Shown: in pieces, positions 1 through 64,000 of the stretch
Layout: the number at the start of each line of letters is the position of its first letter
How positions within the stretch are numbered: position 1 is the stretch's first letter
Virus record (IMG/VR): IMGVR_UViG_3300042509_001467
Span: 16,668 to 80,667 of that record
Source of the DNA: a virus
Direction: 5' to 3' (one strand)
DNA: 64,000 bases
Program-made: the position numbers and the translations under genes
The notes under the pieces: model-generated
The model's input: the letters and a program-made list of their open reading frames with translations, nothing else
Told to the model about the DNA's origin: nothing
Databases searched by the model: none

Positions 1-276
1 TGCTGGCTTTTGGGTCTGGAGCGTCGCAAGGTGGAATTCTTGGCATATTGCATGGCAACTTTCGCGCAAAGATTCATCCCAGTTAGTCCCAGCGATCATC
101 TGTGAAGGCTTATGACAATCCGGGTCTTGCACTCGCATGATGTCCTTCTCAACTAAGTCAAGTACTTTCTTTGCGGATTCTTCGGTATCCTCCACAATCC
201 GCGTTGGGTAGCTTTGACGCAAGAATCTAAGGGCTAGATTCCGGTCGCAAGTTGCAAATTGAAATTCATTTTTCAT
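1..276 (-). CDS. Hypothetical protein, 3'-truncated by window edge (copy of 38323..38613)
   Basis: Lies within the direct repeat; ATG at 276, MKNEFQFATC... Confidence 0.75.
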   Translation of the reverse strand, partial: MKNEFQFATCDRNLALRFLRQSYPTRIVEDTEESAKKVLDLVEKDIMRVQDPDCHKPSQMIAGTNWDESLRESCHAICQEFHLATLQTQKPA

Positions 277-395
277 CGTCTAAAAATTCCTCTGATCCGT
301 TGCCAGATCGTTTGTCGTCGTAGCTCACCGTAGGCGTTGCCGCCGTAAATGTCCGGGCGGTCGCTCATTCGTGGTCCGTTGTACTTCTTGGCGGC
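1..395. repeat. Direct repeat copy 1 (probably extends left of the window)
   Basis: Matches 38338-38732 base for base as far as read by eye; diverges after ...gtacttcttggcggc. Confidence 0.95.
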
Positions 396-455
396 TTCAA
401 TGGCGTCCTTTGGCTTATGGGCGGCTTTTGCTTCGGAGAGTGGAAGGTCTTTCAC
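273..455 (-). CDS. Hypothetical protein (C-terminus identical to 38610..38801)
   Basis: GGAGG RBS, 4-nt overlaps with neighbours, paralog in phage B. Confidence 0.75.
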   Translation of the reverse strand: MKDLPLSEAKAAHKPKDAIEAAKKYNGPRMSDRPDIYGGNAYGELRRQTIWQRIRGIFRR

Positions 456-673
456 TTTGCACCTCCCAATTCCCTAGCTAGTGACTGAGCCATTGCAGCC
501 CAAACGAGGTTTTGACTCTTTGCGCCAAATTCAACGTGGTCAAACATCTCGGGGGCTACCACTTCTTGGATGATCTGCCCGATCTGCTCGTCCGATGGTT
601 CGCTGATCGCTTCGTCGTCAAGGCGTCCGAGTACGGTGCTTTCGAGTTCGGTTGCGGAGTAGGTGCCGATCAT
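452..673 (-). CDS. Hypothetical protein (homolog of 38798..39031)
   Basis: MIGTYSATELE vs MIGTYTATELE; EPSD and FDHVE conserved. Confidence 0.8.
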   Translation of the reverse strand: MIGTYSATELESTVLGRLDDEAISEPSDEQIGQIIQEVVAPEMFDHVEFGAKSQNLVWAAMAQSLARELGGAK

Positions 674-960
674 CGTGCCACCACCTCCAATGTCCCTTCC
701 TCAAAGATTCCCTTCAAGATCACTTCGTACAAGAACGCCTGAGCGTTCTCGGCACTTGGCGGGTACAGGCTTTCCTGTTCGCAATCCAGCGATCCAATAG
801 AGAGTCGGTACTGAGTGACGCTGTACTCTGGATCGTACTCTGCGTTGACGGTGTACTTGCCGATCTTGAACGCTAGTTCGGTGTCGGCGGTGAACCCGAG
901 AACGGAGTCTGGGACTTCGATCACGGGGGTTACTGTTTCAATTACTTCTGTTTTGCTCAT
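670..960 (-). CDS. Hypothetical protein (homolog of 39028..39309)
   Basis: VTP..GF..F.I..Y.V.AE..AQ.FLY..I..GIF..EVVA pattern shared; AGGATA RBS. Confidence 0.8.
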   Translation of the reverse strand: MSKTEVIETVTPVIEVPDSVLGFTADTELAFKIGKYTVNAEYDPEYSVTQYRLSIGSLDCEQESLYPPSAENAQAFLYEVILKGIFEEGTLEVVAR

Positions 961-983
961 CTGTTTATCCTTATCCTACTTAC

Positions 984-1472
984 TTACTCGTCGGTGGTCG
1001 GTTGCATACTAGACTCTGGAAAGTTCAGGTACGCAAATGATTTGTGTAGCTCAATCGCTTTGGCGTCGTACACTCTAGCCGCTTCTTCGGCGGTGTCGTA
1101 TACTCCAAGATATTGCTTCTTATAATCAACCATGATTACTGATTGGAATTTTCCGCTCCCCACTTGGGACACTCCGCGAAATCCAGATTTGGATTGCACG
1201 GTTCGGTGTCGCTTCCTGCAATTCTCAGCGTTAGTGCAATTCTGCAAGTTTGCAACCCGATTGTCCAACTTGTCGCCGTTGATATGGTCAGTCTGCAATC
1301 CTTCCGGGGTCATGTTGATAACGCGGTGCATCATGATCCCGAACCCTGGCTTTACCATGCGATAGGCGTAACCCTTGCCAGTAAGCATCCAAGAGTATCG
1401 AGCCAACGGCGCGTACCACTCGTCGTCCACCGTCACGACTAAATCTGAATTGCTGAGTTTGATATGCTTCAT
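984..1472 (-). CDS. HNH endonuclease with C-terminal AP2 DNA-binding domain
   Basis: MHRVI..DHINGDKLDNRVANL..EN (HNH_3 type) followed by SGFRGVS..YLGVYDTAEEAARVYD..LNFP (AP2). Confidence 0.92.
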   Translation of the reverse strand: MKHIKLSNSDLVVTVDDEWYAPLARYSWMLTGKGYAYRMVKPGFGIMMHRVINMTPEGLQTDHINGDKLDNRVANLQNCTNAENCRKRHRTVQSKSGFRGVSQVGSGKFQSVIMVDYKKQYLGVYDTAEEAARVYDAKAIELHKSFAYLNFPESSMQPTTDE

Positions 1473-1474
1473 GG

Positions 1475-1882
1475 TTAGTCCTCCTGGAAAGGATCGTATT
1501 CCTGATCCTGGGCTTTGGCGCGTGGCGCAGCCGCCGCCTTGCTAGGTGCGCCTTCTCCATCTTTCGGTCGGTCTAGCGATTGCACCGAGTCAGCGACAAT
1601 CTCAACGACCTCGCGCTCTGATCCATCCTTCGCCGTGAACTTGCGTGTGGATAGCCGTCCATCAACCGCGACCAGGCGACCCTTACCGACGTACTGGTTC
1701 ACGAACTCGGCGGTCTTCTCCCATGCGGTTACGTTGAAGAAGTCCGCATCTGGTGAACCGTCTTGCGGCTTGAATTTCTTCGTGACGGCGACGTTGAAAC
1801 TCACCACGCTCTTGCCAGTTGCCACTACTCTCAATTCTGGGTCACGGGTTAAGCGACCTACGATTACTACTCTGTTTACCAT
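1475..1882 (-). CDS. ssb: Single-stranded DNA-binding protein
   Basis: NRVVIVGRLTRDPE, GRLVAVDGRL, acidic DPF tail. Start placed at MVNR with GAAGGA RBS. Confidence 0.95.
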   Translation of the reverse strand: MVNRVVIVGRLTRDPELRVVATGKSVVSFNVAVTKKFKPQDGSPDADFFNVTAWEKTAEFVNQYVGKGRLVAVDGRLSTRKFTAKDGSEREVVEIVADSVQSLDRPKDGEGAPSKAAAAPRAKAQDQEYDPFQED

Positions 1883-1977
1883 GCTTATTTGTATCCTTCG
1901 GTTGCCCGATGTAAGTATCTTACCACGTTTTTTCAAATTGTGGGAGTTTCTTATAAAAATTGTGGTAAATTGTTTTC

Positions 1978-2250
1978 ATGCCGAAAAATAGAATCCTAGA
2001 AGCATTTATCGTGAACCCGCTTGAGCCGCGTGATACGCCACTGAACCCTGCCATGTCGGTTCGATCCATCCTATTGTATGCCCTGGAGCGAAACTTCGTT
2101 GGCGAGCTTCATATCAAGTTTGCCACACGTTCAGCAGCCAGCTACACCAGAAAGATGCTGATCGGCGTTGAAGAGTTCAAAGGTTTAGAATTTTGGGGGA
2201 CGAATGAAACTCTTTGCGTCCGAAGACGGTATAATAATATCGGCACTTAG
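1978..2250 (+). CDS. Hypothetical protein, divergently transcribed, probably leaderless (possible regulator)
   Basis: Only + strand ORF in the replication block; TGG-TAAATT extended -10 ends 6 nt before ATG; followed by a terminator. Confidence 0.6.
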   Translation: MPKNRILEAFIVNPLEPRDTPLNPAMSVRSILLYALERNFVGELHIKFATRSAASYTRKMLIGVEEFKGLEFWGTNETLCVRRRYNNIGT

Positions 2251-2289
2251 ATTTTTCACCACCAGAAACCAACAACAGCTAGTACCTTG

Positions 2290-2320
2290 ACCCTCGATCT
2301 TCGGATCGGGGGTATTTTTT
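2290..2320 (+). terminator. Intrinsic terminator
   Basis: ACCCTCGATC-TTCG-GATCGGGGGT then ATTTTTT (cUUCGg loop). Confidence 0.85.
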
Positions 2321-2334
2321 GTGGTTCAGGAGGC

Positions 2335-2364
2335 AAAAGGAAACCCCGGTGGATAAAGCCGGGG
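2335..2364 (-). terminator. Intrinsic terminator (minus strand)
   Basis: CCCCGG-N9-CCGGGG followed by UUUCCUUUU on the minus strand. Confidence 0.75.
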
Positions 2365-2393
2365 CTGTTATTTAGGATAGACCGCGATGAACG
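2335..2393 (-). ncRNA. Candidate ~58 nt small RNA carrying the anti-RBS sequence GUCUAUCCU
   Basis: Extended -10 TGC-TATACT at 2407-2399, short non-coding body, terminator. Confidence 0.45.
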
Positions 2394-2409
2394 GTTTGAG
2401 TATAGCACA

Positions 2410-3855
2410 CTAATTTAGTTCTAGGTATGGGTCTAGCCAAAATTCATGCCCTTCTCGCATAAGTTCTGGTCGGTTCATCGTATCTTTGATCGTCTCCTTG
2501 CCGTAACCCGCGCCTTTGAGCGCGTTCACGATCACGTCACGGTGTACTCTCGCCCCTGTTGGCAAGCTATAGAAGAGGCTCTTGACTATATCCCACGGCT
2601 TTGCCCTATGATCCGCGCCGTGGAGCCATGCCAGCCGTCCAAGGCTAATCTCATGCCCGTCAATGTCAATCTTGTCTGAGAGAATCTCAAAGCTGATTGG
2701 TTTGGATTGTTTGCCGACGTTACACTTGATATGCGCGAGGCTCACGATCTTGCTGCTTGAATCGTTCTCAACCTGGACTAAGGTTAGTGCTGATCTTGCA
2801 ACGTTGAACATCTCCACCGATCCGTAGGGTATCGCGCTAGATGCGTTGGTTAGTCCTGCCTTGCGGCTTTGTGCGGTCGCCTTAGCGACGTGACCTGCTC
2901 CTACCATTGTGCAACCGTGGCGGTGCAAGACCTGAGCCATGCCATTCATGGCGGTTCGTACTGCGATGTCGGTCTGTGCGCCCCCTGCTTGGACTGCCTT
3001 GGCTACAAACTCCCAGAGCGGGTCGAAGTAGCAGAACTTGATCCTCATGTCGCCTATGAACTGGTCGCAATCTTTGATGCCCTTTGGCGTAAAGCCCTCA
3101 AACCATCCAGAGGTCACGGCGACCGTTGCCGGGTCGCCTCCATGAGCAATTAAGCTCGGCTTAATACGTGACTCGGGGCTATCTTCGTTGCTAATCCACC
3201 AGCAATTCATTGGCTCGGCTATTGGTCTGCCTGGAAAGGGGATACCTGCCGAAAGGCAAGCTATCCAGTGCGAGAGTAAGGTCGTCTTACCAGATTCTCC
3301 CTCTGCGCTGAGTAGGGTGATCGCATTCTCGGGTACGTAGTTTGCAACCAGGAAGTTCTGGGGCTTGGCTACGATCTTGTCAGCGTATACGAATGGAATT
3401 GCTTTGCGGGCGTTCGCATTAGCGGTAGCCTCTACATTCTTTGCCCCCTCTGTGACAACCCTAAGACTATCCTTAGTCTCAAAACTCGGGTTAATCAGCG
3501 AGTCAAGCACCTGGTGTCCGAACTCGTCAATACCCCTGCGAGTTGCCTTGTCTTTGACAATCCCGATGTAAGAGGGTAGGTTTTCGGTGCTGACTACGGA
3601 CTCGGCGCGTAGCAATAGGCTCGGGGTGCCACCAGTTTGCTCGTACAGCCCCTTCGCCATGAGCCTCGCCTTCATCACTACCATGTCCACAACGACGCCC
3701 TCGGCGTCTGCCTCAGCGAAGATGTCAAAGTACCATTGGTGCGCCCTCACAAAGAAGTCGGTGGAGGTTAGTTCTTTGAGCGCGGTCTTTGCCGCGCTAG
3801 GCGAGAGCATCATGCACCCAAGTACACACATCTCAGCTTCTTCGGAGTAAATCAA
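2410..3855 (-). CDS. Replicative helicase-like protein: DnaB N-terminal domain fused to an AAA_25/RepA-type RecA-fold ATPase
   Basis: EEAEMCVLGCMMLS..DFF..H N-terminus; Walker A AEGESGKTT; ISNEDS; FDPL; HVAK; GS..MFNVARS. Confidence 0.8.
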   Translation of the reverse strand: MIYSEEAEMCVLGCMMLSPSAAKTALKELTSTDFFVRAHQWYFDIFAEADAEGVVVDMVVMKARLMAKGLYEQTGGTPSLLLRAESVVSTENLPSYIGIVKDKATRRGIDEFGHQVLDSLINPSFETKDSLRVVTEGAKNVEATANANARKAIPFVYADKIVAKPQNFLVANYVPENAITLLSAEGESGKTTLLSHWIACLSAGIPFPGRPIAEPMNCWWISNEDSPESRIKPSLIAHGGDPATVAVTSGWFEGFTPKGIKDCDQFIGDMRIKFCYFDPLWEFVAKAVQAGGAQTDIAVRTAMNGMAQVLHRHGCTMVGAGHVAKATAQSRKAGLTNASSAIPYGSVEMFNVARSALTLVQVENDSSSKIVSLAHIKCNVGKQSKPISFEILSDKIDIDGHEISLGRLAWLHGADHRAKPWDIVKSLFYSLPTGARVHRDVIVNALKGAGYGKETIKDTMNRPELMREGHEFWLDPYLELN

Positions 3856-5627
3856 CGTCCCGCCTTCTTGTTTTCTAGTAGAGATATGAGTTGGCTTGCC
3901 TCGCCCTTGGTCAGCTTTGCAAGTATGCCCTCGTCCACTTCTTTGAATGATCTAATGTACTTGATCTGGGCGGGGCTTGGGGATTCTTTGCGCCATTTCT
4001 GAGCGCGTTTGACTAGCCCGACACAATCAGCCCATCTTGCCTTGATCGTCGCCTCCGCCCTGCCAATAGCCTCGTCCACATCCCTGCCAGCAATAAACTC
4101 CTGGCTATAATCTTTGCTCTCCATGCGTAAATGCCATTGCCCCGTCGCATCCTCTCGGAGCGTTGCCGATCTGCCATTGCCGCATGAGAGGTGCATCATC
4201 TGAACATCTGCGCTTAGATTGATCCACGAGAGACTTGGATTTCCGATCACTTGGTCAGCTACCCTTAGCTCGTCTAAGATTGAAACCTTTTGCAAGGCGT
4301 CGGTCAGAGTAGACATATCTAACTCGCGGTGCATCAGCACCGCTAATGCCTCCTTGCTTATGTCATCCAGAATCAAGAGTGCATCCGCGGTCTTCTTACC
4401 TCTAAGGTCTAGCTTGGGTGGCAACCCTACGATCCCGGCGACGGTCGGCGTCTCTTGCTTCACGTCCTCGCCCTCTTCGTCCACAATCTCGATCACGATA
4501 CACTCAGGTTTGCGGCTATTGCCGATCCTCTGCAAGCGTGTCTTGATATGTTCGCGTGTTTCTAGCCCATCAATGCAACCTGGCTCGGTTCTTAGACCTC
4601 GCCCTACCATCTGGGTATAGAGCGCAAAGCTCTTGGTTGGTCTTAAAATCAGGACGCACTCACAATTTGGCAGGTCTACACCCTCGGTTGCAATCTCCAC
4701 GTTGATCAGAACCTTGACGCGGTTCTCACGAAAGCCCTGCATGACCGCCCTTCGCTCGTCCTTGTGCATCTTGCCATGAACCATCTCAGCGGGTACGCCT
4801 TTAAGCTGAAAGCACTCGGTGACTGCCATAGCGTGTTTGATGTCGCAACAGAAGACGATTGTTTGCTTGCCGTTTGCAACGTCAGCCCATGTATCATAGG
4901 CGAGAATGTTCCTCATGTTGACGTTAATCGCCTCTGAGAGTTGGCTAATGTCGTAGTCGCCCATCAGGGTGCGAACCTTGCGTAAGTCAACGCTTGACTT
5001 GCGGCGATACCCTGCGATGTCGCATAGCCACCCCTCTTTGATCGCGTCGGCTAGGGTCTTGGAGTAGCTGACGACTTGGTATGGGGTTTGATCGTGTCCA
5101 AACAGGGCGCGGTTGTCCATCCTATGCGGCGTTGCCGTGACGCCTATGCTCTGGGTAGAACCGTCTAGGCATCCAGCTTTAAGATAAACCTCTTGGTATG
5201 ACCTGGCTGCGGATCGGTGCGCCTCGTCTGTCCAGACCACGCTTGGAGCGAACCGCTCAACAATGTTAGAGTCTGCCCTGCCTACGCTTTGAACGCTGGC
5301 TACGCATAGGTCAGCACCAAAGTCGCAACGCTCTCCTGCGCCATGCTGGGTGACTTTAACCTCGGGTGCTATGCTTTGTACCCTTGACTTGATTTGCTGG
5401 ATCAGTTCGTCTCTATGGACGATTGCAAGCATCTTGCCATCGTGCTTATGGCGTTGCATCTGCCACGCCATAACGTTGGTTTTGCCTAAGCCTGTGGCTA
5501 GGACTATGAGGCGTCGTTGGAAGCCTTGCTTTCTTGATTTGTCGTCGGCGTCAATCGCCTCTTGTTGATAATATCTAGGGGTCGCCGCCCTCGGTGCCAC
5601 TTCTTCGCCAAACAGTCCTGCCATCAT
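3852..5627 (-). CDS. Superfamily II DNA helicase (DEAH, ResIII/Irc3-like)
   Basis: LATGLGKT, DEAH, TATP, TEGVDLP, QMVGRGLR motifs. Confidence 0.93.
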   Translation of the reverse strand: MMAGLFGEEVAPRAATPRYYQQEAIDADDKSRKQGFQRRLIVLATGLGKTNVMAWQMQRHKHDGKMLAIVHRDELIQQIKSRVQSIAPEVKVTQHGAGERCDFGADLCVASVQSVGRADSNIVERFAPSVVWTDEAHRSAARSYQEVYLKAGCLDGSTQSIGVTATPHRMDNRALFGHDQTPYQVVSYSKTLADAIKEGWLCDIAGYRRKSSVDLRKVRTLMGDYDISQLSEAINVNMRNILAYDTWADVANGKQTIVFCCDIKHAMAVTECFQLKGVPAEMVHGKMHKDERRAVMQGFRENRVKVLINVEIATEGVDLPNCECVLILRPTKSFALYTQMVGRGLRTEPGCIDGLETREHIKTRLQRIGNSRKPECIVIEIVDEEGEDVKQETPTVAGIVGLPPKLDLRGKKTADALLILDDISKEALAVLMHRELDMSTLTDALQKVSILDELRVADQVIGNPSLSWINLSADVQMMHLSCGNGRSATLREDATGQWHLRMESKDYSQEFIAGRDVDEAIGRAEATIKARWADCVGLVKRAQKWRKESPSPAQIKYIRSFKEVDEGILAKLTKGEASQLISLLENKKAGR

Positions 5628-5967
5628 GAATTTCTATCCTTACCGTTCCTTCTTGTTCTCCTGGCACGTATTCGATTGCCGAACCTGAAACGTACTTCAC
5701 GTTATCGTCGGGCAATATCCCTGCATTGACCAGGCTATCCTCCACGATCTTGACCATGTTGCTGAGGTCGCGCCCTTTGTTGACTTTGCCCTCGACTACA
5801 ATCACGATCTTAACCGGGAGTGATGATTTTGGAACGGGGGTAAGGTGCAACTTGAACATCATCGTTGCCTTAGCCCCCCAGTTCCGGTACTCTTCTGATT
5901 TAACTCGCCGCCCGTTCTTGAGTGTGATATTCGCGTGGTTCACGCTCGGGGGCAGCGATAATCTCAC
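5575..5967 (-). CDS. rusA: RusA-family Holliday junction resolvase
   Basis: LPPSVN..RDLSNMVKIVEDSL..GILPDDN. Confidence 0.85.
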   Translation of the reverse strand: MRLSLPPSVNHANITLKNGRRVKSEEYRNWGAKATMMFKLHLTPVPKSSLPVKIVIVVEGKVNKGRDLSNMVKIVEDSLVNAGILPDDNVKYVSGSAIEYVPGEQEGTVRIEIHDGRTVWRRSGTEGGDP

Positions 5968-6611
5968 TTAGGCGCGACGCCCTCAACCAAGTAGCTCATC
6001 ACCTGGTCGCGTGTCTTGCAACCTGCTACCTTTGCCTCGTTAATCAGTGCGTTCGGGGTTGACTTATCGCCAGCTAATTGCTTGATCGCGCCCCATGTCG
6101 CCTTGTCGCCTCCTACCTCTTTGGATAGGAACCAATCGGCTACCGCTTTCGGGTCAAAGGTTGGGAGTGGTGGAGCCTCATGCTCGTCTGAGTCGTCGTC
6201 CTCTAGCCTGATCTTAAACTGCTGGATCATGGCGTACTTGACGCCCTGAGTCCGAGCCTTCTGGATGCACTTGTCATCGGTAGTCATGCACTGACCAGCC
6301 GAGAATACAGAGTGTATTTGCCCTGTCTCCACGCACTCAAAGTCAATCCTTAGCTTGACCATGCAATCGGTACGCTCTTCTGGCGTACCGCTCTTTGACT
6401 TGGTGATCTTGACGTAATCCACGTCAAGAATATGGTTGGTCGAGATGACGCCCTTATCAATCTCTTGTTGCCTGAGAATAGGCTGAACGTCGTACCAGTG
6501 CTGAAATGAGTAAGATACGCCGCCCCCTTCTGCCTTCTTCTTTGCGACTACATCAAAGTCGCGCTCAATCTCCAGCAGCTTCTTTAAAATCCCCGTGGTC
6601 ACGTCCATCAA
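5964..6611 (-). CDS. ERF-family single-strand annealing protein
   Basis: YSF..DV..; DDK.IQKA.T.G.KY...F.I..DD.D motif; homolog of 40842..41522. Confidence 0.75.
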   Translation of the reverse strand: MMDVTTGILKKLLEIERDFDVVAKKKAEGGGVSYSFQHWYDVQPILRQQEIDKGVISTNHILDVDYVKITKSKSGTPEERTDCMVKLRIDFECVETGQIHSVFSAGQCMTTDDKCIQKARTQGVKYAMIQQFKIRLEDDDSDEHEAPPLPTFDPKAVADWFLSKEVGGDKATWGAIKQLAGDKSTPNALINEAKVAGCKTRDQVMSYLVEGVAPK

Positions 6612-6790
6612 TCCTTCTCCTCCACGTAGGTAGCGTTAATGCGTTCCACGCTAATGAATGAGACGTGGTTCTTGCCAAACATGACTTGTGTACCGCGTTC
6701 GGTCGTAAAGTGCCTTAGTTTTGGGTTGTGCGTGGCGACGTAGTTGCCTAGTCGCCTTAATGTTTCTTCAAATGTGTATGTTCTATCCAT
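6608..6790 (-). CDS. Hypothetical protein
   Basis: AGGATAGA RBS, overlaps next gene. Confidence 0.65.
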   Translation of the reverse strand: MDRTYTFEETLRRLGNYVATHNPKLRHFTTERGTQVMFGKNHVSFISVERINATYVEEKD

Positions 6791-6801
6791 GTTCTATCCT
6801 C

Positions 6802-7077
6802 TTACGGCCAGGTTCCACCATCAAGTGCCGCCGTTCGCGTTCCTATTTCTAAAATGTCCGCCTCAAGGGTCGTAATATTGCCCTGGAGGGTCGCAACGTC
6901 TGCCTCTAGCGCGGCAATCGTCGTATCCTGATAGTCAATGACCAGGCTTGCATCTGCGGGGTCAACCGCAAAGATCGCATCGTCAGCCGAGCATACTATT
7001 TTACCGTCAACGAACCTCTCAATGCGATACCTAGTGGCACGATCTGAGCCAACGAAAATCCAATCTCCGACGATCAT
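6802..7077 (-). CDS. Hypothetical protein with C-terminal coiled coil
   Basis: Start at MIVG overlapping the upstream stop; heptads IAALEADVATLQGNITTLEADI. Confidence 0.6.
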   Translation of the reverse strand: MIVGDWIFVGSDRATRYRIERFVDGKIVCSADDAIFAVDPADASLVIDYQDTTIAALEADVATLQGNITTLEADILEIGTRTAALDGGTWP

Positions 7078-7478
7078 AGACGCCACCCTGCCTCTCGCCA
7101 CTTGGCGATAAGGTTCTGGAAGTGTCCGGCGTCTTTGACTTTGAGCATATCGGTCATGATCCGGTCTAAGAAGTCATGCGACTCTTCTGCCGTTACCCTC
7201 TTCCAGTCCCGCATATTCTCTAGCCCTACTTGCGGTCGAAAGATAAAGCCCGTATGGGTGCATCTCAGGGTGATTGTGAACTGGTCTGGCTTCGGCATCT
7301 TCATCTTGATTGCAACCATTTCGACCCCGGCAACCTCAAAAGACTCCATGACCGAGACGGGTATGACCTTAGCCGTGTCCTCCATCCAGTGCAGGTCGCT
7401 CACTCTTGGAACGGGCAAGTACGTCAAACCGTACTTGCCTAACCCTATCTCACTAATGCCCTTTACGATTCCGTTCAT
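7074..7478 (-). CDS. Hypothetical protein
   Basis: Tightly packed in operon. Confidence 0.65.
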   Translation of the reverse strand: MNGIVKGISEIGLGKYGLTYLPVPRVSDLHWMEDTAKVIPVSVMESFEVAGVEMVAIKMKMPKPDQFTITLRCTHTGFIFRPQVGLENMRDWKRVTAEESHDFLDRIMTDMLKVKDAGHFQNLIAKWREAGWRL

Positions 7479-7885
7479 ATTTGCCCCCCGAATGTGTAAT
7501 CCACGTTACCACACTTCTCAGCGATCATTGCTAGTGCTTGCATTAAAACCTGCTCATGCTCTGGCATATCTTTACCTTGTGCGTTATTGACGGTCTTCCA
7601 CCATTCTGAGTACCTTTGATCTATCGCCCTCAGTGCGCGTGGCTCAATCGAGCTTAACCTGCATATCTGGTGCGCTGAGATTCCTAGCCCCTGCGCGAGA
7701 CGGCAAAAGCGGTACTTGAATGGGGTAATGCTACGCCTGGCGCGTCTGCTTGCGGTGTTGTGCAGCTCCCACGGGTACTTCTCGTCGGGGTCATTGTGCG
7801 GGTGGTGGTTTAAGAATTGCTCCCACTCTCCATCATTCATGCTCATGCACAATGCCGTTATGATTTGGTTCGGCATCCCGTTCAT
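7475..7885 (-). CDS. Hypothetical protein (possible HTH)
   Basis: Operon packing; GISAHQICRLSSIEPRAL resembles a helix-turn-helix. Confidence 0.6.
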   Translation of the reverse strand: MNGMPNQIITALCMSMNDGEWEQFLNHHPHNDPDEKYPWELHNTASRRARRSITPFKYRFCRLAQGLGISAHQICRLSSIEPRALRAIDQRYSEWWKTVNNAQGKDMPEHEQVLMQALAMIAEKCGNVDYTFGGQI

Positions 7886-8373
7886 TTTATTCTAAGCACC
7901 TCCGTTTGCTCTCCGAGCTTGACGCCTGGAACGTCCTCACCAGCGGCTAGTGCCGCCTTGATTGCCGTCTTGTCCCAAGTCGGCTCCATCTCCTTCATGT
8001 ACTGGATTGGAATGACCTTTGGGTCTAGAATCTCCAGCGGTGCGGCTCCTGCCTTGCCTACTGTGAGGGTGAAGCGGTTGGTTTGCACCTTTGGTCTATC
8101 TAGTGCGATCATCGCTCCCTTGATCCGCTGCTCCATGAAGTCGGCTAGTTTTTGCACCGCTTTTGCCTTATCTGCAAAGAATTTGGATTCTGCCTTGAAC
8201 TTCTCGGCGTCGCTCTCGGCGTTTCGCATGACGTAAACGCACCCTTCGAGCTTGGTTTCCAGGTCGCCCTCCATGCCCGCCAGGGTGTCGTCGAACGTTT
8301 GCTGGTCAATGTCGCCAGCTTCCAGCATGGCGACCAGTTGTAGATGTTGCTCTGTTATTTCGTATAGGTTCAT
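7882..8373 (-). CDS. Siphovirus Gp157-family protein
   Basis: MNLYEIT..DTL...EGDLETKLEG..; DKTAIKAALAAGEDVPGVKL..LRIK. Confidence 0.88.
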   Translation of the reverse strand: MNLYEITEQHLQLVAMLEAGDIDQQTFDDTLAGMEGDLETKLEGCVYVMRNAESDAEKFKAESKFFADKAKAVQKLADFMEQRIKGAMIALDRPKVQTNRFTLTVGKAGAAPLEILDPKVIPIQYMKEMEPTWDKTAIKAALAAGEDVPGVKLGEQTEVLRIK

Positions 8374-8726
8374 AGTGCCTCCTCCTTTATTTTAAGTCCT
8401 TTTTCTATCCTCTTAGCGTTGTATGACGCTAGGCGCGTCCTTGCCTCGTCAATTCCTGCTCTTAGTGCCTCTTGCTCAGTCAAAAATAACCCGTGGCTAC
8501 GTGCGATCTTTTCTGCCTCGACTTCGCTTGTGCTTGCTCCAAACATGGTGCTTGCCCCCAGGTTGATTACAAACGCCCAGTTTGCGTTTGATCTCTTATG
8601 TATTGCGGTGCAATGCGACTTCTCCACTACGACGAAGAAGTGTCCAACTTTTGCAGCGTGGTGCTTGCGGTACTCCTTCTTGGTTGTGGTTCTGAATGTA
8701 AATCCTTCAATTGCTTGTGTTTTCAT
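8370..8726 (-). CDS. Hypothetical protein
   Basis: Operon packing. Confidence 0.6.
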   Translation of the reverse strand: MKTQAIEGFTFRTTTKKEYRKHHAAKVGHFFVVVEKSHCTAIHKRSNANWAFVINLGASTMFGASTSEVEAEKIARSHGLFLTEQEALRAGIDEARTRLASYNAKRIEKGLKIKEEAL

Positions 8727-8869
8727 AGTTCATGTTCTCCGATGTATCGTAGAGTCTCCCCGGTTTCCCGGGGTTCTCTTAGGTATTGCAGGGTTGCTGT
8801 GATCGTGCCGCAAATTACTGCGAAGAGTGCGACCAGTACGATCAGGTCTGTCATTTTTTGGTTTTTCAT
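8723..8869 (-). CDS. Small membrane protein (48 aa, not in ORF track)
   Basis: MKNQKMTDLIVLVALFAVICGTITATLQYL...; fills the gap with 4-nt overlaps at both ends. Confidence 0.6.
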   Translation of the reverse strand: MKNQKMTDLIVLVALFAVICGTITATLQYLREPRETGETLRYIGEHEL

Positions 8870-9237
8870 GGTTGGGTTTTCTCCGGTTTGTATAGTCCCA
8901 TAACATAGTTATATTCATCATCGCTGACTGGGATATCTTGCTCACTCATATTGTCTAGCCCAAGACATAGGATTGATTGAATCTCTTGCATCACCTCTGG
9001 CGGCAGCTTGCCGACATTCTCACCTTCTAACCTGATTAGAACATTGTCGCCTAACCCAGTCTCATCATGCGGCATATCCCAGTACCCATTAAGGTAGTAA
9101 TCGTTAGGCTCAAGGCAATACACCCGCACTCCTGCAGTAATTGCGTCCTGCTCTTCTTCGTCTGATGTAAAGCAGAAGTTCTCGCACTCCTTTTCTTCAT
9201 GCAGGTACTTGTAGTCGTCAACGTCGTATATTTTCAT
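8866..9237 (-). CDS. Acidic hypothetical early protein
   Basis: Operon packing. Confidence 0.65.
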   Translation of the reverse strand: MKIYDVDDYKYLHEEKECENFCFTSDEEEQDAITAGVRVYCLEPNDYYLNGYWDMPHDETGLGDNVLIRLEGENVGKLPPEVMQEIQSILCLGLDNMSEQDIPVSDDEYNYVMGLYKPEKTQP

Positions 9238-9650
9238 GCTGGTTCTCCGTTTTGAAACATCTTAAACTCTGCCCCATGGTCCAGGTAATCGAGGCTCTTA
9301 GATAAATCCTCCCTGATTTCTGCGTCGTAGTCGCGCTTAGATTTTACGTGAGATTCAAGGTATGCCCCTTCTGATTTCTCATCAAAATCATATCTAGCGC
9401 AGGTCTTGAGTGCCATTTCAAAGCTTCCGAGATGCCCGATATGAACGTCAATTACCTCATGTCCGCACTCACGGGTGTAGATGTCTTTTAGCTCAAACGC
9501 TTGGCACTTTCCGTCATCGTTTCGCGATATGTAGTACTTGCCAAACATTAGACAATCGTCTTTAATCTCAACCTGGGTCGTCTTAATACCCATAAGTGCC
9601 GTGTACCTTTTTGCGGTGTTGATCTCTTCGTTAGTAAATGTTTTGTTCAT
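9234..9650 (-). CDS. Hypothetical early protein
   Basis: AGGATAGA RBS. Confidence 0.7.
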   Translation of the reverse strand: MNKTFTNEEINTAKRYTALMGIKTTQVEIKDDCLMFGKYYISRNDDGKCQAFELKDIYTRECGHEVIDVHIGHLGSFEMALKTCARYDFDEKSEGAYLESHVKSKRDYDAEIREDLSKSLDYLDHGAEFKMFQNGEPA

Positions 9651-9663
9651 TGTTTTCTATCCT

Positions 9664-9731
9664 GCTATGAGTTCGGCATAGCTCCCTAGAATCTTTGGAC
9701 TCTAGGCAACCCTGCCGGGGTTGCTTTACTC
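9664..9731 (-). ncRNA. Unassigned structured RNA (three hairpins with potential pseudoknots)
   Basis: GCAACCC/GGGUUGC, CUAGAGUC/GAUUCUAG and GCUAUG/CAUAGC fill the intergenic gap up to the RBS. Confidence 0.6.
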
Positions 9732-9962
9732 TTACTCTACCGGGGCGCACCCTGGCTTATACATCTTTTGCCACGGTTCATGGCGCATAAACCTTTCGGC
9801 GTGGTCAATGTTCATGCCCTTAAACATCCGTTTCTCTTGGTGCATCCAGATTTTGACTAGCCCAGTGCTTCGGTCTACGAATTCCAGCCACCACCCGCCA
9901 TGTCGTTTGCCCATCCACTCAAGCTGCAATACGTGAGTATCATTCTGCTCAATGATCGTCAT
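9732..9962 (-). CDS. Hypothetical early protein
   Basis: Operon packing. Confidence 0.6.
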   Translation of the reverse strand: MTIIEQNDTHVLQLEWMGKRHGGWWLEFVDRSTGLVKIWMHQEKRMFKGMNIDHAERFMRHEPWQKMYKPGCAPVE

Positions 9963-10156
9963 AATTTATTCACCATCGCGCTAGGGTCTAGCCACGGGTT
10001 GATACCATCCGCATCCGTGACTCTAAACCTTTCGAATCCTTGATCTATCGCCCATTTCTTAGCCTCTTCGAACCGTGACCCATCGCCGACGGTGATAACA
10101 TCTTCTGCCCATTCCGGGTCACCCTTTCGGTGTCCCCATAATACGAATTCTCTCAT
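9959..10156 (-). CDS. Hypothetical early protein
   Basis: Operon packing; AGGAGG upstream. Confidence 0.65.
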   Translation of the reverse strand: MREFVLWGHRKGDPEWAEDVITVGDGSRFEEAKKWAIDQGFERFRVTDADGINPWLDPSAMVNKL

Positions 10157-10329
10157 AGTTCCATTGCCTCCTGCTCTCTCGATTGTTGCACCAGGTCTGC
10201 CGCATCGAAGAGGGGTTGAAATTGGCGCGTCATCTCTGCCGCCATTTGGTCATTGATTGCCCTCTTTGCGTCTGCCGGGTTTAACCCGGCATATACGGTC
10301 TTTTGGTTTATGATAATCTCAATTCTCAT
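10153..10329 (-). CDS. Hypothetical early protein (58 aa, not in ORF track)
   Basis: MRIEIIINQKTVYAGLNPADAK...; 4-nt overlaps on both sides. Confidence 0.55.
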   Translation of the reverse strand: MRIEIIINQKTVYAGLNPADAKRAINDQMAAEMTRQFQPLFDAADLVQQSREQEAMEL

Positions 10330-10523
10330 GCCTTCGCCTCATCAGCATTGAATAGCTTCACGATCTGGCACTCTGCACCAGGTGCGAAGCACCTTTGCCC
10401 TAAGCTGCATCCGGTAATCGGACGCCATAGCTCCATCATTGACCATTGGCTAGAGTCCCAATCCGATCTAACGCGCCACGCGTGATTCTTATACTTCACG
10501 ATTGAGCCGCTTGGAATAATCAC
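10326..10523 (-). CDS. Hypothetical early protein
   Basis: GTG start with AGGAGG RBS. Confidence 0.6.
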   Translation of the reverse strand: MIIPSGSIVKYKNHAWRVRSDWDSSQWSMMELWRPITGCSLGQRCFAPGAECQIVKLFNADEAKA

Positions 10524-10618
10524 GCTCTGAACCTCCTGGCGATTCTTCGAAGTTTGAGGGTGCTGATCTTGGTCCTGTTAACGTGACCTTTGCCTTGATA
10601 TGTTTTGATTGTATCCAT
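10520..10618 (-). CDS. 32-aa basic Arg-rich peptide directly downstream of the twister ribozyme
   Basis: MDTIKTYQGKGHVNRTKISTLKLRRIARRFRA; AGGATAG RBS; stop overlaps the next start (GTGA). Confidence 0.55.
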   Translation of the reverse strand: MDTIKTYQGKGHVNRTKISTLKLRRIARRFRA

Positions 10619-10626
10619 GTGTCTAT

Positions 10627-10676
10627 CCTCACTCTCTATTTTCACGGGCTTGTGACCGTCCATGGCTAGATTAAGG
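10627..10676 (-). ncRNA. Twister self-cleaving ribozyme, type P1
   Basis: Minus-strand RNA CCU-UAA-UCUA-GCC-AUGG-ACGG-UCACAAGC-CCGU-GAAAA-UAGA-GAGUG-AGG. P1 CCU/AGG, P2 UCUA/UAGA, P4 ACGG/CCGU; loop CAC pairs with GUG and GC pairs with GC for the two pseudoknots; invariant UAA and GAG in L1. Predicted cut U10673/A10672. Confidence 0.93.
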
Positions 10677-10702
10677 GTGCCAGGTGCTAACCTGGCATAG
10701 TG

Positions 10703-11119
10703 TTACTTGATCTTTGAGAGTGTCCAGCCATCCTCAGTCTTGCCATTGAATGTCTGCTCTAGAGTCCAGCCCAATTCTTTAAGCGCGTTGATCACTGATG
10801 ATTCACCCGCTGCCGAGGTTCGCGCGATCTTGTTATGCTCATCGCTTCCATGAGTGTAAATCCATCTTAGAAAATCTGCCATGACTGCCGAGGTCTTGCA
10901 ATACCCATACCCGCTGGCATACGCTACCTTTTCGCCTCGATGGTTACTGATTCGCGGGCATGACCCCCAGGTACTAGACTTGTTGTAGCTGATTGCGAAT
11001 CCGGCGCGTCCAGTGCCGTACTCTGAGTTGATTTGATTTACTAACACTTGCGCGTATTCTTGTGCGCGTAATTCAAGCGTCGTTAGTTTAGGTGTTTTGG
11101 TTGTTGTTGTATCGCTCAT
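10703..11119 (-). CDS. Conserved early protein (homolog of 47666..48052)
   Basis: S.TWG..P, ASG.GY.K.SA, L.W, EH.KI..AG, AL.E.G..LE shared with the phage B gene. Confidence 0.8.
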   Translation of the reverse strand: MSDTTTTKTPKLTTLELRAQEYAQVLVNQINSEYGTGRAGFAISYNKSSTWGSCPRISNHRGEKVAYASGYGYCKTSAVMADFLRWIYTHGSDEHNKIARTSAAGESSVINALKELGWTLEQTFNGKTEDGWTLSKIK

Positions 11120-11155
11120 TTGGTTTATCCTTAGTCTTGATTGCTGGTCATTGCG

Positions 11156-11410
11156 TTAGTTTTGTACGCTCATGTGGTCACTGTAGCTGCTCAGATACTC
11201 CTGCAGGTACTCAGGGTCATTATCACGCTTTGCGGCCGCTATCTCTGAGCGAATCTCTTCCATGTCCCCGGCATCGTCTATAATCACTGAGCGTTTACCC
11301 TGGCTGATTTGGTAGTAATGGCATCCGAACCGGTTTACTAGCTTAACTGTATATTTGGTCTTAGGTCGCGCCACTGTAAAGAGTGAACCGTTCAGGTATT
11401 CCGGTGTCAT
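11156..11410 (-). CDS. Hypothetical early protein
   Basis: Start at MTPEY overlapping the upstream stop. Confidence 0.55.
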   Translation of the reverse strand: MTPEYLNGSLFTVARPKTKYTVKLVNRFGCHYYQISQGKRSVIIDDAGDMEEIRSEIAAAKRDNDPEYLQEYLSSYSDHMSVQN

Positions 11411-11853
11411 ACAACACCCCACATCTCTTGCCCGTCCACGTACAATGTCATATTGCCATGATCTGAGACCACCAGGTAAGTACCCGATGGATCGTCTGGC
11501 AATTCGTCGCACTTGATCAAATCGCCATCGTAAATGTCATGTTCTAGACTCTCTTGGCTGATCCAATACCCGAAGTCTGAACCATCTCCCTCATGCGCTC
11601 CAAAGTACGCGTATGGTGGTGCAATAGCGTTCATCTCATCGAAGAGAATGTCATTCAGGTACTCGTCCAGTAGGTCATCGTCCCCAACCTCCTCATCAGT
11701 TAGGCGATTCAATGCATCCTGAATCTCTTCGGGTAGCGTGAAGGATGAATTGTACTCTTTGAGTACGTCCACGAAGTCAGGAATGAGATCGGCTGCGATG
11801 TGCGTACCATGTGAGATGGTGCCGAGTGGTGCGAATTGTTTTGATCGTGTCAT
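11407..11853 (-). CDS. Acidic conserved phage early protein
   Basis: GTISHGT..DLIP.F; APPY.YFGAHEGDGSDFGYW; VSDHGN; GGAGGA RBS. Confidence 0.75.
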   Translation of the reverse strand: MTRSKQFAPLGTISHGTHIAADLIPDFVDVLKEYNSSFTLPEEIQDALNRLTDEEVGDDDLLDEYLNDILFDEMNAIAPPYAYFGAHEGDGSDFGYWISQESLEHDIYDGDLIKCDELPDDPSGTYLVVSDHGNMTLYVDGQEMWGVV

Positions 11854-12062
11854 TAAAATAGTCCTCCAAATTGGCAATGCTGCCGCATCTCTTTTTCGCT
11901 CATGGGCTCGCAAGTCATGCGCTCGATTGTTTCTAGGCATGATTGGTCCGACTTTTGGGACCAGAAACGCTTTAGATCGTCTAGGTCCTCTTGGTAAAAC
12001 CTGCTGCCGGGAGTGAGATGCTTCGAAGCTAGTTTAAAAGCTTTTTGCTGTAATCGTGTCAT
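11853..12062 (-). CDS. First gene of early operon, hypothetical
   Basis: GGATA RBS; preceded by a 5' hairpin and promoter. Confidence 0.6.
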   Translation of the reverse strand: MTRLQQKAFKLASKHLTPGSRFYQEDLDDLKRFWSQKSDQSCLETIERMTCEPMSEKEMRQHCQFGGLF

Positions 12063-12099
12063 TTTGGTTATCCATGCAGCTCGCCGAGCTACGTTTAAG

Positions 12100-12108
12100 A
12101 TATTAGCA
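12100..12108 (-). promoter_or_regulatory. Early promoter, extended -10 (TGC-TAATAT)
   Basis: Located ~40 nt upstream of the first leftward gene; leader begins with hairpin GUAGCUC/GAGCUGC. Confidence 0.6.
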
Positions 12109-12653
12109 CAGTATTTTCTAAACTGTATACTTCCGGTATCCTATTTTGTGCAAGTCAGGTATTTATACTGTATTCACTGAATACATTTATATTCAGATTT
12201 TTTTGTTTTTTGGAATATGAGCTTATTGCAAACAATTTGCAATAGTGTGATCCGACAATAAGCCAAGACGCCATTTGGTACGCGCTTCCAACCTTGTACC
12301 TATCCCTAGAAGTTCCGGCGCAGCTTTGTACCTTTTCTTGCGTGTATATAGTGTGTGGTACGTTTGTCTACACGTTTTACGTTAAAATTAATTCGTTCGA
12401 TTTCCTAATTGTTGCGTGTGCAAGTATTTAGGTAGGGGGTACGGGGGACGAGCGGTTGAATTGTAGGGTATGTACCCCAACACATATGCCGACCTATTTT
12501 CAATTACCCCTTGCTCGTACCTACTCTCGATCTCAAGTTCAATTCAGCCTACGTAGCGACAGCGAATGTAGGCGTGTATTTTTCTTTTGAACCTAAATCA
12601 AGTGCCATAACGTTATTCCAAGACTTTATTTAAAAACCTGGTAATTTTAACAG

Positions 12654-12682
12654 TAGACAAGGTTTTTTTTACCGGGTATATT
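12654..12682 (+). promoter_or_regulatory. sigma70-type promoter for the rightward (lysis/structural) operon
   Basis: TAGACA-17 bp-TATATT. Confidence 0.65.
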
Positions 12683-12942
12683 CCTTCCTATACAGACTGA
12701 GCGATAGCTTAGTCTGCCCGCGACTAGCGGGAGCCGCACCAAGCTCCGGATTACAAGCTTTCACCCACGCCCTGCTAATTCGCAGGGCGCAAGAAGCAAG
12801 CATAGTAGTTTAGCGTAAGTACAATAGGATGCTTAAAGTGGATGCTCAAAGTGAAGCTACGCCTGGATGTTTACCTTAGTTGTATACGGGTATTTACGAG
12901 TAATTAGAGTCTTTTAGGGGTTGTGACTCGTTCTTAGAGTTA

Positions 12943-13542
12943 ATGGGAGAATTAACACCAAGACAGAGGGAGTGGCTTGAAGAGGTGGATATGCCTAAGC
13001 CTGAGTCTATTAACACAGGGCGTAGCCCTGCTAGTAGGCAACTCTTGATTACAAGGCTCGGTCACCCTAGTGAGTTCTATACTACTAAGTGCGGGGTTGT
13101 GCAGCCAGGCTTACTGGCTGACCGGATTGTGACTCGGAGTGTTGGACCCTTTCGGGTGACTGGGCTTGATGTTGCGGTTGCTTGTCTTGCTTACGCTATG
13201 AAGCGGGTCAAGCAATATGAGTCAGAGTTGTACGGGATTCTTGGAAGTGCCGGGATGCTCTGCGTTCGCATGGTGCGCGGGGGTAACTCGCCTAGCATAC
13301 ATAGCTGGGGATGCGCTATTGACATCTTGATTGGCGGGAAGTTAGACGACTATGGAGACGGCAAGACCCTCAAAGGCTTGTTTGTCCTCCATCAGTACAT
13401 GAAGCAGGAGGGTTGGTACTGGGGCGCGGAGTTTCGTAAAGAGGATTCGATGCACTGGGAACTAGCCAATGACAGGTTGCAGACCTTACTCTCTTTGAGA
13501 GGTAAGGAGTTGCGTGACTACATCGCGGGAAGTAAAACATGA
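12943..13542 (+). CDS. Endolysin, M15-family metallopeptidase
   Basis: R..S.HSWG.AID and WG..F...D.MH.E motifs. Confidence 0.88.
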   Translation: MGELTPRQREWLEEVDMPKPESINTGRSPASRQLLITRLGHPSEFYTTKCGVVQPGLLADRIVTRSVGPFRVTGLDVAVACLAYAMKRVKQYESELYGILGSAGMLCVRMVRGGNSPSIHSWGCAIDILIGGKLDDYGDGKTLKGLFVLHQYMKQEGWYWGAEFRKEDSMHWELANDRLQTLLSLRGKELRDYIAGSKT

Positions 13543-13925
13543 AATTCAAAATCTATCTAAGCGTGAAGTTTCGTGCCTTTGGGATCACCTTTGGCACCGT
13601 GAAGAAGGAATGGGAGCGGGATTTACCCCGTGAGATCAAAGACGGCTTTGTTTTTAAGCCCATTAACGAGAAGGATGTCAAGGTCGAGATTGATTTAGAC
13701 CCGCTAGTGGAGGTCGGCAACGAGTTTAACACCCTGATTACTGCCACGGTCAAGTACCGAGTACCTATTTTCGGGTACTGGAACGAAATTCAGCAAGAAA
13801 CAGAGGTCAAATTTCCATCAACGGGTACGCATACCGCGATTAAAGAGCGCGGTATTAATCTGACCTACGAATGGACGCGAGTTGCTCCAACAATCTTGCG
13901 TGATACCGACAAGATTAAGCCTTGA
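13539..13925 (+). CDS. Hypothetical protein (internal two-fold repeat)
   Basis: PINEKDVKVEI vs AIKERGINLTY; FRAFG vs VPIFG. Confidence 0.6.
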   Translation: MKFKIYLSVKFRAFGITFGTVKKEWERDLPREIKDGFVFKPINEKDVKVEIDLDPLVEVGNEFNTLITATVKYRVPIFGYWNEIQQETEVKFPSTGTHTAIKERGINLTYEWTRVAPTILRDTDKIKP

Positions 13926-14407
13926 AGAAGCCTAGAGACGAGCATAACGACGAGTTAGGGGCTGATTTGCCAGCCGAGACGCCAGCCGTTCGCGGTGATG
14001 TGCTGATCGGCAAGGCGATTCCAGCCCTTGCTATGGGTACTTTGGTCGGCAAGTTTGTTGTCAAGGTCGCCACGGGCGAATTGACGATGGATGCGGCGAA
14101 GTATGACGTTGGCTTGCCCTCTACTTGGTTCCCAGACCTAGAGGTTCTGGCAATGATTGAAGAAGTCAAGTCCAAGTACGAGATCGGGCAGATCATGTCT
14201 GGACCAGTCGTGCTTGGCGAGATGTGGGAGATATACGCGGTGGCTAAGTTATCGGGCGATATGCGCCTTGCTTTGACTACCCTGAATATGATCTTGACGT
14301 GGGGATCAAAACTAGCCCCGCCAAAGAAGGCAGACATCGAGGGGCAACAAGCAATCTCTCGCTTTACCGTGAGTAGAGACGCAGACCCAAGAGCAAAAAA
14401 GAAATGA
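13922..14407 (+). CDS. Putative terminase small subunit
   Basis: Position immediately before TerL and size only. Confidence 0.45.
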   Translation: MKKPRDEHNDELGADLPAETPAVRGDVLIGKAIPALAMGTLVGKFVVKVATGELTMDAAKYDVGLPSTWFPDLEVLAMIEEVKSKYEIGQIMSGPVVLGEMWEIYAVAKLSGDMRLALTTLNMILTWGSKLAPPKKADIEGQQAISRFTVSRDADPRAKKK

Positions 14408-14414
14408 GAGTGTA

Positions 14415-15947
14415 ATGGATTGGCGAGAATTTAGATGTTGTAGCCCGGCGCAACGCCTCTTTCTTGACGCCTGTTTTGGCGTTGGGGTAAAGGCGCGTAC
14501 CGACGGGCGTACAAAACTCTATGTTCTCGGCGGTGGTGCTGGATTCGGTGGTAAGTCCTACTCAATCCGCACCGGAATCTTTGAGGCGGCTGTACGGCTT
14601 GCTGAGGCGGGAGTAAACAACCCATTGCAACTTGTATGCTGCCTCATGGAGACTGACCTTGAAGAGCGGCATATCAACAAGATTCTGCATAGCCAGGACA
14701 CGTACCCGCATGACGGCGAAGATATTGCTCGGCGTGGTCAGGACATCGGCTTGCTTAACGTTGGAACGCTAAAGCGTGAGGGTAAGAGCCAAGCCTGGAC
14801 ATTTACGTTTGAAGACCCGAAGCTAGGCAAGGTGTACTTTCGCCATGCCAAGAACCTAGACCGTAGAAAGGGTGCGGAGTACGATATGATCTGGGTGGAC
14901 GAGCTTACGCAGTTTGCCCGTGAGGATTTTGACTCCTTCAACTATATCCTTCGATCCTCAAAGAATCCCCCCTTCCTATCCTTCGTAGGCGTTACCAACC
15001 CTGACGGGCTTGGCAACTGGTGGGTGCGTAAGCTATGGGTTCCCGAGTTCCAAGACTTCTCAGACGAGAAGCTGACTAAGGAGCAGTTTGTCTTTGTACC
15101 CTTTAGGGCGACGGACAACCCGACCTTTAACGCTGACGTAGAGGCAACCCTGACCTCGGCATCGGACGTGATGGTCAAGAGCCGTTGGTACGGCGAGTGG
15201 GACATCATCAGCGGTATGCGCTTCCGGTTCCAAGAATCGGTGCATACCTTTACATGGCGCGACTTTGTAAAGTTCTACATGGGTAAGGAGTTTACGGATG
15301 CGCTGACTGATAGCATGGTCAATGACTATGCCCGGGAGCTATTGCTAGATGAGGAGCTTCTGGCGCATTACGCATCGTTTGACCCTGGTCTTGCTCATGC
15401 CTCCTTCCATATCCACGCCGTTGACAAGCATGGCAACGTTTGGACATGGCGTGAGCTTTACATGAACGACATGATTATCTTGGAGCAAGCTGACGCAATC
15501 CTCAAAGAACTTGCAGGGCTAAAGATCAGGAAGATGTTTGCTGACCCTGCGCTATGGGGCAGGGATCAGGGGACGGGGCTTGCCCGTGTATCTCAGTTTA
15601 GGAAGAAGGGGATCAACTTCTTTCCAGCGTACAACGACCGCATTAGCGGTTGGTCGCTGATAGACGAGAAGCTAGACCATAAGGGGCAACCAGGTACAGA
15701 AGGGTTTGTTAAGCCAAAGGCGATGATCCATTCTGGATGTAAGATGCTCTGCCACGGGTTACGGAACGCGCCAGCGAATAAGCATAACCCAGACGATATT
15801 GACCCTCAGTTTAAGGATGACCACGCACTAGATGACTACCGCTACTTTATTTTCTCACACTTCGGGAAACCAACCAACGCAAACAGGAAGAAATATGACA
15901 ACCAAAACAACAGAATCGAAGAAGGTTCAGCCCTTGCATCTCTCTAA
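14415..15947 (+). CDS. terL: Terminase large subunit
   Basis: GGGAGFGGKS Walker A, IWVDELTQF Walker B, TNP coupling motif, FDPG and DDHALDDYRY nuclease motifs. Confidence 0.92.
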   Translation: MDWREFRCCSPAQRLFLDACFGVGVKARTDGRTKLYVLGGGAGFGGKSYSIRTGIFEAAVRLAEAGVNNPLQLVCCLMETDLEERHINKILHSQDTYPHDGEDIARRGQDIGLLNVGTLKREGKSQAWTFTFEDPKLGKVYFRHAKNLDRRKGAEYDMIWVDELTQFAREDFDSFNYILRSSKNPPFLSFVGVTNPDGLGNWWVRKLWVPEFQDFSDEKLTKEQFVFVPFRATDNPTFNADVEATLTSASDVMVKSRWYGEWDIISGMRFRFQESVHTFTWRDFVKFYMGKEFTDALTDSMVNDYARELLLDEELLAHYASFDPGLAHASFHIHAVDKHGNVWTWRELYMNDMIILEQADAILKELAGLKIRKMFADPALWGRDQGTGLARVSQFRKKGINFFPAYNDRISGWSLIDEKLDHKGQPGTEGFVKPKAMIHSGCKMLCHGLRNAPANKHNPDDIDPQFKDDHALDDYRYFIFSHFGKPTNANRKKYDNQNNRIEEGSALASL

Positions 15948-16530
15948 GCAGAGAATACCTTTGCAGGTCTACGTCTCAATGCTTTCGATCCTTGATCAAG
16001 TATTGCGCGACACGGGGCGTATCCCGAGTGCAAAGCCCATCTTGTACGCGGGTGACGAGTGGCGCATCTCCTTTGTTCCAAACACAATCCATATCAACGG
16101 CATCATCACGGTCGAACGCTACCAGGGGCAACACGTCTCAGAGCAACTGCACCGCCGCATCGTTGAACTGGGTGAAGAGCGCGACAACCTTATCAGGAAG
16201 ATCAAGCCGCTATCGGTTTCGACCTTGCCACCAGAAGATAGTGACGCTTGGAAGGAGATGTCGGAGAACCGCAAGCTCAACATGAAGTACGAGCATGAGC
16301 GGCAGAAGAGGGCAAAAGATGTACCAACAACCCGCTTAGAGAATGTCAACAAGGAATATGATAGGCTTGCGGCTATGCAAGCCGAACTGACTATCGGGGT
16401 CAGTAGGTTTGACATTACGCTTGAAGACTTCCAGAAAGAGATTTGCACAAAGGATTCTGGACCGGGCAACTACCAAGTAGAGATGAACGTCAATCCCTAT
16501 GTAGGACTATCTGACAATGCCGATCTTTGA
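15895..16530 (+). CDS. Hypothetical protein
   Basis: AGGAAG RBS before MTTKT; fills the gap. Confidence 0.6.
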   Translation: MTTKTTESKKVQPLHLSKQRIPLQVYVSMLSILDQVLRDTGRIPSAKPILYAGDEWRISFVPNTIHINGIITVERYQGQHVSEQLHRRIVELGEERDNLIRKIKPLSVSTLPPEDSDAWKEMSENRKLNMKYEHERQKRAKDVPTTRLENVNKEYDRLAAMQAELTIGVSRFDITLEDFQKEICTKDSGPGNYQVEMNVNPYVGLSDNADL

Positions 16531-16840
16531 ATTTCAATCCCCGTCTGGCAGAATCTATGAGGAACTGTTTCCAGCAGGAAAGGCTCCTAAAGAGATGATC
16601 GTTGACGACAATGGTATGTCGGTCATCGCTAGACGGATTGTATCAAAAGTGAATTTCAATGATTGGAGTTTATCACGTCAGAGAGAAGAGTCTGAGGACA
16701 TGGCTTACCAAAAAGCGAGTTATCAGAATGACACTCATGCTTCGCTCGGCTATAATCCAGAGACGGGCAAAAACCATACGATGAAGAGCTATGCCGATGC
16801 AGGGCATGGCAAACCAGTGGGGTTATCCAAAGATTTATGA
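16517..16840 (+). CDS. FmdB-like protein lacking zinc-ribbon cysteines
   Basis: MPIFEF..SG..YEEL...RRIVS resembles the FmdB N-terminus; pre-portal position is typical. Confidence 0.5.
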   Translation: MPIFEFQSPSGRIYEELFPAGKAPKEMIVDDNGMSVIARRIVSKVNFNDWSLSRQREESEDMAYQKASYQNDTHASLGYNPETGKNHTMKSYADAGHGKPVGLSKDL

Positions 16841-18618
16841 ACAGCTACCCAATAAGCAAGAAGTCCATTATCAATATGGCTGAATCGGCGGTAAGCCTCA
16901 CCTACTACGACCGCGCATGGGTACTCAAAATGTTCATGTGTGGGCAGTACGACTTTGGCAAGTCGCTTGCCGATCAAAGTGTACGCAAGTGGTCATCGGG
17001 CAGCACAGGCGATATTTTGCCAACCTACCCCGATGCAATCACAACCGACCAACCAGTAGGCGTCCAGAACTACGGGCTTGTCAACTCGCGCTATAACGTC
17101 CAGCGCATTGTATTTGCGGATGCAAGGTTCTCGTTTGACTTTGAGGATTCAAGAGAATCCGAGGTCAACAACGCATGGCTCAAAAAGATGTGGAGCCTTG
17201 GATCATGGTCTACCCCATTCATGGATGTGTGCTTTAGCTTTGAGCAGAACGGGATCGGGTTTGCCAAGTGCGGCGTATTGCCAGACGGAAGGATTCACTG
17301 GAAGTTTGTAGACCTGCACAACTGTATCTGGGATCATGAGACTCGGAACCCTAACGAGTACCGATGGTACATTACCCGCGACTTTCTCTCTATCGCAGAC
17401 GCGGCGGCAAAGTACGGTCACCTATTCTATGACCCCGTTCTAAGCGAGGTCGAAAATGGCAAGAACATTGTCTCCGAGATTGAGAGGTTAGCGACTAACG
17501 TTAGCTTTGAGAACGGGCAAGCCCGTGGAACCTGGAAGCAGTTAGTGGAGTGGGAGTACAACTCCTATGATAAGCACTGCGTCATTCTAGGCGATCTGCG
17601 TACCGGGCGCATGGCAAACTGGGACGAGAATACTGGTAAGTACCAATGGGCTAATACTGGCGGTAGCGACCTTGACGATCTTGCAGGACCACAACCGTTT
17701 GACTGTATCCCTATCGCAAAGATGTGGGACATCATTGTACCAGGTCGCGCTAGACCCGTAGGCAAGGCAGAGTTCACAATCTCGCAAGCCTCTAGGATGA
17801 ACCAGCTAGAGAGCGCAATGGGCGGCATCATTGATAACGCGCCACCGCTTAACGGTATCGCCATGAACCTGATTACGCCTGAGATGAAGAAGAAGCTCGA
17901 AGATGCAATCAGTATGGGTAACACCGATCCAAAGGAGATTATGAAGCTCATTGCCTTTGAGACGGACGATATTAAGAACGGCATTGTGCGCTTACCAGGA
18001 GCCGAATTCCCAGTATCTATGCTCCAGCTTAGAGGCGAGATGGCGAGAGAGATGACTGCCAGCACCGGGGTTAACGATAACGATAGGGGCAACACCTTAG
18101 ATGGTGACCGTGTTACCGCCCGTGAGGTTAGTACGATCAACTCTAAGACCGACGTTCAGCCAGGTCATATCCGTAAGCAGTACGCCGAGTTCTTGCAAGA
18201 GATCGCTAAGATTTCTCGTAAGGTAGGCGCGAAGTATTCGCGCTGGCAAGGCGCGATCTACTACGAGGCAGAAGGCTCTTTGCTCCAACTTGACCTAACA
18301 CGTTACCCGATCCATGTCTTCTTAAAGAAGGAGGCAGAGGTAACCGTATCGCCTGAATCCGTAGAGGGCTTGACCACCGAAGCGCGGCAACAGAAGCGTT
18401 TGCAACGGTTCGTCAACCTTGATTCGGTAGCGATGCAGATGGGCGTCGTTGACGCCGTAAAGGTATTTAAGGACGTATACCGCGCCTTTGGCGTGAATGA
18501 GTTTGACGCATTAAGACCCGACCAGCAAGCGGCGATGCCACCAGGTATGCCACCAGAAGGCGGGCAAGACCCAACAGCAGCACTTAACGAGGCACGAGGA
18601 ACACAACCACAATCATGA
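16837..18618 (+). CDS. Portal protein
   Basis: 593 aa after TerL; GIGFAKCG, TGVND..RG..TARE motifs of P22/T7-like portals; Q/M/P-rich tail. Confidence 0.85.
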   Translation: MNSYPISKKSIINMAESAVSLTYYDRAWVLKMFMCGQYDFGKSLADQSVRKWSSGSTGDILPTYPDAITTDQPVGVQNYGLVNSRYNVQRIVFADARFSFDFEDSRESEVNNAWLKKMWSLGSWSTPFMDVCFSFEQNGIGFAKCGVLPDGRIHWKFVDLHNCIWDHETRNPNEYRWYITRDFLSIADAAAKYGHLFYDPVLSEVENGKNIVSEIERLATNVSFENGQARGTWKQLVEWEYNSYDKHCVILGDLRTGRMANWDENTGKYQWANTGGSDLDDLAGPQPFDCIPIAKMWDIIVPGRARPVGKAEFTISQASRMNQLESAMGGIIDNAPPLNGIAMNLITPEMKKKLEDAISMGNTDPKEIMKLIAFETDDIKNGIVRLPGAEFPVSMLQLRGEMAREMTASTGVNDNDRGNTLDGDRVTAREVSTINSKTDVQPGHIRKQYAEFLQEIAKISRKVGAKYSRWQGAIYYEAEGSLLQLDLTRYPIHVFLKKEAEVTVSPESVEGLTTEARQQKRLQRFVNLDSVAMQMGVVDAVKVFKDVYRAFGVNEFDALRPDQQAAMPPGMPPEGGQDPTAALNEARGTQPQS

Positions 18619-19442
18619 GTACCCCAATAGAAGCACCCGCCGCAGTAGCGGCACCAGTAGTAGAAACCCCGGTATCTAACCCGTGGGCTGACATCGTAGA
18701 GGGCATGAAGCCCGAAGCTACAGAGGCAACCCCGGTAGCCGAAGCCCCAGTCGAGGCTCCGCCAGTCGTAACCCCGCCACCTGTTCAGATTGATCCGAAC
18801 GAGTTTGCAAGTTTGCGAGAAGAGATGGACGCGCTAAGGAACCAAGTCGCGCCGCCACCTGCTCCCGCATTGCCACACTATGCGGGTTACTTTGACGATC
18901 ATAGCGGCTTTACGTCAAGCGTAGACGTTGCCAATATCAGGGAGCTTTACTCTGAGTCTGCTCCTGAGATGGTGCAAATGGCTGAGGATTATGCGAGGCT
19001 TGTAGACGTAGTAAACAATGCGATCTTGCCGATGCTTAACCAGACGCGGCAACAAGCCGCGACCTTCCAGCCTATTGCTCAGTCTCAGATGGTGGAGCAA
19101 GTCAAGTCTACGTTTGAGCAAGCCGCACAATCTATCAAGTCTAAATTAGGAGTTGAACTGAGTGGCGACGAGTTGGGACGAGGAATGATAGAGAATTTGC
19201 CTAAATTGATCGAAGCAAACGGTAATACGTATACACCTGCTGATCTAGAACGGTGGTGGTATTCGTATAATATTGATAAAGTGTTAGCGGCTAAGGGCAA
19301 CCCTGCGCCGTCTGACAATCAAGCACCTGCGTTTCCAGTAGCACCTCCGGTCAACGGAGTCTCTGCGGTTACCCCAGGGGCGGCGACGACGACGGAGAGC
19401 CGTATCTTTGCGGCGTTCCAGAATGGTAACCAAGGAAAATAA
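18615..19442 (+). CDS. Scaffolding protein
   Basis: Pro/Ala/Glu-rich, between portal and capsid. Confidence 0.65.
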   Translation: MSTPIEAPAAVAAPVVETPVSNPWADIVEGMKPEATEATPVAEAPVEAPPVVTPPPVQIDPNEFASLREEMDALRNQVAPPPAPALPHYAGYFDDHSGFTSSVDVANIRELYSESAPEMVQMAEDYARLVDVVNNAILPMLNQTRQQAATFQPIAQSQMVEQVKSTFEQAAQSIKSKLGVELSGDELGRGMIENLPKLIEANGNTYTPADLERWWYSYNIDKVLAAKGNPAPSDNQAPAFPVAPPVNGVSAVTPGAATTTESRIFAAFQNGNQGK

Positions 19443-19444
19443 CA

Positions 19445-20599
19445 ATGAGCGTAACAGGCGTACAACAAGCATTTTCGCAAGGCATCAAAGAAGGCTTCCT
19501 TCGGCGACCTTTCAACGACACTCCGGGCTTTGTCCAGCTACTCGCTGGTCTTGACGGTCTATATGCCCGTTCCGAACAGGGGCGAATGGCACAAGGCGGC
19601 GTCATGTCCGTACCTGCAACCCGAATCAAGGTCGGTAGCGACGTAGGTGGCGACAACATCATCTGGGGCATCGGTGGTGCCGACGTGACTGCACTTGGCG
19701 TATCTGCCTTGACTGGCAACGTCAACGATCTTATCTCTCCACTTGAAGAAGCGGCAGAAGACTTTCTTGCAAAGCAGGGCTTTACTTACGTTCAGTCCCC
19801 TCCTATCGCTCTCAAAGATGCGATCATCGAGAAGGTTTCCAAGAACCCAACCGATTTGATGGAGTTTGTTCGCAACAAGTCCGAGCAAGTTGCTCGTTCG
19901 TTCGTCAACAAGATTAATGCCGACATCTTCCCGCAAGCTACACTTGTCTCCGCATCTGCGGCTGGCAATACGCAAGCGGCAAGCGAAACCCAGTTTGAGT
20001 CGTTCTACCGCGCGCTCTCTACTGGTCAGCAGCACCAAGGCACAGGCACTAGCCTCAGCTACGTTGTTAACGGCATTGAGGTTGGCACTGACAACACTCG
20101 GCTCCGCGCAATCCAATGGGGTGCAGAGAACTCTGGTACAGCGTTCACAATCCGCGCCTTCCGCGAAAACGTTCTTATGCCACTCCGAAAGAGAGGTCAT
20201 AACCCAGACATCGCGCTCGTCAATGCGGTCGGCTTTGCCGCTCTCCAAAACTCGCTTGAAGGTACCAACCTCCAATACGGGCTTACAGAGACGCTTGACT
20301 TCGGTATCCAGGTCATCACCATTGATGGCGTCCGGTTCATCTATGAGCCGCGAATGGACACCTACACCAACGCATCTGCCGCTAACATCAACCAAATGTA
20401 TGTTGGTTGCTCCGACTCCCTAGAGTTCCGCATGAAGGCTCTTGGCGATCATGGCAACGACATCTCTTCTGGTTCGTTCCAACTCAAGGAGCATCCTCAG
20501 TCCGTGTCTATGAAGATCATTCAAGCCGCGATGTCTGGTGCTTACATTAACAAGTACCCATTCAAGTGGGCGCAAGTTAACAACGTTACCTTCGCATAA
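19445..20599 (+). CDS. Major capsid protein
   Basis: 384 aa, strong codon bias, follows scaffold, downstream hairpin. Confidence 0.75.
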   Translation: MSVTGVQQAFSQGIKEGFLRRPFNDTPGFVQLLAGLDGLYARSEQGRMAQGGVMSVPATRIKVGSDVGGDNIIWGIGGADVTALGVSALTGNVNDLISPLEEAAEDFLAKQGFTYVQSPPIALKDAIIEKVSKNPTDLMEFVRNKSEQVARSFVNKINADIFPQATLVSASAAGNTQAASETQFESFYRALSTGQQHQGTGTSLSYVVNGIEVGTDNTRLRAIQWGAENSGTAFTIRAFRENVLMPLRKRGHNPDIALVNAVGFAALQNSLEGTNLQYGLTETLDFGIQVITIDGVRFIYEPRMDTYTNASAANINQMYVGCSDSLEFRMKALGDHGNDISSGSFQLKEHPQSVSMKIIQAAMSGAYINKYPFKWAQVNNVTFA

Positions 20600-20628
20600 G
20601 GTCTTTTAACCAAACACCTCCACAGCCA

Positions 20629-20654
20629 GCCCCCTTAACCGGGGGCAAAATTTT
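20629..20654 (+). terminator. Stem-loop after the capsid gene
   Basis: GCCCCC-TTAACC-GGGGGC-AAAATTTT. Confidence 0.5.
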
Positions 20655-21269
20655 ATGACATTCCTTGAACTCATGACCGACGTGGTTGCATATCTCAAAT
20701 GGGATGGTGCAGGAATTGTCACACCAGACGTTACTAACTCTGGGTTCAAAACAGAAGTAAACAAACTCGTCTCTGAGTTTGTCACCGATACCTGGTGCTA
20801 CTACGTTACGAATAAGTCTGCCACTCTCGCAGCAAGTTCTGACGTTGCGACACTCGGCTCCAAGATTTTCTATCCAACTCGCGTCATTATTCACAGCAAG
20901 GTCATTCCGCTTGTTGGCGTCAATGAGAAGATCGAGTCCCAAATTACCGCGCCTAGCAATGGTGAGCCAAGCTACTACTGGATTCTCTCCGGTGAGCGTA
21001 TTCAGTTTGATAAGCCCGTGTCTACGGCGGTCGCTGCTGGAACGCACAGGATTGACGGGTTTGCTGGTCACCCTGCTCTTTCTAACGATTCTGATGTGGT
21101 TCATGTTGACGAGCGTTGGCGACGTGCCTTGGCGTTCTACTGCGCCTTTCATATTGCGGCTCCGATTGCTTCTGACCCGATCACGGTAGGCAGGTTGAAT
21201 TCTTACATTCAGGAGGCAGAGCGCATGATGGATAAGATGCGCGGCGTTTATCGTGCGAGGTATAGCTAA
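20655..21269 (+). CDS. Head-tail adaptor / tail tubular protein A
   Basis: MTFLEL, GEPSYY, LS.DSD....ERW..AL..Y pattern; position. Confidence 0.7.
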   Translation: MTFLELMTDVVAYLKWDGAGIVTPDVTNSGFKTEVNKLVSEFVTDTWCYYVTNKSATLAASSDVATLGSKIFYPTRVIIHSKVIPLVGVNEKIESQITAPSNGEPSYYWILSGERIQFDKPVSTAVAAGTHRIDGFAGHPALSNDSDVVHVDERWRRALAFYCAFHIAAPIASDPITVGRLNSYIQEAERMMDKMRGVYRARYS

Positions 21270-23908
21270 TGCGGCTAAACCTGAACTCACGGTTGCAGGA
21301 GCCAGTACGGTACGAAGTGCCAGCAAGACCGAGCGCGTCTACCCTTGACTCAACCGCTCTTAACGATAACACCCTAGCCTACATTCTGAATGGGTCAATC
21401 GAGAAGGGCGTCTTCTCGGCGTCTCGGAGGTACAGGACGTGGGGCAACGCACCGACCACCACCGCATCAGGAGCATGGACGGCATCTTGCCTTGCAAGCA
21501 TCTCGGGTACATCGGGTTGCGAGAAGCTAATCTTGATGACCCGCGACAACGCGGGTACGGGCTTTCAGTTTTATTCTGCCAACGTATCTGCAAGTGCAAG
21601 CGCGGCGGCTAACGTCTTTGGTACTGCCTACGGTGGGTTCACAGAGGCGACGGGCGAGTGGGTAGGACATCAGCACCTAGACCGCGCCTTCTTTGTTGGT
21701 GGCACGAACGGTAACGTTCGCATGATCTCTTCTATTTGCGGTACGCCTAGCGTATCTGCAATGGTCAAGAAAGCAGCCTTTCCAAGCAATCAGGTCGTCG
21801 CAAGCTACCGAACTGCCGTCTCCGATTACTTAACAACGCTTGGCAGAAATGGAGCGCAAACATTCCCGCACCCTTCTGATGGCGGCTTAACTTTAATCAA
21901 CGCTCCTGATACTTCGTTTGTCATCAGTAGCGTTACGTACAGTATTAGTGGCAAGGTTGTTAACTATGCCGACAATCTTGCAATTACAGCGGCGGGTACT
22001 ACTGCCGACGGCGCAATCAGTAGTAGCGGATACCTTACTTATTGGAACATTAGTGGCACAGGCGGCGCACCTTCAAACGTTCTTGACTATACATTCCAGA
22101 CCGCGCAAGACTATGATGATTGCGATTACTTCTATGTGAAGTACACCGTGAAAGATTTAAGCGGCGGCGGTTTACCAGTTTTTGAAACATCGTACACCAC
22201 GGCTCAGGCTCAGGTTAGCGTACAAAAAGATGGGTCTGGGACGTGGACGGATTTAACTTGCCAAGTCACGGTGGCAACCGTGTCTACTACCCGCGATACC
22301 GTCCATGTATGGTGCGACCTTACAGGGGTTGCGGCAGATATTCGTGGGGCAATCAAGAAGATTCGTTTCCCGATGCTTTCGCAATCTGGAACGACGTTGC
22401 CAGACGCCTACGACATTAACTTCCACAAGGGCGGCAAGGCATACAAGATGCAAAACCAGGTTACAGATACCCTGTCTGTAACAACGCCTCCGCAAGAAGA
22501 TTTAGAGTATTACGTTCGCTACGTATCAAGTGATGGGCTTACGGTTAGCAAGGCAATTAGGGTAACTGTCCCGCCGTCGGCGCATGAAGGGGTTCGCCCT
22601 AGTGCGGCATTGCCAAAGATCGGCGGCGTCGTCACAATTACCACCTCAGAGGCGACCGCGCCTTGGGGCGGTAGTTCGCTTATCAAGGTCTACCGAAAGG
22701 TAACGGTTCGCGAAACCGAAGAAACCAGATATTACTTGCTTGACGGGGTGGAGTCTAACGCTGGGGGCGGGGTCTACACTGATTACTACTCTGACAAGGA
22801 TTTGCTTAATAGCACCTTGACGTACACGGCTGCCTTTGACGAGGCGGGCGAGTTAGAAGATGGCGTAGACCTCATTACCAACATGGTAGCAGGTTGCACC
22901 TGGAAGGGGGCAAACGTCCTGTTTGACCGCTCGGGGCTTGCTTATTTCTCTAAGGTTGGCACGTACAACGAATTTCTATTCCCAGGCGACGGTACAGAGA
23001 TTGACGATCAGGACGTATCACGTCCGCGCTTTATCCAGATCACGCCTAACGGCTTGCCAATTATCGCGGGTATCGGGCAGGACGCGCTCTATATGTTTGC
23101 GGTAGACCGCATCTATGCGATGGCTGGCGACTACCCTTCGTCGGCTCCACCCGCAAGTATCTTGCCAAACCTAGGCGGCGTACTCAGTAGCCGCGCTTGC
23201 GCTCCATACTTCGGGGGCGTGGTCTACGGTGCTTCTGATGGGCTATGGTCTATTGAAGTGCCTTATGGCTTCAATGGATCGGCAGAGCAGGTTAGGGCAA
23301 ACGAGCTGACCAAGAACCATCGAGATTGCTGGGAGTGGGTCAAGTCTGGCGGTACGTCCAATATGTGCGTAGCCATTGACCGTAACAGCCGCGACATCTG
23401 GGTGTTTAACAATAGTAGGGCATTGACGTACACGCCTGAGACGGGATGGGCTAGGATTGAGTGGGCGGTATCTGACTCGGTTCTCTTCTGCCGACATCAC
23501 CATTTGTATGGCACTATTTTGGTGCATAGTTCTCGGAAGGCTTCGGTCATTGGGGCGTTTACGACTGATGCTGCTACCGATCCAAACGGGACGACGGGTG
23601 GCACTGCCTTTACTGCGACTTTTGAGACGAAGAAGTTTGACGCGCCGTTACGTATTTTGAGGGTGCAAACGTACCTACAAAGTGCGTCTTCAACAACAGG
23701 AGCATCTTTGACTGCAATCTCCGAGCGGGGTGGTACTCAAAGTGTTAGCTTTAATGGCGCATCTCCGGTGTATAATGCACCTTGGAGTACAACGAGTTTC
23801 CCGTCGGGTGGACGCTGGATTAAGTTTCAACTAAGCCTAACGCCGGGTACGACGGTCGAGGCTTGCGTTTTATCGCTGGCGACTCACGATCAATACAGAG
23901 GAAAATAA
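21269..23908 (+). CDS. Tail tubular protein B / nozzle
   Basis: 879 aa beta-rich; YFS.VG, G.LS.R, C-terminal FETKKFD; position. Confidence 0.7.
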   Translation: MRLNLNSRLQEPVRYEVPARPSASTLDSTALNDNTLAYILNGSIEKGVFSASRRYRTWGNAPTTTASGAWTASCLASISGTSGCEKLILMTRDNAGTGFQFYSANVSASASAAANVFGTAYGGFTEATGEWVGHQHLDRAFFVGGTNGNVRMISSICGTPSVSAMVKKAAFPSNQVVASYRTAVSDYLTTLGRNGAQTFPHPSDGGLTLINAPDTSFVISSVTYSISGKVVNYADNLAITAAGTTADGAISSSGYLTYWNISGTGGAPSNVLDYTFQTAQDYDDCDYFYVKYTVKDLSGGGLPVFETSYTTAQAQVSVQKDGSGTWTDLTCQVTVATVSTTRDTVHVWCDLTGVAADIRGAIKKIRFPMLSQSGTTLPDAYDINFHKGGKAYKMQNQVTDTLSVTTPPQEDLEYYVRYVSSDGLTVSKAIRVTVPPSAHEGVRPSAALPKIGGVVTITTSEATAPWGGSSLIKVYRKVTVRETEETRYYLLDGVESNAGGGVYTDYYSDKDLLNSTLTYTAAFDEAGELEDGVDLITNMVAGCTWKGANVLFDRSGLAYFSKVGTYNEFLFPGDGTEIDDQDVSRPRFIQITPNGLPIIAGIGQDALYMFAVDRIYAMAGDYPSSAPPASILPNLGGVLSSRACAPYFGGVVYGASDGLWSIEVPYGFNGSAEQVRANELTKNHRDCWEWVKSGGTSNMCVAIDRNSRDIWVFNNSRALTYTPETGWARIEWAVSDSVLFCRHHHLYGTILVHSSRKASVIGAFTTDAATDPNGTTGGTAFTATFETKKFDAPLRILRVQTYLQSASSTTGASLTAISERGGTQSVSFNGASPVYNAPWSTTSFPSGGRWIKFQLSLTPGTTVEACVLSLATHDQYRGK

Positions 23909-24684
23909 TGAATAACGAAACAAACCTAAACGCTCAGGTGAGCGATGTACTACTAGATCGTCGTAGCTTCGGCGGTACAGTGCGACCTTTGCCAATCGTA
24001 GCTGCTGCATTTGCAAGCAACGACTATTGGCTCATCACAGGAACGACTGGAAACGCAGGACTTGCTACAGCCCCAGCATTGCTTACTGGTCGCGTTGGGC
24101 AGAGCATTACATTCTCCGCAACAGATGCGACATCGCTTTCGGCTACATCGGTGCCGGGCGGTTGTGCGTTTTCAAACGTTGGCGACGAGTTGACTTGCGA
24201 GTACGAGATTGCATTTGACACAAATTTCCACGACGATCTTGGATTCTTCTACGGCGTAGGTAGCACTCTTGCTCCTGTTCTCGCAGACTCCATCGCTATC
24301 GCGGATACCGTAGGTGTTCAAAAGTTAGTTGCTGGCACAGGGCTTGATTTTATCACTCGAACCGCATCTGGTACAGTTACTCGTACTGCAATTCCAGGCG
24401 TCACTTTTGCCGCTGGAACCCGGTACCTGATTCGGTTTACAGTGCGAAAGACTGCGATTACAACCACTTCTGCGGATTACCGAGTTGAAGTGATTGAAAA
24501 CGCTCTTGCTAACGGTGGAACTGTTGGCGGCACTGGCAAGACCTATCGGCTTGAAGGTTCCACAACAACCCTTCCAGCAACGACCACTCTCTTGGTGAAT
24601 ACTCAGGCATACCTCGGCAGTGCGGTGGACTCTATCAAGTTCACAGTATTCGGCGACGCTTGCCGATTCATCACTAAGGTCTAA
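23908..24684 (+). CDS. Virion structural protein
   Basis: Thr/Gly/Ala-rich beta protein in the tail module. Confidence 0.55.
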   Translation: MNNETNLNAQVSDVLLDRRSFGGTVRPLPIVAAAFASNDYWLITGTTGNAGLATAPALLTGRVGQSITFSATDATSLSATSVPGGCAFSNVGDELTCEYEIAFDTNFHDDLGFFYGVGSTLAPVLADSIAIADTVGVQKLVAGTGLDFITRTASGTVTRTAIPGVTFAAGTRYLIRFTVRKTAITTTSADYRVEVIENALANGGTVGGTGKTYRLEGSTTTLPATTTLLVNTQAYLGSAVDSIKFTVFGDACRFITKV

Positions 24685-24690
24685 AATAAC

Positions 24691-25368
24691 ATGGCGATTG
24701 ATCCAGTAACAGGTGCGGCTTTAATTCAAGGCGGGTTTGGGCTTCTTGGCTCTCTCTTCGGGGGGAAGAAGAAGGCTCCGCGTAACCCGTTCCTCGATTC
24801 TCAACGGGCGGCACTTGACGCCGCCCAGGGCATCGTTCGGAATACGAACCTTACTGACCTAGACCAGAAACTTCTGGAGAACTACCGGAATGAGATCAAT
24901 CGCCAATCCGAACGCGCTATCTCGGCTCAAAACGCCTCTGACTTTGCTCGTAACGATCAGCCACTTGTGGACTCCGAAAGGGGTGTAGCTCGTGGCGTGA
25001 TCGCTCGTAGCGGGGCAGAGGCGTTAGCCAATCTCTCTACCCAGCTTGACGCTTCGCGTCCTGACCGTGGTATTGGAATGTGGGAGCGCATCGCCTCTAT
25101 GAGCGGCGCAGGGTACGGCAACCAGGCTAACCAGAATCAGATGGATATGCAAGCGCAATCTTCTTACGATCAGGGGCTTGCTGGTATCGCTGACCTTGTG
25201 ACCAGGAGCATGAAGCCAAAGGTTTCTGGTGGATCAACCGCTAATCGATCACCTGAGACTTCTGCCTATATGTCTGGATCGGCTAGGAGCCTGAACCCTT
25301 ACGTAGACTTAGGCAATTACATTCAGAGTCAGATCGGCGCACCCGCCTATACTCGAAGAGACGTATAG
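24691..25368 (+). CDS. Ejection / internal virion protein
   Basis: MAIDPVTGAALIQGGFGLLGSLFGG N-terminus typical of DNA-pilot proteins. Confidence 0.65.
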   Translation: MAIDPVTGAALIQGGFGLLGSLFGGKKKAPRNPFLDSQRAALDAAQGIVRNTNLTDLDQKLLENYRNEINRQSERAISAQNASDFARNDQPLVDSERGVARGVIARSGAEALANLSTQLDASRPDRGIGMWERIASMSGAGYGNQANQNQMDMQAQSSYDQGLAGIADLVTRSMKPKVSGGSTANRSPETSAYMSGSARSLNPYVDLGNYIQSQIGAPAYTRRDV

Positions 25369-25370
25369 TT

Positions 25371-25565
25371 ATGTTTAATCAGAAGTTAAAGCCAGTTTCT
25401 ATGGACGAGTTCTATAGCCAGGTTGCCGCAATGGTAGACCCGGCTTCTTTGCCAGGTTCTATGCCTATGCCCGAGCAGGGCATGGAGGTAGAGGATGAGG
25501 ACGAGAAGATGATGGCTAAGATCGCAGGAATGGGTATGCCGGACATGATGCCAGGTGGGTATTGA
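25371..25565 (+). CDS. Small Met/Glu-rich protein
   Basis: Fills the gap in the operon. Confidence 0.5.
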   Translation: MFNQKLKPVSMDEFYSQVAAMVDPASLPGSMPMPEQGMEVEDEDEKMMAKIAGMGMPDMMPGGY

Positions 25566-27118
25566 TGCGATTGCCAAACCAAGTAAACCTTGACGGGGTA
25601 TCGCAAACCCTTGGTCTTGATCCTACGTCAATCCTAAGATTGCCTAAGACTGAGGCTAAGAAGGGTGTTGACCAGGTTATCAAGTCGAGCTTCGACTTCA
25701 TGCGTATTCCTGACCTTACGCCAGGTGAGCTGCTTGATGCAAGCGACACAGAGGGGACGTTAAAGAGAACGGCTACCGATGGAGTGCAATCAGGGCAAAC
25801 ATTAGCGGATACTGCGGCGACCACCATTGAGAATTTGAACGCCATGCGAATGGCTCCACCTACGGTTGATCCAGAGCAAACTCAGGACGCATACGGCATG
25901 ATTAACACGCCTATGCCGACCATGCAAGACACGACGATTGACCAATGGAATCCAGCGTACCGCAACTTCGCTATCGGCTCCGCGATTGGCAACTTGTTCA
26001 GCGGTCGCGGCTTAGACGGTGCTATCCAGCAGTTCGGGGCGTTCGCTGATACCCAGCAGAATCAGGCTCAACTTGCGTACCAGAAGCAAGTAGCTGAGGC
26101 TACTCAGCGGCGGCAGACAGGGCTTGATAAGCTAAAGATTATTCAGGACATCTACGGTACTGATCGGCAGGTCTTTAACGACCAGAGCGATAGCATTGAT
26201 CGGCAGATCAAGATTGTCCAAGACGCTGAGAACCGAAGGCTTGACAACGAGGCTAAGATGGATCGGGTGATGTATCAAGCCGAGGCGAGTATGGATCGAG
26301 TTCTAGCAAAGGGCGAACTTGACGCGGCGCAAGGTAAGGACACCGCTGAGAGTAAGCTAAGAACTGAGCTATTCAAAATTGTAACAACAGGCAACCGCGA
26401 ACACTATATCAACGCGGCAAAGTTGCTCAACGAAATTACCCCAGGGCTGAACTTGCCTACTGACAAGAATCGGGAATGGACTCAGAAAGAGCTTGACCTT
26501 ATGAGCAAGATCATTTACCGAGATAGGATTCTTGGACCAACGATTGCTGGCATTGAGGCTGGCACAAAGCTAAAAGAAGAGCAAGCAAAGCAAACTGCGA
26601 CTCGAACCAAGGTCTTGGAGCAAGAGTTCAAGTGGTTTGGTCAAACTAAGGCGGCGCAGATCGCAAAAATTTACGCCGACATTGAGAACATGAGTACCGA
26701 CAATGTTCTCAACCGTGAGGTCTTTGAGCAGAAGAAGAACGACATTTCTAAGTTGATGAACGGCACAATGTCGGCTCAAAGAGATGCGGTTAGCACTGCT
26801 CAGAAAGAGGTTCAAGGTCTTCGTGATCGCTTGACTAAGTTCCAAGCCGATCTAGCCAAGGTTGCCAAACCAACCCAGGCAGAACTTGACACGTTGCAAG
26901 GCATCAAGAATTCGTTGAAGATGGCTAAGGATAACCACACCAAGCAGTTTGCAATTTTGGAATCCATTATCAAAAAGAATGTTGAAGTCATAGCAAAAAT
27001 TGACGAAAAGTACAAAGGTTTTAGCATTGAAACTCCTGCCGAGAATAGCGGGGCAGTCAGCCCTCTATTCCCTGATTTGTCTGGGGGTATTGGACCCAAC
27101 GCGAGGAATAGACCCTAA
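25562..27118 (+). CDS. Ejection / internal virion protein (coiled coil)
   Basis: Helical, Q/K-rich; position. Confidence 0.6.
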   Translation: MMRLPNQVNLDGVSQTLGLDPTSILRLPKTEAKKGVDQVIKSSFDFMRIPDLTPGELLDASDTEGTLKRTATDGVQSGQTLADTAATTIENLNAMRMAPPTVDPEQTQDAYGMINTPMPTMQDTTIDQWNPAYRNFAIGSAIGNLFSGRGLDGAIQQFGAFADTQQNQAQLAYQKQVAEATQRRQTGLDKLKIIQDIYGTDRQVFNDQSDSIDRQIKIVQDAENRRLDNEAKMDRVMYQAEASMDRVLAKGELDAAQGKDTAESKLRTELFKIVTTGNREHYINAAKLLNEITPGLNLPTDKNREWTQKELDLMSKIIYRDRILGPTIAGIEAGTKLKEEQAKQTATRTKVLEQEFKWFGQTKAAQIAKIYADIENMSTDNVLNREVFEQKKNDISKLMNGTMSAQRDAVSTAQKEVQGLRDRLTKFQADLAKVAKPTQAELDTLQGIKNSLKMAKDNHTKQFAILESIIKKNVEVIAKIDEKYKGFSIETPAENSGAVSPLFPDLSGGIGPNARNRP

Positions 27119-30100
27119 TGGCAACCCCGTTTGAGCGAACGTTTAAGATCGGTAAGGCGAAGAACTATGTTGACGCGCCAGGTGCGTCTGCACCTGCTCC
27201 AAAGGTTGAACCAAAGGGTAAGCCTGTTCCAATTAGGCGCGATAGTCAAGCCAACAAGAACCCGCTTACTAGAGAGATTAAGCGCGGGGGCGGCAAGGTG
27301 CGCGACCTTGCAACTAAGCCAGGTCAAGAAACCTTTCGTGAAGAAGTGCTTCGCCAACCAAAGTACCCTAAGCAACTACCAGAGAACTTCTCCACCTATC
27401 AGGTGCTAGTCCAAGAGTTTGACGACCTTGACAAGAAGGTTCTCGGGTTCTCAACCGCTGGCGACATTAACGCCGTACCTAAAGAGATTCAGGCTAACCC
27501 TAAGTTCCAAGAGTATTGGGCGAAGCGTGGCGAGATGAAGAAGGGGCGTCAGCAACAACTTGACAACAAGAGGGCGATGATGGAGACTGCCGCCACTATG
27601 GAGCAAAACCGTCAAGCTGGCATGGAGCGTGAGAACCTTACGCCAGAAGAATCTAAGGCGGTCAAAGAGTCTATTGCGCTACCTGGCAAGGTTCAAGACG
27701 TCGCCTACGGATTCTCACGCGACCCTGAGATGGCTGGTAAATCCGACACATCTCTCGCGGCTGATTCAATCATGTATGCCCTGCCCGACTTCTGGGGCGG
27801 CAATATGAGCGGTCTTGCTTTACGTGCCGCTAACGCTGGCAAGGCGTATGACGAGATTGACCCAGGTCAAAGGGCGGCGCAAACCGCATTTAACTTTGGC
27901 GCGTCTCTCGTAGGCGCGGTTGCAATGGGTGGCGCAAACATCGGCGTCAAAGCTGGTCTTAACGCGGCTCGGGCTGGCATGACCGCTAAGGGGCTTTCTG
28001 GTGCGACTAGGGCTATCATGGAGGCTAGGACACTAGCCAAGGGCGCAGACGTATCTGCGAGGGTTGCTAGGCTATCTAACGTTCTAGGCATTGATGCAGT
28101 CAAGGCGGCAAAGCTCTACACCACGGGCGCGGCGGCTGGAAGGTTTACGCTGATGGACTTGCCGGGTTACGGCAAGATGCTTGCCGACAATAACGGCGAT
28201 GCTGGCAAGGCTACCAAGATGTTCTGGGATTCGACCTTTGGCGAGTTCGCCAAGTTTGATACCCTGTTTGATCCTAATGTTCCAATAGACCAGAAAGTCG
28301 CTACGGTGACTGGAATGATTGGGGCGGGGCTTATTGCCGTCGGCACGTCGTTCGGAGCCGCTAAGGGCTACGACCATATCAAGCAGCGGTTTGTAAAACC
28401 AGAGGCGAAGGGGCTTGGATCGGCGTTTGATCCAACGATTGCAGAACCGCTATCGCTACCTGAGCCTGACCCGGTTACGGGCGACCCTATTAAGATTGAG
28501 CCTGTACCTGCTACGGAGGCGGTTGATACCTTACTTGGCAAGGGTAATTTGTCACGCATCGAGGCACTTAGCCCGGACGACATCGAGGTTGATCCGAAGA
28601 TGCAACACCGTCCGATGGGGACTAACAAGGTCGGTGATGGTACTCCGTTCAACATTACGCAAGCCGACAAGATCACCGTCTTTAGAACTAAGGATGGGCG
28701 CAACATCGTAGGCGACGGGCATCACAGGCTAGAGATTGCCAAGAACGCTACCGAGTTTATCAAGCAAGAGCCAGACGGTACAAGCACACCTGCTGATCGC
28801 ACCGTCATGGCAGAGGTCTTGAATGAGGCTGATGGCTGGACGTTTGAGCAAGTCCGCAACATGGCGGCGGTTCGCAACATGGTTGGCGGCACAATCAGCC
28901 CGTTTGAGGCGGCACTTGCGGTCAACCGCATGGGGCTTGACCTTGACGCCCTTGCAAAGCAAGGCTTAAAGCCGCATCACTCTATGGCGAAAGAGGTTAA
29001 GGGGCTACTTAACCTTGACCCTATGCTACTTGAAGAGATGGGAGACTCTGTTCTCGGGATCAATGCAGACCCTAGAGCATCAAGGTTCGCATCGGCTATT
29101 GGGACGGTGGACGGGCTTAACCCTGCCCTGCAACGCGAGGCACTAAAGAACGCCCTTAGCGACCGATCTAACGCTCAGACAGACGCAGACGCAATCCAGA
29201 TCGCCAACGACGTAAAGAACGGAGCAATGACTAAAGCGGTCAAGGCAACTCAGCGCAACATTTTTGACGACGAGCCTGAGCCAGACATTATCGAAGTGCC
29301 TTACGACATCATGAACGCCATTCGCAAGCGGGTTCGTGATACGGTGCGCGGTCAGTACAACAACATCGTTGCAAAGCTAAAGGGTGACACTCGCGGCGGT
29401 GAGGTGATTGACGTGGATAGCCGTCAGGCTGACAAGGCTAATCTTGGTGGATCGGCAGAAAAGGCGGTCGGTCGCGCTACCCAGGCGATGACCTCTGGAA
29501 TGTGGAACGGCGGCAGGAACCCGATTGAGGCGATGGTAGGCGAGGTCGCAAAGCTCGTAGATAGCGGCGACATGACGATTGAGGCGGCAACCCAGCAGGT
29601 TCTTGATAGGGTGCTGACTGAGATTACTGGTTCTGACAAGGACGTGATGAACCGCCAGATGAAGGCTCCTGATGTTTCACGTGAAACATCAGCCATTGAT
29701 GACCTACCAGACTCCAATATCACCGAGGCTCAGGGTGGCTTAGGGCTATTTGCGTTAGGCGGCAATGCTAGTCCGCCACCTGTTACTAGGGTCGGAGACT
29801 CTTTGATCGTAGACCAAACTGCGAAGCCCGAGGTTGGCAGATCGTTTAACCTCCAAGGCTTGACACAACTCCAAGACCAGCTTGGACCAAACGGGGAGAT
29901 TGTGCGCCAAGGCGCACTAAGCAGGGTCTTTGGCGAAATTGGATCACGAATGTCTAGGGCGTTGTTTGATGCAAGCAAGCGCAATATGGATTACCGCGCC
30001 CCGTACATCAAGATGCTCAACAGCGTGGATGAGGCGTTATCGCTTGAAACCAAGTCTCGCGGCAGCTCAATCTTCAAGCGCGGGAAGACCTTTGACGACG

Positions 30101-32226
30101 TTCAGCGTGAGTTCGTAGACATAGCCGAACTACCATTTGATGACCCTAAGCGTATCGCAATCAAGGAGAGCGATACCAATATGGGCGAGGCATTGCGTCG
30201 GCATGACGATCTAACCCAAGGCGTGAAGCGCATGATCGTTCAGGGCAAGATTCTTGACGGTTCAATCAGGGTTGTAGATGAAGAAGGTAACCCAGTCCCG
30301 CCGCAAGACGCGGCGGCGTCTGATGCAATGGTTGACGCGGCGACCGAAGAGTACGGCATCACGGATCGTGGTTACTTCCACCACTCATGGCTTGGCAATA
30401 CCTCTGTTCACGTTCGTAACGCTGACGGTACGACCACTATCATTGGCGACGGGCTAAAAACTTTTACTGAGGCAGAGTTCCTAGCTACCAAGTATGCCAA
30501 CGAAAACCCAGGATCGCGTATTGAGATTAGGGGCAGGGATCGGTACTCAACCAGTAGCGGGTTCAAGCCAGAGGTAACCCGTGGCAAATTCTTTGGCAAA
30601 GTTGCTGAGGTTAAAAAGAAGCTGATTCAAGACCTGCGCGATTCGGGAATGTACGATAGCATTGACGATAGCGGCAACGTCGTGATTGATTTTAACGATA
30701 TGGCAAAAGATGTGGTCGGCTCGGTCGTCACAATCGGCAAGCCGCGCCGCAAGTTCAATAAGGCAACAATGACCCGCGACACCGCGATTAACCCGCTAGG
30801 TAAGCAGGGCTACTCCAAGGATTACCGGGCGGTCATGGATTCGTATATCGCCAACTCTGCCAGGTCGCGTAACCTGACTGAGTTATCTGCGGCTATGAAG
30901 CCGCTTATTGACTCTATCAAGTTAAGCCCTGATTGGAATGATAAAGCGAAACGCGCCGTGGAGATTTTTGAAGAGAAGGTCATTGGCGACATTTGGGGTA
31001 CTCCAACCCGTGTAGATGATGCGGTTGCGGATTTGCTTACAAGCACCGGGCTTGACAAGTTTACGGCTAATCCTACAACGTGGGCGTCTAGCGCATCGGC
31101 GGCACTTACCTCATTCCAGTACCTAGCTAGGTTGCGGTTTAGCCCTAAGCAATGGGCGTTAAACGCCCAGCAAACCCTGCAACTCATTCCTGACATCGGC
31201 GGCAAGGCATACAAGGCGGCAGTAAGCGAGGTGCTTGATAGCTACCGTGGCAAGAATAGCACCGTCAAAGACCTCAAAGATCGGGGTGTTTTATCTGCTG
31301 CTGTTCACGCCGAGGACGTGAACCCATTCCGCAAGGGGTGGAAGTCTACCGACATCAACGCGAATATCTCGGAGTACAACCGCGCTGTTGGCTATGTCGT
31401 AGGGCGCAACAAGGCGATTGAGGCTGGGATCACTGATCCTGACAAGATTCACGACTCGGGCTTGCAATGGGCTACCCGCGCAGAGGGCGATGCAAGTGTT
31501 TACAATAAGCCTGTCGCGTTTCGAGGTCCGATCAACAAGACGGCAACCCAATTCAAGTCCTTTACTGTTCACCAACTTAGAGACATCTTCCAGATGCAAG
31601 AGGGCGAATCCAAGAAGGCGTTCCGCAAACGTGCCCTTGGCAAACTCGGAATCATCGGGCTTACTGGTGGCGCAAAGGCATTGTCGCCTAGCGCATCTAA
31701 GTTCGTTACTGCTTACGCGATGTTCAAACTCAGCGAGAAACTAACTGAGGCAGGGATTAACGAAGAGTATCAAGACGAGCTATTCGCTACGTTCAACAAC
31801 GGCTTGCCAGCCGCGTTCGGCGTTGACATCTCTGGAAGCATGGGGATTCTTGATACCTTTGGGGACAACGTAGTTGAGGTCTTTGGAAGCACTGCCGCAG
31901 GTCCAACACTAGGCGCGGTATCTGGGATGATTGAGCGAAGCTCAATGGGCAAACCTGCCATTGACGGGGTTACACCTTACGCAAAGATGGGAAGGGCTGC
32001 AACGGGCATGGATGAGTTCGACTCGCCTTGGGAGCGCGTCATGCAGACTCTTAATATTCCCTTGATGAAGAAGTCTATCGGCTACAACTACAAGGATGCG
32101 AAGAAGGGTGGCGAGTTCGTTAACGCTGTTCTGAAACCATTCAAGCTATCTATTGATCCCGATGTAGAGAATCGCAAGAAGAAGCGAGAAGTTCGTGCAA
32201 AACGTGAGAAGAGAGAGACGCGATAG
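27118..32226 (+). CDS. Giant internal virion/ejection protein with an internal ParB/Srx-like domain
   Basis: 1702 aa; L...DI.VDP..Q.R...I.V....G..IVGDGHHRL..A (about 28550-28920); C-terminal QFKSF and hydrophobic Gly-rich segments typical of large ejection proteins. Confidence 0.7.
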   Translation: MATPFERTFKIGKAKNYVDAPGASAPAPKVEPKGKPVPIRRDSQANKNPLTREIKRGGGKVRDLATKPGQETFREEVLRQPKYPKQLPENFSTYQVLVQEFDDLDKKVLGFSTAGDINAVPKEIQANPKFQEYWAKRGEMKKGRQQQLDNKRAMMETAATMEQNRQAGMERENLTPEESKAVKESIALPGKVQDVAYGFSRDPEMAGKSDTSLAADSIMYALPDFWGGNMSGLALRAANAGKAYDEIDPGQRAAQTAFNFGASLVGAVAMGGANIGVKAGLNAARAGMTAKGLSGATRAIMEARTLAKGADVSARVARLSNVLGIDAVKAAKLYTTGAAAGRFTLMDLPGYGKMLADNNGDAGKATKMFWDSTFGEFAKFDTLFDPNVPIDQKVATVTGMIGAGLIAVGTSFGAAKGYDHIKQRFVKPEAKGLGSAFDPTIAEPLSLPEPDPVTGDPIKIEPVPATEAVDTLLGKGNLSRIEALSPDDIEVDPKMQHRPMGTNKVGDGTPFNITQADKITVFRTKDGRNIVGDGHHRLEIAKNATEFIKQEPDGTSTPADRTVMAEVLNEADGWTFEQVRNMAAVRNMVGGTISPFEAALAVNRMGLDLDALAKQGLKPHHSMAKEVKGLLNLDPMLLEEMGDSVLGINADPRASRFASAIGTVDGLNPALQREALKNALSDRSNAQTDADAIQIANDVKNGAMTKAVKATQRNIFDDEPEPDIIEVPYDIMNAIRKRVRDTVRGQYNNIVAKLKGDTRGGEVIDVDSRQADKANLGGSAEKAVGRATQAMTSGMWNGGRNPIEAMVGEVAKLVDSGDMTIEAATQQVLDRVLTEITGSDKDVMNRQMKAPDVSRETSAIDDLPDSNITEAQGGLGLFALGGNASPPPVTRVGDSLIVDQTAKPEVGRSFNLQGLTQLQDQLGPNGEIVRQGALSRVFGEIGSRMSRALFDASKRNMDYRAPYIKMLNSVDEALSLETKSRGSSIFKRGKTFDDVQREFVDIAELPFDDPKRIAIKESDTNMGEALRRHDDLTQGVKRMIVQGKILDGSIRVVDEEGNPVPPQDAAASDAMVDAATEEYGITDRGYFHHSWLGNTSVHVRNADGTTTIIGDGLKTFTEAEFLATKYANENPGSRIEIRGRDRYSTSSGFKPEVTRGKFFGKVAEVKKKLIQDLRDSGMYDSIDDSGNVVIDFNDMAKDVVGSVVTIGKPRRKFNKATMTRDTAINPLGKQGYSKDYRAVMDSYIANSARSRNLTELSAAMKPLIDSIKLSPDWNDKAKRAVEIFEEKVIGDIWGTPTRVDDAVADLLTSTGLDKFTANPTTWASSASAALTSFQYLARLRFSPKQWALNAQQTLQLIPDIGGKAYKAAVSEVLDSYRGKNSTVKDLKDRGVLSAAVHAEDVNPFRKGWKSTDINANISEYNRAVGYVVGRNKAIEAGITDPDKIHDSGLQWATRAEGDASVYNKPVAFRGPINKTATQFKSFTVHQLRDIFQMQEGESKKAFRKRALGKLGIIGLTGGAKALSPSASKFVTAYAMFKLSEKLTEAGINEEYQDELFATFNNGLPAAFGVDISGSMGILDTFGDNVVEVFGSTAAGPTLGAVSGMIERSSMGKPAIDGVTPYAKMGRAATGMDEFDSPWERVMQTLNIPLMKKSIGYNYKDAKKGGEFVNAVLKPFKLSIDPDVENRKKKREVRAKREKRETR
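29673..29688. promoter_or_regulatory. parS: parS consensus site TGTTTCACGTGAAACA
   Basis: Exact 16-bp bacterial parS consensus inside a perfect 24-bp palindrome (29669-29692). Confidence 0.8.
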
Positions 32227-32255
32227 CCGTAGTATAATCGTCTTAGGAAACAACT

Positions 32256-32600
32256 ATGCCAACATTTACGTTTGCCGATTTAAGAGAATTGACCGCGCTT
32301 GGCGTAGTCTGCCTTATCTTCATACTCATTGGGTTTGCTACTTACAAGATCATTCTGCCTAAGTTCTTCTCATACCTAGAGACGATGCAGAAGTCAAACA
32401 CGGATGCGATTAAAGAGGTTCACGCAAAGGTAGACGTGACTCTTAGAGAGGTTACTTTGGAGATGCGAACCGCAATGCACGAGGCGGTTAAGACTAGCCA
32501 GCAGATCGCAAAGGATAGTCAAGAGTTTACATTGAAGGTTTTAGATCAAGTCGGTCGGGATCAAAAAGAACAGAAGAAGGAGAAACAAAATGTCAGTTGA
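32256..32600 (+). CDS. Membrane protein (holin-like)
   Basis: One N-terminal TM helix plus coiled coil; TATAAT at 32233-32238. Confidence 0.5.
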   Translation: MPTFTFADLRELTALGVVCLIFILIGFATYKIILPKFFSYLETMQKSNTDAIKEVHAKVDVTLREVTLEMRTAMHEAVKTSQQIAKDSQEFTLKVLDQVGRDQKEQKKEKQNVS

Positions 32601-33228
32601 AGATTTAACACTAATTGAAAGGGCTAAGGGTATTAACCTAGAAAAGCTCGTGCTTGGAAGCCCTGCGTCATACACGTTTAGCTTCACGCTGTATTTTAAT
32701 AACAACGAGGCGTCCCTGTCTGACACTATCTCAGGCAGTGGCGGCACGTACTCAACCCTTGTAGCTATCTGTTCCAGTGCAGGCATTGATGTATCTAAGG
32801 TTGACGCCATTGCAATCTCTTCTTCTGGCACTGTGTACTACAGTGAGGGGCGAGATTCAATCACGGGGGTTGTGACCCCGCTTACCGTAAATGACCAGTC
32901 AATTACGGCTGAATCAATCAAGTTTCCGTCATGCGAGATTAGCGGCGCAAGTAGATACTCTCCAACTATTGCCACGGCTACTGCCGACGGCGCAATGGCT
33001 ACGGGCGCGTGTAGACTTATGTCGGTTACGGGCAACGCCTCTGCCGCTTTCTCTTTCATTCTCTACGATAACACGGCGGCATCTGGAACTAACATTCTTG
33101 GAACGGTCAACTGCATTGCTGGCGAAAATAAGATTGATATTCCAGCAGGGGGCATTGCTATTGCCAACGGGGTCTTCCTTGACATCACTGGAACCGGAAC
33201 GGTTCGGATAACAACGGTGGCATTGTAA
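32590..33228 (+). CDS. Putative structural protein
   Basis: C-terminal LYDNTAASGT..GI....GVFLDITGT motif common in phage virion proteins. Confidence 0.55.
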   Translation: MSVEDLTLIERAKGINLEKLVLGSPASYTFSFTLYFNNNEASLSDTISGSGGTYSTLVAICSSAGIDVSKVDAIAISSSGTVYYSEGRDSITGVVTPLTVNDQSITAESIKFPSCEISGASRYSPTIATATADGAMATGACRLMSVTGNASAAFSFILYDNTAASGTNILGTVNCIAGENKIDIPAGGIAIANGVFLDITGTGTVRITTVAL

Positions 33229-33229
33229 C

Positions 33230-34648
33230 ATGGCTCACGAATTACTCAAGTCTACTCCTGGTCAGGTAAATGGTACAAGTGGTCAACGATTGTTCTCGAC
33301 CACGGGCAACCTTACGCTTAACGCTGGTAACGGTGCGTTAACGACGGCGGTAGTGCCTGATGGGTCAGGCGAGACTCTTGTTAGGCTTACTGGCACAACT
33401 GCCAACTCCACGGTCGGGATTGACTGTTCAATCGCGGCGCGTCAATACAAGCCTCCATTTGCGTTCCAGATTTATCTAGATGATGCTCGGGTTCTAGCTG
33501 GCGACACGGTAGCCGCGTCTTCTGACTACAACCAGTGTGATTGTCAGATCAGCTTTGATGACGCAGATGGTACGTATGATGCAAACTCGCACCGTCATAT
33601 CACAATGCTTACTCGCGGGTGGAACACGATCATCGTTGGCAGGAACTATGCGAACGTTGGGGTTCGCGCTGGAACTCTAGGGTCGCGTGAGGCTGGTACA
33701 AACGTATTGCACGAGGGCAACGGTACTGGCGGTGACGCTATGCCGTTTGTGGCTGGCACTGGGGCTGGCGTTGGCGTGACGGGGGCGGCTTACTCTGCAT
33801 CTCTTTATGACGGCGCAACCGCGCCTCGCAATATCAGAATGAGTTTTTCAACCGCTGGCAATAACAACGTTCAGCGCATCTTCTTCAAAGAGATGGTTGA
33901 CAACTTTGTATGCCAATCTTTGACCTGCAACATTTTTGACGACGGGTACGAATCCACGTACACGATTGCCTTCCCGTACATGAGGGCACTTGGGATCGTT
34001 GGCGTAGTTCCAGTTATCATCAACAAGGTCGGGACGGCTGGGTACATGACCCTAGCGCAACTCCAAGAACTATATGCCGCTGGGTGGGACATCATCCCTC
34101 ACGGTAACGTTCACCCTACGGCGGTTGAGCAAGCTGCGTACACGCAAGCTGAGGCTGACGCGGAGATTGCCCTTTGCCGCGACCAGCTTATTGCGTGGGG
34201 ATTCACTAGGGGTAACGCGCCCTATATCTATGTATCGCCGCAAGGCGGCTTTCAGCGCATGGACAATCCAGAGTTCCGAAACGCGCTCACCAATACTGGC
34301 ATGATCGCATCGTTCGGCACTTCAAACCGCAACACAGGATCATTCCTACTCTCGCCGCACTTTATTCCTCGCATGAACTTTAACACCGTTTCAAGTGTGA
34401 CGGGTTGGGCTATTGCTGACTTACTTAGTCATTATGAGAAGGCTTGTCGCAACGGGATGACTTGCCCGATCATGCTTCACGACATTGTAACGTCTGGGGC
34501 TACTACTGGGGTCAAGCTCCTTGACACCGAGTTTAAGCAACTCATTGATTTACAGTTTAGGCTACAAGAGGCTGGCATCACTAAGGTTGTACCAGTCACT
34601 AAGGCAGTCCCGCTACTCTTAGCAACAAGTCAAAGCATGGCGGCGTAA
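33230..34648 (+). CDS. Tail-associated protein with a polysaccharide deacetylase (NodB/CE4) domain
   Basis: FDDG, GWDI..HG.VH, P.G and LHD motifs in the C-terminal half. Confidence 0.82.
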   Translation: MAHELLKSTPGQVNGTSGQRLFSTTGNLTLNAGNGALTTAVVPDGSGETLVRLTGTTANSTVGIDCSIAARQYKPPFAFQIYLDDARVLAGDTVAASSDYNQCDCQISFDDADGTYDANSHRHITMLTRGWNTIIVGRNYANVGVRAGTLGSREAGTNVLHEGNGTGGDAMPFVAGTGAGVGVTGAAYSASLYDGATAPRNIRMSFSTAGNNNVQRIFFKEMVDNFVCQSLTCNIFDDGYESTYTIAFPYMRALGIVGVVPVIINKVGTAGYMTLAQLQELYAAGWDIIPHGNVHPTAVEQAAYTQAEADAEIALCRDQLIAWGFTRGNAPYIYVSPQGGFQRMDNPEFRNALTNTGMIASFGTSNRNTGSFLLSPHFIPRMNFNTVSSVTGWAIADLLSHYEKACRNGMTCPIMLHDIVTSGATTGVKLLDTEFKQLIDLQFRLQEAGITKVVPVTKAVPLLLATSQSMAA

Positions 34649-34652
34649 CACC

Positions 34653-35441
34653 ATGAAAGCCTTAGCCTTTGGATGTATCCACCACCCGGTAGCCGATCCA
34701 AAGGCTTTGCGGTTTCTACATGACCAGATTGAGGCGTTTCGACCTGACGTGCTGGTAAACCTAGGAGATTGGTACGACGGTGAGGGATGGTCGCGCTGGG
34801 ACAATGAGAATCCTTGGACGATCATTGACGAATACCGGGCGGCGCGTGACCATGCAAGGGTACTCAACTCATTCTCCTTCATCCAAAAGAAGGTCTGGCT
34901 TTATGGCAACCACGAGGCAAACATCTCGGAGCCTGGTAGGTTAAAGAAGTCTCAACGCTCCATCGTGGACTGGCAAGATTGGAGTCCCCCAGGCGGGGGG
35001 CTTAGGGATGAGGTCAAAGATTGGCACGTCATCAAGAAGTACGGTTCGAGTGTTCGTTGGAATCTCGGACCTATTTCTTTTGTGCATGGCGTCAAGGCAA
35101 ACGTTTATTCTGCCAGGGATGAGGCTCGGATGCACTGTGTACCCAACGGGTTAACCGTCTCTGCTCACTCGCATAGACCCGTTATGGTGACCCGTGACTC
35201 TTTGGCGGGTAACCAACCCGCCGACCTCTGGTTTGCCAACGTAGGCACTGGGATAGACGTTTCTAAGGCGCGGTACATTCAGCGTTCAAACTATCAGGGG
35301 TGGGGCATGGCGGTCTGCTTGATCGAGGTTCACTCTACGGACAAGTCGCTGCTGAAAGAAGGGCGGCGCGGGTACATGACCAAGATATGGGATGCAAAGA
35401 CGGAGATACTAGGTATCCAGCGCGATAGGCTAAGAGCATGA
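34653..35441 (+). CDS. Calcineurin-like metallophosphoesterase
   Basis: G-C-I-H, GDWYD, GNHE, HG, HSHR. Confidence 0.85.
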   Translation: MKALAFGCIHHPVADPKALRFLHDQIEAFRPDVLVNLGDWYDGEGWSRWDNENPWTIIDEYRAARDHARVLNSFSFIQKKVWLYGNHEANISEPGRLKKSQRSIVDWQDWSPPGGGLRDEVKDWHVIKKYGSSVRWNLGPISFVHGVKANVYSARDEARMHCVPNGLTVSAHSHRPVMVTRDSLAGNQPADLWFANVGTGIDVSKARYIQRSNYQGWGMAVCLIEVHSTDKSLLKEGRRGYMTKIWDAKTEILGIQRDRLRA

Positions 35442-36163
35442 AGACAATCACCGTCCGCAAGGCAAACGAGATCATCGCTCGGTACGACGGCTTTCTAGGC
35501 TTAGAGATACCCGAGCTAATTGTGCCGACGCCTGATCCTGTAGGCTGGTCCGACAAGGAGATTCTAGTGCCGTGTGGCTTTACGGGTTCGCTCTTCTTCC
35601 AGTCTGAGGGCGTCAATGCTTCCATCGGATCATCCAAGCGAAAGAAGCATAAGAAGGACGAGGAAAAGAATGCATATCTCGACGGGCTGAACCTTGAAGC
35701 GGTCATGGAGCGCGGCATGGTCTTTGCTCAGAACGTCGCTCATTCATTCTTTGACATCACCGTTTGCGGGCGCGAGGAAATAGGTACGGGAATCAAGTTA
35801 GAGAATTGCCAGTCTTTGGTTCTGTGCGGGTCGCTGACGAACATCGGCATACAAGACCCATACAAGACAGGGCAGGGGTACGGGATCATCGTACAGGACT
35901 GCTTGGCGTGCATCATCCATGACGTAGAAATCCGTGGCGCGAGGTACGGCGTCTCCTTTACTGGCTCCGGTGAGGCAAATACGGCGGTGAATATCTTTGG
36001 TGAGGTGTTGGTTGCGCTCGTGGACTTCCATAGTGGCAAGCACCTACGCCCATTCGTTGCTGGTGTGGCTACGATCAAGGACGGCAACGAGACGTTCGGC
36101 GGTGGTTCGGTGGAAGGTCAGTTCTACGGCTACGAGGAATTGCGGCGGGTTGAGAAGGTTTGA
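35438..36163 (+). CDS. Hypothetical protein, beta-helix-like
   Basis: GIKLENC, GYGIIV..C, RYGVSF, DFHSG repeats resemble a pectin-lyase fold. Confidence 0.5.
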   Translation: MKTITVRKANEIIARYDGFLGLEIPELIVPTPDPVGWSDKEILVPCGFTGSLFFQSEGVNASIGSSKRKKHKKDEEKNAYLDGLNLEAVMERGMVFAQNVAHSFFDITVCGREEIGTGIKLENCQSLVLCGSLTNIGIQDPYKTGQGYGIIVQDCLACIIHDVEIRGARYGVSFTGSGEANTAVNIFGEVLVALVDFHSGKHLRPFVAGVATIKDGNETFGGGSVEGQFYGYEELRRVEKV

Positions 36164-36164
36164 G

Positions 36165-36247
36165 TTGTTCGGGATTTCCGAATAAGTGAATTCTCTTTAC
36201 ATATCGCGGATGACGTGCATAGGAAATGGCGGTTTCTTATACACGTC
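36165..36247. terminator. Two stem-loops at the convergence of late and early transcription
   Basis: TTGTTCGG-N5-CCGAATAA and GACGTGcATAGGAAA...TTTCTTATaCACGTC. Confidence 0.5.
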
Positions 36248-36273
36248 GGCGGCTCAATCGCCTCAGTATATAG

Positions 36274-36510
36274 TTACCCAAAGTTGTCAGGGTGCCCCGC
36301 TACGCCAAAGTAACTATCATAGTCAGCATCTGTCATGTCCATCTCGTTAATAGCCTCGTTGAGTTCTGCAAGTTCATCTTTGTTTAGCTTAAAATCTGTG
36401 AAATTGTGTAACCAAGATGCGTAACTAGGATTCGCTATGCATATCTCCCCTACTTCATAACCTTTGTATTTGCCAAATGGCATAATCCTATCTTTTTTGA
36501 CTGCGTTCAT
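36274..36510 (-). CDS. DUF3820/ExoX-C-like small protein
   Basis: MPFGKYKG..V.EI..P.Y..W motif. Confidence 0.75.
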   Translation of the reverse strand: MNAVKKDRIMPFGKYKGYEVGEICIANPSYASWLHNFTDFKLNKDELAELNEAINEMDMTDADYDSYFGVAGHPDNFG

Positions 36511-36586
36511 TGTTCGACCTCTTTTCTGGGTTGTTCGACCTCTTTTGGAGGTTTGTTTCTCGTCGGTCGTGGGGCAAAAGCCCATG

Positions 36587-37315
36587 TCAAATGTCCACCT
36601 GTGGGGGTGGGTTGGTTAAATCTGCTATGGCTTGGAGGATGGGGAATGCTTGGGTTGGCGAAACCGCGTTCCCTAAAGCCTCTAATCGTCGTCGTCGATA
36701 CTTGTCCAGCCCTCGGGGAATCCCATCATGCGTTCGTACATCCACGGCTCCAAGGTTTCTCCAAAGGTGTCTCTGAAATTCCGACAGCATTGGTGCTTCA
36801 TCATTGATTGGCAAAGCAAATTGCTCGTCCTGGTCGGAGTGTGCAACCACCCAGATACGCTTCCGTTTATGGGTAGCTCCGGTGCTTGCGCTTGATAATA
36901 CAATCGTTGTTGCGCGGTAGCCAATTCCTTCCAGGTCGGACAGAACCCGATCAAGTCCTCGATGTATGAGCTGATGCACGTTCTCAATAAGTACCCAATT
37001 TGGTCTGCATTCGGTAGCAATTCGGATGATTTCTCGGTAAAGCCCTGACCGCTCTCCATCAACACCTTTTCCTGTCCTGTTTGCTGTTGAAATGTCTTGA
37101 CAAGGTGACCCGCCTGAAAGCAGGGTGACTCGTCCCAAAAAAGGCTCTCCATTGAAAGTTGTAACATCGTCGTAAATGGGTACGCCTGGAAAGTTCTTTG
37201 CGAGAACCTTCTGGCAGTATTCGTCGCGCTCGACTAGAGCAATGGTAGAGTATCCAGCCCAATGGGCTGCAAGATCGATTCCGCCTATTCCTGAGAATAA
37301 TGAAAGGTGCGTCAA
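36587..37315 (-). CDS. C5-cytosine DNA methyltransferase, main chain
   Basis: LFSGIGG (I), GSPCQ (IV), ENV (VI), R.RIW (VIII), LGNAV (X); no motif IX. Confidence 0.92.
   Translation of the reverse strand: MTHLSLFSGIGGIDLAAHWAGYSTIALVERDEYCQKVLAKNFPGVPIYDDVTTFNGEPFLGRVTLLSGGSPCQDISTANRTGKGVDGERSGLYREIIRIATECRPNWVLIENVHQLIHRGLDRVLSDLEGIGYRATTIVLSSASTGATHKRKRIWVVAHSDQDEQFALPINDEAPMLSEFQRHLWRNLGAVDVRTHDGIPRGLDKYRRRRLEALGNAVSPTQAFPILQAIADLTNPPPQVDI
36682..37167 (-). CDS. Overlapping alternative-frame methyltransferase chain carrying motif IX (true start may be internal)
   Basis: Ends W.TP...LEPWMYERMMGFPEGWT, a motif IX-like sequence missing from the main frame. Confidence 0.7.
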   Translation of the reverse strand: MLQLSMESLFWDESPCFQAGHLVKTFQQQTGQEKVLMESGQGFTEKSSELLPNADQIGYLLRTCISSYIEDLIGFCPTWKELATAQQRLYYQAQAPELPINGSVSGWLHTPTRTSNLLCQSMMKHQCCRNFRDTFGETLEPWMYERMMGFPEGWTSIDDDD

Positions 37316-37530
37316 ACGTCTACCTCCAAGCGGGTAAACCTGGTTGGGAATACTGTTGGGAATATCGCCGCTGAGTTCGTAGAATACACCGTTTTGGTGC
37401 AGATTTCTACCTGATTTTGTGGCGTGTTGAGGCTAAATCCTTTCGGACTTAAAATCCGTTGTTTTTCACGTCGCTTCCGAAGTGGAAGCGCATTAAATCC
37501 TCGTAAATCTGCGGTGCTGAATTGCATGAG

Positions 37531-37758
37531 TTAGGCTGATTCCTCCTTTGACTTGTCCTTCGATGCGTCGTAGTAGGCTACAAAGCAATCACTCTTTCGG
37601 TACTCGCGCTTGTACAGCACCATGCCGTCATCGTAAATGACAACCCCGGTCATCGGATTCTTTTTGGGGTCGTCCAGATGATCCATGTACCACTTCCCGA
37701 TGCGAGTAAGCGCAATGTACTGGGGGTAGCCATCCCGAACGTCAACGGTGATCTTCAC
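37531..37758 (-). CDS. Hypothetical protein
   Basis: Operon packing. Confidence 0.6.
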   Translation of the reverse strand: MKITVDVRDGYPQYIALTRIGKWYMDHLDDPKKNPMTGVVIYDDGMVLYKREYRKSDCFVAYYDASKDKSKEESA

Positions 37759-38219
37759 GCCTCTTCCCTCCCGGCTTCTGCCAACAAGTCAGCGATTGAC
37801 TGGGCGGCGCGTTTGGCTCGTTCGGGGGTGCGAAAGTCTAGCTCGACTCTTTGCCCGTCGTTCTGAATCAATAGCGATGAAGGTGCATCGTCAAATATCC
37901 TGAACGCTTCCCACGTTCTAATAAACGCAACGCTCCACTCGCACTTTGGGCAATACTCCCACTCCAACTCAGGGAAGAGTTCGGCGAATGTGAAGGTGGC
38001 TACGGTTCCAAAATTATTCTCAAATGGATCAGAGACATAAACATTTACACTGCCAGGAAAGATATGCAGATGCGAGTCTTCATCTAGGCTAATGCCGGGG
38101 TCTACGCCATGGCTCAAAGATTCCCTCCCAACCCCAGCCGCATCCAGCGCACGTTGCACTTTCAGCAGGAGGGTTGCTCGCTCTTGTGTTTCTAAATTAT
38201 TCATCTTCGTTATCTCCAA
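37755..38219 (-). CDS. Hypothetical protein
   Basis: Operon packing. Confidence 0.6.
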   Translation of the reverse strand: MEITKMNNLETQERATLLLKVQRALDAAGVGRESLSHGVDPGISLDEDSHLHIFPGSVNVYVSDPFENNFGTVATFTFAELFPELEWEYCPKCEWSVAFIRTWEAFRIFDDAPSSLLIQNDGQRVELDFRTPERAKRAAQSIADLLAEAGREEA

Positions 38220-38326
38220 ACCCCGTCAAGCCAAGGGTGGTCGGCGTAAATGGTCAGGAACGCGGCGACTAGTCCAATGTAAAGGAGTGCCAGCGCGAAT
38301 TTGCCGGGGCGTGTTAGGTAGGTCAT
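38210..38326 (-). CDS. Small membrane protein
   Basis: MTYLTRPGKFALALLYIGLVAAFLTIY...; GAGGT RBS. Confidence 0.55.
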   Translation of the reverse strand: MTYLTRPGKFALALLYIGLVAAFLTIYADHPWLDGVWR

Positions 38327-38613
38327 TCGGATACCTCTGCTGGCTTTTGGGTCTGGAGCGTCGCAAGGTGGAATTCTTGGCATATTGCATGGCAACTTTC
38401 GCGCAAAGATTCATCCCAGTTAGTCCCAGCGATCATCTGTGAAGGCTTATGACAATCCGGGTCTTGCACTCGCATGATGTCCTTCTCAACTAAGTCAAGT
38501 ACTTTCTTTGCGGATTCTTCGGTATCCTCCACAATCCGCGTTGGGTAGCTTTGACGCAAGAATCTAAGGGCTAGATTCCGGTCGCAAGTTGCAAATTGAA
38601 ATTCATTTTTCAT
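38323..38613 (-). CDS. Hypothetical protein
   Basis: Operon packing; within the repeat. Confidence 0.7.
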   Translation of the reverse strand: MKNEFQFATCDRNLALRFLRQSYPTRIVEDTEESAKKVLDLVEKDIMRVQDPDCHKPSQMIAGTNWDESLRESCHAICQEFHLATLQTQKPAEVSE

Positions 38614-38732
38614 CGTCTAAAAATTCCTCTGATCCGTTGCCAGATCGTTTGTCGTCGTAGCTCACCGTAGGCGTTGCCGCCGTAAATGTCCGGGCGGTCG
38701 CTCATTCGTGGTCCGTTGTACTTCTTGGCGGC
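38338..38732. repeat. Direct repeat copy 2
   Basis: Matches 1-395 at offset 38,337. Confidence 0.95.
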
Positions 38733-38801
38733 GGTGATGGCGTCCTCTAGCCCGGATTCTCTTTGGGCTTTTGCGCTTGCTTGCGATAATGTCTCCTTCA
38801 T
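38610..38801 (-). CDS. Hypothetical protein spanning the repeat boundary
   Basis: Shares its C-terminal 40 aa with 273..455. Confidence 0.75.
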   Translation of the reverse strand: MKETLSQASAKAQRESGLEDAITAAKKYNGPRMSDRPDIYGGNAYGELRRQTIWQRIRGIFRR

Positions 38802-39031
38802 GCTCTTAACCTCTCTGCTTGCTCTAATTCTTTCTGGTGCGCCTTTGCAAGTGCTTCAAGGACAATGTTTTGAGTGTTAATGTCCCATTCAACGTGGTCA
38901 AAAAGGCTTGGAGCGACGATTTGCTGAATCACAAACCCAATCACTGCATCGCTTGGCTCTCGGATTGAACACTCGTCTAACTTGCCCCAGATGGTTGCCT
39001 CTAGCTCTGTTGCGGTGTATGTGCCAATCAT
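38798..39031 (-). CDS. Hypothetical protein (homolog of 452..673)
   Basis: Paralogy. Confidence 0.8.
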   Translation of the reverse strand: MIGTYTATELEATIWGKLDECSIREPSDAVIGFVIQQIVAPSLFDHVEWDINTQNIVLEALAKAHQKELEQAERLRA

Positions 39032-39309
39032 TTCGCCACCACCTCAAAGTCTCCGGTGATAAAAATACCGTCTATGATCGTCTTGTACAGAAATGTTTGC
39101 GCGTCGTCGGCGTTTGGCTTATGCCCGAACGTCTGCTCGTTGTAGATGCCGCGAATAATGATACTGTATTGCGTTTCTTCGCCGTACTCATCTAGCACTT
39201 CGGCTCTCACTTGGTAGCTCTTGATTTGGAAGATCATTTTGTATCCTTCTGGGAATCCGGTCAATTCATCCACGTCAATCTCAGGCGTCACTTGTTGAAT
39301 GTCTTGCAT
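39028..39309 (-). CDS. Hypothetical protein (homolog of 670..960)
   Basis: Paralogy. Confidence 0.8.
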   Translation of the reverse strand: MQDIQQVTPEIDVDELTGFPEGYKMIFQIKSYQVRAEVLDEYGEETQYSIIIRGIYNEQTFGHKPNADDAQTFLYKTIIDGIFITGDFEVVAK

Positions 39310-39569
39310 TACTTTAAGTCTCCCATATCAATGTAGGCTTGGATCATGGCGTCTACCGCGCCTTCGTATTCGATCACGTCTTCAATAGTGTCAGACCAAA
39401 CTTGACCCGTTGCAGCCGATTCGTCTTGGTAAAACTTGCCGTCAGATGTTCGCTGGACATAGCCACCCATAGCGCAAGCTCCAGCTAATGCCGTCGGAAA
39501 GCTATCCGTCTCGTGGAAGTTGATCGTATTCCCGTTGCTGCCTGGGATGATGATTTTGTATTGTTTCAT
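39309..39569 (-). CDS. Hypothetical protein
   Basis: GAGGA RBS before MKQYK. Confidence 0.65.
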   Translation of the reverse strand: MKQYKIIIPGSNGNTINFHETDSFPTALAGACAMGGYVQRTSDGKFYQDESAATGQVWSDTIEDVIEYEGAVDAMIQAYIDMGDLK

Positions 39570-39604
39570 TTGTTTCCTCGTCGCCGTGTTGCGGCTCACG
39601 TTTT

Positions 39605-39730
39605 ATTATAGCAACGTGTTTCCGAAAAATGTAGGCAAAACGCGAGAATTTTTGTAAAAAAACTTTTTTCAGGTTCAAAATCAAAAAAGTAGCCGATTTT
39701 TGTACGGAAACTTTGGAAACTGGTTATAAT
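39605..39730. promoter_or_regulatory. Divergent promoters
   Basis: Leftward TGC-TATAAT (39613-39605); rightward TATAAT (39725-39730) 5 nt before the start codon (leaderless). Confidence 0.7.
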
Positions 39731-39735
39731 AGGTT

Positions 39736-40002
39736 GTGATGACAGACAAAACACTCCCGCCTCTCCCGGCAATGCACTTCAGCGGAGTTGATTCTATCGT
39801 GCAGATTGAGATATGGAAGCGCGAAGGATACACCGCCGATTACATTGCTGGAGCGTTTGGGTACACCAGACAAGGGCTAAATAAGAAGATTAAACGAACA
39901 AAAGCCGCCCTAGAACAGAGCGGCGGCACTACCACCACCGACGAGGAAGAAGGCGGCAAGCACCGACATTCTACCTCACCGACAGACGAGGAAACACAAT
40001 GA
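39736..40002 (+). CDS. Small HTH regulator
   Basis: GYTADYIAGAFGYTRQGLNKKI HTH pattern. Confidence 0.65.
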   Translation: MMTDKTLPPLPAMHFSGVDSIVQIEIWKREGYTADYIAGAFGYTRQGLNKKIKRTKAALEQSGGTTTTDEEEGGKHRHSTSPTDEETQ

Positions 40003-40256
40003 ACGTACCAAAGAAATATAAAGCGGCAATCGTCGCGCCTGGTTTCAGGAATGATGAAATCTATGAGGCGGCAAGCCAAAACTACATGAGGAAGATCAAT
40101 GCGATTGAGGAGAAGTATGCACTTCAAATACCTAGGGGGTCGCACATTGACGCGCACGTAAAGCACGACGACTGGTGCAGGGCTTTAAATGGCGGCGTAG
40201 GTTGCAACTGCAATCCTGACGTCTCTATCACAGTCAATGGAGTCACGTACAAATGA
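39999..40256 (+). CDS. Hypothetical protein (H..WC..C.C metal-binding motif)
   Basis: HDDWC..GCNCNP. Confidence 0.6.
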   Translation: MNVPKKYKAAIVAPGFRNDEIYEAASQNYMRKINAIEEKYALQIPRGSHIDAHVKHDDWCRALNGGVGCNCNPDVSITVNGVTYK

Positions 40257-40849
40257 ATAATCTATATCCCAGTCGCATTTTAGCGATTGACGTCGAAACA
40301 ACCGGGCTAAACTCCCAATACGACTACATTACTCAGATCGGCGCGGTAGTGATGGAGGACGGCAATATCGCTGGAGAGCCGTTCTATACCCGCGTACAAC
40401 CGAACCTAGGCAAAGCCAAGATCAGCCTTGAAGCCTTAGCGGTGCAATCTGGCGACATAACCACTCCAGAGGGATTCAAAGCCGCAACCGACCTCATGCA
40501 AGCGTGGGTTGACGCTCCAAGTGCAAAAGACGTTGCCGCGTTATTCGCTACATGGCTCGGCACTACTCCACCGCCGACGGTTGCCTTCAATGCGGGGTTC
40601 GACATGGGCTTTCTGTCTCAATGGATGTTCCAGCAGAAAGCCTCGTTTGGCAAAACCAATCTAAGCCCGATCACGATTTGCCCGATGGTGATGGCGAAAG
40701 CGGTCTACCCTGGCGGCAAGCAATACAACTTGGATGCAGTTCTTATTCTATGCGGTTTACCGCCACGTCCAAAAGCGCACGATGCGCTCCAAGACGCGAT
40801 TCTAGCTGGACAAGCCTACTTTGTATTGCGGGAGAAACTTAATGGCTGA
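40253..40849 (+). CDS. DEDDh 3'-5' exonuclease (DnaQ-like)
   Basis: IDVETTG, FNAGFD, HDALQDA. Confidence 0.92.
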   Translation: MNNLYPSRILAIDVETTGLNSQYDYITQIGAVVMEDGNIAGEPFYTRVQPNLGKAKISLEALAVQSGDITTPEGFKAATDLMQAWVDAPSAKDVAALFATWLGTTPPPTVAFNAGFDMGFLSQWMFQQKASFGKTNLSPITICPMVMAKAVYPGGKQYNLDAVLILCGLPPRPKAHDALQDAILAGQAYFVLREKLNG

Positions 40850-41522
40850 TCCAAAAGCAGTAACCGAGAAGATTGTTGCGGTGGTTGAGCCGTCCAGTCT
40901 AGCCTACAAGCTCGGCAAAATCTCTCAGCACATCGGCACGATTGAGAAGAATGGCGAGAACAAGCACTTTAAGTTTATGTACCAAGCGTGGGACGACGTT
41001 CTGCCTCAGTTACGGGAAGCGTGTACCACCTTTAACGTTTGGATCGTGCCTACGATGCTTGAAACAAAGATGCACACGGGGAACGCTGGGAAGATGTTCT
41101 ACGAAGCCCGCGTAGCCCTTAGAGCCGTGGACATGGTAACGGGTGAATCTGAAACCGTGGAATGGGTAGGGTTAGCCGATGCAAGCGACGATAAAGCCCC
41201 TCAGAAGTGCGGAACTCAGGCATACAAGTACGCGGCATTAAAGCTGTTTATGATCCCTGCAAGGGATGACACGGATAGCGACGGACACGCGCCAAAAGCT
41301 GCACAACCAGCGGCGGCAAAGCCTACCGCGCTTGATACGTTTATCACCAAAGCTGGAGAGCCAGGAGAGGGCGATTTAGAGACGCTTAACAAGCTCTGCA
41401 TGGGTGACGACGGGGTGCTAGATAAAGCCGTCAGGAAGACGTTTCTAGTGAACGCAATGGCTAAAGGCGTGAAGACATGGGCGGCACTACTTGAAGGAAT
41501 CAGAGAAGACAAATTCAGTTAG
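40842..41522 (+). CDS. ERF-family single-strand annealing protein
   Basis: K.GEN.HFKF.Y..DDV; DDKA.QK..T.AYKY...LF.IP..DD.D. Confidence 0.85.
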   Translation: MADPKAVTEKIVAVVEPSSLAYKLGKISQHIGTIEKNGENKHFKFMYQAWDDVLPQLREACTTFNVWIVPTMLETKMHTGNAGKMFYEARVALRAVDMVTGESETVEWVGLADASDDKAPQKCGTQAYKYAALKLFMIPARDDTDSDGHAPKAAQPAAAKPTALDTFITKAGEPGEGDLETLNKLCMGDDGVLDKAVRKTFLVNAMAKGVKTWAALLEGIREDKFS

Positions 41523-41748
41523 ACATGACGGCGCGGATAACGAGTTTATCTACTTTAGCGTGAACTCCGAATCCCTGCCAAACACGACGTATTCGATTCT
41601 GATTGGACGGCATGACGGAACGGTGTTATGCGATTGCCCCGACGCAAGGTTTAGAACTCTCGTTGGCTACGTTCATAAGGAATCCACGACCTGTAAACAC
41701 GTCCGCAGATTGAAGCTGTGGATTGAGGAAAACATAAACAATGAATAG
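41491..41748 (+). CDS. SWIM zinc-finger protein
   Basis: CDCPD...CKH. Confidence 0.75.
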   Translation: MKESEKTNSVRHDGADNEFIYFSVNSESLPNTTYSILIGRHDGTVLCDCPDARFRTLVGYVHKESTTCKHVRRLKLWIEENINNE

Positions 41749-41941
41749 ATTCGTAACGTTACAAACCCCGTATGGTGGGAAGGTTGTAGTAAACGCCTTC
41801 AACATCCTTTACTTTCATAATTCACGCAATGACCGGGTAGAAATCTTTTTCTCGGGAATCGCTGAACCGCTGGAAGTTGAAGGTGATTATGATTCAGTCC
41901 GAGATGAAATCTGGAGCGAAATGGAGGAAGCAAATGGTTAA
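41741..41941 (+). CDS. Hypothetical protein
   Basis: GAGGA RBS; operon packing. Confidence 0.65.
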   Translation: MNRFVTLQTPYGGKVVVNAFNILYFHNSRNDRVEIFFSGIAEPLEVEGDYDSVRDEIWSEMEEANG

Positions 41942-42323
41942 TAGAGTAGTGATAGTTGGACGCCTAACCCGCGATCCTGAAATGAAAACCACCAGCACGG
42001 GTAAAGCCGTTGTTGAAATCTCCGTAGCGGTGACAAAGAAGTTTAAGCCGCAAGACGGTTCACCGGACGCTGACTTTTTCCGGGTTCAGGCGTGGGAGAA
42101 AACCGCCGAGTACATCAGCAACTACCTTACTAAAGGTCGGCTGGTAGCCGTGGATGGACGCCTAACCACCCGTAAATGGACAAAGGACGGGATTGAGCGT
42201 GAGGTTGTGGAGATTGTCGCTGATTCGGTGCAATCTCTGGATAGCCCAAAGGATGACGCGCCAAAGACGAAAGGTACTTCAAAGGTTGCCGCCGACATCG
42301 AAGACATCTTCGCAGACGAATAA
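41934..42323 (+). CDS. ssb: Single-stranded DNA-binding protein
   Basis: Close paralog of 1475..1882; GGAGG RBS. Confidence 0.95.
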   Translation: MVNRVVIVGRLTRDPEMKTTSTGKAVVEISVAVTKKFKPQDGSPDADFFRVQAWEKTAEYISNYLTKGRLVAVDGRLTTRKWTKDGIEREVVEIVADSVQSLDSPKDDAPKTKGTSKVAADIEDIFADE

Positions 42324-42335
42324 GGAAAAACAACT

Positions 42336-42686
42336 ATGTCAAAAAACTTTTACCAAACCCCCGCCGGGATGAAGGCGATTGAAAAATTTATCACTATTGA
42401 GGCAGATATTCCAGACGCTGACGGCTATTGGATTCGGCATCATAAAGAAAGAGGCTCATGGGCTATCTGCGAGGTGGAGATGCTCAACGAAAGCAGGGCG
42501 CACATTACGACTGGCGCACCTAGCAAATACTCCTATGTACTCAAGCCCATTGACGCGAACAGTGATAAGGTTACTTATACTGGACCGTTTAAGCAGCTTA
42601 AAGAGGCTTCGATTTACCGCAAGGCGTTTCAACCAAGCGATGATGTTGTGCGGAGTTTGGCGCGAAATCTGGAGGCGGCATCGTGA
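42336..42686 (+). CDS. Hypothetical protein
   Basis: AAGGA RBS. Confidence 0.65.
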   Translation: MSKNFYQTPAGMKAIEKFITIEADIPDADGYWIRHHKERGSWAICEVEMLNESRAHITTGAPSKYSYVLKPIDANSDKVTYTGPFKQLKEASIYRKAFQPSDDVVRSLARNLEAAS

Positions 42687-43069
42687 CCACAATTACCGTA
42701 CCGCCACCAAGCCGAGTCCTAAGCCCTAACGGTGATAAGCACCATTGGACTAAGGTTAGCAAAGCAAAAAAGGAGCATCGTTCACTCGTTGCTATTTTAG
42801 CTAAACAACAACAAGCCGCTCCCATATCGGGGGCGGTTGAGATACAAGTAGATTGGTACATGGCGAACAAATCCTTTTATTGCCCGATGGACAATCAAAA
42901 CGCCATCTCCGCATTGAAAGCCGCTATTGACGGCATTGTGGACGCGGGGATCATTGAGGACGATAATCGTAAGATTGTCAAGGCAATCTACCCTGTTACG
43001 CTATACCGAACGCGCAAAGAGCATCAGGGCAGAAGTGAAGTAGTGTTCACGATTCGGAGGGCGGCATGA
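42683..43069 (+). CDS. rusA: RusA-family Holliday junction resolvase
   Basis: LSPN..HW; MDNQN...LKAAIDGIVDAGIIEDDN. Confidence 0.85.
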   Translation: MTTITVPPPSRVLSPNGDKHHWTKVSKAKKEHRSLVAILAKQQQAAPISGAVEIQVDWYMANKSFYCPMDNQNAISALKAAIDGIVDAGIIEDDNRKIVKAIYPVTLYRTRKEHQGRSEVVFTIRRAA

Positions 43070-43431
43070 GCAATCCTTTTTTTGCCGAGTTTTTCGGAGT
43101 AGGTAATTTAGCTGAGGCGCAAAAGTTTACGCGAAGTGAGCAAACACCTTATGATGACCGGATGCCCGAGACTGACCACTTTGAGAACCATCCCGTAGGT
43201 ATTCGGATGTTCGATGCCACGGCGCGTCCTGTTGGTAGACCAAGAGGCAGAGGAGGGGTTCACCGTGTACCTTTGACGACGTTAGAGCAAAGCATCTGGG
43301 ATCAGGTGCAGGAGGGAATTGCTCCAAGGTTTATTGCCGAGAATCACGGCTTAACTTGGAGCCAAGGACAAAAGGAAATTGTCCGGATTAAGGGCAAGAT
43401 GCTCATGCGAGAAAGGAGAGCAAGAAAATGA
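43066..43431 (+). CDS. DNA-binding protein (AT-hook-like plus LuxR-type HTH)
   Basis: RPVGRPRG; LT.LE..I....EG.....IA...GLT. Confidence 0.55.
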   Translation: MSNPFFAEFFGVGNLAEAQKFTRSEQTPYDDRMPETDHFENHPVGIRMFDATARPVGRPRGRGGVHRVPLTTLEQSIWDQVQEGIAPRFIAENHGLTWSQGQKEIVRIKGKMLMRERRARK

Positions 43432-44018
43432 AAGATATTTATATTTCCCGTGAGGAATTGTACGTACCATGTCCAAGCCCGGAGTATGACCGCGTGTTTG
43501 AGAAGCTAATGAATAAATGGTGGAAGCCTTTATTGAGTTATGCCTACGATCTGGCGAAACGGTTTGAAGTGGCGCGTGAGCTTCACACAGACGCAATGGC
43601 TAAGATGTGGCGCAACCGTCATAAGTTAGCGCGGCTTTATAACTTCTATAAGTGGGCTAAACAGTTGATGCAACGCCTTTACATTGACGAGATGCGTAGA
43701 TTTTGGGCGCATCAAAGGCATATTTTTGACGGGTTTAAGTCGTCGGATGATGACTCGGAAACCTTCCCTGGCGAACTAACCATTTACACAGACAATGGCA
43801 GGTTCAGTAAATCCATACAAGACGCAATCTTTGTAACTCAGCTTACAAGTTTACTTACTGACGAAGAAAGGGCGATTGTGAAACTCACTTACTCTGACCA
43901 ACTTAGCGCGGATGACGCGGCAAAGGAATTGAATATCACCACTCCAGCACTTAAAAGCAAACTCTACCGGAGCCTAAGAAAAATGAAGCAAATCAGCGGG
44001 GCGGCTGGATATGTTTGA
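43428..44018 (+). CDS. ECF-type RNA polymerase sigma factor
   Basis: Region 2 (L..YAY.L....A.EL..D...K.W....F.KW......YIDE.R) and region 4 (L.DEERAIV.L......S..D.A..L.I....KS.LYR). Confidence 0.85.
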   Translation: MKDIYISREELYVPCPSPEYDRVFEKLMNKWWKPLLSYAYDLAKRFEVARELHTDAMAKMWRNRHKLARLYNFYKWAKQLMQRLYIDEMRRFWAHQRHIFDGFKSSDDDSETFPGELTIYTDNGRFSKSIQDAIFVTQLTSLLTDEERAIVKLTYSDQLSADDAAKELNITTPALKSKLYRSLRKMKQISGAAGYV

Positions 44019-45321
44019 CGAATACATTCCCGTACACTCGAAAGAAGCGGAGATGTGCGTTCTTGGCTCAATGATGCTATCTGAGAAGGCAATCTCTGAG
44101 GTGGCGCAACTGATCACTGCTGAGGACTTTTACCAACCAAGTCATAAGCTAGTGTTTCAGGCGATCCAGCAGCTTGCCGCTAAGGGTTCAGCCGCCGACC
44201 TGGTAACCGTCCGAAACTCTCTGCAAGAATCGGGCAGCCTCGAAATGTGCGGTGGCGTCCCGTACTTGGTCGAGGTCGCCAACTCCACACCGAGCGCACT
44301 TAACGCGAGAGAGTACGCGGAGATTGTCAAGGAAAAATCTTTGATGCGAAGCCTTGAATCGGCGGGACAAGAGATAATCAGGCTATCGCGTGATCCAGAG
44401 CTATCTATCAGCCAGCGGGTAGACAAGTCGCTTGACCATATCGTAGCCGTGGCGAACAACAAGCCGAGCGCGGTAAGCAGGTCATCAATCCACGACGTTA
44501 GCACGAGGGTACTTGCGGACGTTGACGAGATGTTTGACACGGGCATACCTAAGCAAGGCATAAGCAGCACGTTCAGGGGCATTGACTACTACACGGGCGG
44601 AATATACCCGGGCGAATACTGGATTATCGGAGCCAAGCCCGGAATGGGTAAAACCGCCATGCTCATCTCTATGGCAATCGCCCTGGCTAAGTCTGGCGTT
44701 CGCGTGATGATCTTTAGTCTTGAAATGACAGACGAGCAACTTACCATCAGAGCCATTAGCCAAAGATCGGGAGTACCCGTAAACGTCATCAGGAAGCCCA
44801 TTAAGACCGATGCGGAGTACAACCGGGTGAGAGACGCGGCAGAAGAGTTGAGAACGCTTCCTATCGAAATTATTGATGCAAGCGGAATGACCATCGAAGG
44901 CGTCACGGCGCTAGTGAAAGGTTTGCACCAGAACGAACTTCCGGGCGTGGCGATGATTGATTATCTCCAGCTACTTAAAAGCACGAAGCAATTCAGGGGG
45001 GAAACTGAACTTATGTCGCACGTTAGCTCATCAGTGAGAGAACTTGCTAAGGCTACGCAAGTACCCTTTATCGGTCTGGCACAACTTAGGCGCGATGATG
45101 CAAAGGCTCCAGAGAAACGACCAGGGCTTTACGACCTGAAAAACACCAGCCAATTTGAGCAGGATGGACACGTTATCGGGTTTCTCCACCGGGACAAGGA
45201 GTACCAAAACGCAACCGTGCCTATGGAGTTTATTATTGCCAAGAATCGAAACGGTGAGGTCGGAACCGTCACTCTCGGGTTTATTAAGCAAACAACTCAG
45301 GTGGTGAATCCTGCCGTGTGA
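44011..45321 (+). CDS. dnaB: Replicative DNA helicase DnaB
   Basis: GAKPGMGKT, FSLEM, IDYLQL, AQL.R, DL..T..FEQD, KNRNG. Confidence 0.95.
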   Translation: MFDEYIPVHSKEAEMCVLGSMMLSEKAISEVAQLITAEDFYQPSHKLVFQAIQQLAAKGSAADLVTVRNSLQESGSLEMCGGVPYLVEVANSTPSALNAREYAEIVKEKSLMRSLESAGQEIIRLSRDPELSISQRVDKSLDHIVAVANNKPSAVSRSSIHDVSTRVLADVDEMFDTGIPKQGISSTFRGIDYYTGGIYPGEYWIIGAKPGMGKTAMLISMAIALAKSGVRVMIFSLEMTDEQLTIRAISQRSGVPVNVIRKPIKTDAEYNRVRDAAEELRTLPIEIIDASGMTIEGVTALVKGLHQNELPGVAMIDYLQLLKSTKQFRGETELMSHVSSSVRELAKATQVPFIGLAQLRRDDAKAPEKRPGLYDLKNTSQFEQDGHVIGFLHRDKEYQNATVPMEFIIAKNRNGEVGTVTLGFIKQTTQVVNPAV

Positions 45322-45376
45322 TAACGAATAACGAACCCACTGAAACTATTTTCACCCGGATATTGTATATTTAGAT

Positions 45377-45691
45377 ATGGAAAGAATTTTACCTAAACAA
45401 GTTTACATAAACTTTGAAGCGACTCGGAAAATGGCTGGGAAGGGCAGGGACTCTGGATACCTTACTGGCATAGCAATTTATTTCGGAATGAGGTTTGTTG
45501 CAACGGTCCCAGAAATCGCTTCAAAGCTAAAGGTAACCCCTAGGACAGTTTATGGGTTTCTCAACAGGAATGATGGTGGAGCCATCACGGTAAACCGTAG
45601 AGCTGCACAAGACGGCGGGACGTTGCCGTCCGAGTACGTTCTGAATACAGACTTTATTAGATTGGACATGGAAGAAGATGGACAAGGTTAA
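45377..45691 (+). CDS. HTH DNA-binding protein, probably leaderless
   Basis: TVPEIASKLKVTPRTVYGFL; TATATT 5 nt before ATG. Confidence 0.7.
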   Translation: MERILPKQVYINFEATRKMAGKGRDSGYLTGIAIYFGMRFVATVPEIASKLKVTPRTVYGFLNRNDGGAITVNRRAAQDGGTLPSEYVLNTDFIRLDMEEDGQG

Positions 45692-46547
45692 ATCCGAAAT
45701 GGTGGCACTGATTCCGTTTTGGGTGCTTCAGGTTTGCGAAAACAACCAGTATCTTGCGGTTTACTCAGCCTTAAAGTCATTCACCAGCGCAGATCAGCAG
45801 GCGTTCCCGTCTCGGGCTAGGATTGCGAAACGCGCCAGGGTGAGCGTCGTTACTGTGGCTAGGGCGTTGAAGTTTTTTCAGGAGGTTGGAGCCGTCGTGG
45901 TCGAACACCAGTACCACAACAATATGCAGACCGTTTCGCTTTACACGATGCTCATAGACCGACCCAAGAAGTACGAAAATCTGCGCTTCAAAGACCAGCA
46001 AGACGGTGTATCTCCAGAGACACAGCGGTGTATCTCCAGTGATCTACCCGGTATATCTCCCCAGATACACAGAACTAAATCCATAGAACTAGAACCAATT
46101 AAAGAAAAAGAAAAAATACTAAAAGAAAAAGAACCCACGCCAAAAGCAGAGGTCGTTGAAGAGTTTGTTGCCAAGGTAAGAGCCATCTACCCCAAGCGGA
46201 GCGGGAACATGGGATGGAAGTATTTCACTCAAAGAGCCGCGACTCATTTCAAGACTGCCAAGAGTAAAGATGATTTTCTCTTAGCGGTTGCGAACTACAA
46301 GAAAGAGTGCGCCGAGCTTGGAAGGGGTCCAGATTTTATAAAGCAGCCAGCCTCATTCATAGCCGCACACTACGACTACATCACCTCACCCCAGGAGCAA
46401 GAATCCGTCTTTGATGGGGTTAAGTTTGAATCAGGGTGGGGCGATACTCCAAGTAAGCAAGTCAAAATTGCGCCCTGGTCGGAAATGAAGTCTCAGCCAT
46501 CAAGAAAGGTACTCACGATGGATGATGTAGACACGGCGCGGGAATAG
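45678..46547 (+). CDS. Replication initiator (lambda-O/DnaD-like, N-terminal winged HTH)
   Basis: VY.AL.SF....AFPS...IA.....S..TV.RAL..F...G; internal iterons; C-terminal YPKR...FIKQP.SF. Confidence 0.8.
   Translation: MDKVKSEMVALIPFWVLQVCENNQYLAVYSALKSFTSADQQAFPSRARIAKRARVSVVTVARALKFFQEVGAVVVEHQYHNNMQTVSLYTMLIDRPKKYENLRFKDQQDGVSPETQRCISSDLPGISPQIHRTKSIELEPIKEKEKILKEKEPTPKAEVVEEFVAKVRAIYPKRSGNMGWKYFTQRAATHFKTAKSKDDFLLAVANYKKECAELGRGPDFIKQPASFIAAHYDYITSPQEQESVFDGVKFESGWGDTPSKQVKIAPWSEMKSQPSRKVLTMDDVDTARE
46004..46135. repeat. Putative replication origin: three iterons plus A-rich tract
   Basis: CGGTGTATCTCCAG at 46004 and 46026, CGGTATATCTCC at 46049, then an A-rich run ~46100-46135. Confidence 0.75.
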
Positions 46548-46644
46548 AATTGCCCCGTTTTGCCGTCTACGCGCTGTTTCTAGGCGTTCTGATGCCCTTC
46601 CCGTCTCTGAACACGGGTGGCAAAGTAGAGGCGGCTTAAACGCG

Positions 46645-46685
46645 AAAAACAAAACCCCGCCCTAATTGGGCGAGGTGTTTCGTTG
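46645..46685. terminator. Bidirectional terminator at convergence
   Basis: CGCCC-TAATT-GGGCG with A-tract on the left and T-rich sequence on the right. Confidence 0.6.
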
Positions 46686-46805
46686 TTTGGCTAAGAAGCG
46701 GGATATTCTAGCAGCTTCCTCGGGGGTGCAAACCCACCAGTATTGTTTCGATCCTGGTGGGTGTTTGCGAGGGCGTCCTCGTGGTTTCTTTGGCGGTTCG
46801 GTCAT
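46662..46805 (-). CDS. 47-aa AT-hook peptide (not in ORF track)
   Basis: MTEPPKKPRGRPRKHPPG...; start overlaps the upstream stop. Confidence 0.6.
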   Translation of the reverse strand: MTEPPKKPRGRPRKHPPGSKQYWWVCTPEEAARISRFLAKQRNTSPN

Positions 46806-47038
46806 GGATTCCATTCCAAGATTCCAGGGTTTTCACCTGTGTCTACGTCACCAGGCACTACTCCTGCAATTAAGCTCAATGGAATTTCTACTGGGGTTCG
46901 ATTTGCGCCGCAGTTTCTGACGATTGCGACTAAATCATCTTGCCCATCACTGTGAGGGATTGAGAACGAATGAGCTTTGTACCATGTCGTTTCGTCTTTC
47001 CATGTGATGCCTACTAGAATGTTTTGTGGTTGGTTCAT
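46802..47038 (-). CDS. Hypothetical early protein
   Basis: GGAGG RBS before MNQPQ. Confidence 0.6.
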   Translation of the reverse strand: MNQPQNILVGITWKDETTWYKAHSFSIPHSDGQDDLVAIVRNCGANRTPVEIPLSLIAGVVPGDVDTGENPGILEWNP

Positions 47039-47241
47039 TGATTTCCTCCGTAAACGTAAGCCGCCTTGCACTCCATGAATTGAGTTTGGGTTACCGATGA
47101 TCCACACTCTTCACGAATGGCGTTCACGTCGGCAGATCGTCCAGCACCAGGGATGCTGAAATAGTGGCAGAGAATGAAGATGAATGCAGAGGCTAGAAAG
47201 ATGCCTAGCGTGGCGAGTAGAGTTAGTTCGATTTTATTCAT
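47035..47241 (-). CDS. Small membrane protein
   Basis: N-terminal TM helix; AGGTAA RBS. Confidence 0.65.
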   Translation of the reverse strand: MNKIELTLLATLGIFLASAFIFILCHYFSIPGAGRSADVNAIREECGSSVTQTQFMECKAAYVYGGNQ

Positions 47242-47253
47242 TTGGTTTTACCT

Positions 47254-47288
47254 AACCTCTTTTCGAGGTCGAGGGAGCGAACCCCCTC
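47254..47288 (-). ncRNA. Tandem-hairpin RNA element before RBS
   Basis: GAGGGGG-UUCG-CUCCCUC directly followed by GACCUC-GAAAA-GAGGUU. Confidence 0.5.
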
Positions 47289-47298
47289 CGCACGGTTT

Positions 47299-47598
47299 TC
47301 ACGCCTCGGATTGTTCAGCTTGACCCCAGTCTTTACACAAGTCGTTCCAAATGTCGTAGGTGTCGTTGTCACCAGGGCAAACTTCAAAGGGCTTGCCCAT
47401 GTCGTAGTTAAAGCAAGTGATTTGAACTTGCTTACCTGATTCTAGGCTTCGGTCAATGCTAATCTTAATGATTGCGTGATGGGCGCTAAATCTGCTTGTA
47501 TACTTGCCGCATTCCGAGTGGACGGCTTTAATCACGTTACCTAGTTGCAGATCAGAAGCGGAGCAGGAAAATGTTGAGTGGGAGATAGATGTTTTCAT
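47299..47598 (-). CDS. Hypothetical early protein downstream of the hammerhead
   Basis: AGGTAA RBS. Confidence 0.65.
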   Translation of the reverse strand: MKTSISHSTFSCSASDLQLGNVIKAVHSECGKYTSRFSAHHAIIKISIDRSLESGKQVQITCFNYDMGKPFEVCPGDNDTYDIWNDLCKDWGQAEQSEA

Positions 47599-47610
47599 TT
47601 GGTTTTACCT

Positions 47611-47665
47611 TTGCCTGGCTCTTCAGTTAGGGGCGGCAATCCCTAAGACCCCGAAGGGTTTCGCC
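47611..47665 (-). ncRNA. Hammerhead self-cleaving ribozyme, type II with pseudoknot
   Basis: Minus-strand RNA GGC-GAAA-CCC-UUCG-GGG-UC/-UUAGGG-AUUGCCGC-CCCUAA-CUGAAGA-GCC-A-GGCAA. Full CUGANGA and GAAA core, GUC cleavage triplet, loop-I UUGCC pairs with 3' GGCAA. Predicted cut C47647/U47646. Confidence 0.95.
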
Positions 47666-48052
47666 TTAGATTCTGGTTAAGTTGTAGCCAATCTCATTCT
47701 TGCCGTAGTATGTGCGCTCCAGCAGGTATCCACACTCTTTCAGGGCGTCGCATAGGGAATTGATACCAACGCCAGCGCATGAGCTAATCTTGCCATGCTC
47801 AGCCGTGCCACGCTCAAAAAGCCATTTGAGAGAGTAAGCAAGGCAAGCGGAGTGCTTATCATAGCCGCAACCACTAGCAGAAGCCAGCTTGATACCGCCG
47901 ATGGTGTAGACCGTGGGGATGTTGCCCCATGTGCGGGATGATGTAAAGACTACGCCAAGTTGAATTGTGCCGCCTGACTTTTGGATTAGGTTTTGGGAGA
48001 GGAAAAAATCTTGGATTCGGGATTCGGTTGTGTTGAGTTTTTGAGTTTTCAT
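47666..48052 (-). CDS. Conserved early protein (homolog of 10703..11119)
   Basis: SRTWG.IP, ASGCGYDKHSA, LKW, EHGKI..AGVG. Confidence 0.8.
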   Translation of the reverse strand: MKTQKLNTTESRIQDFFLSQNLIQKSGGTIQLGVVFTSSRTWGNIPTVYTIGGIKLASASGCGYDKHSACLAYSLKWLFERGTAEHGKISSCAGVGINSLCDALKECGYLLERTYYGKNEIGYNLTRI

Positions 48053-48447
48053 TTGATTTACCTTCGTCCCGATCTCTCGGGTACATAATCATTATTACAT
48101 AGAAAATCGGAATTGGTAGGGTTGAGGCGCATTTCCATCAAATATGTCATGCGTAGGTTCAAAATTGAGGCGTGATTATGGGCAAATCATCAAATCTGTC
48201 ATGTCCAGGCTGAAAACGTCGAAAAACGATAAAAAACGTAGTATTTGGGAGATAATCAAAGAAAAACGACGATCCGCGTAGGCACAAACTCGCCTCAAAA
48301 AACGTTCAGGGGGAAAGGGGGAACGGCCAAAATCGTCAGAAATATCATGCGATTTGAACCTACGCCCATCCAAAGAAGCAACAAAATCATCAAAAAGATC
48401 ATGTTTCGCGCATCGCTTGGGTATGCTCCGGGCGTCTGGAAAAATAT

Positions 48448-49008
48448 ATGCTAGCGATAGATGCAGGTCATGGGATGATGAATACGGGCATAGGGTACGA
48501 CCCTGGCGCGACGGCTCGTCACGGCGGCAAAACCTACAAGGAGGCAGATATTGCCCTGGAGTACGCACTCACCATGAAGCAGGTGTGCATTGATCTTGGG
48601 ATACCGTACAAGCTGACGCGCAGCCTAAAGGTTCAACCTGCCCCATTGAAGCACCGAGTATCCCGTATGAAAGGTGCAAGGGCATTGATTAGCTTCCATT
48701 GCAACGCTGGCGGTGGTACAGGCACGGAGACGATCTACGGGGATGATTCGGATACTCGTTGGGCGTTAGCCGTTCAGGATGCCGCCCTAAAGGGCTTGGA
48801 GCTACGCAATCGCGGGCTTAAAGACGATTCGACCACCAGGCACGGCAAGTTAGCGATACTCCAAGGCTCGTTTCCGTCGGCATTACTGGAGCTTGGTTTC
48901 ATCGACAATCGGGATGACGTACATCGGATGACCGAACGGGCAAGGCGTTTGAAGGTTTGCTACGGCATCGCCACGGCGTATATCCGAATATATGGAAACA
49001 AAAACTAG
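48448..49008 (+). CDS. Endolysin, N-acetylmuramoyl-L-alanine amidase (Amidase_3)
   Basis: IDAGHG, E..IAL, ISFHCNA, G.ET, LLELGFIDN. Confidence 0.93.
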   Translation: MLAIDAGHGMMNTGIGYDPGATARHGGKTYKEADIALEYALTMKQVCIDLGIPYKLTRSLKVQPAPLKHRVSRMKGARALISFHCNAGGGTGTETIYGDDSDTRWALAVQDAALKGLELRNRGLKDDSTTRHGKLAILQGSFPSALLELGFIDNRDDVHRMTERARRLKVCYGIATAYIRIYGNKN

Positions 49009-49177
49009 GGGTTTGGCTAATGAAATTCATTATAGGGAAGCACAAAACATTATTAGGCGGTGGGGCATGAATTACGGCTTATTGGCTTTGGCGGTGTGTT
49101 TGGGGACGTTTGTGGCTGACATTCTGAAGATCATGCTTGCGGCGTTTATCGAAGTGCGGAGCGGTCAAGAGTTGTGA
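48992..49177 (+). CDS. Small membrane protein
   Basis: Hydrophobic C-terminal half; true start uncertain. Confidence 0.4.
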   Translation: METKTRGLANEIHYREAQNIIRRWGMNYGLLALAVCLGTFVADILKIMLAAFIEVRSGQEL

Positions 49178-49198
49178 ACGAAAAAGAGGTGATGAGCG

Positions 49199-49462
49199 TT
49201 GAGTTTTGATATGTCTGGACTTAATAAGCAGGTGCCTCTTTGGGGCTTTATTCTCTCTGTTCTCGTTGCGTTCGGTGGAGCGGCTACGGTTTGGGGGCAA
49301 TCGAAACAAGAGCTGGTTGCGCTCAGGAATGACCTTCAAGCGGCAAAGGTTCAGATGGAAGAAGAGAGGCGGGAAAGCAACGAGAGGTACAAGGCGATCA
49401 GTGACCGTTTGGCGTACATCTCCGAGACGGTTTACGAGATTAAAGGGAAAGTGAATAAATGA
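49199..49462 (+). CDS. Membrane-anchored coiled-coil lysis-module protein
   Basis: TM helix then coiled coil. Confidence 0.55.
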   Translation: MSFDMSGLNKQVPLWGFILSVLVAFGGAATVWGQSKQELVALRNDLQAAKVQMEEERRESNERYKAISDRLAYISETVYEIKGKVNK

Positions 49463-49656
49463 AAGACAAACTAATTCTTGCAGGTGCTTTAAGCGGGCTT
49501 CTTGGAGCCGCTAGAGCCGATTACGAAGCGTTCAAGTCATGGAAGAGCGCAAAAGATGCATTGACCTATGACTGGAGCATTGCGTTCTGGCGTTGGTTCC
49601 AGGGCGGGATCATTGGAGCGGTGACCGTGGCGGGACTTTTTGAGGTGGCGGCGTGA
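49459..49656 (+). CDS. Putative holin-like protein
   Basis: Two hydrophobic segments, in the lysis cluster. Confidence 0.5.
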   Translation: MKDKLILAGALSGLLGAARADYEAFKSWKSAKDALTYDWSIAFWRWFQGGIIGAVTVAGLFEVAA

Positions 49657-49838
49657 GTAACCGTATTCGCTTTGGCGTTCGTGTCCCATTCTTCCGTAAT
49701 GCGGGGGTGTTGGTGTTCCGCAAGGTATCTCCAGCGAATACCCAACGGTTTAGCGAGTTGGTGGACTTGATTCGCCTTTTGCTTGAGCAGCAGGGGCAAT
49801 CCAGCGACGCGATTGTGTTTGAAGTTACCCCGTCATGA
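49653..49838 (+). CDS. Hypothetical protein
   Basis: 4-nt overlaps on both sides. Confidence 0.5.
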   Translation: MSNRIRFGVRVPFFRNAGVLVFRKVSPANTQRFSELVDLIRLLLEQQGQSSDAIVFEVTPS

Positions 49839-50233
49839 GTGAACACCTTCCGGCGTCCGTAGATATAGCCTCGTTGGTGCAATCACTAGCGGGGTGCGAC
49901 TATAACCATTTCGACATTGCGGAGATTATTGGGTTGCCAGTGGATCAGATGCGGCGGGACTATGCAAACCAGCTAAAGGCGCGTGAGGTGTTGATTGATG
50001 ATGCCTACTATTGCGCTCAGAGTCTTGTGAAGCGTTTGCGGCGGCACTTAGAGGCGGGGACGCATGAGCAGATGCCACGGCACGTATTCAACGAGAGTGC
50101 AAAGCTGGTGGTTGAAACGCTTAAGAGTAAGGGCGGTTGGACGGTTAACCCTGTGACGGCTACCCTGAACTACGATATGAGTAACCCTGAGGTCGTGAAG
50201 GCTTTGAAAATTCTTGGGGTCGAGCTTGGCTAA
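49835..50233 (+). CDS. Putative terminase small subunit
   Basis: N-terminal HTH (DIAEIIGL...RRDY..L), LKSKGGW, precedes TerL. Confidence 0.6.
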   Translation: MSEHLPASVDIASLVQSLAGCDYNHFDIAEIIGLPVDQMRRDYANQLKAREVLIDDAYYCAQSLVKRLRRHLEAGTHEQMPRHVFNESAKLVVETLKSKGGWTVNPVTATLNYDMSNPEVVKALKILGVELG

Positions 50234-51908
50234 ATCGTTGACCTTCCCCAACGGGAAGAAGTCAATCATTCTCACGGATGCCGAGAAGGAAGCGGCGGCG
50301 CGTACATTGCGATTAGCCGAACGCGGCGTATGCCTTTGGGGCAATCAGTTCAAGGACAATGCGCGGGATGCCTGTAAGTTTATTTTCGGCTACATTCACA
50401 CGCAAGAGGAAACCACGGGTGCAGAGATGCGGATACCTCGTAAGCGTTATCTGATGAACATTGCCCGGAATTGGTACAAGTGCCGCAGATCGGGCAGGAC
50501 GTTCTACATCCATAAGTCACGGCGTCTCATTGTGTCGTGGTTTGTGCGATCCTTAGAGCTATTTGCGGCGGGTTTCTCGTCTGCTGGCTTTGGTATTGCC
50601 GCGAAACACTTCCAAGGCATGAACGGTGCTTGTGCGTTCGTGTGGCGCGTGTATTTCCTGTATGAGAGTTTGCGCGTCAATTACCCTGAATGGAACCTAG
50701 AGAAATCTAGTCCTAGGGGTGCGGTGCTGAGTAAAGAGCTTGATACGCTGATTTTGCCCAACGGGGCCATCTTCCACGCGCTTAATAGCGACAAGGAAGG
50801 CGTTCGTGGTGGTGGTATGTCTTACATTGCCTATGAGGAATTGTCGGGGTACTCCAATCCCGATGCGGTCATTGGGCAGGGTCGAATCATTGTGCAAGGT
50901 CCAGCGGGTGAGGTCGGCGGTATGGTTTGCGCTATTTCTAACGCAAGTGCCAATCCAGAGTATAAGGCTCAGATCAAGGGCGACCACCAGATTAGACCCG
51001 TGGTAGTGCCAGACAAGACGTACAATGCGGACTCCGGGGGTTTGGTGCAAGTGATCCACTACAAAGCAGACCCGGCAAAGGATGACGCTTGGGTAACGCT
51101 AACAAAGGCTGGAGTACCGCCCCGTGAGTGGGAAGCGGAAATGGAACTCAGCGACGAGATACATTCAGGCGATCCTGTTCACGCTCAATTTGAGTACGCG
51201 ATCCATGCTCCTACATCTGGCAGACATGAGCTTTGGAAGATTGACCCTAACGGTGAACTCATTGGATCGTGGGACTGCTCAACCAGCACGGTTAACTTCT
51301 CGTTCGTGCTGAAGCAGATCACAAAGAATCGGCACGGCGAAGATCAGGTGCAGACGCTACTTGGCTATGACAGCGGAGGCGCATCGAACATCTATGCCTT
51401 TTGCGAGGGCTTGATGGCTCATTTACGGCGCAACTATCCAAGGCTTGAAGGTTGGCGCATTGAACACTTCGGAGACCCTGCAATGACCGCACGTAGTGGA
51501 AGCGATCCCAATGGACGTACCATGCAGGAGATTATTCGCTCACTTGGCTACAACATCAAGGTCGCTCCAACCCAGAACGTGCAGGATCGTCTCAATGGGA
51601 CGGACAGGCTCCAATCCCAGACGTTATCCGATGGCTCCCCGCGTTGGGTAGTCAATGAATACGGATGCCCAACGCTTGTTGAGGCACTTAAAGGCGCGTA
51701 CTGTTGGCGTGAGGTTAAGAATGTACATACGGGTGGGCAAACGGTGTACAAAGAGCCAGCAAAGAATGGATTTAGTCACGCTGCGGATGCTAACCAATAC
51801 GGCGACTTGGTAGCAGATCGAAGGATCAACGCACCAAAACAATCTAGGGAAACATCAGGAGGAATGAAGTTTAATGAGAAAGCGGCATTTGGTAAGCCTA
51901 AAAGGTAA
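50214..51908 (+). CDS. terL: Terminase large subunit
   Basis: KSRRL.VSW (Walker A variant), IAYEE, GDPA, K..FSHAADA.QY. Confidence 0.85.
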   Translation: MGSSLAKSLTFPNGKKSIILTDAEKEAAARTLRLAERGVCLWGNQFKDNARDACKFIFGYIHTQEETTGAEMRIPRKRYLMNIARNWYKCRRSGRTFYIHKSRRLIVSWFVRSLELFAAGFSSAGFGIAAKHFQGMNGACAFVWRVYFLYESLRVNYPEWNLEKSSPRGAVLSKELDTLILPNGAIFHALNSDKEGVRGGGMSYIAYEELSGYSNPDAVIGQGRIIVQGPAGEVGGMVCAISNASANPEYKAQIKGDHQIRPVVVPDKTYNADSGGLVQVIHYKADPAKDDAWVTLTKAGVPPREWEAEMELSDEIHSGDPVHAQFEYAIHAPTSGRHELWKIDPNGELIGSWDCSTSTVNFSFVLKQITKNRHGEDQVQTLLGYDSGGASNIYAFCEGLMAHLRRNYPRLEGWRIEHFGDPAMTARSGSDPNGRTMQEIIRSLGYNIKVAPTQNVQDRLNGTDRLQSQTLSDGSPRWVVNEYGCPTLVEALKGAYCWREVKNVHTGGQTVYKEPAKNGFSHAADANQYGDLVADRRINAPKQSRETSGGMKFNEKAAFGKPKR

Positions 51909-52548
51909 GCGCGTAGCCTATCCACCGATGCAGGGCGTCACGATGGCGCGTGGCACTATGGCGGTTGCGCTTTATGAGGGCGAGGATACGCACGGGAGCA
52001 TCATTCTCACGGACAAGAGCCAGGACAAGGCTATTAGCTGGTTTGGTCGCGTGGTTGCTGAGAATCATTCAGGATTCAATCTCGGTGACGAAGTGATTAC
52101 GCTTCCGATGCAAGGCAAGATTTTAGAGCGTTGGAATTATCGTGGGTGTAAATACCCGATAGTGCAGATGTTAGGTATTGAGGTGGACGACTTAGCGGGT
52201 GAAGCTGAGGTGCGAAAGCCAGGTATGGAGACTCAAATCGTTATGAAAGTTGAAGAAAAAGGAATTACTCTACCCAAAGGGAAGATTTTAGGCTTTGTGA
52301 AGTATCACAACAAGACGGCTGGAGGGCTAATTTTGCCAGACCGCGCTAAGAAGTTCGATTCTACGTGCGTTGTGCTTGCCGTAGGCGAAGGTAGCGAGGT
52401 TAAGCCCGGTGACAGGGTGATGTTCTCTGAGAAGGGCGTCATTGAGGCGCATGGCGATAGCTTCAAGCAGTTCTACCCGGAACTAAGCGAAGAGGAAGGA
52501 CGGTTGATCGTAGTGAATGAGTCGGCACTCTGGGCAGTGATTGAATGA
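51874..52548 (+). CDS. Tandem two-domain GroES/Cpn10-like co-chaperonin (start uncertain)
   Basis: Domain 1: T.GSIILTD.....GRVVA.....LGDEVI. Domain 2: KTAGGLILPD......VVLAVGEG..VKPGDRVMFS...IVVNE..L.AVIE. Confidence 0.75.
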   Translation: MRKRHLVSLKGKRVAYPPMQGVTMARGTMAVALYEGEDTHGSIILTDKSQDKAISWFGRVVAENHSGFNLGDEVITLPMQGKILERWNYRGCKYPIVQMLGIEVDDLAGEAEVRKPGMETQIVMKVEEKGITLPKGKILGFVKYHNKTAGGLILPDRAKKFDSTCVVLAVGEGSEVKPGDRVMFSEKGVIEAHGDSFKQFYPELSEEEGRLIVVNESALWAVIE

Positions 52549-54365
52549 AAGATTTTGTAATTGACGTAAACGATAAAAAGGCGGGTACTAAGTTCAACAA
52601 GAACGATGAAGTATCAAGGCTTAATCTTGCCCAGCAGATCATTGATTACGCTGATAATGACGAGAGTACGAAGGGAGATTTGCGCCCCGTATGGGATGAA
52701 ACTACTTCGCACTACTACACGGTTAGCCCTGAAAGGCTTATTACGGGACACATGGCTTCGCCTAGCAAGATGCCCGTACCTGTTTTGTCTAGCCGAGTAG
52801 ACGCGATTGTCAATTACATCACGGGTGCGATTACAAACGCATACCCGTACTTTGTGGGTAACGCTTCGGGTGATGACTACAAGAAGGTGAATCAAGCTGA
52901 GGCGATGGTTCAATGGGCTTTGGATCGTGACGGCTTCCCTGCTAAAGCTAGGCTTTCGGCATGGCAAGCGGTAATGTTCAACCGTAGCTATTTTTATGTG
53001 ACGTTTGGGGCTACGCCTAAGAGTATGCCAGACGCTTTAGAAGGAAGCGCACCCGTTTCTGGTGATCCAGAGTTTGCAGAGTGTGGCGTCCGCGTTAAGG
53101 TAATTCACGCCAAGGACTTTATCGCGTACCCGAATAACTGTGAGAGTCTTTCGGAGTGTGTTTTTGTCGGGTTTAAGGCTGACCGTACACTTAGGCAGAT
53201 TCGCGCCTTAATGGATCAGGGGTACTTTATTGAGCAGGAGCTGGAGGAGTCTACAAACGCGGGTGAAGACTTCCAGAAGGAAATTGACGCAGGAGGACCA
53301 TCAATATCATACGAAGACACCGTAGACGAGCCAGTGAAGACCATCATTGGGCTAGCCAAACTGGATTTGGACAAGAAGGGCAGTTCGTCGTGGTGGGAAG
53401 TCGAAGTTTTAGAGTCAAGCCGTCAAACCCTGAGAGTAGTACCTTACACGTACCACAGACCATGCTTCTTCGCCCCGACGATTTTACAGCCTTACGGCGA
53501 GATATTGACATCAGACTCGGTAGCAAGGAGAATTCTTCCAGCGCACAAGATGATTCAGGAAGCGGTGAATCTGCAACTGGACGGGATGATGGTGACGACC
53601 TTCCCGATGCAATTCTATAACAAGGACAAGGGCTTGCCGCTTGAAGTTAATAGCTATTCTCCGGGTCAACTTGTAGGATGCGAAGGTTTGCCAGAGTTTG
53701 TATCGTTCGTAAGCCAATTTAATCCAAGCATGACAGCGGCGATTATTGACATGGGCAATACGCTTGCTACCCAAGCTGGTTCTATTCCAGACACGGGTAC
53801 AGGGACGCAATACAACGCTAATTCTACAGCGGCGGCAGTGAACGCAACGGAAAGCTCGAAAGATGTTTCGGTCAATGCCTACCTTTCCATGTACGCGGGA
53901 AGTGAACTCGGTGAAATGGCTGAGTACGTGCGCCATCTTTGCTATGAAAATTACGATTTGCTTTATGGCGTCTATGGCGCGGCTTTGCCATGCAAAAGTC
54001 AGGACGACTTAGACGTAAAAACCCATTTCACGGTCAATGGTCGCAACGCTGGAAGTTCTCCACAGAGTCAACTTGCGGGTATTGACGCGATCATGGAGCG
54101 ATTAAAGCAGGTGGATATGTCGAATCCAGTAGAGCGCGCCTTATTGAAGGCATTTGTACGCGCCACAAACGTTAGCAACGAACAAGAGGTAATGAATGAA
54201 CTCGAACAACTTGAACAGCAGATCACCGAGCAACTCGCCGCCCAGGAGCAAATGCAGTCAGGAATGGGCGACATGGCACAAGGGATGCCGCCTGGAATTG
54301 ATCCAGGTGCTTACGCGGAGGAGGGAGCGATGCCTGGAGGACTTGACGAGTTCGCAGGGTATTGA
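52545..54365 (+). CDS. Portal protein
   Basis: 606 aa after TerL; P22-like layout, Q/M/G-rich tail. Confidence 0.8.
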   Translation: MKDFVIDVNDKKAGTKFNKNDEVSRLNLAQQIIDYADNDESTKGDLRPVWDETTSHYYTVSPERLITGHMASPSKMPVPVLSSRVDAIVNYITGAITNAYPYFVGNASGDDYKKVNQAEAMVQWALDRDGFPAKARLSAWQAVMFNRSYFYVTFGATPKSMPDALEGSAPVSGDPEFAECGVRVKVIHAKDFIAYPNNCESLSECVFVGFKADRTLRQIRALMDQGYFIEQELEESTNAGEDFQKEIDAGGPSISYEDTVDEPVKTIIGLAKLDLDKKGSSSWWEVEVLESSRQTLRVVPYTYHRPCFFAPTILQPYGEILTSDSVARRILPAHKMIQEAVNLQLDGMMVTTFPMQFYNKDKGLPLEVNSYSPGQLVGCEGLPEFVSFVSQFNPSMTAAIIDMGNTLATQAGSIPDTGTGTQYNANSTAAAVNATESSKDVSVNAYLSMYAGSELGEMAEYVRHLCYENYDLLYGVYGAALPCKSQDDLDVKTHFTVNGRNAGSSPQSQLAGIDAIMERLKQVDMSNPVERALLKAFVRATNVSNEQEVMNELEQLEQQITEQLAAQEQMQSGMGDMAQGMPPGIDPGAYAEEGAMPGGLDEFAGY

Positions 54366-54465
54366 CGTGCCTAAACTTCAAGGCAAGGCAGAGGAATTAC
54401 GCATTTTGATTACGACACTCCAGACATTAAAAGAAGGGCGTATGCCTTTTGAGGAAAACCTATGA
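54196..54465 (+). CDS. Small post-portal protein overlapping the portal tail (start uncertain)
   Basis: W..W...L...L......EDL.......LQG....L pattern; stop overlaps the scaffold start. Confidence 0.45.
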   Translation: MNSNNLNSRSPSNSPPRSKCSQEWATWHKGCRLELIQVLTRRRERCLEDLTSSQGIDVPKLQGKAEELRILITTLQTLKEGRMPFEENL

Positions 54466-55256
54466 CAGACGATCAAGAACTAATCATTGATGACATTGAC
54501 GAACTAGAGGTTGATTTAGGCGAAGAAGAATCAACCCCCGAACAAGAAGACGCAGGGGCATCACAAGTGCCGCAAACGCCCGTACAACCGCAACAACAGT
54601 ACGTTTCTGAGGCTGATCGGCTAAGGCAACTAGAAGCTGAGGCAAACCGCATGGGTTACAGCCTGAGAGAAGCGGCTGAAGAGGAAGAAGAGGAAGATGA
54701 GGACGAGTTTTCTTTTGACGATCCTGATATTCGGGAAGTTAAGAAGCACGTCAAGAAGCAGAGCGCAGATTTAAGCGAATTGCGCGATGAAATCAGGGCA
54801 GAGCGCGTGTTCACAAACAACATCGAAAGCCTTGTGAGAGACGCGCAGGAATCACTTGCTCAACTTGGATCAGAGCTTACGGCAGATGGGCGCGACAAGT
54901 TAGTTAAGCTGCTCAACCAATCCGATCCCATTGCGCTCCAGAGCTTGATGCAGGACAACACGCGCAAACTTGCGGTGATTGCAACGGTGATGACTAACCC
55001 AGAGTTTGCCAAGACCGCAAAAGGCACTACAAAGGCGTACAGCCCTATTGGCAGGGTGGATGCTCCTGGTATCTCGCGCACACGAAGCGATGCGGCTCCA
55101 ACAATTCGGATCAGCGACATTGACAAGGATCAGATGGAGTTTATTAAGGCATCGGCAGAGCGTGACGCTAGGGCAAAAGGTACGACGGTGGACGCTGAGA
55201 TTAAGGCGGCAGTGAAGGATTACGCGAAACGTGGTCTTTTGACAATGAAGAGGTAA
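54462..55256 (+). CDS. Scaffolding protein
   Basis: Highly acidic, coiled coil, position. Confidence 0.65.
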   Translation: MTDDQELIIDDIDELEVDLGEEESTPEQEDAGASQVPQTPVQPQQQYVSEADRLRQLEAEANRMGYSLREAAEEEEEEDEDEFSFDDPDIREVKKHVKKQSADLSELRDEIRAERVFTNNIESLVRDAQESLAQLGSELTADGRDKLVKLLNQSDPIALQSLMQDNTRKLAVIATVMTNPEFAKTAKGTTKAYSPIGRVDAPGISRTRSDAAPTIRISDIDKDQMEFIKASAERDARAKGTTVDAEIKAAVKDYAKRGLLTMKR

Positions 55257-55262
55257 GAAACC

Positions 55263-55760
55263 ATGAGAAAAGAAGAAAAGACAGAAGCAGTAGCCGAGTT
55301 AGAGGCGACGTTGGGCATTGTTGACACTCCAAAGGCTAAACCAACGGGTACAGAGCTTGTTGCAGAGGCGTTCTACGAGAGTTTGAGCGACACCAGACCA
55401 AGCAACACGACCATCATGGAGTGGGTAAACGAGATTAACCAGAAGCAGGACAAGATCAAGTTCTGCTATGCCGCAAACACTACTATGGGCGTTGGTGCGG
55501 GTGCTGAGGACGGGGTTCAGATGATGCTTAACAAGGGCTACGTCAAGGTATCTCGGCAAGTGCTTGATGATTTTGGCGCACCTAAGTGGGATAATCCTTC
55601 GATTCACGTTTTAGCGTTACGGAGAGAGCTTGCAGACGCGGAAAGGAAGGAGCTTAACGAACAGGCAAGACGTTCGCTTAAACACTTCGGTCAAGGCGGC
55701 GTAGAGGGCAAATACGAGCCAGGAGCAGGCGAGACGTTCGTTGTAGGAGCGCAAAACTAA
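55263..55760 (+). CDS. Hypothetical head-module protein
   Basis: Position, AGGT RBS. Confidence 0.6.
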   Translation: MRKEEKTEAVAELEATLGIVDTPKAKPTGTELVAEAFYESLSDTRPSNTTIMEWVNEINQKQDKIKFCYAANTTMGVGAGAEDGVQMMLNKGYVKVSRQVLDDFGAPKWDNPSIHVLALRRELADAERKELNEQARRSLKHFGQGGVEGKYEPGAGETFVVGAQN

Positions 55761-55766
55761 CGAATT

Positions 55767-55790
55767 GGGGGCAAATAAGCCCCCTTTTTT
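55767..55790 (+). terminator. Intrinsic terminator
   Basis: GGGGGC-AAATAA-GCCCCC-TTTTTT. Confidence 0.8.
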
Positions 55791-55863
55791 GCGTTTGAGA
55801 CAAAAATTTTGTGCCGTTTGTTACTTAACATAGAGGCTCTTTGCCTCATTAAGGAAAACAAAT

Positions 55864-56421
55864 ATGAGTCTTTGGGGCAAAACAGCAAAATACCGTTCAA
55901 TAAACGGTGCAACTATCATTCCTCTCGTCTTGCAGGAGGCGTCAACTCAGACCTTTAAGGCTGGGGATTTCGTCTATCTTGCATCAAACGCAGTTACCGC
56001 AATCGTCGCGCCAGATACGCTTGTAAATTACAACTCTACTAAAGCAAATACAGGCACTAACAAAATCGTCGGCATGGCACTTGATGATGCTACTGGAACC
56101 ACTGGTAGAGATATTCGGGTCGTTCTTGCAACTGATGATGTTGAGTTTGAGTTTAACGTTGCACACGCAACAATCACAAGCGCATCTACAGCCGCAACGC
56201 AAGTTGGTCAGACAATGGAGCTTCTTAACTTGACGCTTCCAATCGGCACTGTAGACGGTGAAGGTTACGCTCTTCCTGTTGCTACTACCAGCACCGCCGT
56301 CGCTATTGATGACACTACCGATGGCGAAGTCGTCATCACTTCTGTTCCAAAGGCGGGCGTTTTGCTTGGCAAGGTTTGGGGCAAGATTGCTTCTGGAGCG
56401 AGGGCTCCGCTCAACGCTTAA
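55864..56421 (+). CDS. Capsid decoration/cement-like protein
   Basis: EAS.QTFKAGDFV.L, IVGMA..DA motifs; precedes capsid. Confidence 0.65.
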   Translation: MSLWGKTAKYRSINGATIIPLVLQEASTQTFKAGDFVYLASNAVTAIVAPDTLVNYNSTKANTGTNKIVGMALDDATGTTGRDIRVVLATDDVEFEFNVAHATITSASTAATQVGQTMELLNLTLPIGTVDGEGYALPVATTSTAVAIDDTTDGEVVITSVPKAGVLLGKVWGKIASGARAPLNA

Positions 56422-56435
56422 CGGAGAACTAAACA

Positions 56436-57386
56436 ATGCCAATTACGCTAACTAACGCACCATTACTTATTGATCGAATCAATAAGGTCATTCTTGAACA
56501 AGAAGCGAGTATCAACAAACTCGCCCCGACCATTTTCTCAGGCGAGTACAACAAGGAAAGTTCGCAAGACTTTATCCGTGGCGTATCGTCCATGCCTACT
56601 CCATCGCTGATTGGCGTATCCGGTACTTCCGGTATCGTCAACGCAGTGAGTCCTCACACTCTTACGATCACTTCCGACAAGTACGGTTCTTCGTACCGAA
56701 TCGGTGAATCGTTTGAGTATTGGGATAGCCGAAAGGAAGACGTTGCCGCAATGATGGCAAAGGGTTTCCTTCGCTCGTGGGTTGACCTTGAAGAAACCAT
56801 TGCTGCTAACGTGCTTAACCTTGGATTTACCACGGTTGCAAACGGCGGTACAAAGGTACTTGAAGCGGCTACTACTCTTGCCTTGTTCAGCGCATCGCAC
56901 ACTCAGCGAGACGGTTCTACAGTGAGCAACACAGGTACAGCGGCTCTTAGCCTTGACGCTCTTCAAACAGCGGTTATTGCGGCTCAGTACGCAAAGGACT
57001 TTGACGGACGACCTTGGATCAGCATGGGCGGCGTGACTCTTCACGTTGGCACTGCTCTTTCCATGCTTGCAACTCGGATCGTTGGTTCTACAATGGACCC
57101 GAACACTGCAAACAACAGCACCAACCCAATCAAGAAGAATGGCGTAAGCCCTTACAACGGATTTGTCACTGGTGTCGTGGTTAACCCTCGCATCACTGGT
57201 AGCAACTGGTTCTTGCTTCCAACCGACAAGGGCGACCGTGCGATTATGAAGGTTAAGGACTTTGACACTGGCATCGTCTACGACCGAACTAAGGCTGGCG
57301 ACAACGGAGATCACATCTTTGACCGCCGCGCACACATGGACGTTTTTGTTTCTCAATGGCAAAACACGTTCGGTAGCGACGCATAA
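56436..57386 (+). CDS. Major capsid protein (Mu gpT-like)
   Basis: E..AANVLN.GF..LFSASH, L.V..AL...A.RI..S, NP.I...WFL. Confidence 0.82.
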   Translation: MPITLTNAPLLIDRINKVILEQEASINKLAPTIFSGEYNKESSQDFIRGVSSMPTPSLIGVSGTSGIVNAVSPHTLTITSDKYGSSYRIGESFEYWDSRKEDVAAMMAKGFLRSWVDLEETIAANVLNLGFTTVANGGTKVLEAATTLALFSASHTQRDGSTVSNTGTAALSLDALQTAVIAAQYAKDFDGRPWISMGGVTLHVGTALSMLATRIVGSTMDPNTANNSTNPIKKNGVSPYNGFVTGVVVNPRITGSNWFLLPTDKGDRAIMKVKDFDTGIVYDRTKAGDNGDHIFDRRAHMDVFVSQWQNTFGSDA

Positions 57387-57398
57387 GGAGAAAGAGAT

Positions 57399-57917
57399 AT
57401 GCCTGAAAAGACTTCTCTTTCTCTTAACGGAATCGGTCTCACGTCCCCTAACCGGGACGTGGTGGCTGGTACGGTCAAAAACGCCGGGGTAGACATTGCT
57501 CCAAACGGCACGGAATTGTTTACGCGAACGGTTACCCTTGCTTCTGGGTCAGGTGCTTTAACCCCTGTGTCAATCCTTGCCGATGGTGAAGTTGGCACAG
57601 GGCGCAAGGCTTATGTTACCGACATCTACGGGTTAATTGGTAGCGGAGCCTGGGCGGCTAGCGGTGGAACTTTGACGGGGGTAGTAGTGCGGGATACAAA
57701 TTCTTCGCCTGTTAGCTTCTTTACAATTTTGACTGCTGCGCTACTCAGTGCGGGTAGGTTGTTCCGGCAATCTTCTAACGTTACTGTTGAAAACGCATGG
57801 ATTGGTATGACTGGCACTACATCAGGTAAAGGGCTAGAAATGGTTGCTTACGGATCGTCTCCGACTGGAATTACAGGCGGGACTATCACTTTGACGGTTA
57901 CAGGGTACATTGCGTAA
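57399..57917 (+). CDS. Virion structural protein
   Basis: G/T/S-rich, follows capsid. Confidence 0.55.
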   Translation: MPEKTSLSLNGIGLTSPNRDVVAGTVKNAGVDIAPNGTELFTRTVTLASGSGALTPVSILADGEVGTGRKAYVTDIYGLIGSGAWAASGGTLTGVVVRDTNSSPVSFFTILTAALLSAGRLFRQSSNVTVENAWIGMTGTTSGKGLEMVAYGSSPTGITGGTITLTVTGYIA

Positions 57918-58630
57918 TGCTATTCTCGGAAGTTCAGACGGAGGTTCAAGCTGGTCATTCCGGCATTGACCAAACAACGGCAAGGTTCTTTATCCAAGAG
58001 AGCCTTAACGACTTGTGTTCTGAACTTCCACTAGCATTATCGTCCTGTTCATTGATCGTCACGTCTGGCACAGGGGAGTACAGCATAGCCGCTGGCTCCC
58101 CGTTCTTTCTTCTCGGTAGTGCAACGGCTACATCTGCGCTTCAAATTGATAGGCTCAACTCTGTATTCTATGTTCAGTCTTCTACAAGCGCGTATGAACT
58201 CAAGCCAACCACTACAGAAATTTTAGATTCAAATTATCCGGGTTGGAGGTACGAATCTACCTCACTTCCAACGCATTACTACATTGACCGCACATCCGCT
58301 GGTGTACCTGTTATTGGGTTTTATCCTGTCCCTGGTACAACATCTAGCCCCGCCAATGGCACGGGCTTTCCACGGGTTGATATGCGGTTTAGAACGCGCA
58401 TAACGGCAACCTACGGTGGTAGCGATGCGGTTCCAGATTCTTTCCCGTATCCTATGGCGATTGTCTATGGTGCGCTTTACCGTATTGTTGGCAGAGAGAC
58501 GGATTCAGGCTTGGAAAACAAGTGGCTCCGTATGTACCGTGCTGAGATTGGGAAGATTCAGTCCTCAGTGCTTAAAGAGAGCCAAGATTTGCCCCGCGTA
58601 CAATCCTCAGTGCGGGGGTTTAGCCTTTGA
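57917..58630 (+). CDS. Head-tail adaptor / tail tubular protein A
   Basis: P.HYY, GFYPVP, P...AIVYGAL. Confidence 0.7.
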   Translation: MLFSEVQTEVQAGHSGIDQTTARFFIQESLNDLCSELPLALSSCSLIVTSGTGEYSIAAGSPFFLLGSATATSALQIDRLNSVFYVQSSTSAYELKPTTTEILDSNYPGWRYESTSLPTHYYIDRTSAGVPVIGFYPVPGTTSSPANGTGFPRVDMRFRTRITATYGGSDAVPDSFPYPMAIVYGALYRIVGRETDSGLENKWLRMYRAEIGKIQSSVLKESQDLPRVQSSVRGFSL

Positions 58631-61158
58631 GTACGCCCGTCGTATTGTTTAAGGCTGGTGAAGTGCCATGCCAGGGTCAGTATTCAAGTATTGATCCTAT
58701 TGCGCTTCAGAACGGGCAATGGGCTAAGATCACCAACATTCGCACGGACGATGCGACCATGCGGGTTCGACCTCCTGCGACCTTGCAACTAGACAATACA
58801 AACATTGCGTATGCCGCTGGAGACGAGGTTGTTGGGTCACACTTTAGTTTTAACACCAATCAACAAATCATTGCGGTTTGGGACGCATCAGCAAGCCGTG
58901 TAAAGATTTGGCGTGATAACGCGGGTACGTACTCCGAAATGACCGATAGCGCGTCACGGTTTACGACTAATGCCCCTGTTAGTTTTGTTGAAGTGCAAGA
59001 AGGTTATACGGCTGGTATGCCTAACGGTCCTGTGCTTGCGCTTGTTGCTCAAAACGGGTACGAAGCTCCACGGATTATTAGGCGCGTGAGTATTTCGTAC
59101 ACAAGCCCGTTCTCGGTGGTGGATACGCTAACCCCTCCTACTGCTGATCTATGTACGGCAGAGCCTTACGGGGATACAACTTGGAAGATTGGGGATATGG
59201 TTGCTGGAAATCTCTCAGTAAGCGATGCTGACGTTACGGCGTCCATTGGAACACTTACGGGTATTGGGACATACGTTTCGTTTAACTACACAACCGCAAC
59301 GGACGTAAACGACTACGGGCGAATCACTTTTGCTGGTAGTGCCGCGAGTACCAATAGCCAACTCCAGATTATCTACAACTCAACCCTAAGAGACATTTGG
59401 GAACGGGTATCGGTGGCTATTACTGTTGGAGGTACAAAATACTACCTTCACTTAGCAGGGACAACTGAGCCGATTTATGATGATGTTGGCAACGGGTATT
59501 CGTGCGTTGCTTTTGATTGCCGTTACATTCGCACGGGAGCAGGAATCACAACCCAAAGCGCGTTAAGTGCGCTTACTAACATGGGGACGACGCTTGACTT
59601 TGAATGGACAGGCGCGTTACCTGCATCGGGCGCGGTGGTGCTGAACATCTTTGGCGTTTTGCCTACTGGCTCTATTCCGTTCGGAGTTCAGTTTGCGAGT
59701 TCATATTTTATCCAAGAGACGCGGCAAGAATCCCCTAGCGTGGTTCACAAGTCGCTGTTTCCTCCTACGCTTGCGGCGACGGGTGGATGCCCTGTTCCAG
59801 ACGTTCGCTTTGGATCAGTGGAAGGATTCACGTATTCGTATTCACTAAAAGTAGGCGGCGGCGGCGCGTCTACGTTTACCCGGTATTTTTGCTTGCCTTG
59901 GGTAGATGAATCAGGCGATGGCACGTTCAGGCTTGCCCGTGCTGTTGGTAGTCTTGCAAACGCGGGTTCGGGTTCGACTACTGACTTTCCGCTATGTCAG
60001 CGTGGCACGATTGCGGGGACGTACTCTTTTGATGACCTTGATACATACGAAGACATTAGCCCTAGTTCATTGCAGATTCCTATTCCAACGGGATACGCGC
60101 AGCTGTTTTCAAATGACCGCCTCTTTATCTCGGGCAACAAGTCAAGTTCCGATCCTGGCAAGCTGTATTTCTCGCAAAAGAGCTACCCATTTAGGTTCAG
60201 CGAACTGGTAGACATTCAGGATGGAGTGGCAGATAGCCTCAGTTCGGGTGCAACTAAGCTCAACAGTCCCGTTCAAGCACTCGCATCCATGAGCGCAAGC
60301 GTTCTTGGTGCCGATCCCGTGATGATCCTTACGTCTGACGCGCTATTTTCCACGGACGGCGTAACGGCGACATCACTTTCAAGCCCTCGCAAGGTAGCTC
60401 CACACGGCACACTTAGCCCTCGTTCGGTAACGGTGTACGAAGGCAATATGTACTGGCTTGACAATGAGCGGCAATTTAGGTCACTCGGAGGTTTGGTTGG
60501 TGGGCTAGGCGTTCGGCGTGTTGAGGACGTGTTCACGGGTATTAGCGGATCAGACCTTGCAAACGTTGAAGGCTTTACGTTTAGAGATAGGCTTTATTTG
60601 GCGTACAAGCCCTCTGGAGGCTCGGCAAACACTAGGGCGATGGTATATGACCAGCGCACCGGGATTTGGGTTCAGGACACTTTAGGTGGCTCACTTGATT
60701 TTAAGAGATTCCAACGAATCAGATCAAGCGGTGCAGACCTTATGACGTTTGTTACAACTGATGGGAATGTTTATGAATACGAAGGAACGCAAACGGGCAA
60801 CGAGGCGGGTAGTGCTATTAGCGTTAACCTGTGGTCACGCGCTCTATCTAACCCTACCTTACAGGCAATCAGATTTTCACATCCAACAATTTACAGCGAC
60901 CAGATTCCAAGTGCCGTCTGGGACTTCTCTTTGTTCAGCCATAGACTATCCACAACCGCAGCAGGAAAAATTGATATGGACTATGGATCAGAGAAGTCTT
61001 GGACGGTGGGACGAGGAACGGCTGAAAATCAACGTGTCGGAATGTCTGACTCAGCAGTGCAACTCAGAATTGAAGGCACTGCACCGGGCGGGGCAAAGAT
61101 TTACTTTATCTCGATTGACAGAGAGGAACAAGGGGATCGGAAGGTGAAACGTGGCTGA
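58627..61158 (+). CDS. Tail tubular protein B / nozzle
   Basis: 843 aa; NDRLF, LYFS, GTLSPRSV..MYWL, YD.RTG.W. Confidence 0.75.
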   Translation: MSTPVVLFKAGEVPCQGQYSSIDPIALQNGQWAKITNIRTDDATMRVRPPATLQLDNTNIAYAAGDEVVGSHFSFNTNQQIIAVWDASASRVKIWRDNAGTYSEMTDSASRFTTNAPVSFVEVQEGYTAGMPNGPVLALVAQNGYEAPRIIRRVSISYTSPFSVVDTLTPPTADLCTAEPYGDTTWKIGDMVAGNLSVSDADVTASIGTLTGIGTYVSFNYTTATDVNDYGRITFAGSAASTNSQLQIIYNSTLRDIWERVSVAITVGGTKYYLHLAGTTEPIYDDVGNGYSCVAFDCRYIRTGAGITTQSALSALTNMGTTLDFEWTGALPASGAVVLNIFGVLPTGSIPFGVQFASSYFIQETRQESPSVVHKSLFPPTLAATGGCPVPDVRFGSVEGFTYSYSLKVGGGGASTFTRYFCLPWVDESGDGTFRLARAVGSLANAGSGSTTDFPLCQRGTIAGTYSFDDLDTYEDISPSSLQIPIPTGYAQLFSNDRLFISGNKSSSDPGKLYFSQKSYPFRFSELVDIQDGVADSLSSGATKLNSPVQALASMSASVLGADPVMILTSDALFSTDGVTATSLSSPRKVAPHGTLSPRSVTVYEGNMYWLDNERQFRSLGGLVGGLGVRRVEDVFTGISGSDLANVEGFTFRDRLYLAYKPSGGSANTRAMVYDQRTGIWVQDTLGGSLDFKRFQRIRSSGADLMTFVTTDGNVYEYEGTQTGNEAGSAISVNLWSRALSNPTLQAIRFSHPTIYSDQIPSAVWDFSLFSHRLSTTAAGKIDMDYGSEKSWTVGRGTAENQRVGMSDSAVQLRIEGTAPGGAKIYFISIDREEQGDRKVKRG

Positions 61159-61639
61159 TGGAACTGGTTCTGATCGTATTGTTAATAGCGTCGCGAGTAT
61201 TGCTACGCGCCTTCGGGATGTAGAAACAATAAAGAAGGTTAAGCCTAATACGACGCCTCCTGGCAATACGTCGGGGACGATCACAATGCTTGACGCTCCG
61301 GTCACCGTTGTAAGTTTAGCAAACTCTGACGAGTTCACTTGGCAAACGGCAAACGCTTGGGACACCATTTCATCAAACCCAAAAGCAGTATGGCTTTCGG
61401 TTTATTGCACAAGGTCAAATGCTACAACCGCTGGGAGTGTAACCGTAGAAATAAGGCGCGATAACCTTTTAATTACTCCGACCTACACGGTCTTGTATTG
61501 CGAACTTCTTCCGGTTATTTCTCGTGTGCTAGTTCCATTATCGCAATCTGGCACTTTTGAATACCAGATGACATTTCCAGGGGCGACGGCTACAAGACGT
61601 TGGGATTTAGTTATTGCCGTTGAAGGCTTCCTAGTGTAA
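61151..61639 (+). CDS. Tail-associated protein
   Basis: Position. Confidence 0.55.
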   Translation: MADGTGSDRIVNSVASIATRLRDVETIKKVKPNTTPPGNTSGTITMLDAPVTVVSLANSDEFTWQTANAWDTISSNPKAVWLSVYCTRSNATTAGSVTVEIRRDNLLITPTYTVLYCELLPVISRVLVPLSQSGTFEYQMTFPGATATRRWDLVIAVEGFLV

Positions 61640-61703
61640 CGGGACGTTTTTAGCTTGCGGCTTGTTGGAATAGGTACAGATTTACAAAAGGGAGCATTAA
61701 CAC

Positions 61704-62357
61704 ATGGCAACAATTCAGGAAATTATCAACGGAGGCTACATGGCTCCCAGAAGCTACGAGGATAGCCTAGGACGCAAGTTTAAGTTTGAGTCGTCCAAGC
61801 GTGGCGCACTACTTGAACCGGGATATTTCAACGACGTTCTGTTTAGCCAAAGCGAGCTTGCACCAGCACAGCGCGATATTCTGCGGCAACTGCTGATGAT
61901 GAACCAAGCTGGCAACATCTACGGACGTGTAGACGACTTCCGCAACCGTGCAATGGCATCGGCTGAAAAGCAAGGTTCTCGCAACGCTCGAAACATTGGC
62001 TCGGGCTATGGATCAGGTATGGGTGATGCTTTGCGGCTTGACGCTTCCAACCGCGGCACAAGCATGGCAAACAATTTCATGCGGGATCAGCTTTCTGGCG
62101 AAGGTCGTATGCGCACTGCATCGGGCTTGCTAGGTCAGATCAACAGCTATAACCCGATGGGTTACAATATGTTCATGCAGAACGTGGGGACTAAGCCGCC
62201 TGAGCAGCGTGGGCAATCGGGCTTAAACTCGCTTCTGGGTATTGCTAGTTCTGTTGCTCCGTACATGATGGGCGGTGGTGGAAGCGGTGGAGGTAGTTCT
62301 AGCCGCATTAGCAACCCAAGCGCATTTATGAACGACTTTAGGGGATTGAGTTTCTAG
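61704..62357 (+). CDS. Ejection / internal virion protein
   Basis: G/S/M/N-rich; position. Confidence 0.6.
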   Translation: MATIQEIINGGYMAPRSYEDSLGRKFKFESSKRGALLEPGYFNDVLFSQSELAPAQRDILRQLLMMNQAGNIYGRVDDFRNRAMASAEKQGSRNARNIGSGYGSGMGDALRLDASNRGTSMANNFMRDQLSGEGRMRTASGLLGQINSYNPMGYNMFMQNVGTKPPEQRGQSGLNSLLGIASSVAPYMMGGGGSGGGSSSRISNPSAFMNDFRGLSF

Positions 62358-62358
62358 G

Positions 62359-64000
62359 ATGTTTGCTCCTGGCAAAGACCCAGTAAAGAAGAACGCGCCT
62401 AAGTATGAAGCTTGGGCTGACATTTTAGCGGCACTTCTCCCGCAAGCTCCCGGCGGTGCGGCTTTTACTCCAATCATAAACCAGATATTCCCAAAGCAAG
62501 GTGCGTCAATCACTAAAGCGGCAACGACGCCGACGGATACGCTAAACCAATCTGTTAATCCATCTGCGGGTATTAAGCGTTACAAAGATCGTCCTGAGTT
62601 TGTTTCTATGAACCCAGTAGTTGACGCTACAACGACCACAGAGACGGTTCAGCCGTCATTCCAACCAAGTATTGCGGGATTCTTAGGTGAAGCCGTAGGA
62701 CGCGCCGCAACAAACGAGAAATCACAGTTTGCGCGTCAAGATCAGGCTATCACGGTTGGTCGTGACATGGAGGCTAAGAAGCTTGAAGCCGAACGTAAGC
62801 GACGTGCTAGGCAAGAAGAGTTTGGCAAGAAGGCTGAGGACATTCGTAAGAAACCCAAGGTCACTAAGAACGAGGCGTTAATCAGTGGATTGATTGCGCT
62901 ACTTGGCGCGGCTGGTGGTGCTACCAATTCACAGGAAGCACTTCAGAACTACCTTGGCGGTATGTCTAACAAGCGCACGGACGAGCAGAACGCAGAACTC
63001 ACGGCACTAGAGCGTCAGATGCAATCCGAACTTGGCATGATGGACGATCAGGCTAGTCAGGAGCAACTTCAGGGCAAATACAAGCTCCAAGACATTGAGA
63101 AGTTCATGGGTCGCGCTGAATATTACGACAAGGGCTTTAAGGGTGTTGATAAGGTTCGCGCTGATAAGAAGGAAGAGGCAAAGGTTAAGGCTGAAAAACT
63201 TGCTGAAGGTCGCTTAGGCAACATTGGCGAAGCGATTATGAAGGCTAAAAACCCTGCCGAAGCTGAGTCATGGATTGGCAAATACAACGACGAGGCAATT
63301 AAGCAAGGTAAGCCACCGATTGACGACGCACAGCGGTTTGTCATCATGGAGTCTGTCAATCAGCAGACATTGGCTAACGCGAACGAGATTGCTTACTTCA
63401 AAGCCGCTTACGACCCTATTGATAAGACAATTAAGAGGTACGCAGGTGCAAAAATGCCAGAAGCAGTTGCGGCTGACCTGCAAGCAAGAATCAATGCTCT
63501 CAATACTTGGGGCGCACCTCGTGGCTTAATGCTTCCTGCTATTGATCCAAACGCTACTCCCGAATGGGAAATGAAGACAGAGAAGGCGTTGCGAGAAGCT
63601 AATATGTGGGACGTTGACCTTGAGAACAAGAAGCAAGAGGGCATCAACAAGAAACTTACAGCGGAAAAAACTCGCCGTGACATTGAAGTTGTAAACCAAA
63701 AGATCAGGCAAGGTAAAGCCACACCTGGAGACTTAATCTACAAGAGTTTTCTTCAAGGTGAACCTGTATCTCCAGAGGAAGTTAAAACCTACCTTAAAGA
63801 TAAGGCTAAGGTGCTTGACAATAGCTTTGAAACGGCTGGCTCTCATGACAAAAAATGGGCTGGTTTAGCGGTTGTCAACATCCGCACTCAGCTTGACGAA
63901 ATGGCGGCGTTTCTTGGTCCAGACCATCCAGCAGTAATACAGGCGTTTCGGCGTTCTGCGGCTCAGGGCTACCTTGATCCAAAGTACAAGGACATGGATC
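62359..64000 (+). CDS. Large ejection / internal virion protein, truncated by window edge
   Basis: ATG at 62359 (MFAPGKDPVKK...); frame appears open to the edge; coiled-coil rich. Confidence 0.6.
   Translation, partial: MFAPGKDPVKKNAPKYEAWADILAALLPQAPGGAAFTPIINQIFPKQGASITKAATTPTDTLNQSVNPSAGIKRYKDRPEFVSMNPVVDATTTTETVQPSFQPSIAGFLGEAVGRAATNEKSQFARQDQAITVGRDMEAKKLEAERKRRARQEEFGKKAEDIRKKPKVTKNEALISGLIALLGAAGGATNSQEALQNYLGGMSNKRTDEQNAELTALERQMQSELGMMDDQASQEQLQGKYKLQDIEKFMGRAEYYDKGFKGVDKVRADKKEEAKVKAEKLAEGRLGNIGEAIMKAKNPAEAESWIGKYNDEAIKQGKPPIDDAQRFVIMESVNQQTLANANEIAYFKAAYDPIDKTIKRYAGAKMPEAVAADLQARINALNTWGAPRGLMLPAIDPNATPEWEMKTEKALREANMWDVDLENKKQEGINKKLTAEKTRRDIEVVNQKIRQGKATPGDLIYKSFLQGEPVSPEEVKTYLKDKAKVLDNSFETAGSHDKKWAGLAVVNIRTQLDEMAAFLGPDHPAVIQAFRRSAAQGYLDPKYKDMD

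Follow-up and report, generated by a model that had tools for sequence, protein, structure and literature searches.

The stretch described here lies on the minus strand between positions 2409 and 2327 of a 64,000-nucleotide window, by which we mean the whole stretch of DNA that was analyzed, corresponding to bases 16668-80667 of the 80,667-bp IMG/VR record IMGVR_UViG_3300042509_001467. The minus-strand early genes of this phage form a long run from about 12,000 downwards, and the stretch directly follows a DnaB-like helicase gene with which, according to the gene order, the minus-strand early/replication operon ends. The neighbourhood contains the following genes and features:

5964..6611, minus strand: ERF-type recombinase gene
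3852..5627, minus strand: SF2 helicase gene, ATG at 5627
2410..3855, minus strand: DnaB-like replicative helicase gene (Pfam DnaB, 3e-18; AAA_25, 6e-17), stop codon TAG at 2412-2410
2290..2320, plus strand: terminator of orf90, strong, with a 10-bp stem, a UUCG loop and T6
1978..2250, plus strand: orf90, convergent with the helicase operon
below 1936, minus strand: SSB and HNH genes, continuing on this strand

The product of orf90 (90 aa) matched no Pfam or PHROG family. The terminator behind orf90 shields the candidate stretch from plus-strand transcription. For the SSB gene (window 1876-1936, minus strand), the probable start is ATG 1881 (RBS AAGGATAC) and not TTG 1936; in the long form, the Pfam SSB domain does not begin until residue 20. 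Between orf90 and the SSB gene, positions 1900-1980 form a possible switch region in which 6 nt separate the end of TGTGGTAAATT from the orf90 ATG, implying a leaderless message, TGGTAAGAT on the opposite strand faces the SSB gene and two operator-like copies of AAATTGTGG lie between them.

All 24 sequencing runs containing the sequence are lake-water metagenome DNA. Self-comparison shows that the 80.7-kb record consists of two related phage genomes of ~40 kb each, or that it is a chimeric join or concatenation, with these shared segments:

window -3659..-2936 and 35438..36161: 89% identity
window -106..409 and 38231..38746: 99% identity
the two record ends, matching each other: 92% identity

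IMG/VR gives the record as linear and its completeness is estimated by CheckV at 79%. The candidate locus belongs to the first of the two phages, which we call phage A, the second being phage B. The record contains no integrase or resolvase, and searches of deposited phage records by megablast and tblastn returned no close relative and only relatives of less than 36% identity. The early (minus) and late (plus) blocks are separated by a ~1-kb AT-rich non-coding control region (window 11940-12950) with promoter-class motifs at 12110 (minus) and 12354 (plus) and several TATACT/TATATT elements.

Reading the minus strand onwards from the helicase stop codon, one finds TGTGCTATACT, GUUCAUCGCG, GUCUAUCCU, AAAUAAC, a hairpin, UUUCCUUUU and then GCCUCCUG. 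The following elements are seen or predicted:

2409-2399, minus strand: promoter-like element TGTGCTATACT, with -17 TRTG -14, an extended -10 and the hexamer TATACT
2392-2374, minus strand: predicted unpaired 5' part, with the predicted RNA start at ~2392
2382-2374, minus strand: box A, GUCUAUCCU, i.e. (G)UCUAUCCU, complement of AGGAUAGA(C)
2366-2342, minus strand: terminator hairpin of 8 bp (6 G-C) with the 9-nt loop CUUUAUCCA (2358-2350)
in the terminator loop, minus strand: box B, CUUUAUCC (UUUAUCC), complementary to GGAUAAA(G)
2343-2335, minus strand: U-tract UUUCCUUUU, where the RNA 3' end is expected
2336-2327, minus strand: box C, UUGCCUCCUG, coinciding with the expected 3' end or lying slightly past it
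2374..2413, plus strand: the opposite reading, consisting of AGGATAGA, 5 nt, ATG and an 8-codon ORF (MNGLSIAH) whose stop codon overlaps that of the helicase

The stretch is the 3'UTR and intrinsic terminator of the helicase (early/replication) operon. Its G+C-rich stem-loop with the adjoining U-tract, which is interrupted by CC, starts 44 nt past the helicase stop codon, and in the predicted fold the terminator loop is unpaired with a probability of 0.98. The terminator program scored this hairpin on the plus strand only, owing to its loop limit; on the minus strand it scored no terminator-like site in 1-12000, where the same limit also left the candidate hairpin unscored. As the stretch is the tail of the helicase message, a minus-strand RNA is made in any case and a promoter of its own is not required.

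In the window no Rfam family reached its gathering score and c4 gave no match, and at E values of up to 10 just three weak and unrelated plus-strand matches were obtained over 2200-2500. The region 2255-2425 shows no similarity to the rest of the record beyond chance 9-12-mers. A 50-aa ORF on the minus strand (2256..2408) was rejected as a gene, having no SD and running through two terminator hairpins.

The promoter-like element begins one base past the helicase stop codon and has the sequence of a sigma-70/sigma-A extended -10 promoter (TRTGn followed by TAnnnT), a form in which the TRTGn part has been described for promoters of Gram-positive bacteria (PMC2613000). The record contains five copies of its more specific pattern, TGTG[CG]TAnnnT, a number that is not above chance (5 vs 3.0), so that only the placement of the copies is unusual. 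All five fall between 1961 and 12364, and non-coding DNA accounts for four of them; the sites are:

6 nt before the ATG of orf90
2409-2399, minus strand, in the candidate
28 nt before ATG 7478
one copy on each strand of the 1-kb control region that precedes the early operon

The candidate shares TGTGCTA with the control-region copy at 12110-12100 (minus). This placement supports a putative promoter at the candidate.

The complementarity of the stretch concerns a short sequence that recurs before early genes. AGGATAGA is found six times in the window, which is also the total for the whole record, compared with a mean of 1.42 in shuffled sequences, 2 of 100 of which reach six. Five copies are on the minus strand (5640, 6800, 8411, 9663 and 10629) and the remaining one, on the plus strand, belongs to the candidate. 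Four of the five minus-strand copies stand 2-5 nt before an ATG (5627, 6790, 9650 and 10618), and among all 8-mers sitting 2-8 nt before an ATG that opens at least 30 codons, AGGATAGA has the largest number of independent genes behind it; the counts of the two that tie with it come from repeated segments of the record or from adjacent ATGs. The possibility that AGGATAGA is a DNA-level motif (operator, iteron or methylation site) was considered and rejected in view of this fixed 2-5-nt distance to the ATG. A second variant of the tag, GGATAAA (GGAUAAA in RNA), precedes genes 11119 and 960. In detail, the sites are:

964..977, minus strand: AGGATAAGGATAAA, RBS of the 96-aa gene with ATG 960, complementary to box B and partly to box A
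5633..5640, minus strand: AGGATAGA, RBS of the SF2 helicase gene with ATG 5627
6793..6800, minus strand: AGGATAGA, RBS of the 60-aa gene with ATG 6790
8404..8411, minus strand: fifth minus-strand copy of AGGATAGA, inside a gene and 31 nt before ATG 8373, not an RBS
9656..9663, minus strand: AGGATAGA, RBS of the 138-aa gene with ATG 9650 (ATGAAC)
10621..10629, minus strand: AGGATAGAC, RBS of the 32-aa gene with ATG 10618, a 9-nt match to the candidate
11124..11131, minus strand: AGGATAAA, RBS of the 138-aa gene with ATG 11119, complementary to loop box B

Taking both variants together, the minus strand of 900-11200 contains GGATA[AG]A eight times, where about 1.3 would be expected by our own arithmetic. 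On the plus strand of the same interval there are two copies, and both fall within the candidate, one in the unpaired part and one in the terminator loop. Over the whole record the tag stands before no late gene and before no gene of phage B.

Some of the tagged genes have further peculiarities. At 6778-6800 (minus) the RBS and start GGATAGAACAT are tandemly duplicated, so that the tag recurs as codons 1-3 of the 60-aa gene, and the products of genes 6790 and 10618 begin similarly (MDRTYTFE and MDTIKTYQ) and may be paralogues. A twister ribozyme had been predicted beside gene 10618, which is supported by a twister-P1 match at 10626-10677 (minus) of 52 bits (E=2e-10), though one stem is missing and the Rfam gathering score of 67.2 is not reached. 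The 3' strand of its P1 is the AGGA of the gene 10618 RBS.

The original prediction for this DNA had described an extended -10 (TGC-TATACT), a segment complementary to early ribosome-binding sites and a terminator, all of which are present on the minus strand, the first at 2407-2399. It had also named the RBS of genes 5627, 6790, 9650 and 10618 as exact complements, which is likewise the case: the stretch has perfect matches of 8-9 nt to these four RBS, the one of 9 nt being at 10618, and of 7 nt to two more. The position of the element in a 3'UTR with its terminator, boxes B and C and a segment complementary to the start codon go beyond that prediction. The last of these is GUUCAU (2392-2387, minus), the complement of AUGAAC; box A has CAU five bases upstream, and when read in reverse complement the unpaired 5' part gives an entire initiation region, AGGAUAGA-N5-AUGAAC. 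Box C is a perfect 10-nt complement of the gene 10156 RBS and an 8-nt complement of the gene 8373 RBS, but it falls outside the predicted transcript and would be present only in read-through RNA.

The strength of the pairing was estimated with the 27-nt unpaired part, since RNAduplex with the full 57-nt RNA gave unrealistic duplexes in which the terminator was opened. Against the 29 early initiation regions, the six best duplexes of the unpaired part sum to -109 kcal/mol, compared with -80.7 +/- 9.1 kcal/mol for shuffled sequences (P=0.004), and duplexes of -10 kcal/mol or lower are obtained with 23 initiation regions, compared with a shuffle mean of 10.4 (P=0.002). Genes 9650, 10618, 5627, 960 and 11119 give predicted duplexes of -17 to -19 kcal/mol, and the best predicted target is gene 9650 (-18.2 kcal/mol), where SD and start codon are both paired. 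In the modelled fold the stretch carries an accessible, mostly unpaired seed that is complementary to the initiation regions of its putative targets.

These figures have to be set against the simplest explanation, according to which the stretch is an ordinary 3'UTR with an intrinsic terminator and without any regulatory role, the complementarity being due to chance or to the decayed relic of an inverted gene start. We regard this as a real possibility, although not as a probable one. Any operon needs a terminator at such a site, extended -10 sequences show no overall enrichment, and the contiguous pairing is short, comprising just 8-9 bp (-9.6 and -12.3 kcal/mol), with no extension at three of the four main targets. 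Moreover, the 8-mer complement occurs once on the candidate strand, which equals the chance expectation (~1.2 per strand per record), so that the evidence lies in its placement and in the accompanying elements and not in its occurrence. It is these elements that a plain terminator accounts for poorly, as there are three separate boxes within 57 nt, each matching a recurrent early RBS, and each variant of the tag is matched by a box of its own. The locus contains perfect complements of at least 7 nt to the SD regions of 11 of the 29 early genes, which places it at the top of ~158,000 66-nt windows on both strands, the next-best real one scoring 8; with the initiation regions of phage B, no window scored above 7. 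By a rough estimate the probability of such a cluster per window is ~5e-5. The genome-wide maximum alone is however not significant, because in 11% of trials a genome with locally shuffled dinucleotides contains at least one window scoring 11 or more. Elsewhere the real sequence is poorer in anti-SD clusters than the shuffled ones, which speaks against a plain terminator and fits a published account of aSD-like 8-mers, which act as repressors when they pair with the RBS and are otherwise reported to be depleted within genes (PMC12697547).

The relic variant of this explanation draws on the fact that the plus strand reads SD-N5-ATGAAC just as gene 9650 does, and an inverted copy of such a start would give the same complementarity. 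A recent relic is however difficult to reconcile with the spacer, which has diverged (one of five bases in common with gene 9650) while SD and AUG have been kept, and the record contains no other similarity anywhere that would point to such an origin.

Homologues of the helicase protein were found at 98, 85 and 68% identity on contigs of up to 20 kb, those at 85% on contigs of 8-11 kb and those at 68% on one of 20 kb, and in the 85% relative orf90 lies together with the helicase on one contig of 8,069 nt. Viral, genome and metagenome contig collections gave no match with the helicase, with an alignment of four helicase sequences or with the SF2 helicase, and a degenerate DNA pattern of the invariant C-terminal peptide of the helicase had no match in the three contig collections. 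A fragment of a relative (P0017), reached via spurious ORFs, has kept box C, at the level of the amino-acid reading, as well as the orf90 terminator; it begins at ~2335 and therefore excludes boxes A and B. A variant in another lake run, X23, is represented by contigs whose identity to the window is mostly 90-99%; one of them spans 2266-2924 with 17 differences. At high depth this variant also joins across 8368-8722 and 10696-11116 and is thus devoid of exactly the 118-aa gene 8370..8726 and the twister-adjacent 138-aa gene 10703..11119, a presence or absence of cassettes at gene boundaries.

Phage B has no counterpart of the candidate. A promoter-like site with a terminator at 46732-46654 (minus) was considered as an analogue and rejected, since a plausible 50-aa gene encloses it and it lacks an anti-RBS box. 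That gene (46654-46814, minus) encodes an AT-hook-like KKPRGRPRK, has its stop codon in the loop of a strong and possibly bidirectional terminator and contains a full promoter-like site, TTTGCA-16-TGcTAGAAT. Phage B has a recurrent RBS and spacer of its own, AGGTAAA(A)(C)CAAATG, on three consecutive minus-strand genes (47241, 47598 and 48052). Gene 11119 (minus) of phage A is homologous to a phage B gene with an RBS of the AGGTAAA type and has AGGATAAACCAAATG.

Our preferred reading, which we hold tentatively and at somewhat less than an even chance, is that the stretch would act as an anti-RBS small RNA or 3'UTR element that damps the expression of some early genes. An RNA of ~55-58 nt would be formed at the 3' end of the operon, sharing its terminator with the operon mRNA, and would originate either from its own host-type promoter, TGTGCTATACT, or as a stable, terminator-protected tail of that mRNA. 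Its unpaired 5' part would display UCUAUCCU and CAU and its terminator loop UUUAUCC, so that boxes A and B would complement the two variants, AGGAUAGA and GGAUAAA, of a private early RBS tag marking six early genes, namely 5627 (SF2 helicase), 6790, 9650, 10618, 11119 and 960. Pairing would cover the SD region, and in two targets the start codon as well, and might thereby block binding of the 30S subunit, such that translation of the tagged subset would be damped as the RNA accumulates. From the anatomy, the predicted fold and the complementarity statistics, all of which were computed here, we infer the ends of the transcript, the pairing in vivo and its effect.

The locus had originally been taken for a trans-acting sRNA that could shut off several early genes. 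Complementarity, unpaired seed and promoter class agree with a trans-acting RNA in silico, but a shut-off is not implied, because a host-type early promoter would give co-expression with the targets and hence feedback or damping. What would be expected is damping or delayed negative feedback, not a late switch.

A more far-reaching version of the preferred reading is an RNA-only circuit, in which a regulon defined by the private tag would be governed by one tiny RNA from the end of the operon, with one box per tag variant. At least one tagged RBS, that of gene 10618, would in addition be gated by the self-cleaving twister, whose P1 would hide it, and ribozyme processing and sRNA would compete for the same bases. 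This we consider unlikely.

The same pairing might also take place exclusively in cis, the tail of the ~9.5-kb operon mRNA folding back on its own RBSs, lowering their translation and exposing the mRNA to double-strand-specific RNases, with no separate sRNA being involved. By its position the tail is part of the operon mRNA, and long-range pairing between aSD and RBS within one mRNA has been documented (PMC12697547; PMC3868564). The documented ranges are however hundreds of nucleotides, whereas the nearest tagged RBS is 3.2 kb upstream. The seed is also predicted to be less accessible in the long context, the cost of opening it being 3.3-4.5 kcal/mol when embedded in long mRNA and 1.1 kcal/mol in the 57-nt RNA, and a promoter-class motif lies exactly upstream, all of which makes a purely cis-acting element improbable.

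Very improbable, finally, is a function of the plus strand, either through the 8-codon mini-ORF, the alternative already named with the original prediction, or through a GGA-rich RNA that titrates a CsrA-like or other RBS-binding protein: its AGGATAGA-N5-ATG layout is indeed that of real early starts, and SD-like and GGA motifs are clustered there (four GGA in 56 nt, one of them in the hairpin loop), but a strong plus-strand terminator immediately precedes the site, no promoter-class motif is present between 2320 and 2374 (plus), the ORF has just eight codons and runs antisense into the helicase gene, and a single start would not need three SD-like boxes.

If the preferred reading is real, a defined subset of early genes would be regulated purely by RNA-RNA pairing, by ~55 nt and without a repressor protein. 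It would also mean that the tails of phage operons, which are usually dismissed as terminators, can regulate, and that tag and anti-tag provide a sequence rule for recognizing temporal gene classes in uncultured phages. The case for it is built from in-silico evidence on one genome.

Several known systems resemble the candidate in one respect or another. The CcsR1-4 or 'cuckoo' sRNAs of Alphaproteobacteria likewise originate from the 3'UTR of an upstream gene and have pyrimidine-rich anti-SD loops and many mRNA targets (PMC4615179, PMC8034643). They are however cellular RNAs with 2-4 hairpins, all of which carry the loop motif CCUCCUCCC, and are matured by RNase E with CcaF1. The candidate differs in having one hairpin plus an unpaired box, in being directed against a phage-private tag (AGGAUARA) and not the general SD, and in showing no sequence or Rfam similarity to them; its single loop reads CUUUAUCCA, and CCUCC is found only outside the hairpin, at 2333-2329. 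It is thus an analogue of the cuckoo/CcsR RNAs and not a member of that family.

The c4 RNA of phages P1 and P7 is also a short phage RNA from the same operon as its targets, whose short boxes, some of them in loops, pair around the RBS and block translation of the phage's own genes, and the CI RNA of P4 is of the same general kind (review PMC12197685). But c4 is a processed RNA with a role in prophage immunity and is encoded upstream of the one operon that it targets, whereas the candidate lies at the 3' end of an operon, would address six or more cistrons, comes from a record without integrase and has no Rfam match.

In the icaR mRNA of Staphylococcus aureus, an anti-SD motif in the 3'UTR pairs with the SD and prevents formation of the initiation complex, as proposed here (PMC3868564). 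There, a monocistronic mRNA pairs with its own SD through UCCCCUG, whereas the candidate would address several cistrons kilobases upstream and probably acts in trans as a short RNA. Its tail and targets are assigned to one operon by gene order only and are 3.2-8.8 kb apart.

In the type I 3'UTR-derived sRNAs of enterobacteria (MicL, DapZ), transcription starts from a promoter within or at the very end of the preceding ORF, sRNA and mRNA have one terminator in common, and an unpaired 5' part contains the seed; these RNAs have host targets and depend on Hfq. The candidate has the same layout of promoter, terminator and seed, and its predicted targets are the phage's own initiation regions. In phage T4, the endoribonuclease RegB and the repressor RegA are proteins that cleave or bind RBS and thereby down-regulate a subset of early genes. 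The likeness to the present case is that an early subset is controlled via a feature of the RBS, the proposed effector being here an RNA and not a protein. For the phages PAK_P3 and phiKZ, 3'UTR-derived ncRNAs with no known targets have been reported (PMC10914365). The proposed mode of action of our candidate resembles those of c4, CcsR and the icaR 3'UTR, and it is a member of none of these.

Follow-up and report, generated by a model that had tools for sequence, protein, structure and literature searches.

The DNA analysed here, a stretch of 64,000 nucleotides that we call the window, comes from an 80.7-kb IMG/VR viral contig found in lake-water metagenomes and is that of an uncultured lake-water phage, whose terminase is at best about 25% identical to those of isolated phages. 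A minus-strand operon of small ORFs spans positions 984-12062; almost all of these ORFs are without a known family, and a Mu Gam-like protein is one of the products. Most of them overlap by 4 nt (10523/10520, 10329/10326, 10156/10153, 9962/9959, 9237/9234, 8869/8866 and more), and this chain is broken in two places, by an 81-nt gap at 9731-9651, which holds the motif under study, and by a gap at 10702-10619, which holds a twister-like element. The motif comprises 61 bases (9724-9664, minus strand) arranged as three adjacent hairpins of 7, 8 and 6 bp (H1, H2 and H3), inside the 81-nt gap that runs from the stop codon of a 76-aa ORF to the ribosome-binding site of the next gene, AGGAUAGA. The features of the locus are listed below, where the relative is a 40-kb phage contig (G001) and the variant is a lineage recovered from lake-water runs.

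10626..10677, minus strand: twister-P1-like element, about 900 nt upstream of the motif (52 bits, gathering score 67.2, E 4e-10)
9959..10156, minus strand: 65-aa ORF, first gene of a two-gene cassette that moves with the motif
9732..9962, minus strand: 76-aa ORF of the ORF list, stop codon TAA at 9734-9732, with the motif 3' of the stop in all contexts seen
9725..9731, minus strand: 5' flank GAGUAAA, AAGCAAA in the relative, so that the pairing GAGU:ACUC exists in the window only
9706..9724, minus strand: H1, GCAACCC/CGGCA/GGGUUGC, 7 bp, identical in the relative, its loop shorter by one C in the variant
9686..9705, minus strand: H2, CUAGAGUC/CAAA/GAUUCUAG, 8 bp including one G-U, a variable stem, with the loop CAGA in relatives
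9683..9685, minus strand: linker GGA, the same in every version seen
9664..9682, minus strand: H3, GCUAUG/CCGAACU/CAUAGC, 6 bp, adjoining the ribosome-binding site, identical in the relative, its loop shorter by 1 nt in the variants
9657..9663, minus strand: ribosome-binding site AGGAUAG(A), unpaired in all predicted folds, with the AUG nine bases on, at 9650
9648..9650, minus strand: start codon ATG of the 138-aa ORF that follows, the homology to each relative stopping at most about 12 nt away

The initial annotation had transcribed this minus-strand RNA exactly, the sequences and coordinates of H1, H2, GGA, H3 and AGGAUAG all being correct, and had rightly placed it between the TAA at 9734-9732 and the ribosome-binding site ahead of the ATG. 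The 76-aa ORF has no Pfam or PHROG family and counts P0001-P0003 as its relatives; it is linked to the motif in the window, in the relative and in the variant. Neither flanking protein, of 65 or 76 aa, shows a recognisable RNA-binding or other domain in Pfam and PHROG.

The twister-P1-like element falls under the Rfam cut-off because a short loop replaces an optional stem. A 7-bp hairpin (10678-10697) stands before it; AGGAUAGA and a 32-aa basic ORF (10618-10520), which overlaps the GTG of the next gene, come after it. The two slots thus share one layout, namely a stop codon, a 7-bp hairpin, an element of 45-52 nt and AGGAUAGA, as had been proposed, and the five genes counted between them are ORFs of 32, 65, 58, 65 and 76 aa. 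One lake-water contig shares only 10618-10696 with the window, both of its flanks being unlike, and other contigs have the twister replaced, before the same ribosome-binding site, by different letters that by eye form two small hairpins.

The AGGAUAG heptamer also precedes the genes starting at 5627, 6790 and 10618. The longer string AGGATAGA(A), at 5640, 6800, 9663 and 10629 (minus strand), precedes four early-operon start codons, and the window contains 11 copies of AGGATAG where 5.4 would be expected, with a plus-strand copy at 2374-2380. Furthermore, two structured intergenic spacers of a second phage, at 47597-47667 and 47240-47300 (minus strand), both end in AGGTAAAACCAAATG, and Rfam gave no match at either of them. 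A hairpin spacer followed by a standard ribosome-binding site seems, on these sequences, to be a general habit of these phages. As to the second phage, positions 1-409 of the window are repeated at 38338-38746 (99%), and the right part of the window (44326-50148), unlike the left, shares about 90% identity with the 40-kb phage. The 80.7-kb contig has the look of two related phages fused, possibly a chimeric assembly via a common stretch.

Structure and family searches

The 84-nt spacer folds at -28.8 kcal/mol, compared with -16.5 +/- 2.6 kcal/mol for 200 dinucleotide shuffles, an advantage of 12 kcal/mol (z -4.79, 0 of 200 as good), so the dense structure asserted by the initial annotation is borne out. 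The minimum-energy fold is one long imperfect hairpin and not the three hairpins: H2 is lengthened to 9 bp, GGUU pairs with AGCU and CGGCA with UGCCG, and GAGU pairs with ACUC in the window only, which gives a predicted 18 bp with two 1x1 mismatches, the extra pairs including two G-U. This long hairpin comes to -28.4 to -29.0 kcal/mol against about -26.5 kcal/mol for the three hairpins, and in every version of the motif the two folds differ by no more than about 2-3 kcal/mol. In prefix folding, H1 forms first and H2 next, and the rearrangement takes place only after the 5' arm of H3 exists. The alternative fold does not rise above chance, since structure-preserving shuffles, in which base pairs were permuted within stems and letters within loops and the three hairpins were retained, produced a competitor fold that did as well or better against the three-hairpin state in 624 of 3000 cases (21%).

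The complementarity of CGGCA with UGCCG and of GAGU with ACUC had been read as a double pseudoknot or as two alternative folds. It is real, and the minimum-energy fold uses it; the two folds are indeed predicted close in energy, albeit not beyond chance, whereas the double pseudoknot finds no support. The pairing CGGCA:UGCCG shows no covariation and clashes with H3, and GAGU:ACUC is not a conserved contact, as the relative reads AAGC there and, in the variant, part of ACUC is lost with the loop-3 deletion. Because CGGCA:UGCCG takes two nucleotides of the H3 stem and all five of loop 1, the folding models make it an alternative fold rather than a pseudoknot, and full pairing of loop 1 while H1 stands would, from general RNA geometry, be sterically implausible. 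Neither AGGAUAG nor the AUG is paired in the minimum-energy fold, the three-hairpin fold or the folds of the variant, and with the ribosome-binding site free in each predicted fold no expression platform is visible.

No Rfam family matched over 9651-9734 when 9000-11500 (2.5 kb) was searched with lax filters at E<=10, and none was found at the motif when the whole window was searched at E<=1 and at gathering scores. The Rfam 15 models of hammerhead, twister, twister-sister, pistol, hatchet, HDV-like, hairpin, VS, glmS and hovlinc do not match the motif, in agreement with the earlier statement on the first six of these classes. With a covariance model of the motif, no second copy was found in the window's phage (G000) or in the 40-kb phage, and the motif is single-copy in both.

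Several ordinary assignments were considered and rejected. A sense-strand intrinsic terminator is out for want of the U-tract, as the initial annotation had remarked, the bases after H1, H2 and H3 being C, G and A, and the scan of the minus strand gave neither a terminator-like nor a promoter-like site at the motif, which also disposes of a promoter. A coding region is out in view of 1-nt indels in relatives, and the overlapping 39-aa frame is without a start codon in the 40-kb relative. A tRNA or tmRNA was searched for at the motif and rejected. An RNA anti-CRISPR or a mimic of a host repeat, looked for with H1, is not supported: among the 185,579 genomes of GTDB, the H1 19-mer is found once each in 10 unrelated ones, as chance single matches, and at no time in an array or together with the other parts of the motif. 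Canonical terminators do exist in these phages, and the motif is not one on the sense strand: a hairpin with a U-tract at 4010-4048 of the relative's record L002 ends the cassette-bearing operon of that phage and is kept in the window's second phage at about 46650-46690 (minus strand).

Relatives, metagenome variants and the downstream junction

All public collections scanned yielded a single stored relative, the 40-kb phage contig with terminal repeats (L002, L003 and L020, which together are G001). A blastn search of 50,697 phage records, with 8800-10800 and with the 84-nt spacer as queries, returned nothing or chance matches of 21-23 nt. Five DNA patterns run against IMG/VR (the H1 19-mer, the H3 19-mer, a loops-only structure-neutral pattern, an H2-degenerate pattern and H1-arm/N20/H3-arm) returned nothing beyond the known relative, as did protein-guided scans with the 138-aa, 76-aa and 65-aa ORFs. 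Protein alignment and the loops-only pattern, which would miss the deletion variant described below, found none in JGI metagenome contigs, and the H2-degenerate pattern had no match in GTDB genomes.

In the relative, the motif is identical to that of the window at 60 of 61 positions, the sole difference being loop 2, which reads CAGA. The surroundings are less alike: the last 36 nt of the upstream gene agree at 30 of 36 positions, the 5' flank at 8 of 10 (GAGUAAA to AAGCAAA) and the segment from the ribosome-binding site to the ATG at 14 of 16, and the downstream ORF is unrelated. The motif is the best-conserved block of its neighbourhood, flanked by a block of 80-83% on one side and by an unrelated one on the other. 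Further upstream, the 65-aa ORF shares 95% nucleotide identity with the relative. As a whole, window 10186-9648 aligns with L002 2777-3315, while the sequences flanking this block in L002 align with the window at about 47044 and about 46805. Since the 40-kb phage carries the block between sequences found at those two places in the window, the 65-aa ORF, the 76-aa ORF and the motif make up a mobile cassette. A twister is absent from the 40-kb phage, where the best score was 11.5 bits.

The middle of the 76-aa gene (9771-9871, minus strand) has 52% identity to the relative between flanks of 95% and 83%, and one contig of lake-water run X14 joins 9767 to 9871, omitting 103 bases of the ORF; this stretch looks like a mosaic or deleted patch within a tiny gene.

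Logan contigs of four lake-water runs were compared with window 9300-10900. Over the motif, runs X11 and X22 had no cover or window-identical cover only, and one variant lineage was recovered from two runs of different studies, X14 (depth 5.3) and X17 (depth 2.9). The 9.2-kb contig of P0002, one of the relatives of the 76-aa ORF, appears to carry this variant as well. The changes of the variant relative to the window are the following.

Pair 9704-9687: U-A to C-G, compensatory
Pair 9702-9689: G-C to G-U
Pair 9700-9691: G-U to G-C
Pair 9703-9688: A-U to U.U, broken
Loop 2: CAAA to CAGA
Loop 1: CGGCA, with one C gone from the CCCC run
Loop 3: CCGAACU minus one nucleotide, at 9671 in X14 and at 9670 in X17

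H2, with its 20 nt, takes all six listed substitutions of the motif (five in the stem, one in the loop), and the other 41 nt take none; three more differences of the variant contig, outside this list, lie probably at 9653-9662 or 9758-9767. The five stem substitutions touch four pairs, three of which are kept. A simple calculation puts the chance of keeping three of four pairs at about 0.1-0.3 given transition bias, so that the retention of H2 as a helix, seen in one variant lineage, carries modest statistical weight. Both CTAG tetranucleotides of H2 (9686-9705) are lost in the variant while the pairing is mostly retained, a loss that may reflect restriction avoidance. The 1-nt deletions in loops 1 and 3 make the motif non-coding. 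They are neutral on the loop-1:H3 pairing, for which a neighbouring C can substitute. In unconstrained folds and in folds with H1 disallowed, the three-hairpin state of the variant is at least as good as its long hairpin, which has one more mismatch.

The single G-U pair of H2 sits at different positions in the window and in the variant. As these G-U pairs, like the two in the long hairpin, would be A.C mismatches on the other strand, their shifting position is easier to reconcile with an RNA of the transcribed strand than with a palindrome in DNA or with the opposite strand, and a sense-strand RNA is favoured on that ground.

The gene that follows the motif changes from one context to another. 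The variant contigs diverge at 9653 into a third downstream gene (translation MTITRK...), and another X17 contig, with a window-like motif and the CAGA loop, enters a fourth one from 9642 (MNKSRKP...), in addition to MNKTFT... in the window and MQTLRT... in the relative. The same spacer, ribosome-binding site and start codon thus stand before four unrelated genes, the breaks lying at most about 12 nt from the ATG, and the constant partner of the motif is the upstream 76-aa gene. From these contexts, we take the motif to belong to the upstream cassette and not to one particular downstream gene.

Possible functions

What had been put forward as a candidate motif holds as an unassigned, non-coding, structured and conserved sense-strand RNA, linked to a cassette and set at a mosaic junction; the specific claim of a ribozyme or a switch does not. 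The account that we prefer, with a confidence somewhat short of even, is that of a non-catalytic intercistronic spacer for processing and stability, which also marks a mosaic junction. It is the simplest mechanism for an element that leaves the ribosome-binding site free, lacks a sense-strand terminator, fills one of just two breaks in a chain of coupled genes and mirrors the layout of the twister slot. The motif interrupts an otherwise translationally coupled early operon of a lake-water phage and forms the 3' end of a mobile cassette (65-aa and 76-aa genes), giving the standard AGGAUAGA to whichever gene comes next. A host endoribonuclease would cut the polycistronic RNA at the motif, either RNase III acting on the long-hairpin conformer of about 20 positions or a single-strand-specific enzyme acting in the linker. 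H1 and H2 would then shield the new 3' end of the upstream message, and the downstream message would have its 5' end capped by H3, whose place next to the ribosome-binding site would leave that site accessible. Incidentally, this stretch of 60-80 conserved nt could serve as an identity patch for homologous recombination between related phages, which would be why gene content changes exactly at the next start codon. The cleavage, the nuclease and the stabilising effect are what we infer here.

Several points weigh against this spacer, and the covariation seen in H2 comes from one variant lineage. The putative long-hairpin conformer that RNase III would need is not above chance in the shuffled models, and in one variant it is not predicted to be the minimum-energy fold. 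Protective hairpins need pairing and not sequence, and yet H1, GGA and H3 are without substitution while H2 has six in 20 nt. This invariance hints at sequence-specific protein recognition or at tertiary contacts.

For that reason, plain protective hairpins failing to explain the invariance, a binding site for a phage or host protein stays alive as an alternative, although we consider it unlikely. The motif could then act as an operator for translation, as a 3'-UTR site through which the adjacent 76-aa or 65-aa protein regulates its own expression, or as an antitermination RNA of the put/nut type that works on RNA polymerase. Invariant H1, GGA and H3 around a varying but paired H2 is the pattern typical of sequence-specific recognition on either side of a spacer helix, the motif constantly accompanies the same two small ORFs, and H3 adjoins the ribosome-binding site. 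Against such a site, the flanking proteins carry no recognisable RNA-binding domain or other domain, the ribosome-binding site itself is outside the structure, the motif lies deep within operons rather than right after a promoter or before a terminator, and Rfam offers no match.

An element acting at the level of DNA or on the antisense strand is an improbable reading. It could be a dyad-symmetric recombination or operator site, or an opposite-direction terminator made of H1 and a plus-strand T-rich run. The whole motif is quasi-palindromic, its reverse complement weakly matching the motif's own covariance model (12.4 bits), and gene content changes at the edge of the motif in every relative. 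On the opposite strand, H1 with the T-rich complement of the A-rich 5' flank is scored as terminator-like in the relative (L002 3237-3259, its minus strand), but the window's own H1 is terminator-like on neither strand in the same kind of scan, and there are no nearby plus-strand genes or promoters that would need a stop. Furthermore, one copy per genome leaves no intragenomic partner for recombination, and the G-U pairs favour sense RNA stems over the other strand or a DNA cruciform.

There is likewise little probability that the motif is without a function of its own, being a recently exchanged patch that looks conserved only from lack of time. Just three or four closely related lineages are known, the adjacent 65-aa gene is likewise 95% identical, and these phages are patchwork mosaics. 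A z of -4.8 is however unexpected for a neutral spacer, and the motif tops the conservation of its neighbourhood, between the 80-83% block and the unrelated one, is kept before four different genes and shows a compensatory change in H2.

It appears very improbable that the motif represents a new class among the small self-cleaving ribozymes, one that does the twister's job with a cut just before the ribosome-binding site. Equally improbable is the broader form of this reading, in which a new tiny ribozyme class or a protein-independent processing RNA would be interchangeable with the twister as an 'insulator' cassette before any gene. The heuristic behind the initial annotation was reasonable, because bacterial self-cleaving ribozymes cluster mutually and near phage genes, a setting that has been a source of new classes (PMC6765202). 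The layout of the slot does match that of the twister-like element, the motif is conserved without a family match, and its variable stem lies between invariant segments. On the other hand, the base rate is low, 3 of 36 RAGATH motifs having proved to be ribozymes (PMC11061315), and we place the figure under that rate since the 40-kb relative carries the motif without a twister, the loops are variable and a multi-helix junction is absent. Very close relatives differ in three of the four unpaired segments (loop 1 minus 1 nt, loop 2 A>G, loop 3 minus 1 nt), although with few lineages this variation of all three loops is a weak test. The sole candidate tertiary contact has an unconserved 5' helix and no covariation and competes with H3, and in other contigs the twister slot holds letters resembling plain small hairpins. 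With loops that vary and a ribosome-binding site free in every fold, no ribozyme- or switch-specific feature is supported, and the proposal that two ribozymes release a circularisable fragment finds no support outside the window, the motif-bearing relative having no twister.

The least probable reading is a conformational switch (riboswitch, thermometer or kinetic) in which the change between three hairpins and the long hairpin would control the downstream gene: the two folds are about 2-3 kcal/mol apart in all versions and prefix folding goes through H1 and H2 before rearranging upon the 5' arm of H3, but neither fold pairs the ribosome-binding site or the start codon, a terminator is neither formed nor removed, the competitor arises in 21% of structure-preserving shuffles, the four unrelated downstream ORFs offer no consistent regulated function, and 61 nt of three simple hairpins would hold no obvious ligand pocket.

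We regard the motif as an element of a familiar kind, represented here by a new sequence family. Were it a mere processing and stability spacer, it would be one more case of phage punctuation of polycistronic early RNA, in which conserved RNA elements double as crossover points for swaps of small genes, and its interest would be modest and confined to a poorly sampled lineage of lake-water phages. Were it to self-cleave, it would be a new ribozyme class. In either case, a twister slot and a hairpin slot in one operon, with the same layout and the same ribosome-binding site, make a natural setting in which to ask what self-cleavage adds to plain hairpins, and this pairing bears on what bacterial and phage ribozymes are for.

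Comparison with known systems

The R sites of T7-like phages are intercistronic processing hairpins for RNase III, whose cleavage leaves a protective 3' hairpin. The motif resembles them in its predicted imperfect hairpin of about 20 positions with internal mismatches, which is conserved, located between early polycistronic cistrons, devoid of a U-tract and followed by the ribosome-binding site of the next gene. It differs from them in that the sequences are unrelated and in that its long hairpin has three local hairpins as competitors and does not exceed what chance would produce.

Twister-P1 (RF03160) in the same operon shares the slot and the layout with the motif, and both blocks are found in other contigs with unrelated flanks, whereas the motif matches no ribozyme model and is without a junction or a conserved core. 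The RAGATH motifs are structured RNAs near twister- and hammerhead-associated genes (PMC11061315); like them, the motif is a structured RNA of unassigned function near a twister-like element in phage DNA, but it matches no RAGATH entry of Rfam, is found in a few lake-water contigs only and occurs in a relative without a twister.

The PeSLs of T4-type phages combine a strong sigma-70 promoter with a functional terminator and are present in many copies per genome (PMC2839356, PMC4122927), and their cassettes mediate modular shuffling (PMC2839356). As in that case, the motif is a small conserved structured intergenic cassette bordering shuffled small early ORFs, with gene content shifting at its edge; in contrast to it, the motif has neither a promoter-like nor a sense-strand terminator-like site and is single-copy. 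By analogy, the kinds of element that would be nearest to it in function are the RNase III hairpins of T7-like phages and the PeSL cassettes, the motif itself being a member of neither.

Follow-up and report, generated by a model that had tools for sequence, protein, structure and literature searches.

Introduction

What does a twister ribozyme do when it lies between two genes of a phage operon? The twister class and its optional stem P0 are known already, and in reviews of 2016 and 2019 the biological role of these ribozymes counted as speculative or largely elusive; a literature search for papers testing twister function in DNA phages found none. An initial annotation of the locus described here, drawn from the DNA letters, reported a twister whose P1 stem hides the ribosome-binding site of the next gene and which is preceded by a hairpin, and interpreted the whole as a cassette that both splits the operon transcript and switches translation. 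We examined the motif, its surroundings, and its relatives in other phages. The explanation that we prefer, and consider probable, is that a minimal type-P1 twister, with P0 present and P3 and P5 absent, splits an early polycistronic RNA.

Genomic setting

The window (the whole stretch of DNA that was analysed, 64,000 nucleotides, to which all coordinates of the locus refer) belongs to the 80.7-kb record of an uncultured freshwater tailed phage, whose plus-strand genes include an M15 endolysin and the large terminase. A leftward minus-strand operon, presumably an early operon, starts near position 12060 with small overlapping ORFs and continues with Gam-like, Erf-like and helicase genes; the genes downstream of the twister include ones for replication and recombination. 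It has only three gaps; the twister lies in one of them, 84 nt long, in sense orientation. The gene upstream of this gap (10703–11119, minus strand) encodes 138 aa and ends with a TAA stop (10705–10703) that precedes the hairpin by 5 nt. The 138-aa protein matched no Pfam or PHROG family. Three homologues were found at 89%, 49% and 46% identity (the first of them is P0001), and the small family so formed has the invariant motifs TWG, RGxK, ASGxGY, and GKTEDG.

On the other side of the gap, a putative gene of 32 codons (10520–10618, minus strand) extends from ATG 10618 to a TGA stop (10522–10520), which shares bases with the next gene's GTG start in the sequence GTGA. No homologues of the 47- and 32-codon downstream ORF were found. 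The next gene (10326–10523, minus strand; 65 aa), which has its own AGGAGG 8 nt upstream of the GTG start, is the first clearly gene-like ORF on the predicted 3′ cleavage product. The heptamer AGGAUAG, found 3′ of the twister, also precedes the ATG of another 138-aa gene (9234–9650), which lends weak support to AUG 10618 as a candidate start. The same heptamer occurs in the operon's other gap of about 80 nt (9651–9731, minus strand), where a long imperfect hairpin of about 20 bp (−28.8 kcal/mol, z −4.1; none of 200 shuffles folded as well) is followed by AGGAUAGAAAACAAUG. This hairpin has no U-tract and no Rfam match, and may mark a site at which the same transcript is processed in the manner of RNase III.

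A megablast of positions 9500–12500 against GenBank phages returned no match, and a search of IMG/VR for close relatives by means of the 138-aa upstream protein and the Gam-like protein found none. A profile of the 138-aa family located six distant loci encoding homologues; no twister was found in the five phage records among them, and a scan of the metagenome likewise found none. Phage DNA was present in lake-water metagenomes, where 23 listed runs carry at least part of the stretch; no RNA run was listed as containing it. In the four runs examined, low-depth DNA contigs were identical wherever they covered it, with no variants.

Architecture of the ribozyme core

The type-P1 twister core spans 52 nt (10626–10677, minus strand) and comprises P1, P2, P4, loop L4, T1, and a predicted T2, without P3 or P5; its stems follow the order 5′-P1-P2-P4-P2′-P1′-3′, and its ends lie in P1. 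In the RF03160 alignment P1 has 3 bp, in which C10676, C10675 and U10674 pair with A10629, G10628 and G10627 (in the order 5′ strand, 3′ strand); the outer C10677/A10626 is a mismatch outside this stem. The 5′ strand of P1, CCU (10674–10676), is predicted to leave with the upstream fragment on cleavage, while the 3′ strand, AGG (10627–10629), is also the centre of a Shine-Dalgarno (SD) sequence, GAGGA. The predicted scissile bond, U10673/A10672, is the U-A of the conserved UAA of J1-2, directly 3′ of the P1 5′ strand. These two nucleotides align to RF03160 model positions 5 and 6, the UAA junction is invariant in the 44-sequence alignment presented below (among the matches listed), and the cleavage site lies where the family description places it (PMC5408937).

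Within P1, the 4-bp stem P2 joins UCUA (10670–10667) to UAGA (10638–10635), and P4, of 3–4 bp, joins ACG (10659–10657) to CGU (10646–10644) around the L4 loop GUCACAAGCC (10656–10647). T1 pairs CAC (10654–10652) with GUG (10632–10630), in which G10630 is also the first base of GAGGA, and T2 would pair GC (10666–10665) with GC (10649–10648). The conserved nucleotides of L1 and L4 are all present (GCC following P2, the loop region CGGUCNCAAGCCCG, AA preceding P2′, and GAGNG). The initial annotation had claimed that every twister element was present and correctly paired, and the full-length RF03160 alignment agrees; the positions it gave for P1, the cut site, the hairpin, and the overlap of AGG with the ribosome-binding site were all correct.

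The optional stem P3, which takes up 16 RF03160 model positions, is deleted and replaced by a linker, AUGG. The CCAUGG that stands in place of P3 (10660–10665, minus strand) is complementary to CAUGG across AUG 10618 (10615–10619), and the centroid fold predicted for the 3′ cleavage product contains a pairing of the linker with the start codon. As the sequence is a 5-bp palindrome, this complementarity is probably due to chance.

Evidence that the motif is genuine

Perhaps the first matter to settle is whether the motif is real, given that a default Rfam scan at the gathering threshold reported nothing at all. The Rfam twister-P1 check proposed in the initial annotation did return a match, to RF03160 over its full length (1–68 of 68 model positions), at 52.0 bits as against a gathering score of 67.2 (E 4.8e-11 with 301 bases searched). 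The match had an E of 1e-8 when the whole 64-kb window was compared in a permissive scan with all 4227 Rfam families, none of which gave any other match at E ≤ 1, and an E of 3.1e-12 on the whole 80.7-kb phage record. No second twister was found in that record, where 10626–10677 is the sole copy, and no further ribozyme or structured RNA was found there at E ≤ 1. The gathering score is a curation threshold, not a biological criterion, and the most likely reason for a score below it is the missing P3 stem. Ten sibling phage twisters tested in nine loci (L074, L106, L144, L139, L034, L008, L054, L055, and L061), nine of the ten without P3, scored 45–59 bits on RF03160, all of them below 67.2. 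A sub-threshold score is therefore normal for the class, and it follows that standard Rfam annotation overlooks phage twisters of this minimal kind.

To place the motif among its relatives, we searched IMG/VR with two exact-pattern scans for the L4 loop (at least 100 loci each) and used a simple descriptor to pick 88 distinct type-P1 phage twisters among the matches listed. The first pattern scan selected for A in L4 and is biased to the CAC variant; the descriptor required P2 to pair, leaving P1, the P4 closing pair, and T1 unconstrained. Half of the 88 (among the matches listed) lack P3, as the present copy does. All 26 columns that are invariant in an alignment of 44 P3-less phage twisters (alignment A2, consisting of the present twister and 43 P3-less relatives among the matches listed) are found in 10626–10677.

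The departures of the motif from the Rfam consensus are themselves informative. In L4 it has A for C, and in the 3′ strand of L1 it has U for G, two changes that keep T1 paired, as CAC/GUG where Rfam has CCC/GGG; the change in L4 is the only one in the core, and it is compensated in T1. Among the matches listed, the middle pair of T1 is Watson-Crick in 87 of the 88 phage twisters, the types being A-U (71), C-G (8), U-A (5), and G-C (3). P2 is UCUA/UAGA instead of the usual UGCA/UGCA, that is, two double changes that are fully compensatory, and this version was seen once among the 88 (again among the matches listed). In alignment A2, 95.9% of cells were paired under the structure with both pseudoknots, and 10 pairs had changed on both sides; none of 500 shuffles reached the observed values, and slid controls were 19–48% paired. 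P1 and the closing pair of P4 covary across these 44 phage twisters (among the matches listed). The 100% pairing of P2 in A2 is no independent evidence because the filter imposed it, and the pairing of T2 is not confirmable by covariation because its GC dinucleotides, both present here, are invariant in 44 of 44 sequences (among the matches listed). A model built from the P3-less phage twisters (R1) gave 68.5 bits and an E of 4e-17 for 10626–10677, which is one of its 44 sequences.

Could the motif nevertheless be a chance match or an inactive relic? Its score below the Rfam gathering score and its short P1 would suit such a reading. Against it stand the E of the match over the window, the presence of every invariant core nucleotide, two independent compensatory changes that preserve P2 and T1, an identical sequence in several lake metagenomes, and the finding that every sibling phage twister tested also falls under the cut-off. 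We regard chance or decay as extremely unlikely. Judged by its sequence, 10626–10677 is a genuine type-P1 twister motif, and it is predicted to cleave.

R1 also gave one weak match elsewhere, at 10365–10414 on the minus strand inside the 65-aa gene (11.4 bits, E 1.4), where AUGCAGC ... UGCAGAGUG is similar to the P2 strands and T1 strand usual in the family. Because it has no UAA junction, lacks the L4 loop altogether and is intragenic, we rejected it. It is either a chance match or a decayed copy.

The hairpin upstream of the predicted cut

A stem-loop of UGCCAGGU/ACCUGGCA (10678–10697, minus strand; 8 bp, loop UAGC) lies 1 nt 5′ of P1, outside the catalytic core. Its folding energy is −13.1 kcal/mol (z −3.1), and 2 of 200 shuffles folded as well. 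P0 is one of three optional twister stems (PMC5408937), and the hairpin appears to correspond to it; as a match to P0 it is no new addition to the ribozyme.

We counted such hairpins in the family as those with at least 5 bp and −7 kcal/mol or stronger, ending no more than 6 nt from the cleavage-site U. Among the matches listed, 48 of 83 non-redundant phage twisters (58%) have a hairpin next to the cut site, as compared with 11% of random same-strand windows and 12.5% of shuffles, an enrichment of about 5-fold; the remaining 42% of the 83 have no detectable hairpin. The earlier observation of a hairpin just 5′ of the cut is thus borne out, at 10697–10678 and as a recurrent feature. The family hairpins (among the matches listed) are rich in GC (median −11.9 kcal/mol) and stand mostly 0 ± 1 nt from P1 (mode 0); their 3′ ends lie 0–5 nt from the cut, leaving tails of 1–6 nt. 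An RNA that ends in a stable hairpin and a short tail is protected against the 3′ exonucleases and poly(A) polymerase of bacteria.

An alternative is that the hairpin is a purely structural P0, which stacks on P1, itself short, and keeps the core from misfolding with upstream coding RNA, with no part in protecting a 3′ end. It is an optional stem of the published twister consensus, and by adjoining P1 (modal spacer of 0 nt) it has a geometry that permits coaxial stacking; P0 could serve ribozyme folding instead of end protection. However, P1 is no shorter where a hairpin is present: its median length is 4 bp both with and without one (p = 0.82, among the matches listed), and we rejected the notion of P0 as compensation for shortness in P1. 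Though conserved, P1 is itself dispensable for twister cleavage (PMC5408937), so a helper for it is not obviously needed. The strength of these GC-rich hairpins and their short tails are, moreover, what would be expected of a 3′-end protector. We consider a solely structural role possible enough to weigh, if on balance rather doubtful; the two roles are not exclusive.

The hairpin might also be a partial transcription terminator or pause site, with the twister merely trimming read-through. It begins 5 nt after a stop codon, and the same stem was flagged as terminator-like on the plus strand, but there are no plus-strand genes here. On the gene strand it is followed by CCCUUAAUCUAG, with no U-tract, and was not flagged, and we rejected an intrinsic terminator on that strand for these reasons. 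The region showed no excess of terminator-like sites, having 8 where shuffles had 6.8. Termination or pausing is, in our judgment, very unlikely to account for the hairpin.

The candidate gene start downstream of the predicted cut

The SD-like GAGGA (10626–10630, minus strand) lies 7 nt before ATG 10618 and would form a duplex of −8.2 kcal/mol with the anti-SD; the start codon comes 11 nt after GAGUG. Gene starts were counted in the family as an SD with a start codon that opens an ORF of at least 30 codons, no more than 50 nt downstream. Among the matches listed, such a start follows 40 of 82 phage twisters (49%), compared with 10% of random positions, and 51% of the 82 have no nearby start. 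The start codon stands a median of 29 nt beyond the end of GAGNG, and the SD usually starts 5–20 nt beyond P1 (phage twisters among the matches listed). The succession of hairpin, twister, and gene start is a recurrent phage module that the present locus typifies; the context is common without being obligatory.

Other arrangements were encountered in the course of these scans. L106 carries a Pistol ribozyme (1133–1199, plus strand; 63 bits, above the cut-off) about 420 nt upstream of its twister, which places different self-cleaving classes in one phage operon. Many of the L4-pattern matches are circularly permuted (type-P5-like) twisters (L012, L031, L037, L064, L065, L088, L090, L101, and others), whose P1 forms a closed, GC-rich hairpin immediately 5′ of the cut, with AGGAGG and ATG following within about 10–25 nt of P4; some contigs hold arrays of them, such as L037 with five copies and L101 with three. 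Either topology would leave a stable hairpin at the end of the upstream cleavage product.

Does cleavage unmask the Shine-Dalgarno sequence?

The initial annotation had the ribosome-binding site include the 3′ strand of P1, and this holds: AGG 10629–10627 lies within the SD GAGGA. It had gone on to propose that cleavage exposes the site and so switches translation, and here the results are divided. In a nested folding model, which ignores pseudoknots, AGG had an unpaired probability of 0.04–0.06 in the precursor and 0.74–0.90 in the 3′ product. The pairing partner in the precursor is CCU 10676–10674, which lies 5′ of the predicted cut and would leave with it. Exposure is thus predicted, but for only three of the five SD bases, and G10630 would stay in T1.

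Should unmasking be the main function, P1 and the compact fold would hide the SD until cleavage turned translation on. The same three bases do serve as the 3′ strand of P1 and as the SD core, and the predicted change from about 0.05 is large; among 38 twisters modelled (among the matches listed), the present copy alone goes from a paired (<0.3) to an open (>0.6) SD. There is also a second natural case of an SD in P1, L139 (1833–1883, minus strand), where the P1 3′ strand AAGG lies inside AAGGAGA, the SD of the next gene, whose ATG, 14 nt after GAGAG, opens an ORF of 130 aa; the model predicts no SD unmasking on cleavage for L139. Unmasking of an SD on cleavage is a feature of engineered HHR and twister switches, and in an engineered twister with its SD in P1, eGFP was 5-fold higher when the ribozyme was active (PMC5052635).

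Other results speak against it. P1 has just 3 bp, and its 3′ strand is purine-rich throughout the family (63–80% purines per position, among the matches listed), so that AGG in P1 is by itself no sign of a ribosome-binding site. In most relatives the SD is separate from P1, and cleavage leaves the median predicted accessibility where it was, at 0.52 before and 0.51 after (n = 38, among the matches listed). Twister ranks with the ribozymes that cleave fastest (PMC5408937), so a masked state would be short-lived, and with no ligand or sensor domain it would be unregulated. After cleavage the folded core would still abut the SD, and the ORF that would gain is the putative 32-codon gene, for which no homologue was found. 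Because nothing suggests regulated cleavage, the word switch overstates what would be a constitutive maturation step. Of the proposed switch, then, the SD overlap and its predicted unmasking stand, and they are set against a 3-bp P1, an unchanged family median, and no hint of regulation. The overlap of the SD with P1 is unusual in the family; a switch function is only partly supported, and we judge it unlikely to be the main function.

It is equally doubtful, though worth stating, that the present copy and L139 are natural counterparts of the engineered twister, and that their first downstream cistron stays untranslated until the RNA has cut itself; with the start packed 11 nt after the ribozyme, translation would on this reading have to wait for the cut. 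If so, the 65-aa gene, whose start overlaps the stop of that cistron, would likewise be dependent through coupling, the expression of distal early genes would be timed by, or dependent on, the folding of the ribozyme, and a phage twister would have a concrete, testable function.

A model for transcript splitting

The splitting of the operon transcript is the best-supported reading because a hairpin on one side (58%) and an SD and start on the other (49%, both among the matches listed) recur around phage twisters, and these context statistics back phage twisters as intercistronic mRNA-processing sites. The part of the initial annotation that described an mRNA-splitting cassette fits this context, cleavage itself being predicted. 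Polycistronic-transcript processing has also been suggested for bacterial and phage-associated twisters (PMC6765202).

The proposed order of events is as follows. The ribozyme would fold co-transcriptionally on the polycistronic RNA and would cut in vivo between U10673 and A10672, with no hint of regulation. The upstream RNA would then end in the P0 hairpin followed by CCCUU with a 2′,3′-cyclic phosphate, an end on which 3′ exonucleases and polyadenylation would act poorly. The downstream RNA would start with a 5′-OH tucked in the remaining fold of P2, P4, T1, and T2, which would run directly into GAGGA and AUG 10618. One transcript would in this way become two RNAs with independent fates, and no host enzyme would be needed. 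A benefit to the stability of the downstream RNA is not a given, since a twister without SD masking, when put into a 5′ UTR in E. coli, left both mRNA level and expression unchanged (PMC5052635). Finally, loss of the 5′ strand of P1 would free three SD bases and may modestly raise translation of the first downstream ORF. Such a gain is, tentatively, an extra that this compact copy might enjoy, and we treat the freed bases as a by-product of tight packing, not as the purpose of the module.

Taken alone, the copy at 10626–10677 adds little; it is one member of a large class, the minimal phage twisters missed at the Rfam threshold, as Rfam's default scan misses this one. The useful by-products of the analysis are the recognition of that gap in annotation and the context statistics. 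Since it is the most compact case among the matches listed, it would be a convenient construct for testing the effect of cleavage on translation, beyond that on RNA stability.

Comparison with known systems

The closest described family is the type-P1 twister RF03160 (Roth et al. 2014, per PMC5408937), with which the present copy shares the P1-P2-P4 order, the UAA junction, the conserved L1 and L4 nucleotides, T1 and, by prediction, T2, the optional upstream P0, and a location near phage genes. It differs in lacking P3 and P5, which brings it to 52 nt and most likely accounts for its score of 52 bits (<67.2), and in having a T1 with A-U instead of C-G as its middle pair, a P2 of UCUA/UAGA, and a P1 of 3 bp.

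Nearer still are the P3-less CAC/GUG phage twisters (L061:6971–7022, L034:547–598, and L055:463–513), which are near-identical in architecture and length and have the same layout of hairpin, ribozyme, and gene start; L061 differs from 10626–10677 solely at the first position of P1, the two inner pairs of P2, and two loop or linker bases. In these relatives the SD (usually AGGAGG) is separate, 5–20 nt past P1, and the start lies 20–35 nt after GAGUG, whereas in the present copy the start comes only 11 nt after GAGUG and the SD overlaps both T1 and P1.

That overlap recalls the 'type P1 SD' twister of Felletti et al. (2016), which produced a 5-fold effect on eGFP with low absolute expression, the latter owing to the ribozyme core, which remains beside the SD (PMC5052635). 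In both cases the 3′ strand of P1 contains the SD and the 5′ strand the anti-SD, the SD is freed by cleavage (a prediction here), and the core stays just upstream. The engineered RNA is artificial, derived from the env-9 twister, with a designed full SD/anti-SD helix; in the phage copy only three SD bases are paired, and any effect is a prediction.

The splitting of the transcript has its own parallel. T7-like phages have RNase III processing hairpins between early genes, and RNase III leaves ends with a 3′-OH and a 5′-phosphate. At those sites, as would be the case here, the cut is intercistronic, the upstream mRNA ends in a stable hairpin, and the new 5′ end lies just before the ribosome-binding site of the next gene. 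The phage twister would differ in that the RNA cuts itself, and the predicted ends are a 2′,3′-cyclic phosphate and a 5′-OH.

Follow-up and report, generated by a model that had tools for sequence, protein, structure and literature searches.

Predicted self-cleaving ribozymes of different classes directly follow homologous genes in two lake-water phages

The analysed window is a stretch of 64,000 nucleotides (positions 16,668 to 80,667 of the IMG/VR virus record IMGVR_UViG_3300042509_001467), which contains two different lake-water phage genomes, here called A and B, on one contig. Both carry, on the minus strand, a member of the same gene family: ORF 10703..11119, coding for 138 aa, in phage A, and ORF 47666..48052, coding for 128 aa, in phage B, where it is the first gene past a promoter-like site. 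As a preliminary description of this DNA had proposed, the two ORFs are homologous (BLASTP, 41% identity over 130 aa, E = 5e-29). The phage A copy shows the family motif W.KS.TWG..P ... ASGCGYDK.S, the phage B protein is identical to the cluster representative P0004, and the family comprises 645 clusters of relatives. No match to the phage A protein was found in Pfam or PHROG. Its AlphaFold2 model reached a pLDDT of 95.6, and comparison of the family protein model with the PDB gave no clear fold match; the weak structural neighbours were the small nucleic-acid-binding folds R3H, IF3-C, Alba, and KhpB, with Z scores of 3.4-4.8, and values below 5 are within the noise of the tool used. The family is uncharacterised, compact, and clearly delimited.

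Directly after the phage A gene, a predicted type-P1 twister without P3 was recognised at 10626..10677 on the minus strand by the model RF03160, by a rule-based descriptor, and by direct reading. The RF03160 alignment spans model positions 1-68 and scores 52 bits; E is 2.9e-10 when 1.8 kb is searched and 1e-8 for the whole window. A separate profile search gave E = 3.1e-12. With the optional P3 replaced by 5 nt and T1 altered, the score stays below the gathering cut-off of 67.2, and a default Rfam scan therefore found nothing. By direct reading, P1 (CCU/AGG, 3 bp), P2 (UCUA/UAGA), and P4 (ACG(G)/(C)CGU, with the loop UCACAAGC) follow in type-P1 order, and an N|AA cut site, U10673|A10672 A10671, lies in the internal loop between P1 and P2. 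Both pseudoknots can be drawn: T1 pairs C10654 A10653 C10652 with G10632 U10631 G10630, a CAC:GUG helix in which both sides are changed relative to the consensus CCC:GGG, and T2 pairs G10649 C10648 with G10666 C10665 (GC:GC). The same pairing rule is kept with other letters in the homologous loci L070, L294, and L317. Apart from the replaced P3 and the altered T1, the element resembles the RF03160 class in P1, P2, P4, the U|AA site, and both pseudoknots, P3 being optional in the class. The predicted cut falls 30 nt past the stop codon, as described previously. An 8-bp hairpin, UGCCAGGU-UAGC-ACCUGGCA, at 10678..10697 on the same strand (MFE fold of 10620-10702, z = -2.95) ends 4 nt ahead of this cut and would terminate the upstream cleavage product on its 3' side; genuine phage HDV-like ribozymes likewise have a hairpin directly ahead of the cut. 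On the other side, the 3' strand of P1 and T1 overlaps the next RBS (GAGGA), and the start codon ATG 10618, which opens a minus-strand ORF for a 32-aa basic peptide (10520..10618, from the sequence and the ORF list), lies 7 nt beyond the twister.

In phage B, a predicted type II hammerhead occupies the corresponding place at 47609..47666 on the minus strand, the final nucleotide of the stop codon being its first (RF02276, descriptor, and direct reading). The RF02276 score of 26.7 bits (E = 0.0066 when 1.2 kb is searched) is under the cut-off of 37, and the element was absent from the matches of a whole-window Rfam search at E <= 1. The type II catalytic core is intact, with CUGAAGA, GAAA, and GUC| around three stems: stem I, UUAGGG/CCCUAA, is 6-7 bp long and is followed by CUGAAGA; stem II, GGC/GCC, is open, 3 bp long, and followed by GAAA; and stem III is ACCC-UUCG-GGGU, 4 bp. 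The descriptor matched with stems of 7, 3, and 4 bp. A 5-bp pseudoknot is possible between loop I (UUGCC, 47639-47635) and the tail (GGCAA, 47615-47611), as has been described for type II hammerheads (Perreault et al., 2011; PMC3088659). Computed folding does not return the hammerhead as the MFE structure: with the pseudoknot uncounted, it comes to -15.4 kcal/mol, against -16.1 for the MFE. Cutting is predicted after C47647 (C47647/47646), 19 nt past the stop codon, in agreement with the distance given earlier, and ATG 47598 with its RBS comes directly after the ribozyme. The same hammerhead follows a near-identical gene in L002.

Further structured spacers are found in both operons. At 47242..47298 on the minus strand, after ORF 47299..47598, lie two neighbouring hairpins, one of 7 bp closed by a UUCG loop and one of 6 bp closed by a GAAAA loop (z = -2.2), and the RBS linker GGTAAAACCAAATG is the same after these hairpins and after the hammerhead. 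In phage A, a densely structured intergenic spacer precedes the RBS of ORF 9234..9650 at 9662..9735 on the minus strand (MFE -28.8 kcal/mol, z = -3.9). The stacked-hairpin spacers noted earlier in these two places are thus real structures, and neither of them matched Rfam (E <= 10 for 9662..9735). A sigma-70-like promoter match lies upstream of the phage B family gene at 48175..48202 (minus strand; ATGACA-16-CATAAT, 10/12), and an intrinsic-terminator-like site, a 9-bp stem followed by a U-run, at 46654..46676 on the same strand would close a short leftward operon; both are consensus matches. The labels "early" and "first-expressed" given previously to these genes are overstated, their basis being gene order and one promoter-like site.

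Family genes from other contigs were grouped into 92 clusters, and ribozymes were sought around them with Rfam models and with rule-based hammerhead and twister descriptors, which recover both window elements and gave 0 matches when about 1.5 Mb of shuffled sequence from the loci was searched. The slot after the stop codon holds a hammerhead (type I or II) or a twister in 5 of the 28 close clusters that were usable and in 2 of 60 distant clusters, i.e., in 7/88 overall, or 5/86 when the two window cases are left out. Compared with other gene ends of the same loci, slot ribozymes were found at 5/75 family gene ends versus 4/598 (odds ratio 10.6, p = 0.0013), where a crude gene caller supplied the control ends and the hypothesis had itself been prompted by the two window cases. 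Homologs are therefore enriched for downstream ribozymes, and the proposed association was not refuted by this comparison. Within the fetched flanks of up to 1.5 kb, 16 of the 92 clusters have a hammerhead or twister on the same strand as the gene; the descriptor matches were all on that strand except for one doubtful 100-nt type III match (L003).

The slots of independent homologs contain type II hammerheads, a type I/RAGATH-1 hammerhead, twisters, and one probable HDV-like RNA. A type II hammerhead with the pseudoknot GGCC:GGCC scores 39.4 bits in L093, above the cut-off of 37, and another was matched by the descriptor in L034/L071. Twisters were found in L070 (33.4 bits; covariation affects T1 as well as T2) and L294 (44.3 bits), and the type I/RAGATH-1 hammerhead, of 31.2 bits, in L331. 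The L001/L031 spacer, which follows a homolog with 48% identity outside the window, is probably an HDV-like ribozyme, as judged from its sequence. It resembles the Faecalibacterium prausnitzii-type HDV (RF02682) in the core CAC-ACC-U..ACG.-GGU; it differs in scoring 12.8 bits, far under the cut-off of 44, and in a P1.1 that can form just 1 bp. A model derived from phage HDV-like ribozymes scored it at 19.0 bits (E = 0.12), second among the matches in 745 kb and located in the slot. The spacer's P1 (7 bp), P2 (7 bp, an unscored pseudoknot), P4 hairpin (4 bp), C-containing J4/2 (UCCAA), and hairpin just ahead of the cut are shared with genuine phage HDV-like ribozymes; P3 has 3 bp.

Our results extend a known pattern. 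Genes of prophages and phages are known to be flanked by clustered hammerheads, which in prophages cut polycistronic transcripts in vitro (Perreault et al., 2011; PMC3088659). The phage B element agrees with that type and with RF02276 in its open 3-bp stem II, GAAA, GUC site, CUGANGA, and 5-bp pseudoknot, and likewise lies between small phage genes on the same strand, with the same proposed division of polycistronic RNA into shorter mRNAs. In contrast to those hammerheads, the operons of the window have one ribozyme each and no flanking pair, and unlike the RF02276 set the phage B element scores under the cut-off and adjoins a gene family defined here. Twister and hammerhead ribozymes share associated genes (Roth et al., 2014, as summarised in PMC6765202), and the phage A twister, like the type-P1 class, adjoins genes of the kinds that also accompany hammerheads in bacteria. 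According to PMC4604425, PMC6765202, and PMC11061315, genes adjacent to twisters and hammerheads served as bait in the RAGATH approach (Weinberg et al., 2015), which yielded pistol, hatchet, twister-sister, and variants of hammerhead and HDV ribozymes. The preliminary description had offered the family gene as such a bait, which is exactly this strategy. The principle of finding ribozymes through adjacent genes is already published (Perreault et al., 2011; Roth et al., 2014; Weinberg et al., 2015), and the proposal is not new, the approach having already given pistol, hatchet, twister-sister, and the RAGATH motifs.

Credible ribozyme motifs of different classes do lie directly after the two homologous genes, as first described, and we consider it likely that each is a self-cleaving ribozyme cutting polycistronic RNA after the family gene, the phage A element being a type-P1 twister that lacks P3 and the phage B element a type II hammerhead with a pseudoknot. 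The elements fit the sequence and structure rules of both classes, the genes are homologous, and ribozymes are enriched among the homologs; from this we infer cutting in vivo, a role in mRNA processing, and what the cut may achieve. We think it improbable that one motif or both lack activity, as look-alikes or as decayed remnants of ribozymes, and that the spacers act simply as structured intercistronic elements. Both scores are under the gathering cut-offs, twister P1 and hammerhead stem II have just 3 bp, and plain hairpins occupy the same place in many homologs. However, all core positions checked against the Rfam consensus and published rules are present, the twister and hammerhead pseudoknots can all form, with T1 changed on both sides, and a short stem II is usual in natural type II hammerheads (PMC3088659). 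The absence of descriptor matches in shuffled sequence points the same way, as does the phage B hammerhead itself, which has no variants across four lake metagenome runs while the 5' part of the gene varies.

To claim selection for cleavage at this exact point goes too far. No recognisable ribozyme was seen for about 80% of the close homologs. Across the family, too, most homologs lack one and many have just a long hairpin in the slot, so self-cleavage is not required for the gene. The claim is further weakened by the ribozymes located just upstream of the gene (L083 and L295) or one gene further downstream (L075 and L073/L082, the L082 hammerhead scoring 40.8 bits), by ribozyme states that are scattered across the protein tree, and by mosaic breakpoints exactly at the gene end. 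Sisters differ, L070 having a twister and L084 none; these two and L079 have the gene in common as far as "TAACCCC", beyond which their sequences are entirely different. In L002, ORF 47299..47598 and its hairpins are missing, so that relative to phage B they amount to a one-gene cassette between repeated RBS linkers. The displaced ribozymes, the scattered states, and these junctions, together with the report that genes flanked by hammerheads are not constant (Perreault et al., 2011; PMC3088659), lend appreciable, though less than even, plausibility to ribozymes that are unrelated to this particular family and mark or hitch-hike at exchangeable cassette junctions of mosaic phages, where the family gene often sits, at or near the start of a small accessory operon. 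On the other hand, ribozymes are about 10 times more frequent in the family slot than at the other gene ends of these loci, and the association spans distant subfamilies and several ribozyme classes. We regard it as very unlikely that the protein works jointly with the cut RNA as a functional unit, for example by binding or acting on the hairpin-capped 2',3'-cyclic-phosphate end or the 5'-OH end. The gene-ribozyme association itself and the nucleic-acid-binding structural neighbours would agree with it; the Z scores within noise, the lack of a Pfam, PHROG, or PDB relative, and the missing ribozyme in most homologs argue against it. The earlier phrase of a ribozyme system "linked to" the protein family went too far, as nothing ties the function of the protein to the RNA.

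On the favoured reading, predicted ribozymes cutting polycistronic RNA, each phage has a small leftward operon with one family member and a ribozyme directly after it, which most likely cuts the RNA during its synthesis. The upstream message would end in a stable hairpin with a 2',3'-cyclic phosphate, provided by the separate hairpin in phage A and by hammerhead stem III with its UUCG loop in phage B. The downstream message would have a 5'-OH end leading into the folded ribozyme body, with the next RBS behind it. Through the cut, mRNA stability and translation of the family gene would become independent of those of the later genes. Long, stable slot spacers with no known-family match occur in L091/L092, L088, L081, L086, L076, L095, and L006. 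It is doubtful that the family marks a general "RNA punctuation slot", in which some unmatched spacers would be undescribed self-cleaving classes or the protein would act on ribozyme-made ends.

What purpose the hammerhead and twister ribozymes of bacteria and phages serve is not yet settled (PMC6765202). The present family belongs to those phage genes beside which ribozymes of several classes recur, more often than beside other genes, and its slot is filled in some lineages, empty in most, and coincident with a mosaic junction. It yields a short list of structured spacers as candidates for cleavage screening. Moreover, homologs whose slot is empty or holds a plain hairpin can be set beside those with a twister, a hammerhead of type I or type II, or a probable HDV-like RNA, a natural comparison set that may help to test the effect of the cut on the expression of the flanking genes.

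The minus-strand ORFs 10703..11119 (138 aa) and 47666..48052 (128 aa) are homologs (41% identity, E 5e-29), and each is followed, in the slot directly 3' of its stop codon, by a self-cleaving ribozyme motif of a different class. This agrees with the preliminary description, including its placement of the predicted cuts 30 nt (phage A) and 19 nt (phage B) past the stop codons and of the next RBS directly 3' of each ribozyme, where a start codon also follows. The window spans bases 16668-80667 of a virus record from IMG/VR that is 80.7 kb long, and genes for phage replication and structure occur in it as two separate sets (1-39000 vs 40000-64000). Set A includes minus-strand helicases as well as a large terminase (14415). 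Set B includes DnaB (44011), a replication initiator (45678), and a head-tail adaptor (52545). The two sets could represent two phages in tandem or an assembly join. Near-identical DNA was present in many lake-water metagenome runs; the same search of sequencing runs listed no RNA run.

No Rfam match at gathering thresholds was obtained in the window or in the homolog loci L001-L020, so all of the window evidence is sub-threshold, and the matches reported here were obtained with E-value thresholds in place of the curated cut-offs. In phage A, the type-P1 twister (RF03160) at 10626-10677(-) scored 52 bits (E 1e-8) in the whole-window search. On reading the sequence, only the optional P3 was missing; the elements present include P1 (CCU/AGG), P2 (UCUA/UAGA), a P4 loop of UCACAAGC, and a cut site at U10673|A10672. 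The T2 pseudoknot pairs GC with GC, and T1 has CAC:GUG where the consensus has CCC:GGG, so that both sides are changed. The P1/T1 strand on the 3' side shares bases with the next RBS.

In phage B, a search of 1.2 kb placed the type II hammerhead (RF02276) at 47609-47666(-), with 26.7 bits (E 0.0066). The hammerhead core consists of GAAA, GUC| with the cut after C47647, and CUGAAGA, and stems I, II, and III are 6-7, 3, and 4 bp long. Loop I (UUGCC) pairs with the 3' tail (GGCAA) in a 5-bp pseudoknot, a feature shared with the type II hammerhead of Perreault et al. (PMC3088659). The hammerhead fold has an energy of -15.4 kcal/mol, with the pseudoknot not counted, compared with an MFE of -16.1. 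Rule-based hammerhead and twister descriptors recovered both window elements and, applied to roughly 1.5 Mb of shuffled sequence, gave 0 matches. The hammerhead showed no variant across four lake-water DNA runs, so these provided no covariation data. With a single ribozyme per window operon, a reading as circular or excised RNA does not apply.

The protein encoded upstream of the slot had no match in Pfam or PHROG. A profile search at E <= 1e-3 gathered 645 clusters of relatives, among them a short form (about 125 aa) and others lengthened by N-terminal extensions. The AlphaFold2 model was confident (pLDDT 95.6), and Foldseek found no match to it in the PDB; a wide structural search with VIA-align reached a best Z of 4.8, and an Atlas search gave no usable match. 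A PDB sequence match to 8h2i 'P22' was discarded, as its 25 residues were too short.

For the census of homologs, loci were gathered from viral and metagenome contigs, in part with a related-locus search using an 18-sequence alignment, and family genes were located by HMM and grouped at 80% identity into 92 clusters. The slot was counted as occupied when a ribozyme began between -6 and +45 nt relative to the stop codon of the family gene. The RF02276 search of genome collections missed the window's own hammerhead and was left out; MAFFT misaligned the hammerheads, so the descriptor was used instead of our own covariance model. A loose twister-loop regex was discarded after hundreds of matches.

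Type II hammerheads occupied the slot in window B and its relative L002 (RF02276 match in the window, plus descriptor), in L034 and L071 (descriptor), and in L093 (39.4 bits, over the cut-off). Twisters occupied it in window A (RF03160 match), in L070 (33.4 bits, with covariation in both pseudoknots), and in L294 (44.3 bits), and a type I/RAGATH-1 hammerhead was found there in L331 (31.2 bits). Overall, a hammerhead or twister filled the slot in 5/28 usable close clusters and 2/60 distant clusters. The check for enrichment in homologs, which the preliminary description had called for, gave a positive answer: a ribozyme followed 5/75 family gene ends vs 4/598 ends of other genes from the same loci, the latter taken from a crude greedy gene call (odds ratio 10.6, p 0.0013). 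All hammerhead and twister descriptor matches lay on the strand of the family gene, except for one doubtful 100-nt type III match (L003). Other hammerheads or twisters lay just upstream of the family gene (L083, L295), one gene downstream (L073/L082, L075, L321, L332), or further upstream (L074, L306, L317). In L093, an 860-nt block directly 3' of the family gene lies between two near-identical type II hammerheads, at 209-272 (39.4 bits) and 1133-1196 (39.0 bits), both (+).

In L001/L031, whose homolog is 48% identical, the slot is occupied by a 100-nt spacer. It matched the Rfam F. prausnitzii HDV-like ribozyme weakly (12.8 bits, E 3.2 in 161 nt). It shares the core CAC-ACC-U..ACG.-GGU with genuine phage HDV-like examples, which were obtained for comparison by a core-pattern scan of viral contigs. 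The spacer has a 7-bp P1 (CCCUGCU/GGCGGGG), a 7-bp P2 pseudoknot (UCAGCAC/GUGCUGA), a P4 hairpin, a J4/2 containing C, and a hairpin just 5' of the cut; P1.1 can form one pair only. Under our own HDV-like covariance model, built from eight of these phage examples, L031 reached 19.0 bits (E 0.12 over 745 kb), the second-best match in 100 sources, and in the slot. A twister was ruled out for the L001 spacer, in which no P4 closes the loop and which had no RF03160 match. The spacer is probably a third, HDV-like, ribozyme class. The HDV-like descriptor was unspecific (127 matches in shuffles vs 243 real) and was excluded from the statistics. The top match of our model, L295:1491-1534 (+) (20.4 bits), shares only a hairpin and GGGCAA..GCUAAGA, yet lacks the entire P3/L3 core, and was rejected as an odd partial look-alike. 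Elsewhere, in the phage contigs L187 (5871-5947 (+), with identical copies in L199 and L213) and L226, an F. prausnitzii-type HDV-like ribozyme starts immediately past the 3' end of a tRNA gene. A second tRNA begins about 10 nt 3' of the ribozyme in L187, and such ribozymes may generate the tRNA ends of a phage tRNA array.

The preliminary description had interpreted the shared position as selection for self-cleavage at this exact point. Ribozymes of several classes do occur in the slot and are enriched there, but the slot is weakly conserved. About 80% of close homologs contain no recognisable ribozyme, and on the poorly resolved protein tree ribozyme states cluster no more than shuffled labels; for example, the twister-bearing L070 and the ribozyme-less L084 are sisters with support 99/96. 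Thus, the slot is not strongly conserved and the ribozyme there is facultative. Folding of the ribozyme-less slots revealed a long, very stable hairpin right after the stop codon in many homologs, but with no U-run and no recognisable ribozyme. Such hairpins occupy the first 40-90 nt past the stop codon in L091/L092, L006, L088, L076, and L074; the L091 spacer (z -8.4) is kept in L091 and L092 despite different downstream genes.

The slot is also a mosaic junction, as indicated by L070, L084, and L079, which align as far as 'TAACCCC' and are unrelated past that point, and by a one-gene indel between window B and L002. There, a 99-aa ORF (47299..47598) and two hairpins, together 47242-47598(-), are missing from the otherwise near-identical L002 (compared at L002:3385-3460), and the linker GGTAAAACCAAATG stands at both ends of the block. 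From this sequence comparison, the block is a one-gene cassette, lost or gained between the repeated RBS linkers. In phage A, a strongly structured 74-nt spacer at 9662-9735(-) precedes the RBS of ORF 9234..9650 (MFE -28.8 kcal/mol, z -3.9); it had no match in Rfam.

Co-transcriptional self-cleavage would split the message of the family gene from the rest of the operon. The upstream product would end in a hairpin with a 2',3'-cyclic phosphate, the candidate hairpins being 10697-10678 in phage A and hammerhead stem III with its UUCG loop in phage B; both L001 and genuine HDV-like examples have a comparable hairpin ahead of the cut. The downstream product would begin with a 5'-OH followed by the folded ribozyme. 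The same role has been proposed, not proven, for phage hammerheads (PMC3088659, PMC6765202). Type II hammerheads with a loop I pseudoknot, and multiple hammerheads flanking prophage genes, were described in 2011 (PMC3088659), and twister was recognised as a ribozyme through genes it shares with hammerheads (PMC6765202). The preliminary description had also presented the gene as a bait for new ribozyme classes; this approach is not new, as gene association has already yielded pistol, hatchet, and twister-sister (PMC4604425). The motifs from a gene-association search include hammerhead and HDV variants (PMC11061315). The window, with its predicted self-cleaving RNAs, is a well-delimited further example of an already known arrangement. 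What it chiefly adds is a defined protein family with a 3' slot in which type I and type II hammerheads or twisters occur and, in one probable case, an HDV-like ribozyme.
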